This document shows, one piece after another, positions 1 to 64,000 of a stretch of DNA of 64,000 bases. The notes below the pieces were generated by a model. The model was not told the origin of the DNA. It made no database searches and worked only from the letters and a program-made list of their open reading frames with translations. The stretch is from the NCBI RefSeq assembly GCF_004010195.1, contig NC_057718.1:54882497-54946496 (forward strand). The letters run 5' to 3'. Origin of the DNA: Chiloscyllium plagiosum. Its lineage: Eukaryota. A program made the position numbers and the translations under genes. Numbering within the stretch: the first letter of the stretch is position 1; the number at the start of each line of letters is the position of its first letter.

Positions 1-120
1 CAGAGGAAGTGGTGGAGGCTGGTACAATTGCAACATTTAAAAGGCATTTGGATGGGTATATGAATGGGAAGGGTTTGGAGGGATATGGGCCAACTGCTAA
101 CAAATGGGACTAGATTAGGT
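1..120 (+). mobile_element. CR1-clade LINE (HER1-like) 3' end fragment
   Basis: gaggaagtggtggaggctggtacaatt...aaaaggcatttggatgggtatatgaat...gggccaactgct; the same family occurs at 17890-18325 and 59525-59670. Confidence 0.85.
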
Positions 121-873
121 GCCAAGTGTGAGGTTGTCCATTTTGGAAGAACAAATAAGAATGCGGAATACAGGGTTAATGGTAGGGTTCTTAGTCAGGT
201 GGAGGAACAGAGGGATCTTGGGGTCTATGTACATAGATCTTTGAAGGTTGCCACTCAGGTGGATAGAGTTTGTAAGAAGGCCTCTGGAGTATTATCGTTC
301 ATTAGCAGAGGGATTGAATTCAAGAGTTGTGAAGTGATGTTGCAACTGTACAGGACTTTGGTTAGGTCACATTTGGAGTACTGTGTGCAGTTCTGGTCGC
401 CTCACTTTAGGAAAGATGTGGGAGCTTTGGAGAGGTTGCAGAGAAGATTTACCAGGATGTTGCCTGGAATGGAGAATAGGTCATGCGAGGATAGGTTGAG
501 AGTGCTAGGCCTTTTCTCATTGGAATGGCGAAGGATGAGGGGTGACTTGATAGAGGTTTATAAGATGATCAGAGGAATAGGTAGAGTAGACAGTCAGAAA
601 CTTTTTCCCCGGGCACAACCGAGTGTTACAAGGGGACATAAATTTACGGTGAAGGGTGGAAGGTATAGGGGAGATGTCAGGGGTGGGTTCTTTACCCAGA
701 GAGTGGTGGGGGCATGGAATGCGCTGCCTGTGGGAGTGGCAGAGTCAGAATCATTGGTGACTTTTAAGCGGCAATTGGATAGGTACATGGATGGGTCCTT
801 AAGCTAGGACAAATGTTCGGCACAACATCGTGGGCCGAAGGGCCTGTTCTGTGCTGTATTGTTCTATGTTCTA
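121..873 (+). mobile_element. 5'-truncated CR1 LINE: ORF2 C-terminus and 3' UTR
   Basis: Peptide KCEVVHFGR..ERDLGV-like..LYRTLVRSHLEYCVQFWSP..LERLQRRFTRM..RRMRGDLIEVYK..FFTQRVVGAWNALP; stop at 805-807; tail gggccgaagggcctgttctgtgctgtattgttctatgttcta. Confidence 0.95.
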
Positions 874-2530
874 ACCAGAATTGAAATGTTTTTGGACCCA
901 CAGAGACCCAAATCACAATAGCAGACGGCATATTAGATTACTTACAGTGTGGAAGCAGGCCCTTCGGCCCAACAAGTCCACACCGACCCTCTGAAGAGCA
1001 GCCCAACCAAACCCATTCCCCTACACCTAACACTATGGGCAATTTAGCATGGCCAATTCACCTAACCTGCACATTTTTTGACTGTGGGAGGAAACCGGAG
1101 CACCCGGAGGAAACCCATGCAGACACTGGGAGAATGTGCAAACTCCACACAGACAGTTGCCTGAGGCGGGAATTGAACCTGGGTCTCTGGCGCTGTGAAG
1201 CTGCAGTACTAACCACTGTGCCACCGTCCCCATATTGTTATGGGGACCAAGAGCGCTTGTTCAAGCAAAGGTCACTGCCAGAAACTGGATGAACTCCACC
1301 AGGGTCATCCAGGAGTTTCCAAAATGAATATATTGGTGAGAATGTATGTCTGGTGGTCAGGATTGGATGCAGACATAGCTGTGTTGGCAGTGTCGTGCTT
1401 AGACCGCCAGTAAGGACAAAAATTACCGCCAGAAGCTCCCCCACAATCATGGAAGTGCTGGATAAACCCTGGACTCAGATACACATTGACTATGCTGGGC
1501 CTTTCGTGTGCTCAACATTTTTAATCATTGTGTATGTCCATTCAAAGTGGCTGAACATGCATGAAGTTCTTTCGTCAAATACGGGGACAACGATAGAAAA
1601 ACTGCGCACATCTTTTACAATACAAGGACTCTTGGAAGTGTTGGTCACAGATAACAGGCCATCGTTTACCAGCAGGAAATTTGAGTATCTCCTAAAATTG
1701 AATGGCATTTGACATATATGGACAGCTCTATACCATTCATCGTCCAATGTTCTGGCAGAAAGACCAATCTAAACTTCAAAGGCAGGTTTCAAGATACAGT
1801 CTACAGCTTCACCAAATACCAAACTTTCCAGGTTCTTTTTTGATCATAGGACCACCCCCTCATGAAATGACAGGGATAGGTCATGCAGAGTTGCTAATGG
1901 GAGAATATGCTGCAGCAGGTTAAATCTGGTCTCACATATGGGGGAGGGTGAAACAGCATCAGGAGAGCCAGTGTTTGACATATGACTCCGCTAAGCGAGA
2001 GAGATAGTCAGGGGGAAAAGGTTGGTGTAGGAGCCATGGGGAAGACCCTGCATAGGTAAGAGGCATGGTTGATGCGAGGTTATGTCCAGTGATATATAAA
2101 GTTTGGAAGGTGCAACGATCCTGAACAAGCACATGGACCGTATGAAAGCAGCGGACTCTCAAATGATGCGGGAGCAAAACGTATCCGACTCCTCAACAGC
2201 CTCTCTGGCTGTTCTGGAGCCTGTTGGTTCTCCTTCTCAGTCAAGCATTCAAGATACCTTGGAAACTGAGATGGATATGTTAGGATGTTGTCGCCTCAGT
2301 GCTTTGCCGCCTGAAGAAGGGAATGAATTTCTTGCAAGACATTCCGGACGCAAGAGGCAAGCTACCATACATTCCACACTCCCTGTATCAGAGGCAGACC
2401 CAATGCTAAATTGCCCCAGGAGGAGCTATAAAAAAAAGGGTCTGGCCTCTGTCTTCAGAGGTGGAAGAATGCAGTGATTGTGACAAGGTCAGTCAGGTGG
2501 GCCTCATAGAATATGTGTTTCCTGGATAAG
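874..2530 (+). mobile_element. Ty3/Gypsy LTR retrotransposon remnant (integrase, 3' region, start of 3' LTR), interrupted by a V-SINE
   Basis: Integrase core PWTQIHIDYAGPF..LIIVYVHSKW..GLLEVLVTDN..FTSRKFEY; colinear with 29370-30640; purine tract then LTR start tgcagtgattgtgacaagg at about 2470. Confidence 0.9.
934..1230 (-). mobile_element. HE1/V-SINE (tRNA-derived)
   Basis: Reverse strand has a tRNA-like head (gtggcacagtggttag..ggttcaattcc), the V-domain (gtgtggagtttgcacattctcc..ggtgctccggtttcctcccaca) and a CR1-type tail; catatt flanks both sides. Confidence 0.95.
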
Positions 2531-2539
2531 GACTACATA

Positions 2540-2640
2540 GTAATAAAACAGGAAGTGCTGGAGAAGCTCGGCATGCCTGACAACACATATGGACAGAGAA
2601 ATATAGTTAATGTTTGAGTTCAAAATGATACATCTTCAGA
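2540..2640 (-). mobile_element. PLE terminal-repeat fragment (family C), degenerate hammerhead
   Basis: Similar to 52715-52850 and 13055-13250. Confidence 0.6.
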
Positions 2641-3170
2641 ATTTTGAAAAAATGCTTCCTCTTGTAGGAGCATCTGGAACCAGGAGTCACTGTTTAAGAA
2701 TTATGGGACACCCATTTAAGACAGGAATAAGCAAAATTTATTTCTCCCAGAATGTCGTTGGTCTGTTACTCTGTTCCCCAAAAGAAGTGCAAGGTGGTAG
2801 AAGCAGAGTCTTTGAATATTTTTAAGGCAGAGGTAGATTGTGGATGAGCAAAGAGGTGAAATGTTAGTGAAGATAGGCAAGAAGATGGTGTAACCAGATG
2901 AAAATGTGTTGCTGGAAAAGCGCAGCAGGTCAGGCAGCATCCAAGGAGTAGGAGAATCGACGTTTCGGGCATGAGCACTTCTTCAGGAATGAAGAAGGGC
3001 TCATGCCCGAAACGTCGATTCTCTTGCTCCTTGGATGCTGCCTGACCTGCTGCGCTTTTCCATCAACACATTTTCAGCTCTGATCTCTAGCATCTGCAGT
3101 CTTCACTTTCTCCTAGGTGTAACCAGATGAACTATGATCTTATTGAGTTGCAGAGCACACTTCTGCTTCT
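2641..3170 (+). mobile_element. CR1 LINE 3' fragment interrupted by a PLE hairpin insertion
   Basis: EKMLPLVGASGTRSHCLRIMGHPFKT..YFSQNVV; continuity restored across the TSD at 2887-2902/3116-3131. Confidence 0.8.
2903..3115. mobile_element. Self-inverted mini-PLE (family A) with hammerhead motifs
   Basis: About 85-bp near-perfect inverted arms; 16-bp TSD ggtgtaaccagatgaa; minus strand reads ctgaaga-a-gtgc-tcat-gccc-gaaa-cg-tc. Confidence 0.85.
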
Positions 3171-3399
3171 AATTAAAATGTTTGCATGTGTACTTTGCAT
3201 TGTTTATATAATAGATGTGACAGGTTTAGAAGGTGCTATCAAAGGAACCTTGGTGAATTACTGTAGTGCAATTTGTAGATGGTACTCCGTGCAACCATAG
3301 TTCGTTGGTGATAAGGAAGTGAATAGTAAGGTGATGAATGGGGCACTAATCAGTCAGCTTTGTCCTCCGATGCTTTACAGGACCCAAGATCAGACATCT

Positions 3400-3890
3400 T
3401 TGATACAAAAAGCATATAAAGAATTATTAACTAATTAAAAGAAGGGCCAAACATGTGGGTTTTAAGAGGCACTTTAAAGGAGAAGTGCGACAGTGAGCTT
3501 TAGGAAAGAAATGCAGAGTTAGCACCTAGTCGGCTGAAAGTATGGCCACCAATGATGGGCAATATTATGGGAATGTGCAAAAGGCAGCAGTTGGAGGATC
3601 ACAGAGATCTTAAAAATCACATAACATTAGGTTATAGTCCAGCAGGTTTATGTGGAAGCACTAGCTTTTGGAGCACTGCTCCTTCATCAGGCAACGCTGT
3701 GAAAACTAGTGCTTCCAAAAAAATCTATTGGGCTATAACCTGGTGTTGTGTGATTTTTAACTTTGTGCACCTCAGTCCAGCACCATCTTCTCTAAATTAC
3801 AGAGATCTTGGAGAACTCTGGACAGAAGGAGTTTAAAAAATATGGAGGGACAATGTATGCAGGGGTTTGAACGAGGACAGCATTTAAATT
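3400..3890 (-). mobile_element. L2-like LINE 3' fragment interrupted by a PLE hairpin
   Basis: Degraded LINE 3' sequence resembling 45600-45780; split by an 11-bp TSD. Confidence 0.5.
3612..3798. mobile_element. Self-inverted mini-PLE (family B) with hammerhead motif
   Basis: Inverted arms; 11-bp TSD acagagatctt (3601-3611/3799-3809); identical family to the terminal repeats of the GIY-YIG element at 41120-43245. Confidence 0.85.
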
Positions 3891-6700
3891 AATAGATGGC
3901 CAAACTGACATATGAGACATTAATTTTTGAAGCTCCTGACGTAGCATGTTCAAGATGATTTTGGTAGATTATTTCATATTTTGCACCCATACCAATACCA
4001 TGGTTGAAGGGGTAGGCAGGTGACTTCCTTGTAGGCATACCTCATTGTTATTTCTGAACTGACATTTAGGTGATATCGCCAGAGGGGCAAAAAGATGCTG
4101 TTTGTTTTAACAAAATCACTGCAGTAAAGGTACCTTCTCTGCACTAAATGTGCATTTTAATTGCATTGGATAATTAGATGTTCAAATCACCTTTTTTGAC
4201 TGCCTTCCTGATTTTTCAGCTAGTATATAATATACAGGTAGGTTAACTTATACAATTTCCACAGCTTCAGGTTCTTCTCTCAGATTCATATTCATTGAAA
4301 TGGTAAAGAATCTTTCATTTTTAAGTCCATGTAATGACAGAGTAAAAACTAAGCTATTTTCTGTAACCAGAAATGGAAACTTCATAGTTTAATATTCAAT
4401 CCACTGTGCCTTTGGCCCATTAACTTTGGACAGCTATTAGTCTGTACTTGACCTAATCAATAAAATATACTTCAGTTAGTGCTTAGAATTCCTATTAGTG
4501 CTGCGTTAGGCCTTTATATCTGTTCTCTGTCCAGAGATATCTAAGTTATTTTCACGAAGTGTCAAAAGCTGTGTGACTGTTGAAGACACCTGACACTTTT
4601 AAAGTCAAAGCTTTAAGTGGAGGAATGATAATGATGATTGGAAAATAAGGCTGATAGTAAGAAAACAAGATCAATCATCTTAAACACGAAGAGCAGCTGC
4701 TTGTGTCTTACGTATGTGACATTTGGTTCTGAAAGCTCCTGGTCACACCCAGAAACTAGCAGCTGCTGGCATTGTGATTATACTGGGGGACTTCTGGAAT
4801 GCATGTTGCTCCATCTGGTTATGTCCACAAATCTCCAGAGTTTAATAATGCTCTTTTATATTGTACTATAAATCTCTAACTAAGATTGAAGCCAATTTGG
4901 ACTCCTGGAATATTTGTTACTCAGAATGTTTTGTATTCCAAACACATATCAGACTCAGCAGGCTTGCCTGAACCCATCTCCACATTTGCCGTTGCTCAGA
5001 ATGGAGATCAAAAATTCCCTTTGGATTCTAGGAATCTATCACACATGGACTTTGCAGTCATTCTTGCTTTTATTTCCTTCTCCAAAAAGAGAGAAGGAAA
5101 TATTAGATTAAATATGAATTTATATTTAAGCAAGGCTGTTTAATCACTGGAGCAATGGTCAGTGAACGTCATTAACGTACAAGTCATCTGTGTAACAACT
5201 AACAAAAGCTGCTTAAGTGTTAGAAAATGCAAGGTAATAAATTAGCAGATGGAGTATAAGATTAATGGAAAAATGCTTACTTATATCCATCCACTCTTTC
5301 ACTGATGCAGTGCCAATGCAGTATGTACAATTTACAGCATGCACTGAAACAAATCACTCAGGTTACTTTGACACAGCTTAATTTCAAGCCCCCTTCCCCC
5401 ACCTACCAAAATCTCTTGCAGGGGGAAGAGTAACAGTGTCATGGAAATAACTTTGCTTCTGAGTTACTCATCATTCAGACTTTACTTCCATCCCTTTGCT
5501 CTTGTTAAGTTGCTATCCTATATTCCATTGTGAGAGCACTGCCAGCGCAAGAATACTTCTTATTCTTTCATGGGGAGAGCTAGCATTTGTTGCCCAACTC
5601 TAATTACTCTTGAGAATGTGGAGCTTTGCAAAGAGAAGGACAGTCATCACTTTCTCCGTTCAGTAATACTAGGCAATAAATCGGGCATTGTCAGTGTTTC
5701 CCAAATGCCAAGATCCAAGTATTCAAACAAAATCTCATTGTTTCCCTTTGTCATTCAGCTGGGAACAAAACATGTTCTCGCTGTCTATTGACAAACTTCA
5801 GCCAGTTATTCTCTGAACTGATACATTTGTGACATCATTCTTTCCAGTGTTGAGAAATCCCAGATGTATTCTAACGAATTCAAGCATAGGTGTTTTATTT
5901 TTTAAAATCCAATTAAGTTTCCAAGTAGAACAGGAATTGATTTCATTAGAGACTGTTGAAATGTTAGAAAACTTTTGTTTAGAAATGGTACTTCAATGAA
6001 ATTATTGAAAGGTTACAATGCTTTTCCTGTTTAAACAAGTTCAGTAATTACTGCACTGCATTTTGAAACAAATGGCAGATTATCCAGCAAAACAACAGTT
6101 GCAGGTTAGTAACAGAGTATTGTGACTGAATTTAAAATGTTCTCATGCTGGGCCTTCTGATATTGTCATTACAGCTCGCTGGGAAGTTATCATTGAGGCT
6201 ATTGAAATTTGATCAGATTTTTGAATTTCTTGATTAGTGTTTTCTCTGAGTTAGCTCAGATGAAAGCAGCAGTTCAGACAATACACTTATCTTCAGTAAC
6301 TCTGTGCTTCAATGGATAAAATTTACAAGGACCGCTACATCGGAAGATTGTGCAGCAATGTCCGTCTGCTGCACCTGTTGTGTAAAACACTTTGATAGAT
6401 ATTGGTTGGGAACCGAATTATAGCCAAGAGTGATGTTTCATATTTGAATAGCTCACCAGCCTTTATTGCTTACACATGAAGATGATCACATACTAAGGGA
6501 ATGAATGGTACCTGTAACCTGTAAATGTAAATGGATCCTACAGAAAGGAATAATAAGAAAATAAAACAAGAAGGGCACGTATTTACGCATTGTATAAAAT
6601 AATTCATAATTTATGAAGTAAATAAAAGCAGTAACTCCAAAACCAGTGGTTTATTTTTAAATATACTTTTTATTCTTCCTCATAATCTGACATCAATGGA

Positions 6701-7305
6701 CATAGGAAGATACAGACTAAGAGCGGGAGTAGGAATCCGTGGAGCCTACTCCACCTTTGAATAAGATCATAACTAATCTGATTGCAGCTAAACTCCACAT
6801 TCTCATCAATAACCTTTGATTCTCTTGGTAGTCAAGAATCTATCTACTTCTACCTTAAAAATATTCAATGACTCTGTCTCCATCATTCTCTGGGAAAGAG
6901 AGTACCAAAGACTCTCAACCATGTATGCAAAAGATCTTCTCCTCATCACAATGGTAGAAAATCCCTTATTTTTAAACAATATATGTCCCTTAGTTCTCGT
7001 CCCTCCTACAAGAGTAAACATCCTTGATGCATTCAGGATCTTAGATGATTCTCAGGACCTTATATATCTTAATAAGATTATCTCTTATTCTTCTAAATCT
7101 CAAAGGATACAGGAACTGCCACACCACAATATTATGCAGACAGTCCAGTCTGTCCAAACTTTCCTCATAAAATAAACTCCTAATCCCTCAATCCCAAGTA
7201 TCAGTTGAGTAAACCTTCTCTGAATATTTTCTAATGCATTTGTATCTTTTTTTTAAATAAGGAGACCAAACCTATGCTCAATGCTCCAGATGTGGTCACA
7301 ATAAT
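6701..7305 (-). mobile_element. CR1 LINE 3' fragment
   Basis: Minus-strand peptide MFTLVGGTRTKGH..VESLWYSLSQ..SLNIFKVEVDRFL. Confidence 0.85.
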
Positions 7306-7318
7306 GACCTGTACAATT

Positions 7319-7625
7319 AGATTCGATTCCCTACAGTATGGAAACAGGCCCTTCAGCCCAACAAGTCCACACTGACCCTCCGAAGAGTAACCCACCCATG
7401 ACCCATTCCCCTACTAATGCACCTAACACTACGGGCAATTTAGCATGGCCAATTCACTTGACCTGCACATCTTTGGATTGTGGGAGGAAACCGGCGCACC
7501 CGGAGGAAACCCACGCAGACACAGGAAGAATGTGCAAACTCCACGCAGACAGTTGTCCGAGGCTGGATTCGAACCCGAATCCCTGGCGCTGTGAGACAGC
7601 AATGCTAACCACTGAGCCACCGTGC
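7319..7625 (-). mobile_element. HE1/V-SINE
   Basis: Full tRNA head, V-domain and tail; 13-bp TSD gacctgtacaatt (7306-7318/7626-7638). Confidence 0.95.
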
Positions 7626-8315
7626 GACCTGTACAATTGTACCAAAATAAAGAAAATAATAATTTTAAAGTTGATAGGAACTATTTTTAGGAAAAGTATA
7701 ATTTCTTATTGAATTTCTTATTTTTTCTATCATTTACTTTTAAATTTTTATTGTATGGTAGATAAATTATTTGAGGTGGTTGGAATATCACGTGTGAATT
7801 ATTCAAAACACTGCAAGAAGAATGGTGCAATGACCTGATGTGCTTATGATGTAACAGGGCTTTCACTGTGGAATGGAAGTTAGTGACTCAAACTATTCAT
7901 TGCTAGAATGGGAAATATTGATCTTGGATTCAAGACCTTTTTGTTTAACCATTGTTACAATTCAGAAACAGACACCCAAATCGAATCAGCCTTCCTACCT
8001 CTGTATTCGCAACATAGAAAAATTAGAATATTCAGTGAGCCTCCATGTTGACCCCAAAATTGTTCCTGAGCAGAATTTTTCTAAATAACCAGTGCCAGAC
8101 TTTGTGAATAATCGACATTAGACACCAAGTTTACAGCTTTAAAAAAGATGTAACAACTTATTAATAATAACAGAGCAAAGTGAAACAATAAGGTAATCTA
8201 ATTAATGTCTACAATGTGAACCCAATAACCTTTGTTGTCAGCCCCATTCACACAAAAAGCTGGCAGAGAAACAAATACAGTTGAGAGATAAATTAAAAGA
8301 AAAATAACAAAACTT

Positions 8316-8430
8316 GATAAACATATGGATAATAATGGAATAGTGTAGGTTAGATGGGCTTCAGATTGGTTTCACAGATCAGCGCAACATCGAGGGCCGA
8401 AGGGCCTGTACTGCGCTGTAATGTTCTATA
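8316..8430 (+). mobile_element. CR1 3' tail fragment
   Basis: gcgcaacatcgagggccgaagggcctgtactgcgctgtaatgttcta, as at 820-873. Confidence 0.8.
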
Positions 8431-9324
8431 AAACTGGTTAGATTACTGAAGCAGTTTACACGCTATACTGATTCATGGGTGTATAGGTTTTCTGAAGACA
8501 TCAATCAGTGCCACCTTTCCCGTTCACTCTGGAGATTCAGTAACACTTTTAACTTAGTTTCTATTTTCTGAAATTCCAATAGCTGACAATTGAAGGATAG
8601 ATAGGGAACTTTCAAATCTTCATGCTGTAACAATAACCAAACTTCTTGCAAAATGCCCCCCCTCCTCAGTTCAAGCACTTCAAAAAATCTCTGGCCCTGC
8701 TCTCTGTTTGATCATCATGTTCTCTCCCAGACTTACTGAAACCAATTTCCAGATTTTCACCTCATTAGTGGCCAAACATCTACTGTCTGTTTAAGCATAC
8801 TATCACTCCACAGTCGAAGAGTCTATGGATTTTTAATCAAGAACAATCTGTAATTAACTTTCAACCTGGCTTCAAAAGCAATTAATAGCTTGTTTGTTCT
8901 CTTAACACAAATGCTGCTCATAATCCAAAGGTTTCCTCTAAGTTCGCCGTTTGTAGTTCACAGCTCTAAACCAAAATTAATTAAAAATGTAAAAATGCAA
9001 ATAATAAAAAAATCAGTGAGAATTCTAATGTCATGTCTAGCTATTACAGATCGGCAATCTGGTAGTAGGCAGTATTTAGTTGTTGATTTTATGATATAAC
9101 TGAGGAGACAGGTAAAAGAGGAAAATGGTTAGAGTTTAAAATTCATTGACACCCATTCTCAGGTACACGGCTATGACTTTGGTCTGCCTGTGGCAATTCC
9201 TATTACAGTAAGTCAAGGACAGACTTCATCTGACTTGTCTTTTGTATAATTCCAACATGACCCACACCCCTTGCTTGACGGCATGCTCAAAAGGGGGTTA
9301 AAGAGTTTTAAGGCTGGCACTTTC

Positions 9325-9775
9325 CAGTGATGTGACACAGTGGCTCAATGGTTATCACTGTTGCCAGGGACCCGGGATCGATTCCAGCCTCAGGCAACTT
9401 TCTGTGTGGAATTTGTACATGCTCCCTGTGTCTGGGTGGGTTTCTTCCGGATGCTCTGGTTTCCACTCACAGCCTAAAGGTTTGCAGGTTAGATGGATTG
9501 GCCATGCTAATTGCCCATAGTGTCCAGGGATGTGCAGGATAGGTGGATTACCCATGGGATTCCTGAAGAAGGGCTCATGCCCAAAACGTCGATTTTCCTG
9601 CTCCTTGGATGCTGCCTGACCTGCTGCACTTTTCCAGCAACACATTTTCAGCTACCCATGGGAAATGCAGGGTTACAGGGATATGGGTTTGGTTAGGATG
9701 CTCTTTGGAGAGTTGGTGTGAGTTTCATAGGCTGCATGGCCTGCTTCTACACTATAAGAATTTTATGATTCCATG
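9325..9775 (+). mobile_element. V-SINE (older subfamily) containing a PLE family A insertion
   Basis: tRNA-like head, V-domain and CR1 tail; split by TSD tacccatggga. Confidence 0.9.
9560..9652 (+). mobile_element. PLE family A terminal fragment with hammerhead motif (GAAA changed to AAAA)
   Basis: ctgaaga-a-gggc-tcat-gccc-aaaa-cgtc; 11-bp TSD tacccatggga. Confidence 0.8.
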
Positions 9776-11463
9776 AGTCTTCAACTGGCCTCCAGCTTAT
9801 AAAGGCCAACTTCATTCTTAAATGGAAGCTACATTAATTGAAAGGAGACTGTTGCTGATTGATTGTGCCGCAATTGCAGATTAGGATCATGGAGCACCAA
9901 GACAGAGAGATTCATGACTGTGGAACTGGATGCTTTGGTTGTGGAGCTGAACAGGTGGTAAGGAACTATTTTTTTTTCAGGTCAGGAAGCCTGGAACAGG
10001 TGACCAAGGTGATCAACTTCCAGAGTCTGACCTCCAGGACCTGGTATGAGCATCACAAGAAGTTTACTAACTTTCAAGCTCAGTAAATACATCTTCAGAG
10101 GACATCTTCACCTAATATATCATCATGGACCTCCTGTTTTACACCCTAGCTAACTTTCTCCAGCGTGGTACCTACATATATTGCATAGATTCTGTTCACT
10201 ATGGAGCCATATTTTACAGTCAGGTCTCTGAATATTAGTTTGCCATTCATGCTATCACCACCACCCAACAATCTACCCAGCTAATGACCGGCCATTTGCC
10301 CCAAACATTCCTGAAGCCAGTGATATGTTTGCTCACCTCAAGAGCCATGGGTTCTATCTTGGATCTTTGCCCACAAAGTCTTTCATGCTGATAACGAGAC
10401 CAGAGATCTAATATGGGGTGCACTTTGAATGTTACCGTTTAAATCAGTGATTGTATCCTGCATACCCTTATTTCTAAGCTTATGTGTTAACACTGTCTCT
10501 CACTTCAGTTGGTTTCATGTTCTATTTTAAAGAAAACCTTTGGCCGTATTGAATATTGTGGACAAAATGTTCTTTTTTCAGAGTACTGTAAAGTCACTAC
10601 AGCTTCTTGATGAGCAACATGTACTAACAGTTTCATATCACTGAATGCAACTAAGGTTTCTCAACACAACATCTTTGACATCATTCATTTCATCTGGTTG
10701 CTGATGATTGATGCAGTAGGACCTTAGTGTGATGTGGAGTTGTTTGCAGCTACAGGCACTCCACCCTTCCAGCTGCAGGAAATCATGCTGAAGCAGGATG
10801 TCCCGTGAGGAAAACACTGGATGAAAAGCAAGCAAAACATTTCTCTTTACCCTTAGTGAAAGTGACTAAGGTCTACAGAAAACTTGCATATTTAGGAGTT
10901 TTACATCTTGGCAATAGATTTTAATTTACATTTTTGAAAAAGGGAAGACTTGCATTTATACAGCAGCTTTCACAAATAAAACATATCCCCAACCTTCTTG
11001 AAAGTGGTGAAAATGTCCAATCAATATTCAACTGTCATTATTTGATTTTAAAACCTGAGACTTTGATGAACTAAAAGTGATTTTGAAAAGGGCAATTATG
11101 ACATATAATGGCTGCAGTGATCACCTGACAAGTCTAGGCAACCCACATGGAAATATACAACACAGGCTGCATCAAAATTTACCATTTTAGCCAAGAGGTC
11201 CTGAGACTCAGTGAGGCATCAAAAAGATCACGTTGCTTGTTTTCCTCACACTTCTATGATGCATATAATGACTGATGAAAGTTTGCCTGTACCTACCAGC
11301 TTGAAATCCACAATAGAACTGTTTATCAACAGAGGCCTTTCAGCAGCAAAGGATGAGAGACAACATTGTGGAATCATAATGGTAAGAATAAGAAAGCTCT
11401 TCTATCCTTATCTGAACCTCACAAAAAAAACCACACACAGTGAATAGGTAACTTGAAGCAACT

Positions 11464-11676
11464 TTCTGGATTAGTGGTGCTGGAAGAGCACAGCAGTTCA
11501 GGCAGCATCCGAGGAGCAGTAAAATTGACGTTTTGGGCAAAAGCCCTTCATCAGGAATCGGCTTTTGCACGAAACGTTGATTTTACTGCTCCTCGGACGC
11601 TGCTTGAACTGCTGTGCTCTTCCAGCACCACTAATCCAGAATCTGGTTTCCAGCATCTGCAGTCTTTGTTTTTACC
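11464..11676. mobile_element. Self-inverted mini-PLE (family A variant)
   Basis: About 80-bp inverted arms; 14-bp TSD aacttgaagcaact (11450-11463/11677-11690); minus strand reads ctgatga-a-gggc-tttt-gccc-aaaa-cgtc. Confidence 0.85.
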
Positions 11677-11811
11677 AACTTGAAGCAACTGTTCAGTGAG
11701 AATTCAAGATCTACAAACCATGCCAGTGCTGATGAAACAAGGCAGTAGTCTGGGCTCAGTCTTAAAATCCAGCATCTTAAGGATACTTCAAACTTCAATG
11801 TCTTTATCTGT

Positions 11812-12127
11812 GGGCGGCACGGTGGCACAGTGGTTAGCACTGCTGCCTCACAGCGCCAGAGACCCGGGTTCAATTCCCGCCTCAGGCGACTGACTGTGTG
11901 GAGTTTGCACGTTCTTCCCGTGTCTGCGTGGGTTTCCTCCGGGTGCTCCGGTTTCCTCCCACAGTCCAAAGATGTGCAGGGCCAGGTGAATTGGCGAAGC
12001 TAAATTGCCCGTAGTGTTCGGTAAGGGGTAAATGTAGGGGTATGGGTGGGTTTCGCTTCGGTGGGTCGGTGTGGACTTGTTGGGCTGAAGGGCCTGTTTC
12101 CACACTGTAATCTAATCTAATCTAATC
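11812..12127 (+). mobile_element. HE1/V-SINE, young full-length copy
   Basis: CpG-rich tRNA head with A/B boxes, V-domain, tail ending in (taatc)n. Confidence 0.95.
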
Positions 12128-12364
12128 TTGCTGTCTGTATAAAGAATCCCCTTTCAAGCTTATTACCTGTACTGTGTTTAAGGCCACATTTTAATTATTT
12201 GCTGGGGAGTAGAAATTGCTCATTCTTCCACTCAAGAAAAGCTTGGAATTGCCTTCTTCATTTGGATCTAGGTTCCCCCAAATTTTACTTGAAGTATGAT
12301 ACCTGCTGCTTGTTATGACCAACTGGGAAGGAGTTTAAAAAAAAGAGGGGAGACAGTCAACCCT

Positions 12365-12720
12365 CTTCACCTGATTGTAATAAGCCAGCTAAGTATTTTG
12401 GAAAGGCTGGTCACTGTTGTAATATGGGAAACAGCGACTCATTCACAACAAGCTTCCATATCAGATAACTTGTTTTGTGTGACCTTGATTGCGGAGCAAA
12501 TATGGACCTAGATATTGGGGTATCACTCTACTCATTTTCAAATAGTGCCATGAGATCTTTGATCTGCAACTGCGTTAAGAAGCGGGGAACCCTAGATTGT
12601 ATACCTCATGTGAACATTGTGCATCCAACAGTGCAGCTTTAATTTTTCTGTTCAGTACTTGCCGTGAAACTTGAACCCCAAACCTCTTGAGTTGGAGGCA
12701 AGAATGTCACCAGCTGGGAC
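12365..12720 (-). mobile_element. DeuSINE-like SINE, degraded
   Basis: Reverse-strand Deu-domain-like aaagatctcatggcactatttgaaaa; homologous to 38695-39140. Confidence 0.6.
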
Positions 12721-13054
12721 ATGACAGAATTATCAGATTTCATTAGCTGTCAAACGTCCCATTTGAAATGTTTCTTAAAGTCGCTTTGTTACTTGAGTTT
12801 TGCGCAACAATCTGTTACAAAGATAGGTCAAAACATTTGTGAATAATTTCATAATTCAGCATTTTTATTGAGCGGAATTGCATGGTTATTGTAGCTTATT
12901 TCTGAACAAAATATCAACCTTTATGAAGTTTACCTTTGTACTCTTAAAATAATTAGCACTGGTAGAGTTCTGTTAACAGTGTGAAATGTAGAAATAATTA
13001 AAACTCTGAGCCTGAGAGTACAAAGTTTTCAAGATATATATCAGAGTATATCTG

Positions 13055-13250
13055 ATAATAAAACAAAATACTGGGGATGCTCGAAATCTGAAACAAAAAC
13101 AAAAATTATTGGAGAAACTCAGCAGGTCTGGCAGCATTGTAGTGAGAAAACTAAGTAAATGTTTCAAGTTTAGTGACCCTTGAACAGAAGAAGAATCACT
13201 GGGCTCGAAACATGAATTCTGTATCTCAAGCAATTTCTTTTCTTGTATTT
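13055..13250. mobile_element. PLE family C terminal repeat, partly self-inverted
   Basis: aaaacaaaatactggggatgctcgaaatctgaaac..cagcaggtctggcagca..gaagaagaatcactgggctcgaaacatg. Confidence 0.65.
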
Positions 13251-16200
13251 CATCTGAAAAACAAGCAACAATTTAACTTAACAGTTCAGTTAACTTGGTA
13301 ATACAGTGACAACTAGGTCAGTCTGGAATTTAAAAATCTCAACCTCTCGTACTATTATTCCCTTTCAGGGGAAGGAAACTGTTTTCAGTTTTTTACACTT
13401 AATGTTTATCATTGCTTAGTCATCCATTTTATCATCACTCTCATTGTGAATGAGTGCTTTGAAAAGAGCTTTACTTCAGATCAAGTAGAAAACTGTAGTG
13501 CCAGAGTCCTGGTTGTACTTTTCAAGCAGGTACCCTGGCAGCTTTGGTTAGGTATCCAGAATACTTACAATTTAAAATTGCAATTGGCAAGATTAGAGTG
13601 GGAAATCAGAGGATCCCTCGGCCCATCCAATTTTTGCCATGAGTTTAAGATTCCTCTCGATGCATCTGGAAAATCTACTGTTATGGATTTCTTAATAGAT
13701 GCAATTAAGCTGTAGCAATTTTTGTTAAATAATACATTCTTGATAAGACTGTTTACCTATCCACAACACTCAGTTTTGACAGTGAAAAATTAATTGTGAT
13801 CTGAACCCCAAAGAGACAGGGCCAAGTAAAAATAGCCAAAGCACAGTTAAAGAGAATATTCTTTGGGAGGAATCTGGTAAGACAAAGATTGTACGGCCAA
13901 GCTTTTCAGATTAAGAGAAAATTTGTCTGAAGGGATCACCAAATGTGGGGGAGAAGGAACAGACAATTATAGGCCAATTTCAAAGAAAGTATAGAGTGTG
14001 CATAGGGCATAACTTGAGAAGATTTAGAAATATGTAGAGCTTAGGCTATTGTGAGAATTGAAGGTAGCATCTTTTGGAATACTATGGATCACTGGATTTT
14101 GATAATTATAAGCATAATGGGGATGAAACTTTAAGTATGGTAATGAGTGCATTCTGTTTGATGTAGAATTTGGGAGGCTCTCAAGGAGAACCGTGCACTA
14201 TTCAACTTTGACCGAATAAAGGCATTGGGCAGAATCATGCCAATGGGATGGACCATTTGATACCTGAGGGGCACTTCCTCTTCAGTTTACTAGCAGTAGC
14301 AATGGTGTGGTGGCAGCAGCCCATCTGCAGGAGCCTTTGGCCCAATCAGAGGGCTGGTAGCTTTGGAGGCTCAGTAGCATCACTCAGAGTGTTAGACACT
14401 GCTGAGGCCCTGCAGGCAGAAAGTAGGCTGAAGAAATTCTTTTTAAGTTGTAATCATGAAGGGGAAATCCTTCGAAGGGAATTGCAAGGACTACCTCTCC
14501 TGCCACTTCTGTTTGTCTGGCAGCCTTTCCGTGGGAAGGAGATCAATCCAGCATCACAAAAATACTGACTGCCTGATCAAGGTGATACTTTAAAATATCT
14601 TTGTGCATTCAAGTTAGCCATTTGTCACCTTGGGTTGAGCAACCTGATCAATCCCACTCCTGTCATCAGTAAGATTCTCTGGCTTGGACCCAACCAAGGA
14701 ACTAATCTACCTTCTGGGGGACCAGTAAAATTCCCATGTTTCAGCAGCATGAAAAAAGCAGTCCAGATGGAGATGAAAGAAAACAATTTTGTCGATAGTT
14801 GTGGCAAATTGTTGTTTGCAGAAACTAAAAGGGTGATTTTTCTGATGGAGCATTTTTAGTAATATAACATATAATTTACATATACTATTATTTACCTCTA
14901 TTAATTTGAAAAAGAGTGAACCAGTGAAAATACTGAGAAGTATTTGTGTTGCTATTTTTAGTCAGAAACTCATGTGGCTGCTACAGGTTTAAATTTGTCT
15001 TTGATTTTAAAGATGAAAGCCTGTTTCTTTAATTGGTAATTTGATTCACTGTTGCAAGATTAAAAATTCTGATGCTATGCTGTGAGTAAAAGATCAGCAC
15101 ATTGCCCATTTGTCAAACTTCCTCTCATGCAGAGCTGACCTTTCGCAAAATCTCCTCAATGAAGAGCATTTCATAAAGCCCACACTCAAATTGTACTTAG
15201 CAATTTTCAACTTGTCCTGTTTTCTATAAAAGTTAGCTCCAGGGGACAGGACTGGGATTTAATATTGGATAAAAAATTTAGTGTGTTTTAACATTTTTGA
15301 ATCTACTTTTTAAAAGACTCAGCTTGATTTTGCCAAGAAAGATTTTCCAGTTGGTTTGATATGTCGAGCAGTTATTGTCAAAGTTCCTTCACTTTTGGTG
15401 TTATGTTGGTTCAGTAATCTCACACATCAACTTTGAAAAGAAGGTTACAAAAAGTAGGGCAGTGAACTGTACCAGAATAGTTTTGAATAGGAAGCAAAGG
15501 TGATGGACTTGAAAATTCTGCAGTGAATGGGCAACAACGTGTGCCCTGATTAAAAAGTAACATAAAGTGCAGGGTTTAGATATACGAAGAATGCAAATTG
15601 CTGTTAATGTTTTCTCATAGTCTTAATGAATGCACTTGATTTATTTTTACCAACATCAATGAAGTATGAAGCACAGACCACAGGTTTTAACTCAACGAAG
15701 AGATTTTAACAGCCAGGCCTCATTAACTGTCTGCCAGGCAGCTGCCAGTTGGAAATTGACGGAAAGAGGCAGTTGGCTGGCTGCCAAAAAGGTAAAGATC
15801 AGAGAACACAAAGACTGTCTGCTGGCAATTCTTTTTTTGAGCAGGGGCAAATTTGACAGAGTTTCCAAGTTTAGAACTCAGTTGAGATGGGTGTGGTGGA
15901 ACATCTACATTTCTTGTGCCTTCACAAATGACTGTTCTTTCACTCTGGGACCTCTGCTGCAAATTTCACTGGATAGAGCAACCACAACAATCCCATGTCC
16001 CACAAGTTAGTTAATTGCTGCAGAATCTATCCGAACAACAGATCTCATGTAAGTTAATGAGGCATCAGCCTTAATCAAGTGAGTGTTTAAACTGCCCAGT
16101 ATTAAAATCAATGCATGGCAGTATTTGGACAGAAGGAAGAGTTTGTTCATTTTAGTTTTCATTTCATGAACATTTCCCGACCCCACCCCCCAAAGGGATT

Positions 16201-17889
16201 TTGAGGTTTCGATTTATCAGGTGAATTTGAAGTACAGGATTCTTAAAGTAGTTTTACATGAATTAATCATTCAAGGTCCAAAGTAATTTGAAATATTTAA
16301 ATCTCATTTAATACTAGCTGATATTTTTGTAAGTTATGAATTATTGATTTTGTGAAAAGCAATTTGTTCTTGATTGTTAGTGACACAGGCAAGACAGCAT
16401 TTATTGACCATTGCTAGTTGACTCGGTATTAAAAAACACAAGGTAGATTAACTGAGTTGGTTTCATTTGGTGTTAGCCCAAACAACATTTTCTGAGTTCA
16501 TTTTTACAACTTGTTAAGGAAGGATATGAACGCATGACCTAGAATAGTTAAAAATTACCTTTTCAAACCCTGTGGCTAATAGTAAGTTGGATGAAAGACT
16601 TTTTTTCTAAGACCAGGACTTTGTATAATTAATTAAATTTTCATATATCAGTTTAAAAACAAAAGTGACTGTGTTGCTGGATAAATACAGAAACAGAATA
16701 AACATTTTGAAAACTAGGCAGTTATTGTTTATTATAAAGAAGAGGATCTGTACTTTGGCTCTGTAATTTAAAACCATTTCCTGTTCCTTTTAAAAGTATA
16801 AATTATTTAAAGTGCAATTTTTGCCCATTATTATGCTTTAGAGAAACCTAGACTGTCAGGTAAACCAGGAGAACATTATATCACAAATCTGAAAATAGTA
16901 TAATAGTGTTAATAATAGTGTTTTCCAATGGTGGACACATCAGCTATGGGATTCATGACCTCATGTTCAGATTTAGAGGGAGTTGAGCATCTTATAAATA
17001 AAAATCCAGGATGACCTTATTGTACAAGATTGAATGAAAACTACATTAGAAATTCCAACAAAATGCAGAATACTGTTCAACTTTTCAGTAATGTCATAAA
17101 CATCCAGTTAAAGGTTTTGTAACAAACTATACTCGCTTTTTAAAATTGGTTGTCAGGGAGCTTTTAAACATGGCTCCTCCAAGTTGCATGACTTCTCTTA
17201 TGGATCTACTTGCTGCTGAAGCATTGAGCTGGCTCACAATCACAAAGTATTTAAATAATTCAAAGATTCCAGGACATGAACTCTCAGAAAGATGTGAAGA
17301 ATGAGACTTTTGGTTGTGTTGAACAGGAGACAGATGATGGAAATCACAAGGAATTCTAGCATAATTGAGCTTTGTGGAACATTGATTTCTCAGTGTTAAC
17401 ATCTTGCATCCATTTAGATTAATTTTGGTAAAAATGGTTGAGAGCTGCCATTTAGAGGCAAATCATCTGATCACCACGAGAAAGTCACCTTAAAACAAAA
17501 TCTGTTTGCAACAGTAAGATAGGGGAAGGATGTGGGATGAAAAGAAGACAATTAGAAGTCTGCTATGTTGTACCAGGCTACTAAGAGCCACAACACCTAG
17601 AAAGGTAGAAGTGAAACAAAGGAGCCTAAAACTAACTGTGCTTACTGAATCGTCTTATCAGAGCAACTCCAACTATTTACCAATAGAACCCATTGCAGAT
17701 GCTGAATCTGACTTCGCATTTCAAACCCTTTTCTTCAGAAAGAAAATCTTGAAACCGGCCAGGCCTACAACAATATGTTAAAGACGGATTTCATTTTCAT
17801 CTTCATATGTCACTTTTAGTCTCACTTTAAATCTTTGTATACTTACTTTATCTAATATCCTACATAATTTACTTAAATACTTTTCGGTA

Positions 17890-18325
17890 GAGCTATAGGG
17901 AGAGGCTGAATAGGCTGGGGCTGTTTTCTCTGGTGTGTCAGAGGCTGAGGGGTGACCTTATGGAGATTTATAAAATCATGAGGAGCATGGATAGGGTAAA
18001 TAGGCAAGGTCTTTTCCCTGGGTTGGGGAAGTCCAAAACTAGAGAGCATAGTTTTAAGGTGAATGGGGAAAGATATAAAAGGTACCTCAGAGGCAACTTT
18101 GTCATGAAGAGTGAATGATATGGAATGAGCTGCCAGAGGAAGTAGTGGAGGCTGGTACAACTACAGTATTTAAAAAGCACCTGGATGGCTATATAAAGGG
18201 GAAAGCTTTAGATGGATATGGGCCAAATGCTGGCAAGTGGAACTAGATTTATGTGGGATATTTGGTCGGCATGGACAAGCTGGACAGAAGAATCTATTTC
18301 CGTGCTGTATATTTCCATGACTCCA
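17890..18325 (+). mobile_element. HER1/CR1 LINE 3' end
   Basis: RLRGDLMEIYKIMRSMDRV..GLFP..KTREHSFKV followed by the HER1-type tail. Confidence 0.9.
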
Positions 18326-19959
18326 GTGGTTATGTAATAAAATAACCTTTAAACTTGTTTGAAACATAACTCTGTGCTTCTGATAATTTTTAAATTGAAA
18401 CATTAAAAAATTATTATAAGCATATACCATTGCTTAGTTCAAAGACCACTCTAAGGAAATGCCTGGTACATGGTTGTGACAGTAATAAGCAAGAAACACA
18501 CCCAAAATCAAGTAGAAGAAAAATCTGCAATGTCTGGAAATTAAATAAATTAAGACGTTATGTACTTGGGCAGATATATTCAGTCAGCAGCTGTGCATGT
18601 TTGATAATCCATAGTTCAAAGAAGGATTTAGGCAAGAAAGCCTGAGAAAAACAACTCCAATATAAAATTGAACCAAAATTGTCACCAATGAAAAACCATA
18701 CAAGGAAAAACAGCTAGAAGGTATTTAGAACAGAGGAAACATATATCCTCAGGTAATTAGGCTTGAATATGCTCTTTTTAAATCAATATTTTATTGTGTT
18801 TGGATTATAAATTCGATATTTCAGAATATATGATTATTTCAAGAAACAAAGCAATTGATCATCTGAAGATTTTACCAGAATGACAAAAAACATTTAAAAC
18901 ACTGCATTCGTATTAATAACTTTAAGAAGAAATGGAATGGGCAGAGAAAGAAGTTGGCTCAAAAAGAAATAAGAATGGTAAGAGGCCAAAGGTGGAGGGC
19001 ATTAAGGCAGAAATTAAAGAATTGTGTCAGTGAGAATAAGGAAGTTAAAAAGGATCGAGAGAAAACAAGGGTAGATGCAAGTGAAATGGAAACGACAAGA
19101 GAGGTGGAGTGAAGAGATGGATGAAGAAGTAACATGAACTGGAATTGTGATGGAAGTTGCTGCTTGTTCTCTACCAAATGTTATCGTCATGGCAAGTTTG
19201 TTAAATAGAATAGGTAGTAGAGGTGGTCCCTGACACAGCCTACTACATTTTATGACAAATTAATAAGTTAACGGTGGAAATATATGAAGATAAACTCCTA
19301 GTCAACCTTAGAGGCCTTTGACTCCTGTCAACAGTAATGGCTTAATGAAATCTCTCTTTCATGCAAACTTGGGTTGTGTCTGAAACAGCTTGTAGATATT
19401 AAAAAGCTACAAAACTCAAAGTGGATGATGCAGAGACCTTGCTCAGGCAAGAATTGATAAAATGGTGCCAGAATTAAGGAATAAGAAGGATCGATTAATG
19501 TTTACATTGAGGGAAGCAGATCTGCTGCCAAAAAATATGGAATTTACTAATAAGTTTATCTATTTGGAAATTTGTTCTAACAGCAATAATATTTTTCTAA
19601 TTTATATTTTGAAGTAGAAGGAAAAAGTATCACAGATGTTTTCTGGGTTTTTTTATCTTAGCTTTTGGGTGCCTCAGAATCCCCAAAGGCGGAAATTGGC
19701 AGTCATGTCAATCCTTACAATTGTGCCCAACACCATAAGAGCAAGTCCAGATGGTAATTCATAAATGCTCAACTTCCAAGGAAAAATAGATTGGAGGTGA
19801 CTGTTTGGATTTAATAAATCAAAACCTGATGCTCAAAATTGCATTACCAGCTATGGACAATGAATAGAAGGGAAAGAAGAAAATGAAAGGCAATTACTGA
19901 AGGAACATAGGTGTTAATCTGGTTGTTGAGGTCACTGTAACCAACATATTTATTAAGTC

Positions 19960-20060
19960 TGGAAAAAGCAGATTATTGCAGTTCCTGATAATTTGAAATA
20001 TGAAGATGTTGGAAATGCTGAGCAGGTCCGGCAGCATTTGAGAGAAAAACAGAGTTAACG
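19960..20060 (-). mobile_element. PLE family C terminal fragment
   Basis: gctgagcaggtccggcagcatttgagagaaaaacagagttaacg. Confidence 0.6.
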
Positions 20061-20061
20061 G

Positions 20062-20380
20062 ATAGAATCATAGAATTCCCTACAGTGCAGATAGAGACCA
20101 TTCGGCCCATTGTGTTTGCACTGACCATCCAAAGAACATTCTACCCAGACACACCACCCCACTCTATCCTCATAACCCCACATTTTTCATAGCTAATCCA
20201 CCTACTCTGCGCACCCATGGATACTACAAGGCAATTTAGCAAGGCCACTCCGCCTAACCTGCATGTCTTTGGACTGTGGGAGGAAACCAGAGCACCTAGA
20301 GGAAACCCACATGGACATTGGGGAGAACAGTCACCCAAGGCTGGAATCATACCAGGATCGATGGTGCTGTGAGTCACCTG
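20062..20380 (-). mobile_element. V-SINE, partial
   Basis: V-domain and CR1-type tail on the reverse strand. Confidence 0.85.
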
Positions 20381-21649
20381 TACTAGAAATTAGTGGAGTT
20401 CATCTGGAGCAGACAGGAAAGCAGATGCAATAGAAGAATCACATAAGACGTCATGCGCCCAACCTCCAGAAAGGAAAACTGTCCCTCACTTAGTAATTGG
20501 CAGAAAGGGCTGATGTGGGAAATCTATCTGCTAACAACAGAAAGGCAATTAGACTCATTATGGAGCCACTTAAACTAATTATCTTTGAGCCCACCGGGAT
20601 TTCATGGTGGCTTTAGGATTATCAGAGGTACGCATGGGTCTTTCATCCCTACAGAAAGCTTCTCAACAAACTTTGTTGGGTTTACCAATGGTCTACACAG
20701 AGAATCCTTCATTCACAAGCACTTGATGCCTACCTAAGCAGTCGAGCATCATCAAGTGGGGGAACGGATCTTCTGAGGTCCATCCCTCTCCCCTTGCATC
20801 TGACACCTTTCTCATCACCAAACCATCCCCTTGTGATTCTTTCCCACCCATTTATCTTTCCTTTCATCCAGCAGTGATCCCTGGTGAAGGCCCCAGTATG
20901 TTTACAGCCATGGCCCTGTTTCTGGTAATGGAAAGCTGTCGGCTCCTCATTGGCTTCCAGATTTTGGGGTGAGTTTCTGCCTTGTTGAGAACTTAATCTG
21001 GCATGAGGTCACACCATAGACAGGTAAGTAACTGCTTACCTTGTAATTGTGTCAGGCCTCCCAGACGAAAGCAATGTAGGATTTTCACAGGAATCTTCAT
21101 CTGATTACCAGGAGCTCCTTCCCCAAGAACACCGAAGTCTGGCAAATGTTTTGGATCTGTGCTCTTGCAACAGAACACTAGCGAAGTCATCTATTGAAAC
21201 ATTTCTCTCTTAACAGATACTGCCAAACCTGCTGATTCCTAACCATCATTCTCTGATTACATATAATTTGAAGGTTTTGACCATATGTGTTCGGGAAAAG
21301 GAATGTTATAGATGTTCAGTATGGTACATGGGAATACATCAAATCTAGTTACACCTGGGCTTGAAACCTTGGCTACCTTGGACAGAAGGTAAAATCTCTC
21401 AGCAGCTATTTCAGCAACACATTCAGTCTTAAAGTGAGAAGACAACTCATTTGCAGCCGCAAGCTATCCAGTATATTTGGTCTGTAAAGAAACTTACTAC
21501 TCAAAAATAAAAGCTATTTATTGCAGTCTGTCCCACTTTTATCAGTCTCTGCATACATAATCCTAAAAGATTTCAGGTCTTATAATGTTTTGTGGTGCAT
21601 TGTTGTTGGCTGTTAGTCTGGTATCTGCTCAATCTTGAGGTGCTGTTCC

Positions 21650-23540
21650 CTGTCCAGGGAATGTCACTCTAGTGGTAAGTATTACGTGGTAACTGTTGTT
21701 ACTGTTCCATTGCCCTTGATGAGAAATGGTTAACCACTGGGACTGATGGACTGCCTGTATTCTATGCAGTTGGTGGCAGCACGTCCTCTTCATCAGCCAT
21801 CTGTCATAAAGGAGCATCTTCTCCAGTTGTATGTATACAGCAGCAATTTTAATGATATAGCTGCTTGTTTACGTTCACTATGACCAATCAAAATGACAAC
21901 TTCTATCTTCAAAGATCCAAGTTGCTAAGTGGACGGATTTTTGTGGAGATAAATGAATGTTTGCACCTGACTGGCTCACCAGTGCTCAACTGTAACAACA
22001 ATTTGGCACTTTTGTCAACGTGAAGTGTCTTTTGTCATTTTATTTTGATTTTATCACTCACTTTTGTTGTAGGTCTTACTGCAGATTTTTTTATTGGCCA
22101 TTTGAAGATTAGTAGCAGCATATTAGTAGCTGGGCCGGACTATTTTCAGAAGGTGTGTTATTCCACTGACTGCCTTGTAAACATCTGGACTGGATTTGCT
22201 CAATATTTTAATGATTTCTTTGACAATTTTCACAGTGGCTTCAATCTTTCCATCTGAATGGAGATTGTGTGGAAATGGTGTGTGCTACTGAATTTCCATT
22301 TCTTTTACAAAGCTGCTGAATTCTTCATTTGTGAATTAAAGCTATTGTGACTCATTGCTAAATTGGAATGCCATAATGGCTATAGTATGCTTGCAGGTAT
22401 TCTACAAGGCTACTTCTAGTTGTTGGCATCAGCTGATATAACTCCTAGTAGTCAGGATTCTAACTGATGATGACAAAATAATCAGTTCTTGTGAGAATAA
22501 AGAGGTCTACTTCAAATTTTATCTGTGCACTATCTGGGATGTCATGAGTGACTCTTTAGCATGTTTAACTTGGTATTCGTTACAGGCATTGCACTGGCTG
22601 ACACCGGCTCTTAATCGCATTACACATGTTTGGCTAGTGGAGCATTCCTCTTGTCTTCCTCAAACTAGATTCAGCACCTTGCTGGCTTCCATGGATGTGC
22701 TTCAGTATGTCCTCTCACATCTCCATTGGGATAATGACTCTGTTTCCTTTATGAAGGATGCAATCTTGAGGAATCCTTTTTATCTCTGCGTGCCTAAAAC
22801 TGTCTTATAGCAACAGGTCTGTTCTTGATGGTTTCAGGCAATCCTTTTATCACTACTTCCTTCAGCACTTGGAAAATTGTGTCTTGTTTGCTTGATCTGA
22901 ATAAGATGTTTGTCTTTCAGATTTAGGGTCTGAAAGGTTAATGACTTCCAGTTCATGTCATGCTATTGCTCCTCATTGAATCTGGAAGATTTCACACAAT
23001 GTTAGCATCCTCAACTTCTTTCAAAGGGAATGCTGCTGTCAACAACATATGGACATTGTGCATCTGCATTCCTTGCTTGTATGCCACTTTTAAATTATAT
23101 CTCTGCAAATGAGGTAACATTCTTTGCAACAGATGAAAATGGTTTGAGAAATCTGTTTTAAGGTGACTTGTGGTCAGACTGTACTGTCACATAGTTTCTT
23201 CCAGACAGGTCCTGAGTAAAATGCTCATAATTAAACACAGTAGGCAGACACTGTTTCTGAATCTGTGCCGAGTATTGTTCAGTTTGCTTTAATGCTTTGT
23301 ATGCAAAGCCAAACCTTGTGTCACAGGATGATTTCATCATTGAATTACTAATTCAGCAATGGCATCATCATCACTAGATATTTGGTTTGGATGAAAGCTG
23401 CTTCTTGTTTTATGCCCTAATAATGATCTGTGATAAATGCTTCTTTTTGTAAGCATTCATCATACTGAATGCCAGCGTTCATGAAAATGGCAAGTTTGTA
23501 ACATTCCCAAGAGTACTTCGGAGGTAACATTTAAATCTGT
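21650..23540 (-). mobile_element. Old Gypsy pol remnant (RNase H to integrase), a different family from the + strand copies
   Basis: Minus-strand motifs: RNase H YVTVQSDHKSP, zinc-binding-region ESSLRK..PN, integrase H..P..SDGKIEATVK; many stops and frameshifts. Confidence 0.75.
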
Positions 23541-24464
23541 CCTGCAATAGGGTAAAGGCTTATTGCAAACATACCCAAAATAAAGTGGAAGAAAAATTTG
23601 CAATGTCCTGAAATTGAACAAACTGAGCATTTACTTCAAAACAGTAGTCAAACATTGTGTGCGTTTGACAACCCATAGTTCCAAGAAGGATTTAGACAAG
23701 AAAGCCTGAAAAAACAACTCCATTGTAGGATGAAGTCAAAGTTGTCACAGGTGAAGAACCCTGTGAGGAAAAGCAGAGAAAGCATCCTCGGAGCAAAAGG
23801 GCCTTCACCTCTGCTTCTAGTTCTACCTCTGCATCCCTGCTAGGTTCCAAAAATCACAATCAGTATTTCTCTTCTTCCCTCTCACTGTCCTCAGACTGTC
23901 AGAGGCCTCTTCTTTCATCATCTCCAACTACCAGTCAGTTGTGCATGTAATGCTAAAATGACATTGTGACCCAAAATCTAATCACAGTCGTATAATCACT
24001 GAGATAAAAATTTCGGCACTGATGGAGAATGTAAGGGAATGATGTAATACTGCATTCTCCTCCTCAGAGGTCTCATGGAAATGGCAGCTCTCTGAAACTG
24101 TGAGGAAAAACACAGCTATCAATAGTTCTCTCACTTCCATGGGAACCCTCAGAATTGGTTGCAGTTCACAGACGTCTGTACATTGGAGGACAGGTGATCT
24201 CTGCCCCTCTACTTGTCCGATGAAGTTTTCACGTCTGCTGATGAGTTGACTCTGTTTTCTGTGACTGAATGCCAGCCTCACCATCCACAACAAATCAGTC
24301 ATTCTCATGCCCTGTCAGCTTCAAAGTCTCCTCTTACATAAGGCTGGTCTGAACCCTGTCTTTGGATTCTTACACCTTATTCCCTTGTAGGAATACAGGA
24401 GTATAATGTTAAAGCCAATACTCCAGCAAACGCAATGTATAGCCACTTTGCCAGCTTACTGCAG

Positions 24465-24985
24465 TATAAGACCATAAGACATAAGAGCAGAAATTAGGCC
24501 ATTCGGCCCATTGAGTCTGCTCCGCTACTCAATCATGGCTGACAGGTTTTTCAACCCCATTTTCCCACTTTCTCCCTGTAACCTTCGATCCCTTTGGTAA
24601 TCAAGAACCTATCTATCCCTGTTTTAAATATTCTTAATGACCTAGCCTCCACAATCTTCTGTGGCAATGAATTCCACAGATTCACCACACTCTCTCGAAA
24701 GGAGTTTCTCCTTATTTCCATTCTAAAAGGTCTTCCCTTTAGGCTGTGCCCTCGGGTCATCATCTTTCCTGCCAATGGAAACATCTTCCCAATGGCCACT
24801 CTGCCGAGGCCGTATAGTATCCTGAAAGTTTCAGTCAGCCCCACCCCCTCATCCTTCTAACCTCTATTAAGTATAGTGCCAGAGTCCTCAAATATTCCTC
24901 ATATGTTAAGCCTTTCATTCCTGGGATAATTCTCATTAACCTCCTCGGAACCTGCTCAAGGGCCAGTACATCTTTCCTGAGGTAA
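24465..24985 (-). mobile_element. CR1 LINE 3' end
   Basis: GLTETFRILYGLGRV..MFPL..TRGHSLK..VVNLWNSLP..IFKTGIDRFL plus tail. Confidence 0.92.
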
Positions 24986-26509
24986 CTTGTGGCCAATGGC
25001 ATGTTTGTGGCACTGAGCCACTTACAGGCAATTGTATTTGTCCACAGTGCTCGGCTTGCATTCCTGACAACAGCCCTTCGCTTTCAAGGAGCTGGTGTAA
25101 ACTTCATTCATTTCCACCAACAATTATGCTCACCTCCATTCCTAACTTCCTGTTTGCTCATTTGCTGCCCCTGAAAGAAAATTGAGGTTTATCACTAACC
25201 ATTATAAAGCAGACAAGGTCAATGACCCCCTTGCAAATAGCTTGGTGCTCCAGAAGATGCCCACACCCTCCCTGAGTATTCATGAATTCCTCAATGGCTG
25301 CCATCCAAGTGCTTGCTAAGGCACGAGGTCTTCTCCCTCAGTCTTTCGGGGAGAGGACTCCCTTCCTGGCCTGAATAGTCTGAAGTAGAACATGCAAGAA
25401 GTTGACATTGAAGTATATGTAGGCCTCCTGGGACCTTGCTTCACCTTGTCCATGAGTGCATTTCTACTATGGCTTCGTCTTGACGATTTTGTGTGGTTAG
25501 TAGCTCCTGGATGATTGGAGGTGGAAAGAGACGTGGTCGGAGTTGTTGGCTGTTGCAGAATGAGTTTTGCTGGCTGTTCAGAGAGTTGGGGAAAGGTTCA
25601 CAGGTTGCTGGTTGTTTTTGGGATCAGGAGGGCAGTGTAACTTACTATAGTGTTGTGGGGAAGGCTCACATATTGTTGGTGGTTTGACAGGTTACTGGCT
25701 GCCAGCTAATGTCAGGTCTTTGTTTAAATCAGGGCCCAGTGCTCATGGCTCACGTTGCCAGCACTGCCTTCTACATCAGGAGACAATGTGGCTGCCCACC
25801 TCCAGAAGCTGAGTTATTGACAGTTCCAGTAACTGGTTGTTAATATGCCAGCTAATGTGGGACTACACCATGACAGGTCAGAGTAAGAGGGCCTTGGCCC
25901 CAGCTTGTAGTTCTGCCTCTGCATTCCTGCTAGATTCCAAAAATCTCAATCAATATTTCTTCTCTTCTTCACTCATTTTGTTTCTTTTTCTTCAGTCTGT
26001 TGTGGTTGTCTTATATACATTAGTTTTAATGGTTTATGTAAGAAGGATTAATCTGTCCTTTCAAAATGCTGACTGCTGCATATTTCTAACATTTTATTTC
26101 CTTTTGTTTCACAATGGCTCTATCTTGAATCAGTTTGAAGTGATTCTGAACTCCCAAAGGTTTGTTTCCGTGCTTTTCCTTTCTTAGACAGCTAACTATT
26201 AAGCACAGAACTGTCTCTCGGTAAAAGTTTTCCCTGGAGGGAAGTTAGATGCAAGTTAGATGAATTTTCTGACTCCATTTCAAATTGACTTTGGTCATTT
26301 CAATCTGAGTGCAGGCTATTACCTACATTCATGTACAATGAACTATTGAGACTGGCTTTTCTCACTCTCTCCAATACTGGCATTTTAATTTGTCTTTCAA
26401 TTTCAGAAATATTTTTTCCAGAGCCTGTGGCCCAATCCAACAGACAGATCCTTGTGGACCTTACCCTTATCAACAATCATCACAGTGTGAATTTTAAAAA
26501 CATGTTCAC

Positions 26510-26835
26510 TCACAGAATCATAGAATTCCTACAGTGGTGAAACAGGCACATTGGCCCAGCAAGTCCACACCGACCCTCTGAAGAGTAACCCACCCAGTCC
26601 CATTCCCGACCTTACTACTCTACATTTCACCTGACTACACATCCCGGAACACAATGGCCAATTTACCTAACCTGCTCATCTTTGGACGGTGGGAGGAAAC
26701 CGGAGCACCTGGAGGAAATCCACACAGACACGGGGAGAATGTACAAACTCCACTCAGACTGAGGCTGGAATCGAACACGGATGCCTGGCGCTGTGAGGCA
26801 ACTGTTCTAACCAATGAGCCACCATACCGTTCCTC
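26510..26835 (-). mobile_element. HE1/V-SINE
   Basis: tRNA head, V-domain and tail. Confidence 0.92.
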
Positions 26836-26929
26836 TTAGGCCTCTTGCATTGAGTTCAGAGAGAGTTTACTGGACTAATACCAGCAAAGGCCTGTATCCT
26901 CTGGAGTTTAAAATGGGATATTAATATCT

Positions 26930-27290
26930 CTAAGACAACATTTATTACCCACCCCTAATTACCCTCAAAAAGGCGATGGTGAATTGCTGCCTTGAACCAC
27001 TGCAATCTTTGGGGTCACTCACAGTGCTGTTAGGGAGAGTTCTGGTACTTGTGTGATATCAATGTTAATTGTCACTTGTCAGCCTGAACCTGAATGTTCT
27101 ATGCATCTTGCTGCATGATAAACTCAAGCTGCTTCAGTATCTGAGGAGCCGCAAATAGTGCTGAATATTGTGCAATCATCAGTGAACATCTCCAGTTCTG
27201 TCCTTATGATGGAGGGAAGGTCATTGATGAAGCGGCCGAAGGGTCTAACACAGTCGTTAAAGGAATTCTGGCAGAGATGTCCTGGAACAG
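26930..27290 (-). mobile_element. CR1/L2-clade LINE fragments (RT and 3' tail)
   Basis: Minus-strand FINDLPSIIRTELEMFTDDCT is an RT (F/Y)ADD region; same family as 54100-54790. Confidence 0.75.
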
Positions 27291-28042
27291 AAATGATTGA
27301 CACCCAAAACTCTGTTTTCTCTCCACAGATGCTGAGCTTTTCCATTACTTTTTGTTTTGATTTTTAACATTAATTTGTCTTGTCATTGAGCTCTATGCAG
27401 CAGTGGTAAGAGGAGAAGGTTTTGACTCATTTGTAGTCTCCTCCAGATGCTCATCATGCTTCATATATGCTACGAGAGAGGGAGAGAATCAGCCTTCTAA
27501 ATCTAGGGGCCCCTTGCAGAGGCCTCCCTGAGTACTGCCCATAGCTTCTCAGCCCTTTTGCCCCTGGACCTGACATCTCCAGTAGCCAGTGACAGAAGAA
27601 TATTCTGCAATTGAGCAAAAGCCAATCAGTAAGCCAGGTCCTTGAGGTACAAGACAGCTACAGAACTGTCAAGGTCTTTGTAGACCATAGGTAGCTTGTG
27701 GTCTGATAAGTTAGGAAAATACCCAGATATACTTGGGTTATTTTAGACTTAATACACGTTTGTCCTTTGCAATGTTGCATTGACATTGCTATTTGGACAT
27801 CGACAGATGGTTACGACATGGACTCTGCACTTTCTCCAAGGTATAGACTCCACTACACGTATTGGGGGTTTTTAGTGTCCCCTCTGTATCCTTCTTTGCT
27901 GAGTCAATGCAGTAGGTGGTCCCTTGCCTGTCCTGTGGCCTTGCTGGTGTCTGAGTCGTCTTCACTCTGAGCTATCCCTCCGATGGTCCTCAGAGGGTCC
28001 TGGTGGTGAGTGTGTTTGAAAGCTGAACGATCAGCCTTATCT

Positions 28043-30710
28043 AGAGGCAGAAATCAGAAAGCTGGAAAGTGAAGGACTCATTAAACCAGTCCAGTCTGCG
28101 GAATGGGCAGCACTGGTCATACCGATTGTGAAGCCTGAAGTCAGTTAGCCTTTGTTGGAATTTTAAACAAATGGTAAACTGCTTTTTGCAGATTTTTTTT
28201 ACCCAGTCCTTTGCATAGAGGATTTATACACAATGCTGGCAGGAGGACTGGAAATGAGCCATGTGTTGCAATTGTGGTTAATGAGGATTCCCAGAAGTAT
28301 GCTACACTTAATACCCATAAGGGTTTGTACAAATATATGAGACTGCCAGCTTGGAATATTGGCAGCCTGTGCAGTTTTTCATAGGGAACATTTAATAAGG
28401 TGGACAACCCAGGTCCCTATTTATCAAGTTGACCTGCTAATTAGAAAGATGACCAATAAGGAGAACTTAGAGATCTTAGACATAGTTCTTAGACATTTTT
28501 CTCAGGTAGGCGTACACATTAGAAGGGAGAAATGTGTGTTCCAAGTACTCCGCGATTTGTTTAGGCTACAGAATTGACAAGACCGGATTACACCTGTTGG
28601 AAGGTAAGTGAGGGCGATCCCTGGCTCCCGTGTTTGTATTGGAGCTTAGGTCTTTCCTTGGACTATTTAATTACCATGGAAAGTTCATACATAACCTGGC
28701 GTCCATCCTGGCACCTTTGCATCAACTCTCAAAAAGGGTCAGCCTTGGAAATGGTTGCATAGCCAAGCCATAGCTTTCAGGGAAGTGAAGAAACAGCTAT
28801 CATCCTCTAAAGCGTTGGCACACTGAGTCCAAGCAAGATCTAGTTTGGCATGTGATGCCTCCCCATACGGCATTGGGCTGATATTAACTCATAGGTGGCC
28901 CAAAGGAGAGAAATGCTCAGTAATGTATATATTAAGGATTCTGGCTAATGCAGAGCATAAATACATTCAGTTAGAGAAGAAAGGTTCCACCAATACCTTT
29001 ATGGACCTACACTTGTAATAATAATGACCCACAAACCCCTACTAGGTCTAAATAAAGAGGACAAGGCAGCGCTGCCCATAGCTTCAGGTTGAATTCAGCA
29101 GTGAGCTCTAATAGCACGTGTGTAAAGTTACAACTTGGAACATAGTCCAGGAGGCCAAATAGCAAATGTGGAAGCACTGAGCCACCTCCCGCTGGCAGAT
29201 ACACCACCAGTGGTACTGCCACTAGAAAAGTCAGTGACGGATTTAAATTTTCTAGAAACATTTCCAGTCACAGCTGACAATATCAGACTTTGAGGGCAGA
29301 AAAATCTGTTCCATGCAAAACAGAAACAGCTGGCGATGATGGGGAAACCAAAGGGCTGTCGCAAGCAGAATCAAAACTTGTTGGAACCAGAGAAACTGGA
29401 TTACAGCAGAGGACTGCCTATTATGGGGAGCAAGAGTAATTGTTGCGAGCAAAGGTTGCTGCCACATACTGACTAAACTCCACCAGGGTCATCGAGGGAT
29501 TTCCAAAATGAAGATGTTGACGATGTCTAACAGTCAGGATTGGATGTCGACATGGCCATGTTGGTGGGCAGTATTTAGAATTTCAAAGGACACAAATTAT
29601 GTTCAGCAGCTCCCACATATTCGTCGGAATGGTCTGGTATACCCTGGACTCGGTTATAAATCGACTGTGCAGGTCCTTTCATGGACTCAACGTCCTTAGT
29701 CATTGTGGATGCCCACTCAAAGTGGCTGGACATGCATAGAGTTCATTTGTCAAACACAGGAATGACGAATAGAAAAGCTGCAAGAATCTCTTGTAATACA
29801 CAGACTCCCAGAAGTGCATGTCCCAGATAATAGGCCATCATTCATCAGCAGTGCATTTGAGTATTACCGAAAGTTGAATGGTATTCAACTAATAAGGACA
29901 GGTCCATATCATGCATCATCCAATGGTCTGGAAGAAAGAGCAGTCCAAACTTTGAAGACAAGGTTAAAGAAACAGCCTACAGCTTTACTAAACACCAAAC
30001 TGTCCAGGTTCCTATTTGCTCTCTTGCAACTACAGGAGTAGCTCCAGCAATGTTGCTAATGGGGAGAAAATATTGCACCAGGTTAAATTTGAACTTCCCA
30101 GACCTGGAGGTGAGGGTGAAATGGCATCAGACTCCGCTAACCAAGAGAGACAGTTTACTTCAGGGGGTGAAGTTTGGTGTAGGAACTACAGGAAAGGCCC
30201 TGCATAAGTAAGGGGCACAAGTCATCACGAGGTCAGGTCCAGTGACAATAAAGTTTGACGGTTTTGAATAAGCATGTGGACCATATGAAAGCTGCAAATA
30301 GTGCAAGAGCAAAACATGCCTGGCTCCTCAAAAGCTTTTCCAACTATTCTGGATCCCATGAATTCTCTCTTTGTCAAATGTTGAAGATACCTTGGAATCT
30401 GAGATGGGCACAGCAGATATTGTCACCTTTGCTCCTGAAGACATGAATGAATTTCTTCCAAAATGCTCCGGGTGCAAGAGGCAAGCTACTGTGTATTACA
30501 CAGCATCCATGTCAGAGACAGAGTCGGAGGTGCTAAAATGCCCCAGGAGAAGCTACAAAAAAAAGTATCAGCCAATGTACTCAGACTCAGTGATGTAGTG
30601 ATTGTAACAAGGTTAGCCAAGTGGACTCATATAGAAAATGAGTTCTCTGACGGGGCTGCTTAGTTGATCCACTCAGGGAGCCCTGGCTAACACTTAAGAA
30701 CAGGAGTATT
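28043..30710 (+). mobile_element. Gypsy LTR retrotransposon remnant: RT, RNase H, integrase and partial 3' LTR
   Basis: EAEIRKLESEGLIKPVQSAEWAALVIPIVKP (RT start); CDASPYGIG (RNase H); GPYHASSNGLEERAVQTLK (integrase); LTR start tgtagtgattgtaacaagg at about 30594; multiple stops and frameshifts. Confidence 0.93.
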
Positions 30711-30863
30711 ACCCCATCCCGTACTTTCCTCGGGAACCTGTGTCCCACAACCTGAGCTGCCTCCAGAATTTTAGTTTTGTCCCTTTTAGGGACATAAAAC
30801 AGCAGGCCCTGTATCGACTGCTGCTGCACTCCGTCCACCTCTTCTCCCTCATCCACCGTCCGG
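30711..30863 (+). mobile_element. Tx1/L1-clade LINE ORF2 fragment running into the assembly gap
   Basis: HNLSCLQNFSFVPFRDIKQQALYRLLLHSVHLFSLIHRP resembles the Tx1-type region preceding the C-terminal zinc-binding domain. Confidence 0.6.
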
Positions 30864-31363
30864 NNNNNNNNNNNNNNNNNNNNNNNNNNNNNNNNNNNNN
30901 NNNNNNNNNNNNNNNNNNNNNNNNNNNNNNNNNNNNNNNNNNNNNNNNNNNNNNNNNNNNNNNNNNNNNNNNNNNNNNNNNNNNNNNNNNNNNNNNNNNN
31001 NNNNNNNNNNNNNNNNNNNNNNNNNNNNNNNNNNNNNNNNNNNNNNNNNNNNNNNNNNNNNNNNNNNNNNNNNNNNNNNNNNNNNNNNNNNNNNNNNNNN
31101 NNNNNNNNNNNNNNNNNNNNNNNNNNNNNNNNNNNNNNNNNNNNNNNNNNNNNNNNNNNNNNNNNNNNNNNNNNNNNNNNNNNNNNNNNNNNNNNNNNNN
31201 NNNNNNNNNNNNNNNNNNNNNNNNNNNNNNNNNNNNNNNNNNNNNNNNNNNNNNNNNNNNNNNNNNNNNNNNNNNNNNNNNNNNNNNNNNNNNNNNNNNN
31301 NNNNNNNNNNNNNNNNNNNNNNNNNNNNNNNNNNNNNNNNNNNNNNNNNNNNNNNNNNNNNNN
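30864..31363. other. Assembly gap (500 N)
   Basis: Run of N. Confidence 1.
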
Positions 31364-31403
31364 TCATGTATGTCTAATTACAAAACGAATTTTTTTATTC
31401 CAG

Positions 31404-31427
31404 AATTATATATTTTTTGGGCCACAT
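31404..31427 (+). CDS. Candidate 24-nt microexon of the host gene
   Basis: Branch-like tctaat, then tttttttattccag|AATTATATATTTTTTGGGCCACAT|gtaagt; length divisible by 3 and no internal stop in any frame. Confidence 0.35.
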
Positions 31428-33279
31428 GTAAGTCAGAGCTACAGTATGGTGCTGAACAAATTACTTCATGGTGCGCATGCATCCAACTGGCTTAGATACT
31501 TGATATAAGCCTGTTTTCAATTAACTTTGTTTTGACTATCCGCTGTAGTTTAACGTCAACAGTGCAAATTCACTTGATTCTGCAATACACCAGGATAAAG
31601 TGAAAATAAGAAATGAAACAGAAAATGTTGCACCATGATAAATTTATATAGGAAGCAGTAAACAAAAAAAAATAACTTAATGTTGTTGTGGGACAAGTTT
31701 AGGTGTAATTAGTAAGGGTTTATGTGTCAATGTTATGACCTTGTTGAAATGCTTTACATACCACTGTTGGAACTCAACTATCAGTCACCACCCTCTAAAA
31801 AGAATCCAGATGGGTCTGTAAATTATATTGCAAACAACATTGAATTTATTTAATGGAAGTGCAGTAAGCTCTATTTCCTATTCCCAAAGTTCTGTTACAT
31901 ATTGCACACCCTTGTTTTCTTATTAATTTTATGCAGCTGTTTTAGATTCTAAAAAAAACTGATTTAAAATGTACAATGTATGGTGCTCCAAGTAAATATA
32001 TATCGCATGATTTTGTTTTGTGAACTTAAGTTGAAACAGTGTGAGGCGAAGTTCAGATTTTGCTGAGCTCTTGCCAATATTTTGTGAGGTTGGGAGGTCA
32101 AACAATAGATATGGAATGAAAGGAGTGTTCAAGCTATAGTCTTGTTTTAGTAATGTAAGGCATAGCAGGTACAGACTGTATTTCACAGTTACAATGTTTT
32201 CATTGTTTCTAATAATAATAATCTATTATCTATTAAATGTTTTAGTTGCATTAAACTTAACGTGTTCTTAAAATCAAAGCAAATGCTCTCTCCCCATGTA
32301 TGTGATCTTAACTTGATTGCAAAATTATGGAAAAAGCAATATTATTTCAGAAAAGATCAAGTACAACCAGATTATTTTAAAATTATTTCAGCAAAGTAAA
32401 TTAAATATCTTTTTCCTCTTTATTTGATGATAAAACTGAGATGAAGGTCTAGAATTTGCTGGGAAAATAATGATGTTTAATACCTAAACTGAAAACAGTG
32501 TGTAAAGAAAATTAAATTTTTTTGGTGACAGAGATTTGCCATGAACCATCCCACATTGTCAAATCTGGAGCTCACGTCAACATCCCTTTCAGTTTCAAGA
32601 TATTGTTGCATTTTACACTTAGACAACTTAACCATGACGCAATAAGTTAGGTCTTGTGTTCAGTGATATAAGGGCCCTTTTAGTATTGAGGTTTGTTGAG
32701 GTCGAACTTGGTATAGTTGAAACAGTTAAGCCTCCTCCCTACAAGAGGTTGTACTAAGAGGTATTTCAAATTTGAAGCTTAATATTTTGTGTTACTTTTG
32801 TTTTCTGTCTTTTTTCTTTCTGTTAGATGTAAACTTTTTATCCCTTTGTTTCTTTGATGTATCTAATCTGACTCTAGGTTCCCCATTTCCATTTTTTGTT
32901 GCTTTGTTGCTTCTTTCATCATTTGAATTGCATTGGATAATGACATACTGTTGGTTCCTTTGTTTGTTACTGCACAGTTGTTAGCTACCACTGCAAATAT
33001 ATTTTTGGCCCAGAAATTGCCTCATTCTATTGTTTGGATAAGTGGTTCAGTGGTTGAAATGAGTATCTAATTTGAGTAGGGTATGGAGCCTCACATGAAA
33101 ACAGGATTGTAAATGTGGAAGAGAAAAAGTATAGTCTTTGCCGATTCTGAACTAGATAATCCTGGCCAGCTGTTCTGTTCACTTAGCAATTGCCTTGTGG
33201 CTCAGAGATTTCTTTGACAGATGACTTTGCTGTAAACAGCTCCTTGGATAAAAATTGGAATTATAATTAGAATTAGCCT

Positions 33280-34095
33280 TTATTGACAAATATACTCAAT
33301 AAGGATAATGAAAAGTTTATACAGCACCATCTTCAGTACAAAGGTACCGAGGTACAGCTTCTTTAATTTCGAGATCTTAGACAATCGAGAAATAAAGTTG
33401 TGTCCAGTGTTGCAGAAATTAAAATTCAGAACAACAAACCACGCTGGCACCAGCTTTCTGGGTGCTGGCTCCAGACTGCACCGGGCTTCACCTTGAGGAT
33501 CATGAGGCTGCAAGACTGCTTCAGACCGCCACGCTGGGCTGAGAGAACACCATGCCAGGAGGCCGCTACAATAGACAGGGAGACCACTATGCCATGCATG
33601 TACTTCACCACGCCCAGCTGGGAGGCCTCTGCGCCCGGCCGGGAGGATCACCGAGCCACACAGGGAGGTCTCTGCATTGGGAGGATCACTGAGCCACGCA
33701 GCGAGGCCTCTGCGCCCGGCTGGGAGGATCACTGAGCCATGCGGGGTGGCCTCTGCCCCAGGCTGGGAGGATCACTGAGCCATGCAGGGAGGCCTCTGCA
33801 TTGGGAGGATCACTGAGCTACACGGGGAGGCTACTGCACCAGGCCAGGCAAATCATTGAGCCATGCAGGGAGGTCTCTGCGCTAGGTCAGGATGATCGCT
33901 GAGCCATGCAGGCAGGCCGCCGCGGCAGGCTGGGAGTCGCTGGAGACAGGGGGTTATCCAAGGCTGGAAGTCATCATCTGAGGCTGGAAGTTGTCAAAGC
34001 TGGAAGCCAAGACTCATCGAGAGAAGAAGAAAAACACTAAGTGGGGAAAAAAAGAGCTCCGGCTGGACCATCCTACTCCACAGCCATCCTGGATC
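33280..34095 (-). mobile_element. Non-coding, non-autonomous retroelement with an internal GC-rich minisatellite and a Rex1-like 3' tail
   Basis: Minus strand starts caggatggctgtggagtagg and ends ..gtactgaagatggtgctgtataaacttttc..tgtcaataa. Confidence 0.55.
33620..33935. repeat. Minisatellite of 43/38-bp units
   Basis: Units gggaggcctctgc..gggaggatcactgagccatgca start at 33620, 33663, 33701, 33744, 33787, 33825, 33868 and 33911. Confidence 0.9.
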
Positions 34096-34494
34096 TTTGA
34101 AAGTATGTACTGCATGATGTACTGTTGGCTGCAGAAACACTGTACATTTATAGAATGGAATTCTTTCCTGCTCCTCATTCCAGTTTAAAGGAGAGATTTG
34201 CATTGCTACATTGTGCAGTTACTTGCTTCCTGGACCGGGCAAAATTCCTTAATTCTGTTGAATCCTCGTGCTTCATGTTTCTGGATTTCTCTGATAAGAG
34301 GGAAGATTAGGTAATGATTTCTTCGACTGTTAAGCCTCAGCAGTCCTGTTATCCGGAAGTGCCTCGAGTGACAATAATCATTCAATTCAGTTCAATAAAT
34401 CAATTCCTCAATGGCCTCTCAGGTGAATGTAATAGATTCTGTGGCGTTAGTTCAAATATGAATAGGGGAAAATCACCTTAGAACCACCCAAGCC

Positions 34495-34965
34495 TATATT
34501 TAATACAAAACATAAATAAAATGACCAAGAGTACCGATTGGCCTACCGCATTGCCGCCGCAGCTGACTGACACCAGCTGTAGATGCTGCCTTCTCCGCTG
34601 ACTGCAGAGGCCACCTTGCCATTGCTGCCATCTTGAAAGCTGGTGCCACCACCACTATCTCAAGTCCTGCGCTGTACCTACGAACATCAAAATCACGAAG
34701 CTCCGGCACCATCCATCACCGCTGGGTCCACACTCACTGCAGCCATTAGCTCTCTAAGGGCTTGCTCTCCTCAAGGAGCTGATTCCCACTGCTGCTGCCA
34801 CCAATGCTCTGGAGGCCAGGCCTTCTCTTACCCTGCCAAAGATGCCAAAAAAAGGCCTTCAAGGAGGAAAAAAGCAAAAGCAAAAAAGAAACAAATAAAG
34901 CAGATGATGTGCCGGGCGAGGAGCTTGGACGCAGCGCCACCAGCGCCACCTATCTTGTTTGCAGC
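34495..34965 (-). mobile_element. Second GC-rich non-coding retroelement-like insertion
   Basis: Minus strand begins aagataggtggcgctggtggcgc, then a T-rich tract, a GC-rich body with caagatggc and an AT-rich end. Confidence 0.4.
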
Positions 34966-35177
34966 TTAACACCATATCTAAGAGATGGCGCGTCCAGCAA
35001 TGTATTATTCCTTCCATACAGCACAGAAATATAGATATAAGAGAATATTAGTGATTTAATTTATTCTCCAAGCCACTGATAATGTATGTAATATAAAATT
35101 GAGATTTTTGAAATAATGCCTCTACAAATATGAAATCTATATGTTAGCAAGCCACACTTTGAGCTGATTCATAAGGT

Positions 35178-35264
35178 GAAAGTGCTTATGCCTGAAATGT
35201 CGATTCTTCTGCTGCTTAGGGGCTGTCTGACCTGCTGTGCTTTTCCAGCACCACACTCTTGACT
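35178..35264 (+). mobile_element. PLE family A terminal fragment
   Basis: gtgcttatgcctgaaatgtcgattc..ctgacctgctgtgcttttccagca; 14-bp TSD ctga(t/c)tcataaggt. Confidence 0.75.
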
Positions 35265-36419
35265 CTGACTCATAAGGTCACAGCTATGGAACATGAACAG
35301 ATAAATCTGAAAATTATCAGTAAGTCAGGCATCATATCTTGTTAGAGAAACAAAGTTAATGGGTTTGATTTTCAGTCCTAGGTAGGGAATCCAATACTAC
35401 TTTGAAATGTTCAGCTATTAATTGGGCCAAAAATGAGCCATGGCACCCAATTCTGGTGGCAGGTGCTGTGTGCAGGTGGGTATTGCTCTAGATTGCAATG
35501 CTCATAGACACATGGCAGCCATGACAGGGAAGCCTTAGGAGATCACAGGGCCAGCAGTATCACAGGTCATACAGATGGCCAAATGGTTAATCCAACGCAC
35601 TTAATGCACTCTGGTTGAATCCTGCTATTTTTCCATTGCATTTTATTTATCAGGCACATTACCAAATGGTCCTACTCTTTGCTCATGTCAAATTACCTCT
35701 TGTGTAAAACAGCACATTCACTTTTCCTGACATACAATTTTAAAAACCTCTTCTGCCTTTGCAGCCCATTAAAAAGCTTTTTGAGGAGTTCAGCAGGACA
35801 TTAATGGGAGGTGCCAGCATCCCCGTCCACCACACCTCTCAAGTATTCTTGCTTTGAATGTAATGTTGCAGTCTAGAGATGTTGGAAGACTGACATGCTA
35901 TTCAGGAAGTCTATTTTTGAAGTGCATCTATACCCAAGGTCAAACAGAAGGACATTTGAAAATCTAGTCCAAAGTCCACATCTGTGAGCCTCCTTCAGAA
36001 CTTTAGGATCTGATATTCACTGTCAGTCTCTTCATTTTCCTCCTCCTCTTTGTAACTATTATTTACTGTACTGTTGGCTTGCCTTCTGTTTCTGATTTAA
36101 TGGGCTAACCATCAGGTAGCTTCTGAAATCTGAGAATTCGTGTTTCCTTCAGACGTTGTTTTTGAGAGGCAAGGTATCTTATTCTACTGGCAAGATGAGT
36201 TGAGAAGATTACACTAAACCATTGTATGGAGGAACAGACGAAAGAAGTTCAAATGGGAACTGTGAAAATAGGAAACATTGTAGTACAGGATCCCTTTTCC
36301 ATTCAGGACTCTTTTATGATGCAGATTTTCAGAATCTGTTGAAAGCAGAAGGATAATTGCACAATTTCAAAATACTGCTGCAATCACTGCTGAAGTCCCT
36401 TCCTAGACATTGATTGCCA

Positions 36420-37490
36420 ACATATATTTCTTGACAAAAGACACATTTATGTTGCACTAATTAGGAAAATTTGTAATCTGCCAATTCAAGGGAAATGCTA
36501 CTATTTATACTGCATGAGAGGAGAGTGCTGATTGGTTGGCAAATGGATTTTGATAGTGGGATTGTCACGGAAATGCATCAGTTAATAATGATTGACAGAT
36601 AACCACCAGGCTTTGTTTAAAATTTAAACCAATTTGATTGGGCAGGACATTGCCCTGAGAAAAAAATTAGCAAATTGCGATCATTTATTGGTTGAATTCA
36701 AACAAGCATATGACCTTTCTTCTGTAGAGAACACTTTCCTGCAATTAATACATGTAGTTTCCAGTGCATACTGTGAGCAGCACACTCTGAGCCAGACTGA
36801 CAATCCTAAATTATTTGTCAGAGTAATTCTTTGCACTTAGGATGATGTAGCAAATGTTCAATTGATGAATCACATCTAATGTTGGACAATAAGTTGTGAA
36901 GTTTTCAAGCATGGGCTTGTTGGGTACAGTCAGTACCTTGTTTATTGAGTACAGCGAAAGATATGCTGTTTGATACCATCCATCAGAATTTGGAATGTAG
37001 GTTGTACATACCTAGCATCTCATTGGCATTGAAACTCATAGACCACATTACTTACTTATGTAGCAGGCAGAACATCTTTTGGCTTAATGGCAGCATCCTA
37101 GCGGCAATGAATTTCACTGGTGTTTCTACTGTGTATTAGAAGTACGAAACAGCTGGCTTAATCTGTCGCTCAAGCTTCTGAGATACCATACCCTTCCATG
37201 TACTTTTCGTGACCAAGAGAAACCTCTGCAGACTTTTAAAGAGCTTATATAATATGCAGTGAGAGATTATTGAATCCAGGTAGCCATTATGCCACAGGAT
37301 GGCTCTGATATGTCCTGTTTCAATCTCAGTTTCGCAGAATGAATAAATGATTCAGGTCTTGTTTGCAAGGTTCTCTCATTGAATTGGTATTCTTACAAAT
37401 TGTCCTGACGAGTGCAAGACAAACGAGCTTCAATAAAATGTGTTTTTTTCAAGCAATTACTCAAGTTCTGTATTACCAAATAACTATTTT
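36420..37490 (-). mobile_element. Penelope-like element (family D): GIY-YIG remnant between inverted terminal repeats
   Basis: Minus-strand KDVLPAT*VSNVVYEFQCQ*DARYV..T..ILMDGIKQH; 36420-36490 is an inverted, partly deleted copy of 37378-37460, which contains tgtc-ctgacga-gtgcaagac. Confidence 0.8.
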
Positions 37491-37974
37491 TAGCAGGTAG
37501 TCCTGTAATTCCAGCCTGCTAATGGATACATAAACTTTGATAATTAAGCCATTGATTTTAGACTGGAGATTGTTTCAGTGTGAGTAAGGAGAAACACAGT
37601 AAATGACCAGTAGACTTGGAAATAATGATATTGGTCCGAATGCATCTCATATACCTGAAAACTGAACCCCAGTTTGAACCAGGTCCATCAATTCCCAGTT
37701 TAACCGATTTTTCCTTCTGGGAGGGAAGATCAGGCCAAACTTCAAGATATTTGTTTGAAGAGTATATATTATAATGAAACACGTAATGATTGTGCCACAG
37801 AGCTCGCTGCCCTAGACCGCTCCAGTTCCATCCTTCCAATTGATACTCTCTCACATGACTACTGAGATCAGAATACATCACAGCATACCTCAGATGCCCA
37901 TCTGCAGATTATTTAAACTGCTTCATTACAACAATGAGATTTGTCTGATTTCTTCAGGAGTGGGGAATGTTGGT

Positions 37975-38305
37975 TAGATTAGAGATTAGATTCCGTACAG
38001 TGTGGAAACAGGCCCTTCAGCCCAACAAGTCCACACTGACCCTCCGAAGAGCAACCCATCCAGACCCTTTCCCCTACATTTACCCCGACTAATCCACCTA
38101 ACACTACGGGCAATTTAGCATAACCAATTCACCTAACCTGCACATTGTTTAGACTGTGGGAAGAAACTAGAGCCCCGGAGAAAACCCACGCAGACATGGG
38201 GAGAATGTACAAACTCCACACAGACAGTTGCCTGAGAAAGAAATTGAACCCGGGTCTTTGGCGCTGTGAGGCAGCAGTGCTGACCACTGAGCCACCATAC
38301 CTCCC
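37975..38305 (-). mobile_element. HE1/V-SINE
   Basis: tRNA head, V-domain and tail. Confidence 0.93.
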
Positions 38306-38694
38306 CAAAGTGTTGCAGCTGGACTGAAAAATTCTGCTATGAGGTCAAGAAAGCCAGAAAAGCAGGTTTTCCGAATGTAACTGCAGGCTATTCAAACTGT
38401 TTTCTTTAAGATTGTAACCCACAGGCAGCATAAATGACGGGCTGGAGGTCAACATCATTGGCTAAAATCTACAAGCGGAGTTAAGTAGATTGAGGAATTG
38501 GATGGGAACAATAAGGCCTCTAGTCTTTGGGAAAGGATTAGACAACAGTCAAAAGGATACAGTGGTGCTTGTGAGTTTGAATGATAGTCATTGGGGAGCT
38601 AAGGTCATCTGAGGAGGGGATTTACTATGTTGCTTACTGACCCTGCAGGAAACATTTCTACTTCTACTACACAAAATAGGTTGTGTGTCTTAAC

Positions 38695-39140
38695 TGTGGT
38701 ATAGTTAATGGCACTCTTGCCTTTGAGTCTGAAGGTTATACATTCAGGTCCTATTGCAAAATGTCAGCACGTAATCAAGGCTGACACTCTCATGCAGCGC
38801 TAAGTGAGCATTGTGCTATCAGAGGTGTCATCCTTCAGATGTGAAGTTAAATTGCAGTCCTGTCAGCCCTCTCAAATGGACAAAAGGACATGACTATTTT
38901 AAAGAATAGCAGGGGGCTTATCCCTAATGTCCTGACCAATAGTTATCCTCCAGTTGACATCTCAAAAACAGATTGTCTGGTCATTATCGCCGTGCTGTTC
39001 AGAGGGGCTTATTGTGTGCAGAAGTAGCTGTCTTATTTTCTGCATTGCAGGGATGATTAACTTCAAAGGTACTTATTTAGCTAGAAAGCCCTGGAAAGAG
39101 CCAATGATCCTGAAAAGTATTATACAAATACAAGCATCTT
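38695..39140 (+). mobile_element. DeuSINE-like SINE, near full length
   Basis: tRNA-like head; central domain agaggtgtcatccttcagatg..aagaatagcagggggcttatccctaatgtcctgaccaat; L2-type tail ..tatacaaatacaag. Confidence 0.75.
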
Positions 39141-40139
39141 CTTTTGCTTCATGAGTCCAGCCTCTTCTTCCTTTAAGTTGTCAAGTTCCCGAAGCTCACA
39201 TTAAAAATAAACTAAATGTAATTTGAAGGCACGCTGTCTTGTTATAATGGTAGAATGCGTAACAAAGCTCCTATGATCATGTTTGCCTCTGCCCTCATCC
39301 CACTTGTGTCAAAACTGGTAGTAGTAAATTCATTTCCTGCTCCAGATTTGATTGCCTTTTACCAAGACTTGATACCAGCCCTATTTTAGGAGTTAAGATT
39401 CAGCCCAATACTTGCATGTTCAGTAAATTTGCATTAAATTGTTTTATGACACTATATGCTGTAGCTACAAGTTGTGGTTATGTGCGGTCAGCTTTGGTGA
39501 ATAACACCAAACCTCCTAAGAACACTGGGTTGAGTTACGTTAGTATAATGAGAAGATCATGGAGGAGATTTCCCATCCCCTTTATGTCATCACGTGAGTT
39601 GCCTGTGAATAGAATTTCTTTTTAAAATACATCTGTAAGTGATAGACTCAGTATTCACATTTCTTTTTCTTATACAGTCAAAGGTTCCAAATGTTACCTC
39701 TTGGAATCAATCTGACAGTTGGCAACCCAGAGGGCACTGTGATGAGGTTATTCAGAGAAAGATCTAATTCCATTGTATTGCCAATAACTGAAGGACACAA
39801 ATTTACAGTCACCAAAACAAAGCAAAGGATGTTGTTAGGATATGGAATGTCCTACAGAAATAAGTTTAGTGCACAGTGTATGATCATTTTTAAAATGAAC
39901 TTAGGTATATGTTTAAAAATGAAAGGGCAATAGAATAAGTCTAAGTGGATGGATCAAATTTAAAAATCTATGATCCTAAACTTCTGCCCTTGACAAATAA
40001 ATATGCAAGACTTTAAAACCAATGGATCATTTATGATGAACATTAAGAAGAACAAAGGCAAGTATTTCAGATGTTGTTAAAGAGAAAAATAAAGAGAACG
40101 TTCTGATAGGAATAAAACAATAAAAGTCGGATCCCCACC

Positions 40140-40370
40140 AGAAATGGAACAAAAACAGAAAATGCTGGAAACGTTCATGAGTTCAGACAGCTCTTTTGGA
40201 GAGAATACATGAAGTAATATTATGGGCGTTGACCATTTTGCTTGGATAAAGCATCTCTGCCCAAAACATTAACTCATTTGTTCTTTCCACTAATGTTACT
40301 TGACCTGCTGAATGATTCCAGCATTTTCTGTTTTGGTTACAGGTTTCCGGCTTCTGAAGTTTTTGTTTGA
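40140..40370. mobile_element. PLE family C remnants in inverted orientation
   Basis: aaaacagaaaatgctggaa ... ttccagcattttctgtttt inverted arms. Confidence 0.55.
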
Positions 40371-41119
40371 CTCCAGGAATTACTTTGACTAGTGTGTTAA
40401 ACACAGTACTAAAAGATTCTTACAGTACCATTACTATGAGAGGGAAAGGCAGAACTTGAAATGATAAAAGCCATTTTGAACACAAAATAGACTATTGGAT
40501 TAAAATTTTGTAGAAGTATTCATTTATTATCTAACATCAGTAGTTTATCCAGGATTTTAAGGTCAATATAGTATTTGATCAGTTAGGAAAACAAAAGGTA
40601 GGAGAAGCTAACAAATCTTAGGGGCCAATGAATGTGTGTCTTAGGAAGCTCCAGGATCAAAGGATAAAATGTATTGGAGACTGACTTTGACAGAGGGGAG
40701 TCATTGGTGATGTGCTACAGAACTGAAATGAGGTTAATGAAATATCAGGCAAATTTAAATTTTAAATCCAATGGGCCCTCAATTTAAAATCAATAGCTAC
40801 TAAAATAAGGTATTCTATTCTGAACTAGAGGACTATCTACATAGGAACAATTAAAAAGAAACAGCTGCCGTGATTTAGGTGGAGATCATCTTTACTGACT
40901 TCTAGGCTATTGTGGTGCAGTGGTAATGCCCCTACCTCTGGCCCAGGTTTATGTCCCGCCTGCTCAAGAGACGTGTCAGAACACCTTCTGAACAGTTAGA
41001 TTAAAAATACCTCCTGTCTAATGTCTTTGAGACAGATAAATTCTGTCTCTTGATAGATCTAGATTTTCAGAATGTTTTTGACAGTTACTTGAACATAAAT
41101 TAAGTTAAAAACCATGTTC

Positions 41120-42660
41120 AAAATCACACAACACCAGGTTATAGCCCAACAGGTTTATTTGGAAGCACTAATTTTCGAAGCACTGCTCCTTCGTCAGGTA
41201 GTGGTGAAGCAGGACCAGAAGATGCACATGCAGGAGAGAGAGAGTGTGTGCATGAGAATGTGAATGCACGTAAGAGAGTGAGTGTTTGCGTGTGTGCAAA
41301 CTTGGTAAACTGTGTGTGAGTGTGATGGGGTACAAGTTTGTGAGAGCGTGCATGTGTGAGTGTGGGGTGTGTATGTGTGTGTGTATATCTGAGAGAATGT
41401 GTATGAGAGAGGGTCTGCGTGAGTATGTAAGAGTGTTGGTGTATATGAGAGAGTGTATAGTGTAGTTGGGTCACCTGTAGTATGACATAAATCCAAGGTT
41501 CTGGTTGAGGCCATCCTCTTGGTCACTGAACTTGGCTACCAGCCTCTGCTCGGCCACTTTGCGTTGTTGCCTGTCCCGAAGTCCGCCTTGGAGGACGGTC
41601 ACCCAAAGATCCGAGGCCAAATGTCCCCGACTACTGAAGTGTTCCCCAACTGGGACACGTGAAGGTGCTCAAGGATGCCCTCATAAGAACAGGGTACGAT
41701 GCTCAACTCATCAATTACCAGTTTCGATGTGCCACAGTGAGAAACCGTAATGACCTCTTCAGGAGGCAGACACGGTTGCAACCGACAGGGTACCCTTCGT
41801 TGTCCAGTACTTCCCAGGAGCCAAAAGAGCCTTGTTCTTCGCAGCCTGCAACACATTATCGGTGATGAGCACCTCACCAAGATCTTCCCGACACCTCCAT
41901 TTCTCGTCACTTAACAACCAGCAAACCTTAAACAGATCATTGTTAACAGCAAACTGCGCAGCCTTCAGGACAACGTCGGTCACAACACTGTACAACCCTG
42001 TCATGGCAACCACTGCAAGACGTGTCAGAATGTCGACACAGATACCACCATTACATGTGGGGACACCACCCACCATGTACACGGCAGGTACTCATGTGAC
42101 TCCGCCTACTTTGTCTATCTCAGGCAGCAGGCAAGAATGCCCTGAGGCATGATACATTGGCAAGACCAAGCAGACACTACAACAACAGATGAATGGACAT
42201 CACGCAACAATCACCTGACAGGGGTGTTCCCTCTCAGTCGGGGAACACTTCAGCGGTCAGGGACACTCGGCCTCGGATCTTTGGGTGACCGTCCTCCAAG
42301 GCAGACTTTGGAACAGGCAACAACACAAAGTGGCCGAGCAGAGGCTGATAGCCAAGTTCGGTACCCCATGGGGATGACCCCTCAACTGGGACCTTGGGTT
42401 CATGTCACACTACAGGTGACCCCATTACAGTATACACTCCTATTCACACACACTATTGCATACTCGCACACTCAAGCAGACCCTCTGTCATACACACGCT
42501 CTCTCTGAAACACACACACACACATACATATCCACACACTCACACCCACACATGAACCCTCGCATAGGCTTATACCCTTTTCACACTCACACACACACTT
42601 TGCCAAGCTTCCACATGCAAAAACACTCTCACTCTCATGCACACACTCACATGCGCGCAC

Positions 42661-42694
<34 letters not shown>

Positions 42695-43245
42695 GCATGT
42701 GTAAACACGTATAAGTCTATGGGGTGAATTTGTATTTACAGAATAATATTTACAGATACATTTTGTTTTGCTCAAAAAATGCACAACCTGCAGGCAGTTA
42801 ATGCATGCAGTCAATCCATGTAATATTTTGTAAATTCCACTATAGAAATCAAACCAGTCTGACTCAAGATTGGGATACAGACAGACTCTAACCTCACACC
42901 TTTAATACATTGAGCTGAGATGTCACCTTTTTTTATAAAATCTCATGTTATCTTGAAAATGTGGCTTAAAAGAAGTTCTGGGATTTACATAATAATGAAC
43001 CAAAACCTGCAACTCATTCTAAAAGGTCAAAGACTTAACAGCAATCTAGGTTTGTTCAACATATCATTTCAGTTGCATGCACTGTAATCTTTTGCTATAA
43101 ATACTGTGTCTTATGGTCCTGCTTCTGATGAAATAGCAGCGTTCTGAAAATTAGTGCTTCTAAATAAACCTGTTGGACTATAACCTGGTGTTGTGTGATT
43201 TTTAACTTTATCCACCCCAGTCCAATGCCAACTCCTCCAAATCAT
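41120..43245 (+). mobile_element. Penelope-like element (family B), 5'-truncated with an inverted 5' duplication
   Basis: GIY-YIG coding remnant, (CA)n-rich 3' region, terminal repeat with hammerhead at about 43124-43155; 41120-41655 is an inverted copy of the 3' part; imperfect TSD catgtt(c/t)aaa. Confidence 0.92.
41657..42420 (+). pseudogene. PLE ORF C-terminus: RT thumb, Cys/His linker and GIY-YIG endonuclease (disrupted)
   Basis: LKDALIRTGY..; PCHGNHCKTC..YSCDSAYFVY..YIGKTKQTL..MNGH..VGEHF..H..AEQRLIAKF; stops and frameshifts present. Confidence 0.9.
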
Positions 43246-43344
43246 GTTTAAACACCACAGCACTCCCCACAGCACTGAATATGATGCTGGGTGACAAATC
43301 TGTTTAAAAAAGGGAAGAAATGTATTTGTGTGCAATATCTTACA

Positions 43345-43440
43345 ATCGATGAAGGGTTCATGCCTGAAACGTCAACGCTGCTGCTCCTTGGATGCAGCCT
43401 GACCTGCTGTGCTTTCCCAGTGCCATACTTTTCAACTTTT
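43345..43440 (+). mobile_element. PLE family A terminal fragment
   Basis: gatgaagggttcatgcctgaaacgtc..ctccttggatgcagcctgacctgctg. Confidence 0.75.
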
Positions 43441-43839
43441 CACTGACCAGCAAAATGAGGGAAACAAAAGGGTAAATGGATTTGTTAAGCTGGCAGCATT
43501 CCCGCTGATGCAAAGTGAAATGATTGTTGCAACATGGCTCTTAGGGCCTCACATTCCATAACTGAGAGGGCTACCATCTTATCAACATTCAGTTTGCTTA
43601 TGGCCATGCCCTGAAAACCCTGTCAGTGAATGCCCACTCTGATCATAACAGCCATGATTATTTTGTTCCACAGGAGTTAGCCTTTGTATCATCAAGCCAG
43701 GAAAGTTTGAACAACCTGGATCTCTAGGAAAGAGAAAAGAAAAATTCTTTGAAATTGTGAAAGAATATGATAGACGTAGTAGACAAGATGGGCAACTCCA
43801 GAAGTACAGACACAAGCATAAGATAGTCACTTACAAATT

Positions 43840-45215
43840 AAAGACATAGAACAGTACAGCACAGGAAGAATCCTTTGGCCCATCATGTCTGTGTCAACCA
43901 TGATGCCATTTTAAACTAATTCCATCTGCCTGCAGATGACCCATATCCCTTTATTCCCTGCCTGTTCATGTGTCTATGTAAATGCCTCTTAAATGTTGCT
44001 ATTGTGTCTGCTGCTACCCCCTCTCCTGACAGCACTTTCCAAGCACCTACCATCCTCTGTGTAAAAAACTTGCCTGACACATCTTTAAACTTTCCCCCTC
44101 TCACTTTAGCCTCTGCTCCCTCATATTTGATATTTCCATCCTGGGAAAAAGTCTCAGACTATCCACTCTATTCATGCCTCTCATAATTTCATTTGCTTCC
44201 ATCAAATCCCCTCTCAGCCTCTGATGCTGTAGTAAAATCAGTCCAAGTTTGTCCAACCCCTCCTCATAGCTAATATACTCCAATTCACGTAACATCCTGC
44301 AAACATCTTTTGCACCCTCTCCAAAGCCTACACATCCTTCCTATAATGTGATGGTGAAAACTGCACATAATACTCCATATATGGCCCAACTAAAGTTTTC
44401 TGCTGCTGCCAACTTTAATACTCTGTGCCCCAGTAGCGATTCTGTAGAGCACTGCTGGCCATAGATCTCCATCCAAAAAAACAACCTTCCATCACCATCT
44501 TTTGTCTGCTACTGTCAAGCCAATTTTGTATCCAGTTGGCAAGCTCACCCTGATCTAACTTTAATAATTTCCAACAGTAGACTAATTAGTAAAGTCCATG
44601 TAGATAACTTCCACTTCCCTACTTTCATCAATCATCTTCATCACTTGCACAAAAAGTTTAATCAAATTGTGAGACAAGACGTCACCCACACAAAGCCATG
44701 CTGACTATCTCTAATAAGTTCATTCTTTTCCAAATGTGAATGAGTAAATACTGTCCCTGACAATATCCTACAATAATTTCTCTCCCACTAATTTAAGGCT
44801 CACTGGCATGTAATGTTCCCAAAATGCTCCAATCACCTGGCCAGACTCATTTTCCAATACAAGGTTTAGTTTAGTCCCTTCCCTAGTTGGATTATCTACA
44901 TATTATGTCAAGAAACCCCCCTGGATGCTGTAAACAAATTCTGCCCCATCTAAGCCCCTGACATTAAGAGAGTCCCAGTCAATATCAGGGAAGTTAAAAT
45001 CACCTGTTATTTTTACATCTTTCCCTAATCTACCGACATAAATCTCTAGGCCTCCCAATAGCTCGTGGGAGACATTGTTTAAACCCATCATAGTGGTTCC
45101 ACTTTTCTTATTCCTGAGTTCTAACCTTATGTACTCACTGGAGGAGCCTTCCAAAATGTCCTTTCTTAGTGCAGCTGTGACGTTCTCCTGAATCAGTAAT
45201 GCCACTCTCCCAGGC
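43840..45215 (-). mobile_element. CR1 LINE, internally deleted (endonuclease, RT and 3' end pieces)
   Basis: Minus-strand ALLIQENV..ITGDFNFPDIDW (APE domain); RLRGDLMEA..; FFTQRMVGAW; tail. Confidence 0.9.
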
Positions 45216-45269
45216 CTGCCCTTCTCTGAACCAAGTTTCTGTAATTCAATAAGGACTTCAGGAGGAATC

Positions 45270-45460
45270 TCTTAACGATAACTAAGTGGAACTGTCATCG
45301 TATTTCAGGTTAAAAAAAGGTAGATGACCTCATAAAAGAGAAAGGAATAGAAGGATATATTGATAGGTTTGCTGAAGAAAGGTGGAAGGAAGTTTGTGCA
45401 GAACGTAAGTACCAGCCGGGACTTGTTGGGCCAAATGGCATGTTTATGTACTCTTAAATA
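45270..45460 (+). mobile_element. CR1 3' tail fragment
   Basis: ..accagccgggacttgttgggccaaatggcatgtt. Confidence 0.55.
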
Positions 45461-45599
45461 TTTTGTCATACTTTGTTCCTCTCTTCAAGACATTCCTTAA
45501 AACTCACCTTATCTGGCACAGAGTTTTGAAGAATCCAGAAACTGAAATATCATAAACAGCAGAAAATACCACTGGTGGAGTAAAGGAAATTAGTAATGC

Positions 45600-45780
45600 A
45601 GAAGAGATTAGAAAGGAGAAATACAGATTTCCAGAACAGTTATAGGGCTAAAGGAGGTCACAGAGATTGGAAGGCTGAGGCTATGGACAGATTTGAACCC
45701 AATGACGAGAATTTTAAGTTTAGGGCATTGCAGGATTGCTAGATCTGAAAGCAAAGGGTGATGGCAAGCCACCCATTCTT
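45600..45780 (-). mobile_element. L2-like LINE fragment
   Basis: Minus-strand LKILVIGFKSVHSLSLP resembles the L2 ORF2 3' region. Confidence 0.55.
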
Positions 45781-46934
45781 TTAAGTTGTTCAGGAAGGCA
45801 TCTTGTATAAGCATATTAAATTCAACTGTGCATATAGAGTAAATTAAATGGATCTACCTTTGTGTGGCCTGCATGGAAATGTTTGGGGTTGCTGTGTAGC
45901 CACACACCTTCGAGGAAATATTGTGATGGATGAATGAGAATTAATATTAAGATAGGATAGGGCAGCAGGATTTTGGTTCAACTTAAGTTTATGGAGAGTG
46001 AAAACTTCTCCATCAAATTGGAAGACTTTGCCCAAAATGAATTTCCTTCCTATCTATCTATCTCTAAAGTTATAGTGCCATTTTTATGTCATAACATAAC
46101 TACAGGTTTAAATTAAGACACGGAGAGCTTTTCAACTTGTGCAATGTTTGTATTTTTGGTTAATCAAAGGCAACTAGATTGAATTGCATTTATAAAAAAA
46201 AATAAACTTTACAGCCATTACAGCACAAATATTTCACCTTGATACAGTGTGGTGAACAGTTTTACTGAGAGCTGAACTGGAAACTAATTGGCAGTTAGGT
46301 TTGCTCTTTTGTCACATATCACAGGAGTGCCAAAGAAAACCATGAAACCTGGAACATTATCAGGTTGTAAAAAAGTGATAGTTTACATGATTTACGCTTG
46401 CATGCTTTGTAAGTTCATATACAATACTTCAGAGTTCAACTTTGACCTCCAGTTGTAATCAAATTCAAACTGGAATATCCCTGCTGGTATTTTTAAGTTA
46501 AATCTGTGCTTTTCTGACCATCTCTAATGAGGCTTATGAAAGGCAAAAACACTTTGAAGTGTGATGGAGAATTTATGGTATCATAGCCTATCAAGCTGAC
46601 TAGAGTGAGAATAATGGGCTTGGATATTGATTTCTCCCCAAAAATGCCTCACGTCACCCAAATAATCATGGAGAACCAAGAAGTGCAGCACTCCCCAGCA
46701 AAACTTCTCCCAGTTCAAATGGAAGTAAGTACATTTCCCAAGCTCTCCTTATTTCCTGACTCAAAGATTCTCTCTTTTTTTTCAGTCCGATGACTACAAT
46801 GGCTCCACTCAAATTTTTTTCCAGCCTCCACCAAATCATTTGCAATTAGAGATGTTGAGTATGAAGTCCTCATTTCACTTTTTAGAGGTGCTGAAATTAA
46901 AGAACTGAAAGCAACATTCCCATTCTAAAAGATG

Positions 46935-47130
46935 AGAAACTTAACAAACAATCCAGGTCTTTTTTAATATATAATTTCAATTACATAACACTGTAAACTT
47001 TTGCTACATTCTGTGTCCTACGATCGTATACTCCACAACCACCTGATGAAGGAACAGTGCTCTGAAAGCTAGTGCTTCCAAATAAACCTGTTGGACTATA
47101 ACCTGGTGTTGTGTGATTTGTGATTTACTT
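46935..47130 (+). mobile_element. PLE family B 3' terminal repeat
   Basis: Colinear with 43030-43210. Confidence 0.85.
47040..47074 (+). ncRNA. Minimal type-I hammerhead ribozyme motif, core intact
   Basis: cac-CTGATGA-a-ggaac-agt-gctct-GAAA-gc-TA-gtg: helix I cac/gtg, helix II with one mismatch, palindromic AGCT at helix III. Confidence 0.7.
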
Positions 47131-47869
47131 CACGTTAGTTTACAATAATTTGGCTAGCAGGATCAGATTTATCTGCTGCTGCTATAAAGTAAAATTTCAG
47201 TCAGTAGAATTTAAGGACTGGCTGAAATCTCTGCATACTAACCATTTTAATCACTGAATTTGCCTGCCTCTTGCTGTCACTCTAGCTGGAAGTTCAGGTA
47301 CAGCGTAGACTAGGAACCCTCCAGAGGGATTGGACTGTGTTATCTCTGAAATGTCATGTTGTGAATGACAACAAAGAGTTGCAGTCCTGGTATTGCAACA
47401 GTTCAGATTGTCTGAGTCAAGAGCATAATTATGTCACTTTCCCCCTTAGAGACTAATAAACCAGGAGCACAACATCACCTGCTTAAATAGAAAGGCTGAT
47501 CATTGACCTTAATTTTTGGAGAATTGCTTATGGTATGAGCTTTAACATCCAGTGACCATGGCCATGAAAGAATAGATGCTCAGCCATCTAAAACAGCACA
47601 CCATGGAGCCGGCAAACAGGTTTGTACACAATGGAGCAGAACACTGAATATAGAACCTATAAGCTGACAAGATAACTCTATCAGTGCAAACTAAAAAGGC
47701 ATTTCGACTGACCATGAAATAGACAAAAAAAATCTCAGTGACTAGTGCAATAACGTCTGTATCTTTGATAGTCCTGAAAATCTGAAATTAAGCTTGTCAC
47801 TTTTATCCAGGAGACGGCCTGATTCTACCTAACTCTAGATGATAGAACAGTCTTCATACTGGAACATGT

Positions 47870-48230
47870 GAGGTGACCCAGGTAATATTCTGGGGACCTG
47901 GCTTCAAATCTCTACCATGGCAAATGATAGAATTTGAATGCAATAAAAAAAATAGAATTAATAAACCATAAAACCATTGTCAGTTGTTGGAAAAACCCAA
48001 CGGTTCGACTAATGACTTAACAAACAGTCCAGGTATTTTTCAATATATAATGTCAGTTACATAACACTGTAAACGTTTGCTACATTGTGTCCTATGATCT
48101 TATACTGCACAACCAACCTGATGAAGGAGCAGAACTCAGACAGCAATGTGGTTGACTCTTAACTGCACTCTGGTTAATTAGGGTTGTACAATAAATACTG
48201 GCCTAGACAGTGATGCCCACATCCCATTGT
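47870..48230 (+). mobile_element. tRNA-derived SINE with a CR1/L2-type tail, interrupted by a PLE family B fragment (48012-48136)
   Basis: ggggacctggcttcaaatc..atggcaaatg..cagcaatgtggttgactcttaactgc..aataaatactggcc; the insert ends cctgatgaaggagcag. Confidence 0.75.
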
Positions 48231-49537
48231 TTGATTTTAAAACAATACAAATATATGAATGCCCAGTCCAGCAGGTCTAACTCACACAAAATCTTTTGTT
48301 GTTAACTTGCAAATAAAGAAGTAATGGCTAGAACCCAAGTTGAGCTATGTTGCCAGTGGCATTGCATACACAACTTTGAAATGCTTTGAGACACCTAGCA
48401 AAATGTTTTGAGAACATCAGGCTTGCTTCTTGCAACTGAGGTGTCAATTACAGGACGGCCTAGATTACTAGACTCAAAATTCTTCAAAGGTATTCCAACA
48501 TTTCCAACAGCTGCCTCAAATACTTAAAATATGCCCTCCTGTCATATAAGAGCCATACAAAGAACTAATAAACATTTCTAATCCCACCTCCCTCAAATCA
48601 CAGGAGATCTAACTTTATGCAAACTAATACCATCACATTGCAGAAGCTTCATGACATCTGCACAATTAAGACCCATTCCCTCTCTATAAAATGTTGCTCT
48701 ATAAAAAGGTGGCTTATCACTGATGAACCTTCTAATTGTATCTCCTGGAACAGAATTTATATCAGATACTGAAGCCAAGTACAAGAAAATCTGCACTCAC
48801 CTCCAATGACAACAAAATATTGAAGAAGTCAATCTGCAATAGTTGGAATACTTCTTTAAAAATTACTGTGACATAACATAATGAAGTATCCTTCAGGAAT
48901 ATGGGAAGAACATAATTCTGATTATTCCTCCTATGTGCAATTGGTTTACGCTTAAAATATTTACAGTAGCACAAAATAGTATTGTATCAAGGGAAAGTAA
49001 AACATTTCCCACTGAATTATGTTTTATGCAGCTTATGTATCTGTCATCTTAAGATATGCAGATCTTTAGAGCTCTTTAGAATATCTTTATTTTGTTATGT
49101 TTCTTGCTTTGTAATTAACTACCAATTATTTGGATTTAAAGACAAACAATTAAATATCACTTGCTTCTCTGAAGGAACTTTATTTTGCCTACTATACTTT
49201 ATCCATTGTTTCCATATCTCATTACTGGTGTGAAGTTATCAAGTTGAGATGGGACTTCAAAGGTATAATTGTTGTAAAGTAAGGATAACTAAATTGTTGG
49301 TGGAGGTATCGTACAAATTATTATAGTCCCTTGTTGGTTCCAGTCTAATATGTAAAACGTAAGTGCTTTCAAGGACCTGCAGGAACAATAGCCTATTTCT
49401 TTTCTGTAAATATCATATGCACTATGCTATTTCCACCACAAACAGCTTCCTAAAAATATAATATTTAAAGGTGTTTTCAAAAAGAACTGTTGAAACTCAT
49501 CATTAAAATCCAATCAGGCTACACTTGGACACACCTA

Positions 49538-50274
49538 CAGTCTGTTCTGCTACAATGCTGTAGTTGCGTTCTTGTGTGACCTCATGTTATAGAAAATCGT
49601 GCAACAGAAGTAACAGGGCCTTTGGGAAAAAACAGGGTTGGGGCGAACCATCAAAAATATTAGTAAATATCAAAACAAAATTAATAGTTAGCCTGAACCA
49701 AATGATAGCACAGTCTAACTAAATGTTAAAAAAATATATTTTAATGAAACAGTACAATAAATTTAACACTTTAATGGGCTTTCTGAGTTTGCTGAGTTAC
49801 AATACAGGTCCTACCAGTCTGCATTCAGATTCCCTGGTTATACAATCCTCTGAGTAACTGTCTGTAGAGAATCCATGAAACTTCACTGCATGGTTCAGGG
49901 TTAATGATAAAGGTTTCATTCTTGCCACTGGGAAACCAATTCCTGCATCTCACAAAGTGCCACTTAAAAATAATGAGAAAAACAATTCCAAACTAAGGCT
50001 TTGATGAGATGAACTCTGGTCACTCATGTGGATCTGGAGGTCACCAGATACACGGATAGGAAGGGTTGTGGGGACTGGAGGTGGTTTCACAATGAGGAAT
50101 AGTTTAGAGCCATGGGAGATTATGGAAGTAAACACCTAGATGGACTTCAGATGACCATGAATGGAATCGCATAATAGCCTGCGGGTTTGGCGTTGTAAAA
50201 AATAATTCCCCAATTCACCAATCGCAAACAGCCTAATTGCTTTGATGAAACACGCATTATAGGAGAACGAGCTG
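49538..50274. mobile_element. Tc1/mariner (Tigger-like) non-autonomous DNA transposon
   Basis: Terminal inverted repeats cagtctgttctgctacaatgc / gcattataggagaacgagctg, TA on both sides. Confidence 0.8.
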
Positions 50275-52391
50275 TATCTGATTTAAATCACAAAAACATT
50301 AGGGAAATTGCAATAATCCTGAGTTCTAAGGTGGAAGCCTCAATCAAAGGTAATGATGACCAGATATGGAATTGCAAATTAATACCAGTTCTTTAAACTG
50401 TATCCTAAGTTCTATACTGAGATCGCAGGATTGCTTTTTCTTGCAAAGGTTTCCTAAATGTTTTAATATTCGTATTCAAGGATGCGTTCACACGACCTAT
50501 TAATGCGACATTTCCATGTTTCACTTCTTCCATTACACAATTTTCATCATACCTATCTGTAAGGCATTTCTGAAATGCATAAGCTTCCTATTTTTATCAC
50601 ATATTTGAGCTCAGATTGACTCATTTTTTCCACATGACTCAGTTCACTCCTGGTTCTACCGGCTGTTAGATTGTGTGTGAGAGGTGCAATGGTGCTGTTT
50701 CTATTAGTGCTACCAGCCTGAAGCCTTTCGAGATTGAGTTTCTCACCTTTGCTTCCTCCCTCTGCTCTCATGCTTGATGCTGTTTTCTATTCTCATAATT
50801 CACTCAAGAAGCCAGTAAGGTTTGCATGGACATGACAGCTTGTTACATTATATGAGCTGCTGCTCATGATGAAGATGGTTGCCATCCATCTTTTTAAGCA
50901 TAGGAAACTACAGATAGTTGTTAGTATGAGGAGGAAAGCCACTTCCTGGTCTTGTTATAGTCTCTTGCAGTTAATGAGATATAGATTATTGCAGGTTAGT
51001 AACTAGTTACAGGCTACATTGATATAATAGTCATTGTTACACAGACTTTGAGAGAACCAAATGTTAGGTCTCACTCCTTTAAGATCTTAAGCTAGTCTAT
51101 GCAAATTTATATGACATTATCATAGTATGTGGCACTATGGTGCTTCTCAATATTCATTTTTCAGACCCCTCGACAATAGTAAGACCTCTCCGCTCTTGTT
51201 CAGAGGGCTGATGCTGTCTCACTCCTCTCTGCTGCTTAATGTATCCCAACCCAAGAAATATAAAAATGATACATTATAAGCCAATTTCCATAAGCCAACT
51301 TTACTTGCTTTAAAGTGCCTACTGCACTTTCACTAAAATTCCAGTTCTGCTCAGTACACGTTTCAAAGCATTAGATTCCAGTTCCTAAATAGCTAAGAAC
51401 ACAGCAATCTGACAGGTCATCACAAGCAGCTTTCCTGCCCCAACTGGGCATTGTGGAATGATTTTCTTAGTTCACATAGTAAATATGTCATGAAAATTAC
51501 CTGTGCAACTAAGATCTCAGAGACCAGATTTAAGAAAATTTTAAAACATCAAAGGATGGAAGGGGGTAAATACTTGCAATCCTGAAAGTTTTCTTCTCAT
51601 ACTGCCTTTCTCCCCCCAAAAATGCACAGCCAGATTCTGTAGCTGCAGTCATAACACGTGATATAGTGTAGTATTTAAAACTGGGAATGAATATTGTGAA
51701 TGTGAGATATTTCAAAACTATTCTTGATTTATCACTTTATTTTCTGCAGTGGGAATTTAAAAGATGTCAATAATTGGCAGCAATAATAAGAGATTACATT
51801 GGTAAATGCTTTTATTGTATAGGTATCCTGCTTCCTTCTTTTGTGACATGTAGAGAAACTAAGCAAAATGAATAATTGTTGCTACGCATTTTAAACTTGT
51901 GTGAAAGTAGAATCATTAAAATATTTTGACATCATTAAAAATTATTTTCAGAGATTTGAGATATAGATAAAAATGTAATCATTGCTCCGCAGTACTCAGT
52001 ATCTAAGCATGACTGGGGCAGATGTATGGACGGAAGACCTGGCAATCGATAAATAATTGAAACATTCTTTCCTGCTCGTGAGACAATACATGTTCCTTCA
52101 GGAGCAAGGTCACTTATTTCTCGTGTAGCGATAAAGCATTATTCTGACAGTGCAGTCAAACTGTGCACAGAGACATACGAGGAGATACTTTCAAGAGAGA
52201 AAGTACCCCAATAGCTTTGAGTAAGTGCCCAAAATAATAGGGCACTGAGCAATATAGATCATAAAAATCCTGTTATCAATCCTGATGGTTTTAACCTTGC
52301 TCATCTGCTGGAAATTGGACATGCTATTAAAATAATTGTGCTGGCTTAGTCTCTCCAACTCTGTTACCTTCTCACAGGAATTTTATTTAGC

Positions 52392-52510
52392 AGTTCTGAA
52401 AAAGAATTATATCACACCTGAAATGTTAACTCTCTTTGTCTCACCACAGATGCTGCCAGACCTTACTAACTTTCTTCAACATTTTCTGTTTTTATTTTAT
52501 ATTTTTTGAA
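52392..52510 (+). mobile_element. PLE family C terminal repeat
   Basis: gttctgaaaaag..tgaaatgttaactctc..cacagatgctgccagacc. Confidence 0.7.
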
Positions 52511-52714
52511 TCTGCAGTATTTTGCTTTTATGCAGTTTTATCCTCCTCTTCTGAATAGCTGCTAAAAGGGAGCAGGTCCATTCATTTAATATTGTAGGTC
52601 AGGCTCCAACCAGGTCCTCAGGACCTAGCTGTGAAGGGGAGATGACCCACAGGGTAGCTGAGTTTTATTTTATTTGCTTTCTTGTTGGCCTGGAGGAACA
52701 GGAGTTTTATCCAT

Positions 52715-52850
52715 AATAAAACAAAGAACTGCGGATGTTGAAAATCTGAAACAAAGACAGAAGTTTCTGGAGAAATTCAGCAGGTTTGACAGTATCTGTA
52801 GGAAGAAAGCAGAGTTAACATTTCAAGTGCAGTGACTCTTCATCAGAAGA
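52715..52850 (-). mobile_element. PLE family C terminal repeat with hammerhead motif
   Basis: Minus strand tt-CTGATGA-a-gagt-cactgc-actt-GAAA-tg-TT-aac. Confidence 0.8.
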
Positions 52851-53189
52851 GTTGTAGGAAATTGGAAGTTGTAGGAAAAGTTGTAAGAAGCTTTAGGTAT
52901 AGTCATCCAGAAAAACTGGACCTTGCAACCCCAGGTGTTGTGCTTCAACCATAATGCCTTGCCAGCACTCCTTCCTACCCAAGTGTTGGTGATTGTTCCT
53001 TCACTGCAGTGTTTGCTACCAGTATCTCACTGCAAACCAGTGGCCACCTAGTGCTTTCTGCTGGGTTTAGACAGTGCAATAGGAGAATATCTCCTGACCT
53101 TCTGCTAAAAGGACAGGATGACTTGATGGCTGGTTTGGTTTTTGATTTGGTTCCTGGTAACATAATTCCCTCAAGGGCAATACAACTGT

Positions 53190-53645
53190 GGATAATAGAA
53201 AAATGCTAGAAACTCTTCCCAGCTATGGAGAAAGAAAAATGTAGTTACGTTTCAGGTCTGTGAACTTGCATCAAAACTAAGCTAAGATGGAAATTGAACA
53301 GGTTTTAAGCACATGAAAGGATGGAGTGTGGAAAGACCAAAAGGAAATGTCTGTGATGGCTTGGGAGGGCCAGACAGATTGAATGACAAAAGGTTTCATA
53401 GTGCAAAGCCAAAGGAAGGGGTGATAGGACAAGGAAAGAAACAAAAGTTATGTGTTGTGGTGATGTGAATGGAAGAACAACAACCATCCAAAGACACAGT
53501 AAAGAAACTTAGAAAGATACAAGAGAAGAATAATGAAACAAGATGGGAGGTAATTATGATCTAAAATTGTTAAGTGGAGAAATGTCCAGTTGGAAGATAA
53601 GCTGTTGTTCCTCAAATTTATGTTGAACTTCATTAAAACACTTCA
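53190..53645 (-). mobile_element. PLE 3' end (GIY-YIG C-terminus and terminal repeat, family C type)
   Basis: Minus-strand EVQHKFEEQQLIFQL..LNNFRS*, then a pyrimidine-rich region and tgatgcaag..ctgaaacgtaac. Confidence 0.7.
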
Positions 53646-53736
53646 GTGTTAAGAATATAACCTTCTACTTGAGAAAGGATAGAACTACAGACCTGTTAGC
53701 CTCATGATTGTAGAAGGAAAAGTACTAGAATATATT

Positions 53737-54040
53737 AGGCTCAGTGGTTAGCACTGCAACCTCACAGCACCAGGGTCCCAGTTTCGATTCCAGCCTCGGG
53801 TGACTGTCTGTGTGGAGTTTGCACATTCTCCCTGTGTCTGTGTGGGTTTCTTCCGGGTGCTCCGGTTTCCTCCCACAGTCCAAAGATGTGCAGGTCAGGT
53901 GAATTGGCCATGCTAAATTGCCCATAGTGTTAGGTGCATTATTCAGAGTTAAATGGGTTTGGATGGGTTACTCCTTGGAGGGTCGGTGTGGACTGGTTGG
54001 GCCAAAGGGCCTGTTTCCACACTGTAGGGAATCTAATCTA
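53737..54040 (+). mobile_element. HE1/V-SINE
   Basis: tRNA head, V-domain, tail aatctaatcta. Confidence 0.95.
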
Positions 54041-54099
54041 AAAAAAAAAGTTTTTAAAAGTAGCATGGATTGAGGATTACTTAACCAGCAGAAAGGAGT

Positions 54100-54790
54100 A
54101 TGAGCAAAACTAGAGACAATGGGAACTAGGGGAAAACTCTCCATTGGCTTCAGTCATACCAGGCACAAGAGAAGATGTTTGTGCTGTTGGAAGTCAGCCA
54201 TCTCAACTTTGAGAGGATATCTTACAAGGATTCCTTAGGTTAGTGTCCCAGGCCCAACCATCATCAGTTGCTTCATCAATGAAATACCTTTCATTATAAG
54301 ATCAGAAGTGGGGATGTTTGCTGATGATTATGTAATGTTCAGCACCATCTATGAAGCAGTCCATACCCAAATGCAGCAAAACATGGACAATGTCCGGGTT
54401 TGGGCTGACAATTGGCAAGTAACGTTCACACAAGTGGCAAGCAATGACCATCTCTAACAAGAGTCACTCTAACCATCATCCTTTAACATTCAATGGCATA
54501 ACTCACCTCCTGTCTCCCCAAAGACTGTCCACCATCTACAAGGCATAAGTCATTATTGTGATGGCATATTGTCCGCTTGCCTGGATGAGTGCGACTCCAA
54601 CAACATTCCAGAAGCTTGACACCATCCAGGACAACGTGGCCAGTTTGATTGGTCAAAATCCTGGAACTCCCTCCCTAAAGGGTTTTGGATCTAACCATAA
54701 CTAATAAAATCTGGCAGTTCAAGAAGGCAGCTCAAAACCACCTTCTCAAGAGCGACAATTGATGGGCAATAAGTACTGATCCAGCATGAG
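54100..54790 (+). mobile_element. CR1/L2-clade LINE RT to 3' end, internally deleted
   Basis: LGPTI.SCFINE..IRSEVGMFADDY..WADNWQVTF; tail caagaaggcagctca..gatgggcaataa. Confidence 0.8.
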
Positions 54791-55039
54791 TTATTAAAAA
54801 ATGGTCTCTTCACCATGCCGCATGGTGGTTTTATGGTGGTTTCACATTGGAGGTGTCAGAAATGGAAGTGGATGATCTATTGAATACAGGTGTTAGTGGG
54901 ATGGTAGGTCATGACAAACATCCTATTATGGTTCTGAAAGAGAGTGGAAGAGGTGAGGGAAGAAATGCATGAAGTATGATGTTCACAATTGTGGCATCCT
55001 GCTTTCTATATGGATTCTGTTCTATTCCAAACTTGCAAC

Positions 55040-55290
55040 CTATACCATCTAGGGAGACAAGGACAGCACTTGCACATTTTCCTTTAAGCCATCCAGAATT
55101 GAAAGCAATATCACTGTTCTTTCGTTGCGACTGGGTCTTGGAACTTCCTTCCTAAAAGCATTGTGGGTGTACCAACATGCCAAAAATTGCAGCCATTCAA
55201 GAGGTCAGCTCACCACCACCTCCTTGACAGGATTACAGATGGGCAATAAATACTTGCATAACCAGTGACACTCAGATCAATGAATGAATT
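55040..55290 (+). mobile_element. 3' tail of the same CR1/L2-clade LINE
   Basis: ggaacttccttcctaaaagcattgtgggtgtac..cagctcaccaccacctcc..gatgggcaataaat. Confidence 0.7.
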
Positions 55291-55644
55291 TAAAACAAAA
55301 ATAAATTAGTGTTCTGGATTATGTGTTAGACAATTCTGTGTGACAATTGAGATGTGACAATTGTATTTCATTTCGTGGGGAGGCAATATTTATTTTTAAA
55401 TGGCTGAAGCGTCTTTTTAGGACAAAAACCAAGACTCCTTGATAAGAGTAGATAACTATTCGTGCTATGCAAGTAATCAATATCCATATGCACTATGGCT
55501 TGTTCCACACGGTGACAAACTGGAAAGTAAATTTGAAAATTTGACAGAAAAGGTGTAGCCTTTTCCTGATGTATGACTCCTCGGACATTTGTAATTGTTT
55601 AAAAATACTTTACCCTAATTAGCATTCTTTGTCAACGACTGTTT

Positions 55645-55760
55645 TTTGCCCAAAACATTGATTTTCCTGCTCCTTGGATACTGGCTGACCTGCTCTGCTT
55701 TTCCAGCACCACTCTAATCTTGACTCTGATCTCCAGCATCTGCAGTACTCATGTTCACCA
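55645..55760 (+). mobile_element. PLE family A terminal fragment
   Basis: tttgcccaaaacattgattttcctgctccttgga..tctgatctccagcatctgcag. Confidence 0.75.
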
Positions 55761-55994
55761 AGTAAATGTTAACAGGCTATTATATCCAAGCCTGATTTCA
55801 TCCTCATGCAACAGCACATGTGGTTTTGTTCCCACTTTAACTATTTGCTAGGAATTAGAAGTAACAAACATACCTTATCTTTCCCTTCCTTTGATGAGGA
55901 TATTGAGTGCAGTTAGTGTTTCCATCAGCTGGCCTGATTATGATCAAGGTACTCAAATCAAAATCGATCATCTATTTCCTGGACTTCCTGACCC

Positions 55995-56222
55995 TGTAGT
56001 GATTGGAACAAGATCAGCAGGTGTACCTCATAAAATATGAGTTCCCTGATTGGGGCTGTTAACCTGACGCTATCAGAGAGTCCTGGCTAACAGATATAAA
56101 CAGGAATGTCAGAGGTTCTGCTAACTCTAGGAGCCAGCTCTGAGCTAGCAGAGTCAGTACAATGCAGGTGTAAACAGCTGGTGACTTGGTGATGGGATAC
56201 TGGTCTTCATGGAGTTATTTCA
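55995..56222 (+). mobile_element. Solo LTR of the Gypsy family at 874-2530 and 28043-30710
   Basis: TG..CA ends; 5' half matches the LTR starts at about 2470 and 30594; internal tataaa; flanks gaccc/gatct may be a decayed TSD. Confidence 0.8.
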
Positions 56223-57034
56223 GATCTATTTATTAGTTCCACTGAGCTATCACTGGAGCCCCAAATCAAAGATTTAAATATATCAACCAAATATGTGTCT
56301 CTGTGCCAGAATCTGTGGAAATTGTCTGGATGACCCCTCATTTTAGGCCTTGTTGAATATTTAAAGGCAGTATTGGACTAGACACTGCCATAAAATTCCT
56401 TTATCTAATTGATTTACCATTAACGTCATTAAGAGGAAAGGGTGAATTTCTATAGGAATTCTCCCACCTATCTGGACTAACTTTAGACAAAGAGCCTCAA
56501 AATTCTGAAAATTTTAGGTTTTCATGATTCTGCCACAACATACAATAGAAAATTGGGGAGAATAAAAACAACAACATTCACCATTTACAGCCTCCAAGTG
56601 AAAAAATAAATGTATAAATAAACAGGGAGGAAACCTTCAGAAAAATGAATGAGAACAAATTAAGGGAACTATTCCTAGTTCAAAGAAATCATTTCTACAG
56701 CAATATGTTTATTCCCAACTAAGTTGTCCGACCTGGCTTGAACACTTTTGTTTATGCAATGCATGGAAAAGTGGTATTTGCACATACATTTCATTTTTAT
56801 TTCAAAAGGAAAAGCTCTCAAGCGAAAAACTATTTGAAGCACATGAATGCAACAACATATTCCAACTTCATGGGAAACAAAAAAACCTTCAGAAAAATAG
56901 AAAGCAATTGATGGACATTTTTTCTACTATTTTCCAAGTTGAACATGCAACAATATTTACTTAGTTTGGCAGGCATTTCTGTTGTTGTGTAAACTGCTAA
57001 TGTCTCTAGATTTTACTGAAGTAATGCATCTCAT

Positions 57035-57372
57035 GCCCTACATCCCTGGAACATCTGGGCAACAAGGCTATATACATCAGGCCCCTACTTACTGACTACA
57101 CCTCCACCTTCAACACCATAATTCCAAGCAAACTTATCTCCAAACTCGAGGACCTAGGTCTCTGCTCCCCGCTTTGTAATCAGATTCTCGACTTCCTGAC
57201 CAACAGACTGCAGACAGTAAGGACAGGCATTAACATCTCCCCCACTATAATCCTCAACACTAGTGCCCTGCAAGGCTGCACACTCAGCCCCCTACTGTAC
57301 TCATCATACAAACACCACTATTTTGCTAAATTCTGCACCAACTCCAATTTTCAAGTTTGCTGACAATGCCAC
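57035..57372 (+). mobile_element. Rex1/Babar LINE reverse transcriptase fragment
   Basis: LEHL..YIRPLLTDYTSTFNTIIPSKLISKLEDLGL..ILDFLTNRLQTVR..QGCTLSPLLYS..KFADN. Confidence 0.88.
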
Positions 57373-57605
57373 CCTGTCTGTGTGGGTTTCTTCCAGGTGC
57401 TCCGGTTTTCTCCCACAATCCAAAGATCTGCAACTTAGGTGAATTAGCCGTGCTAAATTGCCCACAGTGTTCAGGGATATTAGGTGCATTAGTCAGGGGT
57501 AAATATAGGATAGAAGAATGGGTGTGGGTGGGTTACTTGTCGGAGGTCAATGTGAACTTGTTGGGCCGAAGGGCCTGTTTCCATACTGTCGGGACTCTAT
57601 GACCC
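57373..57605 (+). mobile_element. V-SINE 3' half
   Basis: Begins mid V-domain; CR1 tail. Confidence 0.9.
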
Positions 57606-58109
57606 TATTTTAACATTTTTTAAATTTCTAACATTTTGCTGCCTGTAGGAATGAGACTCCATAGTTTAAGTTGTTCTTTTTCTGAACTGCCATGAGGAAG
57701 GTATTTAAGATGTCAGGTTAACAGTCCTAAATTTGAATGACAAATTTAATGGCAATTAAATAGGTAATATGGCAAATGCTTGAAACTGGTGGAAAACTAT
57801 TGCGTGAGGCTCCTATTAAGTCAGATTTATGGTGCAAATTACACAGTAAATTGTGGCTTTGCAAACTTCAGAGTATTTCGTCCTCAGCACAAGTTATAGG
57901 GTAGTTTAGACACTAATATTGAGCACTAATGAGCTCACCATTATATTGGCCTTAAAATAAAACCTGGTTGAGTTTCTTCATTAATAGTTTGTTTATAGGA
58001 GTGCCCAGACTGAATTCTTCTCCAACTGCCAGATTAGCTAAACTGGAAGGTCATCATCCCAGTCCCACTTCCGTGCTTGAATGCAGAAAAATCAGGCTGT
58101 AAAGGTAGA

Positions 58110-58403
58110 CAATACTTAATCCAAAACCCTCCGAAATCCATTCTTTTCATGAAGATTTTTTCTCATTAGCAAGGTTGTTTGGCGTGCAAACAGTTAACAC
58201 AACTCCACACCCACTTGACCCACTTTACGTCAGCACTGGCAGGCATCAATTCTGTCTCAGGGCCCGTAATACTCACAGGTGTGTCTGCTGTTCAGTAAGA
58301 TTTTTAAACATTTCACCATTAAATCGTCACTTATTCTAAAATCTGAAAAATTCTGAAAACCAGCTGGTTCCGAGGGTTTCGGATAAAGGATTGTGTGCCT
58401 GTA
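58110..58403. mobile_element. Tigger-like MITE fragment
   Basis: End gggtttcggataaaggattgtgtgcctg-ta, with an inverted match to atccaaaaccctc near the start. Confidence 0.55.
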
Positions 58404-58404
58404 C

Positions 58405-58600
58405 TAAGGGAGCACTGTAATTCTGGGGGTGTCAACTTTCAGATAAACTGTAAATGGAGGCTCCATTTGCCTGCTCAATGGATGTAAAAGATCTTATATC
58501 ACTACTTTAAAGAAGAGCTGGGGATTATCCCCAGTGTCCTGACCAATATCGATCTCTCAAAAAATATGCTGGGAACAGGTTATGTGGCTATTGTTAACCC
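58405..58600 (+). mobile_element. DeuSINE-like central domain fragment
   Basis: ggatgtaaaagatc..cactactttaaagaagagctggggattatccccagtgtcctgaccaatat. Confidence 0.7.
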
Positions 58601-59169
58601 CATTCAGAATGAGAATATTAATCTGTCATTACATACAACCCAAGAAGGTCAATTGGGAAATTTTGGACAAGACCTTTCTAGCCCCCTTTGTCAATCAAAA
58701 CCAATAATTAGAAAATGGCAGGTTACTAGAAACAACTCCTTAATGCTTGCAGGAAATACTATGAGCAAGATATGTAGTCATTAAAAACTTTTTATTGATA
58801 CCCTCATAGACAAGTTAGGTAAGGCTAGTAAACAGGCAACAGGAGCCTGATTAATGACGAACCTACACCCATTCGTTGTGATACAGACAGGTCACAATTG
58901 TAGCAGTGAAACTATAGGAGTCAAGTATTCATTCTCAGATTAGTAGAATGTGACAAGTGATGTTCCAGGGATCTGTACTTGGGCCCCAGTATTTGATCAC
59001 ATTGATGATTAAGTGAAGAATAGAGAATTGTACATTGAAGTTTGCGATAGCACCCAATTTGAAAAACTGAAAGTTGTTCAGATAGGATCAGGATTTTACA
59101 TTCAAAGCAATTTCCAACTTAAATCACAGATTAAATTAGTGAGGAAAATGTTAACAATTTTGGTTTGTT

Positions 59170-59495
59170 TGATCATGTGTGTGGGTGTCTCTGGCTAGGC
59201 CAATATTTATTGCCCAACTTTAATTGCCTGGTGAGTAGTTAAGTGTCAACCACATTTAGAGTCATAGAGTCTAAAGGAGGTACATGTAAGTAAAGATGGC
59301 AGATTTCCTTCCCTGATCATTATTTTTAACAACAATTCACAGTGGTTACATGGTTGCCAATAGGCTAGCGTTTTACTTTAGATTTTTAATGACTTCAAAT
59401 TTTACCATCTGCCATGGTGGGATTCAAAGCCATTTTCTCAGAACATTAACCTGGAGCTCTGGATAGTGATATTAACACTATGACATTGCGTATGC
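59170..59495 (-). mobile_element. tRNA-derived SINE (same family as 47870-48230)
   Basis: Reverse strand tttgaatcccaccatggcagatggt..agggaaggaaatctgcc..gggcaataaatattggcc. Confidence 0.75.
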
Positions 59496-59524
59496 CCCCA
59501 AGGTCAAATAGATGGATTCAATGT

Positions 59525-59670
59525 CTTAAAGATGTACAGCGCGGAAACAGACCCTTCAGTCCAACTCGTCCATGCTGACCAGATATCTTCAATAAATTTA
59601 GCCCATATGCCTCTAAACTCTTCCAATTCATACACCCATCCAAAAGCCTTTTAAATGTTGCAATTGTACC
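59525..59670 (-). mobile_element. HER1/CR1 3' fragment
   Basis: Reverse complement resembles 1-120 and 18150-18325. Confidence 0.8.
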
Positions 59671-60093
59671 ATGAAGTCATCCACTTTCGATCAAAGACCA
59701 ATTAGAACATTCTCTTAAGTAAAACCTGTGGAAGTGCAGAGATTTGGATGATTGAGTTCATACATTTCAGGTATAGAAGCCAAATCGGTAGTCCCTGTCA
59801 CATCATTGACATGTATTGTGTGATGTATTAATTGTTTAGTTTCACTTGTAAAATTGAACAGATTAAAGCATGATGAAACTCTTACATAGTCAAGAGAGAT
59901 GGAAGATATGATCAAGTTAATCCAACTGGTGTTATGAATTTCCAGCATTTGGTTACATCAACATTTGCACAGCCCGAGGGACTGAAACCTACTCACATCA
60001 ATATCTACAGAATGGAGCAGAGGTGTATAAATAAAGGGGTGGGTGGGAATTCACTTAAATAATGGTATACTTTTTCTTTCCTTCTCTCCGCAG

Positions 60094-60208
60094 GAAGAAT
60101 TGGTTAAGCAAAGTGGGAAGTCCAAGCTCTCGCATTGACAGAGCACACTTTTCAAATGAGAAGGAGATCTCCAAAATGGAATTCAGTAATTTCACCACCA
60201 GATACTAA
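60094..60208 (+). CDS. Probable terminal coding exon of an unidentified host gene (..[37 protein letters not shown])
   Basis: Strong acceptor tttttctttccttctctccgcag|G; 37 codons from 60095 to TAA (followed by TAG); non-repetitive; followed by an AT-rich transposon-poor region with several AATAAA. Confidence 0.65.
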
Positions 60209-61464
60209 TAGCATGATCTTACATTGCTCCCCAGCTAACAGCTGAAACAACCAGTTGAAATTATGTTAGCAATGTTCATTTTCACCCCAATGCCTTTACT
60301 TGCGTGATTGCTGCTTACGGAAAAGGTTTTCTCTTTACTATCAAAACAAACAATACTTTTTGCTGAAAAGAAGTGACATAAGAAAGATTGCACTAATATA
60401 CAAAATGATATTTCCCTGTAGAGATGTAAACTTAGGACGAATTTTCTTTCAGTTTTCTCTGTTAAATAGTTCTTACTTAAATTAAAAATAAAACTTGCAT
60501 GGAGGTATGGTGCTATGCTGTCTTTCGAAAACATTTGAGAATGTTTATTTTAAAAATATGAGCCAATTGGTTGTGCATTTGAAGTATATAAATAAGAAAA
60601 TAGAAATAAAAATAAATAAATTTCAACTGTGGTATTCAAGTCATTTTTAAATTATTGTGCATTGAACTGAGTTTTAAGCAATAAAAATTCCTCTAACTCA
60701 CTAAAACCAATATGTGTTTAGTATTCTTTCTAATGGTCAAGTAGCAAAAACATTTTAAACTTGCAGGACTTTTCATATGTTTATACATTATCAAAAGGCA
60801 TTACATTTGCTATTTTAATTGAACATACCACCGTATGTGCCATCCCCTCAGCAGTGGAGTAATTGACTGAGTGCAGATCAAGAACAGATGTGTGTGTGCA
60901 TTCTTAGCTTGTGTGACAGCAGTCTGTCAACTTTCCTTTTCCAGAATTTCATTCAAGGCTAGTTTTGTCATCATACTTCACTTTCATGAATGGTTGTTCT
61001 TACCATCTCAGCAAAGCATATTTTTTAGAAACCAATAAATGACTGAACCATGGAAGATGCATTGGAATGTAAATAGTATAATATGTTTAAGTTTAAAATT
61101 AAACTGTGGTCTTTAATTAACTGCATCAAAGCCTATGATAACTGATTTTATAAAATTATGGTCTTAGGAGAGAATCTCATCCACCAGCATGTAATTGTCA
61201 TTGCAATGTTATCACCAAATGAAACCACACCTATGTCTGGTGGATAAGGCTTCTATCAGCAGTGCAATTTTTAAACATTACTCTAATAAGTTTCAACAAC
61301 ACAACCTTTAACATTCGTATTACACATTTAAGATCACTGAAACAATGAAGCACCTTATATGACCTGTGTTCCAGTAGCAGCTTATATGTACACAGGCTGT
61401 GCACCAGTTGTGTACTAAGTTCCTGAAAGCCCAGTTTTCATGTAAATGAAGGCAAGCACATATA

Positions 61465-61674
61465 CAGGCGATTCGCAGTTTACAAATGACTGACTTATGA
61501 ATGCTTGTAGTTAGAAATGCGATCCAGAGGTATATTAATATTAATTTTAAAGATCTGATGTGAACATTTCCTCATACTCATGAATGGCTATTTTATTTTG
61601 TGCTGTATTGTGTTCCAACTTGCATACAAATCAACTTGCAAATAGACTCAAACATAGAACATGCAGAATGCCTG
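61465..61674. mobile_element. Tigger-like MITE
   Basis: ta-caggcgattc ... gaatgcctg inverted termini. Confidence 0.55.
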
Positions 61675-63204
61675 TTTTGTGATTAGAGTACCTGAATAGC
61701 ATTCCATGTGCAAAGTGTCTATTTACATAATTACAGCTGGAATGGTCTTTTGAACTGGTTTCTATCACCTAAGGAATTCAGAAAGTGGTTTTCCAGATCT
61801 TTTCTTCCCTAATTGGACTGGGTGCTTATCTTTCTTTTGACGCTCACATGGCTTTTGGATGAAATGAGATGGTGTAGATGTATATATTATGAAGTAGACA
61901 GTACAGTTTAAGGGGACAAGCTGGAAGAGCCAGTTGTTAGTATAGCAAACTGACAATGCAAGAAGGGCTTCTTGCTTTCAATTGTATTTTTTTCTGTAAG
62001 GTGCAATATTGTTTCTGGTGAAGTTGTCTGTATAATTATTTCATTGCTACATTACTGTTGATAAATAAACTTCTTGAAGTTGAACATTTTTTGAAATTGT
62101 AAAGTATCTCTCATTTGAGTTGGTCTCTACAGCAAAATGAGTGCGCTGAATTTATGAAAGTCTGTAGTTATCCACATAAGCATAATATTTAATTTGCACA
62201 TTCTGATCACAGAAGACATTGCACATAGTTAGCAATATATTTCAAGAGCTTCTTTAGATTTTACTTTTCAATGCCACATATATGATCCATGCCAGGATCT
62301 TGTATGTGGATAAGTCTGAAGACCAGTTGCCAGGGAAGACTAAAAGGGTAACTCACTTTGGCCAGGGTAGGAAAGTTGGTGATTGTAGATTAGCTATGTG
62401 TCTGTCATACATACCACTCGATTTTCCTTTCCATTATATTCATTGATCTGCAGCTGTGAGTTTTCTGCCCATATCCAAAATGGAAATTAACCCATTACAT
62501 TCTTGAGAGAAACCATAACAGAGCTATGCATACTTTTGCAGCCAGACTTGAGATTTGCCTCGAGAGATTGCTCTCTCTGTCTTTGAAGGTTACAGCTGCA
62601 TTGAATATTTTTACAGAAGGGTCTTTATAGGCAACCTTTGGAGACCTCTGTCACATTTTTAAAATTCCGTCCACAATTGTATCACACAAATCAGGGATGT
62701 ATTTTAGCCAGGGCCAATAAAATTAACTGTTTCCCTTTGGAAAACAACTGACATAGGATTAAATTTTCCACTCCTGTCATGTTCCACGGAGTACGAGACA
62801 TATTTGACTATATGCACGTTACACAATGATGGTGCATTCATGAACACAAAGAGCTAAATTCATGTGAATGTGGAGCTGTTCTGTGACCACTTTGCATGTA
62901 TAGCCAATCCAAGAACATGTTGAACAAAATAAGACAAATGAAAGAAATACCAGATATACAGTTGGAGTTTGTCAGCAACAGCAGCTGAAGAGGAAGACAA
63001 ATTACTGTTCGAAAGGTTAAAGTGCAGGTAGAGTACAGTGTATTTTTGGCTATCCATTTGAAACTTCTAATGGTCGTACAGGGGCCATAGACCCCTATTT
63101 AAAAATGCCTGTGCTAAGTCACAGCAGGAGATTCTATCATTTAGTTTCAGCCATTTACCTCAGCTACCAGGAAATTGGCTTTGAAATCAACCAGTAACTA
63201 TCCC

Positions 63205-63413
63205 TGATATGGCGATGTCTGTGTTGGACTAGAGTGTACAAAGTTAAAAATCACACAACACTAGGTTATAGTCCAACAGGTTTAATTGGAAGCACTAGCT
63301 TTCGGAGTGCCGCTCTTTCATCAGGTGGTTGTGGACACAGCCAACTGATGAAGGAGCAGCGCTCCGAAAGCCAGTGCTTCCAATTAAACCTGTTAGACTA
63401 TAATCTGGTGTTG
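63205..63413. mobile_element. Self-inverted mini-PLE (family B) with two divergent hammerhead motifs
   Basis: Inverted arms; TSD agtaactat(c/a)cc (63193-63204/63414-63425); + arm ctgatga-a-ggagc-agc-gctcc-gaaa-gc-ca; - arm cac-ctgatga-a-agagc-ggc-actcc-gaaa-gc-ta-gtg. Confidence 0.85.
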
Positions 63414-63479
63414 AGTAACTATACCATCAGTATGCTTCTCAGTCTTATGTAGAGTGATGGAACATGTCATTAACAGCAT

Positions 63480-64000
63480 TATAAAGGCAGTAGTTACTCA
63501 GCAATTGCTCACTGATGCTTAACCTGGGCTCCATCAGTGCCATTTGGCTTTGACCTCATCACAGCCTTGGTCCAAACTCAGACAAAAGAAAATTCCAGAG
63601 GAGATGGGAGAATGACTGAAATGACCAAGAGTGGGGTCAAGGAGCTCTGGAAAGTTGAAATCAGTAGGAATAAGGGAAAATTTTCCACTGGCTGGATTCA
63701 GATCTTGCACAAAATAAATGCTTGTTGCTATTAGAGGTCCATCACGTCAGCCCCAGGCACTAATGCAGGAGTTGCTCAGGGTTGTTTTCTAACCTTATCA
63801 TGACCCTGCATCCCTTCATCCTAGGGAATGTTTGCTCATGATTGAACAAGGTTCAATGTCATTTGCATTTCCTTCAGATACTGAAGCAATCTGTATCCAA
63901 ATGTGGGAAGACCTGGAAAATATTCAGGCTTGGGCTGGTAAGTGGCAAGTAATATGCACATCACAAAGTGAAAATTAAACTATCTCCCCCTTTACATTCC
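63480..64000 (+). mobile_element. CR1/L2-clade LINE RT fragment
   Basis: Degraded; DLITALVQT.. and DLENIQAWAGKWQV; same family as 54100-54790. Confidence 0.7.

Follow-up and report, generated by a model that had tools for sequence, protein, structure and literature searches.

The window, by which we mean the whole 64,000-nucleotide stretch of Chiloscyllium plagiosum DNA that was analysed (NC_057718.1, positions 54,882,497 to 54,946,496), contains four short fold-back insertions, E1 to E4, each 187-213 bp long and each lying where the preliminary description had placed it (Table 1). They have a common layout. An exact target-site duplication (TSD) of 9-16 bp encloses two inverted arms which are 83-95% identical, a tail of 35-51 nt is present on one side, and a hammerhead motif is central. 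Positions within the arms are counted from the first C of the hammerhead core (+1) and were entered by hand from the alignments.

As had been proposed, two families are represented: family A includes E1 and E3, family B includes E2 and E4, and BLAST links the arms within each family and none between them. E1 and E3 are of different subfamilies, and in each of them both arms are of its own subfamily type. Local alignments gave arm identities of 95% over 83 columns in E1, 83% over 57 in E2, 93% over 82 in E3, and 89% over 78 in E4. TSD lengths of 16, 11, 14, and about 12 bp had been reported; the first three are exact, but the repeat of E4 is exact over 9 bp only and reaches 12 bp with one mismatch. 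When random spans of 185-260 nt were taken as a chance control, an exact flanking repeat of at least 11 nt was found in none of 5000 and of at least 9 nt in three of 5000. The extra tail had been given as 35-45 nt, which holds for E1 (43 nt), E2 (40 nt), and E3 (35 nt) but not for E4, where the excess is 51 nt because the short arm stops 10 nt early. Each family has two preferred 3′ ends, one with the tail and one without it, and the arms are joined head to head.

A double-stranded RNA stem had been predicted for these units and, as a folding prediction, this is correct: modelled RNA folds have z of -21 for E1 and -11 for E2, and none of 200 shuffled sequences folded equally well. The predicted loop of E1 has 4 nt, is of the GNRA type, and is closed by a templated pair. 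In five units, changes compatible with G-U pairing on the plus versus the minus strand numbered 22 to 11, which is not significant as a sign of selection for pairing (p 0.08). The hairpin units also give six sub-threshold Rfam matches to miRNA hairpin models, far below the gathering scores. In annotation such hairpins may be mistaken for MITEs or miRNA precursors.

Table 1. Fold-back units, their relatives, and the RNA processing signals, in window coordinates; signed positions refer to the hammerhead core.
Feature	Position	Strand	Details
E1 left TSD	2887..2902	.	16 bp, exact repeat of 3116-3131
E1 inverted tail-less arm	2903..2990	-	Family A pLTR end, -4 to +84, core at 2986
E1 direct arm	2990..3115	+	+2 to +127, including the 43-nt tail (about 3073-3115)
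E1 right TSD	3116..3131	.	16/16 match
E2	3601..3809	.	Family B; insert 3612-3798; 11-bp TSDs (14 with one mismatch); arms: inverted 3612-3691 (-1 to +79), direct and tailed 3691-3798 (+12 to +119)
Family-B AAUAAA and poly(A) addition sites	3632..3652	-	AAUAAA at +39 to +44, mutated in E2; sites at +56 and +59; RNA reads from other copies
Solo family-A copy	9549..9663	+	Non-inverted, tail-less, -5 to +90, TSD 9-11 bp
E3	11450..11690	.	Family A; insert 11464-11676; TSD 14/14; arms: inverted 11464-11559 (-5 to +91), direct and tailed 11560-11676 (+10 to +126)
Solo family-A copy	35164..35278	+	Tail-less, +6 to about +92, TSD 14 bp with one mismatch
E5, old fold-back	40145..40380	.	Third family (C), distant relative of A; arms about 73% identical; no TSD found
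Long family-B PLE copy	41114..43245	+	540-bp inverted tail-less arm (41114-41655), then direct 1.6-kb copy
Solo family-A copy	43348..43437	+	No clear TSD; 5′ end near the core (uncertain)
Solo family-B copy	46921..47119	+	Reaches -122
Family-B fragment	48010..48144	+	From -108, cut at +27
Solo tailed family-A copy	55644..55762	+	Start about +13; no TSD found
E4	63193..63425	.	Family B; insert 63205-63413; element on minus strand; arms: tailed 63205-63335 (-11 to +120), inverted tail-less 63336-63413 (-9 to +69)

Relatives in the window and parent elements

Profile and BLAST searches of the window found eight family-A and eight family-B arms in 11 insertions, that is, the four mini fold-backs, six solos (two with clear TSDs), and one 2.1-kb copy. 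The solo copies, the long inverted copy, and E5 had been overlooked in the preliminary description. Older copies of family C, hammerhead-type and related to A, lie at 52415-52531, 52713-52850, 13055-13200, 19965-20059, and 2545-2617. The first two of these were considered as a further fold-back and rejected, as they stand tail-to-tail and 180 bp apart. The solo family-A copy at 9549-9663 interrupts a tRNA-like SINE-type repeat.

The mini units share their layout with the long family-B copy, which bears an open reading frame. Its direct part consists of a broken C-terminal part of the reverse transcriptase (RT), a CX4CxxC linker, a remnant which we take from its motifs to be of the GIY-YIG type, the 3′ UTR, the hammerhead pLTR, and the tail. 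A 76-residue piece of the broken frame has 67-81% identity to six of seven candidate proteins, one of which has an RT domain. The family-B pLTR thus ends a direct copy whose broken frame matches proteins with RT and endonuclease-type sequence; a Pfam search of the ORF fragments of the window gave nothing above cutoff. The C-x4-C-x2-C motif, found in the frame at 41915-42142, corresponds to the CX2-5CxxC linker between RT and endonuclease, which marks the Neptune and Nematis clades according to the passages on clade structure in PMC8557442. Because of the ORF matches and of this linker motif, family B is identified as the putative terminal part of a Neptune-type PLE, its clade being assigned by the linker. 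No ORF-bearing copy of family A occurs within the window, and its proposed link to PLEs is drawn from its architecture and motif.

In the inverted arm of the long copy (at 41198-41225), about 415 bp of the direct copy (42702-43115) are missing; a short TG-rich microhomology, located immediately upstream of the hammerhead, marks the join. This difference may be due either to a template jump during synthesis or to a later deletion. The direct part, in turn, lacks 9 nt of the helix I region. At its end the family-B tail (43236-43246) has an ATG with A at -3, which is also present in loose-end consensus lines of the mapped public runs; the ORF of the complete element may begin with this ATG.

No loci turned up when viral contigs, metagenome contigs, and GTDB genomes were scanned for exact patterns of the family A and B arms, which is expected for a vertebrate repeat and is evidence neither way. 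Among other features of the window are a 247-codon open frame at its start (64-807), whose first part recurs at 18134, a GC-rich minisatellite with units of 38-43 bp (33604-33936), and an assembly gap of 500 N (about 30860-31360). The open frame, for which Pfam gave no match, presumably resembles the C-terminal part of a CR1/L2-type LINE ORF.

Hammerhead motif, 5′ ends, and polyadenylated RNA

Both families appear to carry a minimal type I hammerhead motif, read from the alignments as two core boxes, a palindromic helix III stub, and a short helix I, with one extra base ahead of helix II. An Rfam scan of the units gave no hammerhead match, and the folds of the hammerhead monomers are mostly unremarkable (z below -2 in one of five). 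Most copies are decayed, and in three of the four units the junction cuts one of the two cores. The scissile bond, placed by the motif, would lie at +29 in family A and at +30 in family B. The pLTR hammerheads of PLEs are characterized in the relevant sections of PMC4209133 by the core boxes, an extra nucleotide before helix II, palindromic positions 15.2-16.2, and a helix I of 3-5 bp; core boxes, extra nucleotide, helix III, and helix I are the same here. These sections, dating from 2014, also note dual motifs on opposite strands 100-700 bp apart and many solo motifs from truncated PLEs, whereas the two motifs of our units are adjacent.

A breakpoint hot-spot at the ribozyme had been suspected. 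This is borne out for the 5′ ends, which cluster at the 5′ edge of the hammerhead: 12 of 16 arms (8 of 11 insertions) begin within -11 to +13, two of the family-A solo ends being uncertain. It does not extend to the contig joints listed, in which the inverted arms end at +29 to +66. Under a rough, assumed null, the probability of such a pile-up is 2e-4 if 20% of ends are expected in the interval and 4e-3 if 30% are. The pile-up is not absolute, since three of the 11 insertions run far upstream, to -108, -122, and beyond. Family-B contig records which leave the reference at -1 (442-643 per species) agree with one another for about 13 further letters before agreement is lost, so that many family-B copies end near -12 to -15. 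The pile-up sits 16-40 nt upstream of the scissile bond and is therefore no cleavage product; ribozyme cleavage was rejected as the cause of the junctions, as none of the 16 arms starts at +29/+30. This would agree with the in vitro result for anole Poseidon, whose RNA was used as substrate in uncleaved form, with no reads starting at the site of cleavage (PMC11167929). The pile-up may already be visible in Fig. S2 of that paper, which deals with the ends of genomic copies.

The RNA data came from one poly(A) library of one sample (about 2% of the run), with 4288 reads mapped. Sense family-B RNA is polyadenylated at +56 and +59: poly-T loose ends stand before 3632 and 3635 in 370 and 274 of the 4288 reads, and first-mate depth at these ends is 780 on the plus strand versus 105. 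The AAUAAA is restored at 3652 in 1018 of 1029 such reads. The two sites lie 12-15 nt past this hexamer and ahead of a GU/U-rich stretch, and the local DNA is not A-rich. Both usual insertion ends of family B (+79 and +120) are 20-60 nt downstream of them. A transcript ending at +56/+59 cannot template these ends; priming must therefore have occurred on a read-through copy of the pLTR, the simplest candidate being the 5′ copy in a partial tandem, which is also where the anole RT starts. This geometry suggests priming near the RNA 5′ end followed by run-off. According to the passages on transcription in PMC6765202 and PMC2377424, transcripts of PLEs begin within the upstream pLTR. Our RNA reads also extend at least 25 letters upstream of -1.

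The loci from which these RNAs derive may be host transcripts borrowing the signal of a copy, and host RNA is possibly affected by family-B copies which supply a used poly(A) signal. Depth was zero in the unique-flank bins of the locus in this one RNA run (about 2%), which says nothing firm on expression. The preliminary description had suggested looking for A-to-G editing; in a blunt test no signal appeared, A>G plus T>C relative to transversions being 0.54 in RNA versus 0.49-0.50 in DNA (p 0.58).

Origin of the fold-back units

The preliminary description offered two alternatives, independent ultra-short products of PLE inversion or a self-propagating unit of MITE-like or retrozyme-like kind. 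The former is supported by the facts that all four centres differ, that solos exist, and that the joints in public contigs of three species are of 797 distinct kinds. The latter is not supported: within-family centres never match, the outer ends are ordinary PLE ends, and tandem repeats are absent. Centres in family A are -4/+2 (E1) versus -5/+10 (E3) and in family B -1/+12 (E2) versus -11/-9 (E4), so neither of the two within-family pairs in the window shares a central junction. MITEs, which are class II elements, have symmetric terminal inverted repeats at both ends, a fixed short TSD, and a uniform family sequence. In our units one end is an unpaired tail, the TSDs are of unrelated sequence, and the centres are different. 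Head-to-tail tandems, as in retrozymes, were not seen either, all copies being inverted pairs or solos.

Three public contig sets from three species and the RNA run, four of 24 listed runs, were mapped to 2600-4100 at 85% identity, with 91,172 to 116,026 contigs mapped per DNA run. The contigs gave 797 distinct joints, of which 15 are listed, each with 1-10 contigs per run. Among 24 listed pieces (of 301,357), four bridge the centre of E1 by a 31-letter rule. All four represent other loci, 9-12% different (8-13 substitutions), and each has 3-4 gap letters, which fits micro-heterogeneous centres. Several of the 15 listed joints recur in two or three runs at a contig depth of 140-530, far above single-copy. 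Microhomology of 2-4 nt was present in four of nine family-A joints versus 16% expected (p 0.04), after dropping 2991-3072, which is inside one arm, and two backward joints. Recurrent joints could reflect microhomology, or they could belong to small propagating subfamilies. Effects of a decayed, palindromic reference were taken to account for the family-B joints from 3689-3691 to 3733-3737 and for the opposite-strand joint 3636/3739, which were left out.

In our judgement each unit is probably an insertion that was dead on arrival and was produced by an autonomous, endonuclease-positive PLE, the shortest case of a known inverted-copy pattern, and the fold-backs are most likely built anew at each landing instead of copying themselves. 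The GIY-YIG endonuclease would make staggered nicks 9-16 bp apart, which would give rise to the observed TSDs. Both nicks would then prime reverse transcription at two fixed internal start sites on the pLTR RNA, with and without the tail; the fixed 3′ ends are observed, and we infer the priming from the in vitro work on anole Poseidon. Synthesis of both cDNAs would end once they are 80-130 nt long, on reaching the 5′ edge of the hammerhead in its uncleaved form, where the pile-up is seen; the probable reason is that the template RNA starts there, or otherwise that the RT stalls on the ribozyme stems. Finally, the 3′ ends of the cDNAs would be joined head to head, through a template jump or end joining; microhomology at the four centres is 0-1 nt. 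New joining on each occasion would make every centre new, and fixed ends would keep the unit size nearly constant. With two antisense cDNAs, one per nick, the 5′ ends of the element meet in the centre while its 3′ ends come to lie at the TSDs, and the palindrome would be a product, not a replicating unit. The anole protein nicks and extends both strands, has two internal starts bracketing the tail, and is predicted to be a dimer (PMC11167929). How PLEs form tandem and inverted structures is called undefined in the part of PMC8557442 devoted to them.

What other origins can be considered? The units may also be independent PLE products whose second arm is self-primed: a strand would fold back at its 3′ end and be copied, the endonuclease later trimming one tail. 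It is in favour of such self-priming that both arms of each unit belong to one subfamily, that the E1 loop has the form described above, and that the tailed arm of E4 contains its short arm, which makes E4 compatible with snap-back. Self-priming on an antisense template is, moreover, the reading given to rotifer PLE palindromes in the corresponding passages of PMC3846280. We nevertheless find it unlikely. The arms of E1-E3 are not nested in one another, as the tail-less one extends 6, 13, and 15 nt beyond the tailed one in the 5′ direction. The tail could not have been copied from the arm without it, nor could the extra 5′ letters have been copied from the tailed arm. These offsets fit two cDNAs from opposite nicks better than snap-back of a target-primed cDNA. 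At the four centres only 0-1 bp of complementarity would be available for priming, and the fold-back in E4 would require a loop of 2 nt.

Another explanation is a self-propagating, non-autonomous fold-back, whose palindrome would be transcribed, either from promoters of the host or from its own, and then inserted again in trans by a PLE protein. The near-constant unit size, the share of mini fold-backs among the insertions of both families (4 of 11), and the joints which recur across species at high contig depth could be explained in this way, and rotifer pLTR sequences suffice for mobilisation in trans according to the passages on them in PMC3846280. We consider it distinctly improbable given that all four centres differ, that no units are in tandem, and that TSDs vary in both length and sequence. 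The best-supported differences of E1 from other copies are one-sided, with none mirrored among the rows listed (269 more exist), and an 80-bp stem would sequester the ribozyme and the RT start sites. Assembly artefacts or chance pairs of adjacent insertions might be suspected, as none of the listed contigs spans a whole unit and the window has a 500-N gap elsewhere. This is hardly credible when a single TSD pair encloses both arms, the arms are 5-17% apart, the same one-sided tail layout is found in all four units, and contigs of organism C enter E2 from both unique flanks, 47-50 nt deep.

Returning to insertion by an endonuclease-positive PLE, we tentatively consider a more detailed reading in terms of strong-stop cDNA. 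The RNA might start 5-15 nt upstream of the core, which would make the pLTR LTR-like with an R region; in family B the RNA end might be the poly(A) site 56-59 nt downstream of the core. It is conceivable that the RT primes in the 5′ pLTR copy beyond the poly(A) position and runs 80-130 nt to the RNA 5′ end, and a jump to the 3′ pLTR copy would perhaps be required for continuing into the ORF. Solo stubs and fold-backs could then be trapped strong-stop cDNAs, a fold-back possibly arising from two cDNAs made by a dimeric RNP on two nicks and joined. If this speculative reading is true, the abundant stubs are a genomic record of the PLE replication cycle.

The element itself is ordinary, a minimal form of a published PLE insertion pattern. 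In the accounts of insertion structure in PMC8557442, PMC3846280, and PMC8969392, units of endonuclease-positive PLEs have a 5′-truncated copy, an adjacent inverted copy, a one-sided tail of 30-40 nt, and a variable TSD. The head-to-head layout, tail, and TSDs of our units are the same as in these accounts (Arkhipova et al. 2013, PMC3846280; Craig et al. 2021, PMC8557442), where the inverted pLTR of rotifer Pen2a is also offset by 15 bp from the direct one at the junction. Unlike the published units as they are presented there, ours contain only two inserted pLTR ends (about 200 bp), and their 5′ ends lie at the hammerhead edge. In the openly accessible literature we found nothing on this size class, twin priming, or strong-stop products in PLEs.

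As is proposed for our units, the RT of anole Poseidon (Frangieh et al. 2024, PMC11167929) has two starts, one on either side of the tail, about 110 nt beyond the hammerhead. Poseidon belongs to a clade other than that of family B with its Neptune/Nematis linker, and the passages of PMC11167929 consulted do not treat inverted insertions or cDNA end positions. Metazoan non-LTR retrozymes are likewise non-coding, type I hammerhead-bearing, and PLE-related, with TSDs longer than 4 bp, but as described in the parts consulted they form head-to-tail tandems with a hammerhead per unit and are expressed as circles, whereas our units are head-to-head with minimal motifs (PMC7229834; bioRxiv 10.64898/2026.07.22.740005).

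The value of the units is in the hint that they give on where RNA copying starts and stops. In twin priming of L1, two primers at opposite nicks produce a 5′ inversion inside one TSD pair. The two parts of such an L1 insertion derive from separate stretches of a single RNA, whereas the arms of our units are both copies of one and the same stretch, so two RNAs or two passes are needed. With tens of thousands of two-ended stubs per genome, junction counts could separate the two-cDNA, snap-back, and strong-stop models.

Some contigs bear on the presence of E1 and E2 in other alleles. A contig of the same species (organism A) starts exactly at the first base of the right TSD of E1 (3116), and a contig of organism C has 78 unaligned letters left of 3118. 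E1 may be absent in organism C, and an empty allele may exist in the same species, which would be odd given that the arms are already 5% apart. At E2, one contig of organism B matches the left flank as far as 3600, after which come 30 letters unaligned to E2; on the right side 3817-3827 is covered by three contigs of this organism and 3834 by one, and a further contig begins at 3804. These contigs suggest that organism B has an allele which skips E2. Flank divergence is 4.7% for organism C versus 2.5% for organism B, and the more distant organism C carries E2; a secondary loss of the palindrome in organism B is possible.

Follow-up and report, generated by a model that had tools for sequence, protein, structure and literature searches.

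Minimal hammerhead ribozymes have been described in the pseudo-LTRs (pLTRs) of metazoan Penelope-like elements (PLEs), and their mass occurrence with PLEs was reported for fish, coelacanth and frog genomes (Cervera and De la Pena 2014, PMC4209133). The hosts in that report are fishes, coelacanth, frog and reptiles; its text, supplements aside, names no shark. Dimer cleavage of small PLE hammerheads was reported by Lunse et al. (as cited in PMC6765202), the role of the hammerhead in PLEs was termed unclear in the preprint version of PMC8557442, and the motif was dispensable for insertion in vitro in PMC11167929. We analyzed a 64-kb stretch of DNA (the window), probably of shark origin, that carries many dispersed short repeats, and it is an ordinary example of this already described association, contributing families of shark type to a class of motif known since 2014. 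We consider it very probable that the repeats are decayed 3' end-pieces (pLTR plus tail) of at least three PLE lineages with a minimal hammerhead, laid down 5'-truncated and often folded-back from uncut RNA, and that most of them are inactive, as predicted here.

Searching the window with nhmmer profiles made from its own copies recovered 27 arms, and two further arms (family D, one locus) were identified by eye, giving 29 arms at 21 loci, 17 on the plus and 12 on the minus strand. Family A accounts for eight arms at six loci, family B for eight arms at five loci and the family C-like repeats for 11 arms at nine loci; weak A-profile matches at 16667 (E 0.53) and 27329 (E 0.94, within a C-like arm) were left out of the count. 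Each coordinate cited in the initial annotation proved to be a copy or part-copy of the family named there, with the correction that the arms at 2953, 11520, 3659, 41166, 63293 and 52815 lie on the minus strand. The motif strings that it gave for the families are consensus-like; the majority of the actual copies are broken. Its division into at least four little-related families was not upheld: the C profile matched all eight A arms (E 2e-9 to 5e-5) through a tail common to both, so that A and C are related and the number of lineages falls to three.

The family B long insertion (41123..43242, plus strand) was recognized by tblastn, a cysteine linker and a target-site duplication (TSD) of 10 bp with one mismatch as a 5'-truncated PLE, putatively of Neptune type. 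Its body (41656-42416, plus) comprises the C-terminal part of the reverse transcriptase (RT), a CX4CxxC linker and a GIY-YIG endonuclease, followed by a CA-rich 3' UTR, a TATA-like box at about 43096, a hammerhead (C3 at 43125) and a tail to 43242. An inverted, internally deleted 3' copy (41123-41656, minus; hammerhead C3 at 41197) lies 5' of the body, and the two arms are 85-88% identical. This inverted copy contains the best-kept hammerhead motif of the window (41168..41200, minus), with a full core, five of five helix II pairs, three helix I pairs and palindromic helix III letters. The body is 50-72% identical by tblastn to shark and other PLE ORFs (65-71% to shark PLE ORFs for the endonuclease), and the linker motif occurs in 106 of 121 related endonucleases. 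The RT core falls outside the window and is present in the relatives P0006 and P0014, the former, a relative of family B, having a Pfam RVT_1 domain. The CX2-5CxxC linker suggests that family B belongs to the Neptune (or Nematis) clade; we prefer Neptune because PMC4209133 gives Neptune for fishes.

The family D insertion (36430..37490, minus), for which no TSD was found, has a body with thumb and GIY-YIG remnant (37370-36700), a TATA box and a degraded hammerhead near 36465, together with an inverted plus-strand arm (37375-37490) carrying a half-motif at 37405. The GIY-YIG remnant matches P0168 (E 1.5e-14), and both are devoid of the cysteine linker, as expected of the Penelope/Poseidon type to which we would assign the body from its sequence. 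A Neptune linker in family B and none in family D agree with the elements described by Arkhipova et al. (2013, PMC3846280) and Craig et al. (2021, PMC8557442). The 5' half of the hammerhead is present in family D; the GAAA half is broken and neither arm has a complete minimal type-I motif, so its hammerhead identity could not be confirmed from the window. The family C long copy (52728..53660, minus) has a tail, a near-intact hammerhead (C3 at 52846) and about 700 nt of presumed 3' UTR. A candidate endonuclease C-terminus at 53557-53643 (minus) is a weak match, scoring 3.4 bits with E 4.6 over the window, and is suggestive of an endonuclease remnant; a search at E up to 1 gave nothing from its one candidate, the remnant is absent from the endonuclease-profile matches, and it has no Atlas match. 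Attachment of families B, C and D to GIY-YIG remnants, as initially proposed, is thus borne out for B and D and is suggestive for C; for family A the sole link to a PLE ORF is the homology of its tail with that of C. The GIY-YIG family of Pfam was found neither in nine frames around the PLE remnants nor in four intact relatives, the latter indicating that Pfam is blind to these endonucleases. Relatives made up two of 133 candidates in metagenome contigs and none of 60 in viral contigs; the A/C tail pattern had no match in metagenome and genome contigs, nor the B tail pattern in viral contigs.

Most of the other units are short. A family A fold-back at 2903..3115 has a perfect 16-bp TSD and arms that are 95% identical, the minus arm with a full core (C3 at 2986) and the plus arm with a tail of about 40 nt and without C3; in a second one (11464..11676, 14-bp TSD) the cores of both arms are broken. 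The family B fold-backs lie at 3612..3795 (both cores broken; 14-bp TSD, one mismatch) and 63205..63413 (12-bp TSD, one mismatch), the arms of the latter starting 9-11 nt upstream of C3 (63324-, 63345+). Four family A solo stubs are on the plus strand: 9560..9652 (without G12; perfect 11-bp TSD), 35178..35264 (start within the core; 14-bp TSD, one mismatch), 43346..43441 (without C3 and U4) and 55645..55762 (start within helix II). Family B is also found on the plus strand at 46921..47120, where the copy retains 120 nt or more of UTR upstream, a full core (C3 at 47043) and a helix II with G-U at 10.1-11.1 and one mismatch, and at 48015..48146, a copy that ends at the hammerhead and has a broken core. 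Family C includes an old fold-back (13070..13225, both arms; plus arm weak, E 0.014), an old C-like fold-back with arms 73% identical (40135..40365), a degraded stub (52387..52518, plus) and other C-like tails at 2545-2618(-), 19977-20060(-), 21202-21255(+), 27278-27363(+) and 35280-35361(-).

Insertions of endonuclease-bearing PLEs are reported to combine 5' truncation, an inverted pLTR, a one-ended tail of 30-40 bp and a TSD (PMC3846280; PMC8557442). All of these were found together for families A and B; family D has an inverted arm and tail, and family C inverted arms, both without a TSD. Fold-backs make up eight of the 21 loci, TSDs of 10-16 bp flank seven of the 15 units searched (eight gave none, including D and all four C units), and in the five fold-backs whose ends are set by a TSD, one arm exceeds the other by about 33-50 nt, consistent with a tail on a single arm. 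Head-to-head fold-backs, the one-arm tail and TSDs of about 10 bp are common to the window and to the units in those two papers. In contrast to the latter, most window units have shrunk to 90-220 nt and are joined at the hammerhead, and direct pLTRs from partial tandem insertion were not found in the window, where no full-length element lies. The fold-back centres vary between units, which rules out a single master palindrome as their source.

To be counted by our strict minimal-hammerhead descriptor, a site had to hold every core letter and at least three of four helix II pairs; helix I was taken as present at two or more pairs. The window gave seven matches (mean 0.26, maximum 3 in 100 dinucleotide shuffles), and six with helix I (mean 0.09, maximum 1 in 100 such shuffles), at 2986-, 41197-, 43125+, 47043+, 52846- and 63324-; these six are related copies and so not independent events. 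The remaining match (62985+) lacks helix I and lies outside every family. Rfam gave no hammerhead match on the window at E up to 1, or on 41100-41300 at E up to 10, and returned only sub-threshold miRNA-like and other chance matches; such repeats yield false miRNA-like hairpin matches. The initial annotation was right in placing minimal type-I motifs at the ends of PLEs.

The full core is kept in six of the 15 tabulated window arms, and G10.1-C11.1 only in 2986- and 41197-. The minimal type-I order (CUGANGA, extra base, helix II, GAAA, NN, UH, helix I) is seen in six window arms of families A, B and C and at a distantly related locus, L001. Compared with the hammerheads in PMC4209133, helix I of the window copies is only 2-3 bp and the majority of copies are broken. 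Palindromic letters at 15.1-16.1, which would allow a dimer helix III, are present in 10 of the 15 arms and in L001: ACGT in 5/5 of family A, AGCT or AATT in 5/7 of B, and neither in C (0/2) nor in D (0/1). The TG in helix III of family C looks like CpG decay, an ancestral CG being indicated by the C arm 13187-, which has CA there. Helix pairs were tabulated by core anchors, since a MAFFT alignment of the mixed A/B/C cores misregisters helix II. The letters at pairs 10.2-10.4 vary across A, B, C and L001 and pairing persists in the best-kept copies, a compensatory change in helix II seen over four lineages only. Inside a family, the core shows scarcely better preservation than the 3' flank (4/44 vs 17/188 for A and 2/66 vs 15/276 for B, in four A and six B arms picked for holding the core region). 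L001 (59% amino-acid identity) retains all core letters, a helix II that differs and still pairs, a 4-bp helix I, the AGCT palindrome and 23 of 25 tail bases; the 40 nt upstream agree at only 12. Downstream of the endonuclease of a second related locus, L002, no full-core motif was found. Copies in the window decay neutrally after insertion, whereas L001 has kept core, pairing and tail.

We propose that the RT-endonuclease would be supplied by an autonomous element elsewhere, and that reverse transcription may start in the tail, at either of two internal sites that follow the hammerhead, as in PAc, the green anole Poseidon element (Frangieh et al. 2024, PMC11167929). It would pass through the uncleaved motif and often halt just upstream of or within the hammerhead, and a second inverted copy would be joined at the 5' junction. 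None of the 16 A and B arms starts at the cut site; the starts of the 12 short ones fall within a narrow zone around the core, all 12 upstream of the cut site and close to the start that a TATA box would predict. PAc likewise has its hammerhead upstream of the tail, and its uncut RNA template fits the arm starts in A and B. The PAc ORF starts in helix II, whereas in most family B copies the frame opened by the ATG in the core is closed by a stop after eight codons. Selection on mobile master elements may keep the motif while inserted copies drift, and in the master elements the hammerhead would cut only as a dimer, through the palindromic helix III letters, or helped by the element's protein. 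When four fold-back units were folded whole (MFE -84 to -173 kcal/mol), the GAAA-NUH half paired with the opposite arm, and the CUGANGA half was mostly unpaired in the terminal loop in two of five folded strand-units (p 0.25-0.30); the motif is thus predicted to be buried in these four. Folded singly as monomers, the motifs did not adopt the hammerhead shape, as expected for dimer-type motifs, which is not positive evidence. No intact head-to-tail motif pair was found in the window, and most copies are predicted to be inactive at their present sites. In a genome rich in end-pieces, counts of 5' junctions could tell a cut from an uncut RNA template in vivo.

The clustering of short A and B arms around the core, and the finding that no family A copy extends upstream, might instead suggest that short units of A and C form non-autonomous families in their own right (SINE-, MITE- or retrozyme-like), copying themselves as 90-220 nt units with PLE proteins in trans. 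Non-LTR retrozymes (bioRxiv 10.64898/2026.07.22.740005) are a precedent, being non-coding, proposed as PLE derivatives and equipped with a type-I hammerhead like the window repeats, with one chondrichthyan genome reported. We find this improbable: the varying fold-back centres argue against one copied master palindrome, the stubs have no upstream TATA box of the kind seen in long copies, and family B is present on a long element as well as in stubs. The defining trait of non-LTR retrozymes is a head-to-tail array in which each unit has a complete hammerhead; none exists in the window, and the absence of any same-strand tandem among its 29 arms rules out retrozyme arrays. Even less probable, and close to negligible, is that the motifs are chance matches in ordinary repeats without ribozyme ancestry, in spite of the missing Rfam match and the stray strict match at 62985+. 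Six observed against 0.09 expected, the same position of the A, B and C motif relative to the tail, and helix II sequences that differ and still pair in A, B, C and L001 speak against it, and the L001 comparison has already largely refuted it.

The end-piece reading also has to be weighed against the view that sense-strand copies are active, regulatory ribozymes in a host intron, cutting the pre-mRNA singly or as hetero-dimers. All core letters are kept in two plus arms (43125, 47043) and four minus arms, and the anole PLE hammerhead cuts with its protein present (PMC11167929). However, both plus arms have lost G10.1-C11.1 and carry a helix II mismatch, their helix III letters (AATT and AGCT) would not pair cleanly together, copies decay at the same pace as their flanks, and in PMC4209133 monomers showed no activity and dimers weak activity. 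Neither host gene nor strand was identified in the window from 27 exon-like candidates (eight of them listed), from 72 frames searched against Pfam, mostly the top of 679 ranked stop-free frames (one weak match below cutoff), or from PDB (no match for 63826-63936) and Atlas (no match for 52053-52211). The sequencing-run search had no RNA run on record and no run with more than 0.31 of the query words. We regard intronic activity as very unlikely. The activity in host pre-mRNA implied by the initial annotation is not supported, given that both full-core plus arms have a damaged helix II and no intact tandem partner for dimer cleavage, and that the motif is predicted to be buried in the folded fold-backs.

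A more tentative, and on balance doubtful, idea is that stubs and fold-back arms arose as run-off copies of uncut RNA, transcribed from a TATA promoter in the pLTR with its start about 9 nt before the core. The TATA box lies upstream of C3, beginning 39 nt from it in L001 and 38 nt from it in family B once a 9-nt deletion is taken into account. This spacing places the expected start at about -8/-9, which is also where both arms of the 63205 fold-back set in. Several observations run against it: the inverted arm of D begins some 25-30 nt upstream of C3 where its TATA at -45 predicts about -15, arms of family A begin at -4, copies 47043 and 48118 have a decayed TATA, and the Drosophila Penelope promoter is described as TATA-less (PMC2377424). 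A bacterial promoter scan of L001 was set aside as unsuited to Pol II promoters. If the idea is true, the hammerhead would sit in the first 40 nt of a capped transcript, silent during retrotransposition, and would be a protein- or dimer-triggered switch removing the cap; the start sites of each PLE family could then be read off genomic stub ends, with no need for RNA data.

Profiles built from the window copies and searched on the window recovered eight arms (single repeat copies) at six loci for family A, eight at five loci for family B and 11 at nine loci for the C-like repeats. Family D adds two arms at one locus, which brings the total to 29 arms spread over 21 loci; 17 lie on the + strand and 12 on the - strand. 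The coordinates cited in the initial annotation, which had described a dense set of hammerheads carried by Penelope-like element (PLE) terminal repeats, each hold copies of these short dispersed repeats. A strict minimal-hammerhead descriptor (all core letters and at least three of four helix II pairs) matched the window seven times, compared to a mean of 0.26 in 100 dinucleotide shuffles; adding at least two helix I pairs left six matches, compared to 0.09 in 100 such shuffles. Allowing one core mismatch gave 20 matches against a shuffled mean of 6.0, or 12 against 1.8 with helix I required (30 shuffles each). The six strict helix I matches are all family members and are therefore not independent events. 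The Rfam hammerhead models, proposed for the same check, failed to pick up the motifs of the window. The initial observation is real and its kind was correctly recognised; its importance was overrated.

We tabulated the core state of 15 window arms by core anchors. Six kept the whole core (2986-, 41197-, 43125+, 47043+, 52846- and 63324-, named by the position of the core cytosine C3 and by strand), two of them with G10.1-C11.1; the remaining 14 of the 29 arms are without the core region or more degraded. The CG where helix II meets GAAA is a frequent site of loss, as expected from CpG decay. At 15.1-16.1 the four letters form a palindrome in 10 of these 15, ACGT for family A and either AGCT or AATT for family B. 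The two C arms tabulated carry TG and CA variants in this region, indicating an original CG, so that the family C string first proposed probably arose by decay. In the long B insertion, 41197(-) and 43125(+) both read AATT where other B copies read AGCT; this is a double change that retains the dimer palindrome, and the two arms share it because they were copied from one template. Family D keeps only the CUGANGA half, and its reading as a hammerhead was not confirmable in the window. Among arms picked for holding the core region, changes in the core and the 3' flank numbered 4 of 44 versus 17 of 188 in family A and 2 of 66 versus 15 of 276 in family B; within families, core conservation hardly exceeds that of the 3' flank.

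The long family B insertion (41123-43242, body on the + strand) is a single insertion. Its body contains the C-terminal part of a reverse transcriptase (RT), a CX4CxxC linker and a GIY-YIG endonuclease (together 41656-42416), followed by a CA-rich UTR, the hammerhead and the tail (the segment 3' of the hammerhead); the body is preceded by a second copy of the 3' end, inverted and with an internal deletion, and a 10-bp target-site duplication (TSD) flanks the insertion. Of 22 candidate proteins, 17 matched the endonuclease; those with names come from sharks, at 65-83% identity, and for this reason the genome is regarded as shark-like. One family B relative has an RVT_1 domain. The cysteine linker, present in 106 of 121 related endonucleases, has been described as characteristic of two clades, Neptune and Nematis (bioRxiv 10.1101/2021.04.23.441226). 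The family D insertion (36430-37490), on the opposite strand to the B body, follows a B-like plan with a linker-less GIY-YIG (E 1.5e-14 against database protein P0168). About 700 nt upstream of the family C hammerhead (52846) lies a stretch that resembles, by motif, a possible endonuclease C-terminus; it scored only 3.4 bits (E 4.6 over the window) and was unmatched in three further endonuclease and database searches. The C profile matched all eight A arms (E 2e-9 to 5e-5) through a common tail, and the window therefore holds three lineages (A/C, B and D) rather than the four or more families first proposed. Attachment to PLEs is firm for B and D, which have GIY-YIG bodies, and indirect for A/C.

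Arms are arranged head-to-head as fold-backs at eight loci. TSDs of 10-16 bp were found at seven of the 15 units searched, all seven A or B. Where a fold-back is bounded by a TSD, as five are, its two arms differ in length by about 33-50 nt. The same pattern has been published for PLE insertions, which have an inverted, 5'-truncated copy and bear a 30-40 bp tail at one of their ends (PMC3846280; PMC8557442). Arms within one insertion are 73-95% identical, so the insertions are old and differ in age. A single self-copying palindrome is disfavoured, as the fold-back centres vary between units. Of the 16 A and B arms, 12 are short, with starts that range from about 11 nt upstream of C3 to mid-helix II. 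The cut site, which lies 28-29 nt past C3, is not the starting point of any of the 16, a count that excludes the old C arms because their boundaries are unclear. In one old C arm, 20060-, the start lies close to the cut site, at the border with another repeat.

Hammerhead motifs have been located in PLE pseudo-LTRs (pLTRs), with thousands in vertebrate genomes, and PLE hammerhead monomers were reported as inactive and dimers as weakly active (PMC4209133). For an anole element, reverse transcription is reported to begin at two internal sites defining the tail, cleavage to occur only with protein present, and uncut RNA to be the main template (PMC11167929). The window copies, which extend from the tail past a motif left uncut, fit this account, and copying would likely have taken the same course. 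Four fold-back units (excluding the 2.1-kb unit) were folded whole, with MFE of -84 to -173 kcal/mol; in these, the predicted partner of the GAAA-NUH half is the opposite arm, and the CUGANGA half is paired with p 0.82-1.00 in three of five strand-units and 0.25-0.30 in the other two. Since no tandem same-strand pair of intact cores within any one family occurs in the window, and since the GAAA-NUH half is so paired in the units folded, the window copies are predicted to be inactive in place. The top single assay candidate is 41197-.

Two related PLE loci, L001 (59% identity) and L002, were found in metagenome contigs. L001 has an intact motif with all core letters about 280 nt beyond the endonuclease stop, with a 4-bp helix I and an AGCT palindrome; a full-core motif was not found in L002. 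L001 shares 23 of 25 tail bases with family B, compared to 12 of 40 in the 40 nt upstream, the rest of the UTR being unalignable. The intact L001 motif, set against the decaying window copies, argues that selection preserves the motif in the mobile lineage but not in copies once they are inserted. Such selection reconciles two conditions that the initial annotation had paired as evidence against ribozymes: cores barely above their flanks within families, which we found, and a helix II lacking covariation, which L001 contradicts, its helix II differing in sequence yet pairing. Downstream of the cut site, family B and L001 share a near-identical block of 21-25 nt (L001:1010-1050; window 47080-47110), better conserved than helix II and a candidate protein-binding or RT-start signal.

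A lead from the sequence is that arm ends may mark the start of the copied RNA, as set by a TATA box. In L001 this box starts 39 nt upstream of C3. The distance is 29 nt in 43125, from which 9 nt present in its inverted twin have been lost; decayed versions occupy the corresponding position in 47043 and 48118. With the usual TATA-to-start spacing of about 30 nt, a box at -39 predicts a start at about -8/-9, and the 63205 fold-back has both of its arms beginning there. Against a TATA-set start, the prediction for the D arm is -15 but its start lies at about -25 to -30, the A arms begin at -4 and have no sequence further upstream for checking, and the Drosophila Penelope promoter is reported as TATA-less (PMC2377424); a TATA box and initiator have been published for a rotifer pLTR (PMC3846280).

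Exon heuristics, Pfam (72 frames), one PDB and one Atlas search found no host gene in the window. Exon-like open frames lie at 63825-63937(+), 52053-52211(+) and 45508-45647(-), two with good splice donors; the two checked against databases had no match. Family-B endonuclease sequence occurs in three named shark host-protein isoforms (P0003, P0007 and P0010; PPP1R12A-like, septin 5a and XRCC5), of which the septin model additionally spans hammerhead and tail (window 43147-43242, 63207-63302). Such isoforms would be either exonised PLE sequence or gene-model artefacts. The A, B and C tails contain splice-acceptor-like pyrimidine tracts ending in AG (3085-3100, 43195-43225, 52740-52800, 13085-13135) and could feed exonisation; introns are known in the PLE 5' UTR (PMC2377424, PMC8557442).

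In the literature as accessible, whose supplements could list shark motifs, we found no description of shark PLE hammerheads by family; retrozymes have been reported in one chondrichthyan (bioRxiv 10.64898/2026.07.22.740005). The window also holds two related, broken LTR-retrotransposon fragments (1240-2420, 28000-30550), in which Pfam rve matches the remains of an integrase core (E 0.0018), and CR1/L2-like LINE fragments (64-807, 18000-18250, 24550-24860, 43900-45270, 57025-57360) with RT or AP-endonuclease remnants. A GC-rich minisatellite (33604-33936; about eight copies of 38- and 43-nt units) adjoins GC-rich sequence at 34500-35000, a 500-N assembly gap spans about 30870-31370, and a 90-nt local duplication outside the families examined (23788-23877 and 25878-25967, 2.1 kb apart) is 83% identical. 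A SINE-like family, about 300 nt long and tRNA-like at one end, probably resembles a known shark SINE and has at least nine copies (932-1230, 7321-7626, 9332-9756, 11816-12110, 20070-20404, 26519-26828, 37985-38305, 53738-54039, 57375-57590); the A stub at 9560 is inserted within the copy at 9332-9756.
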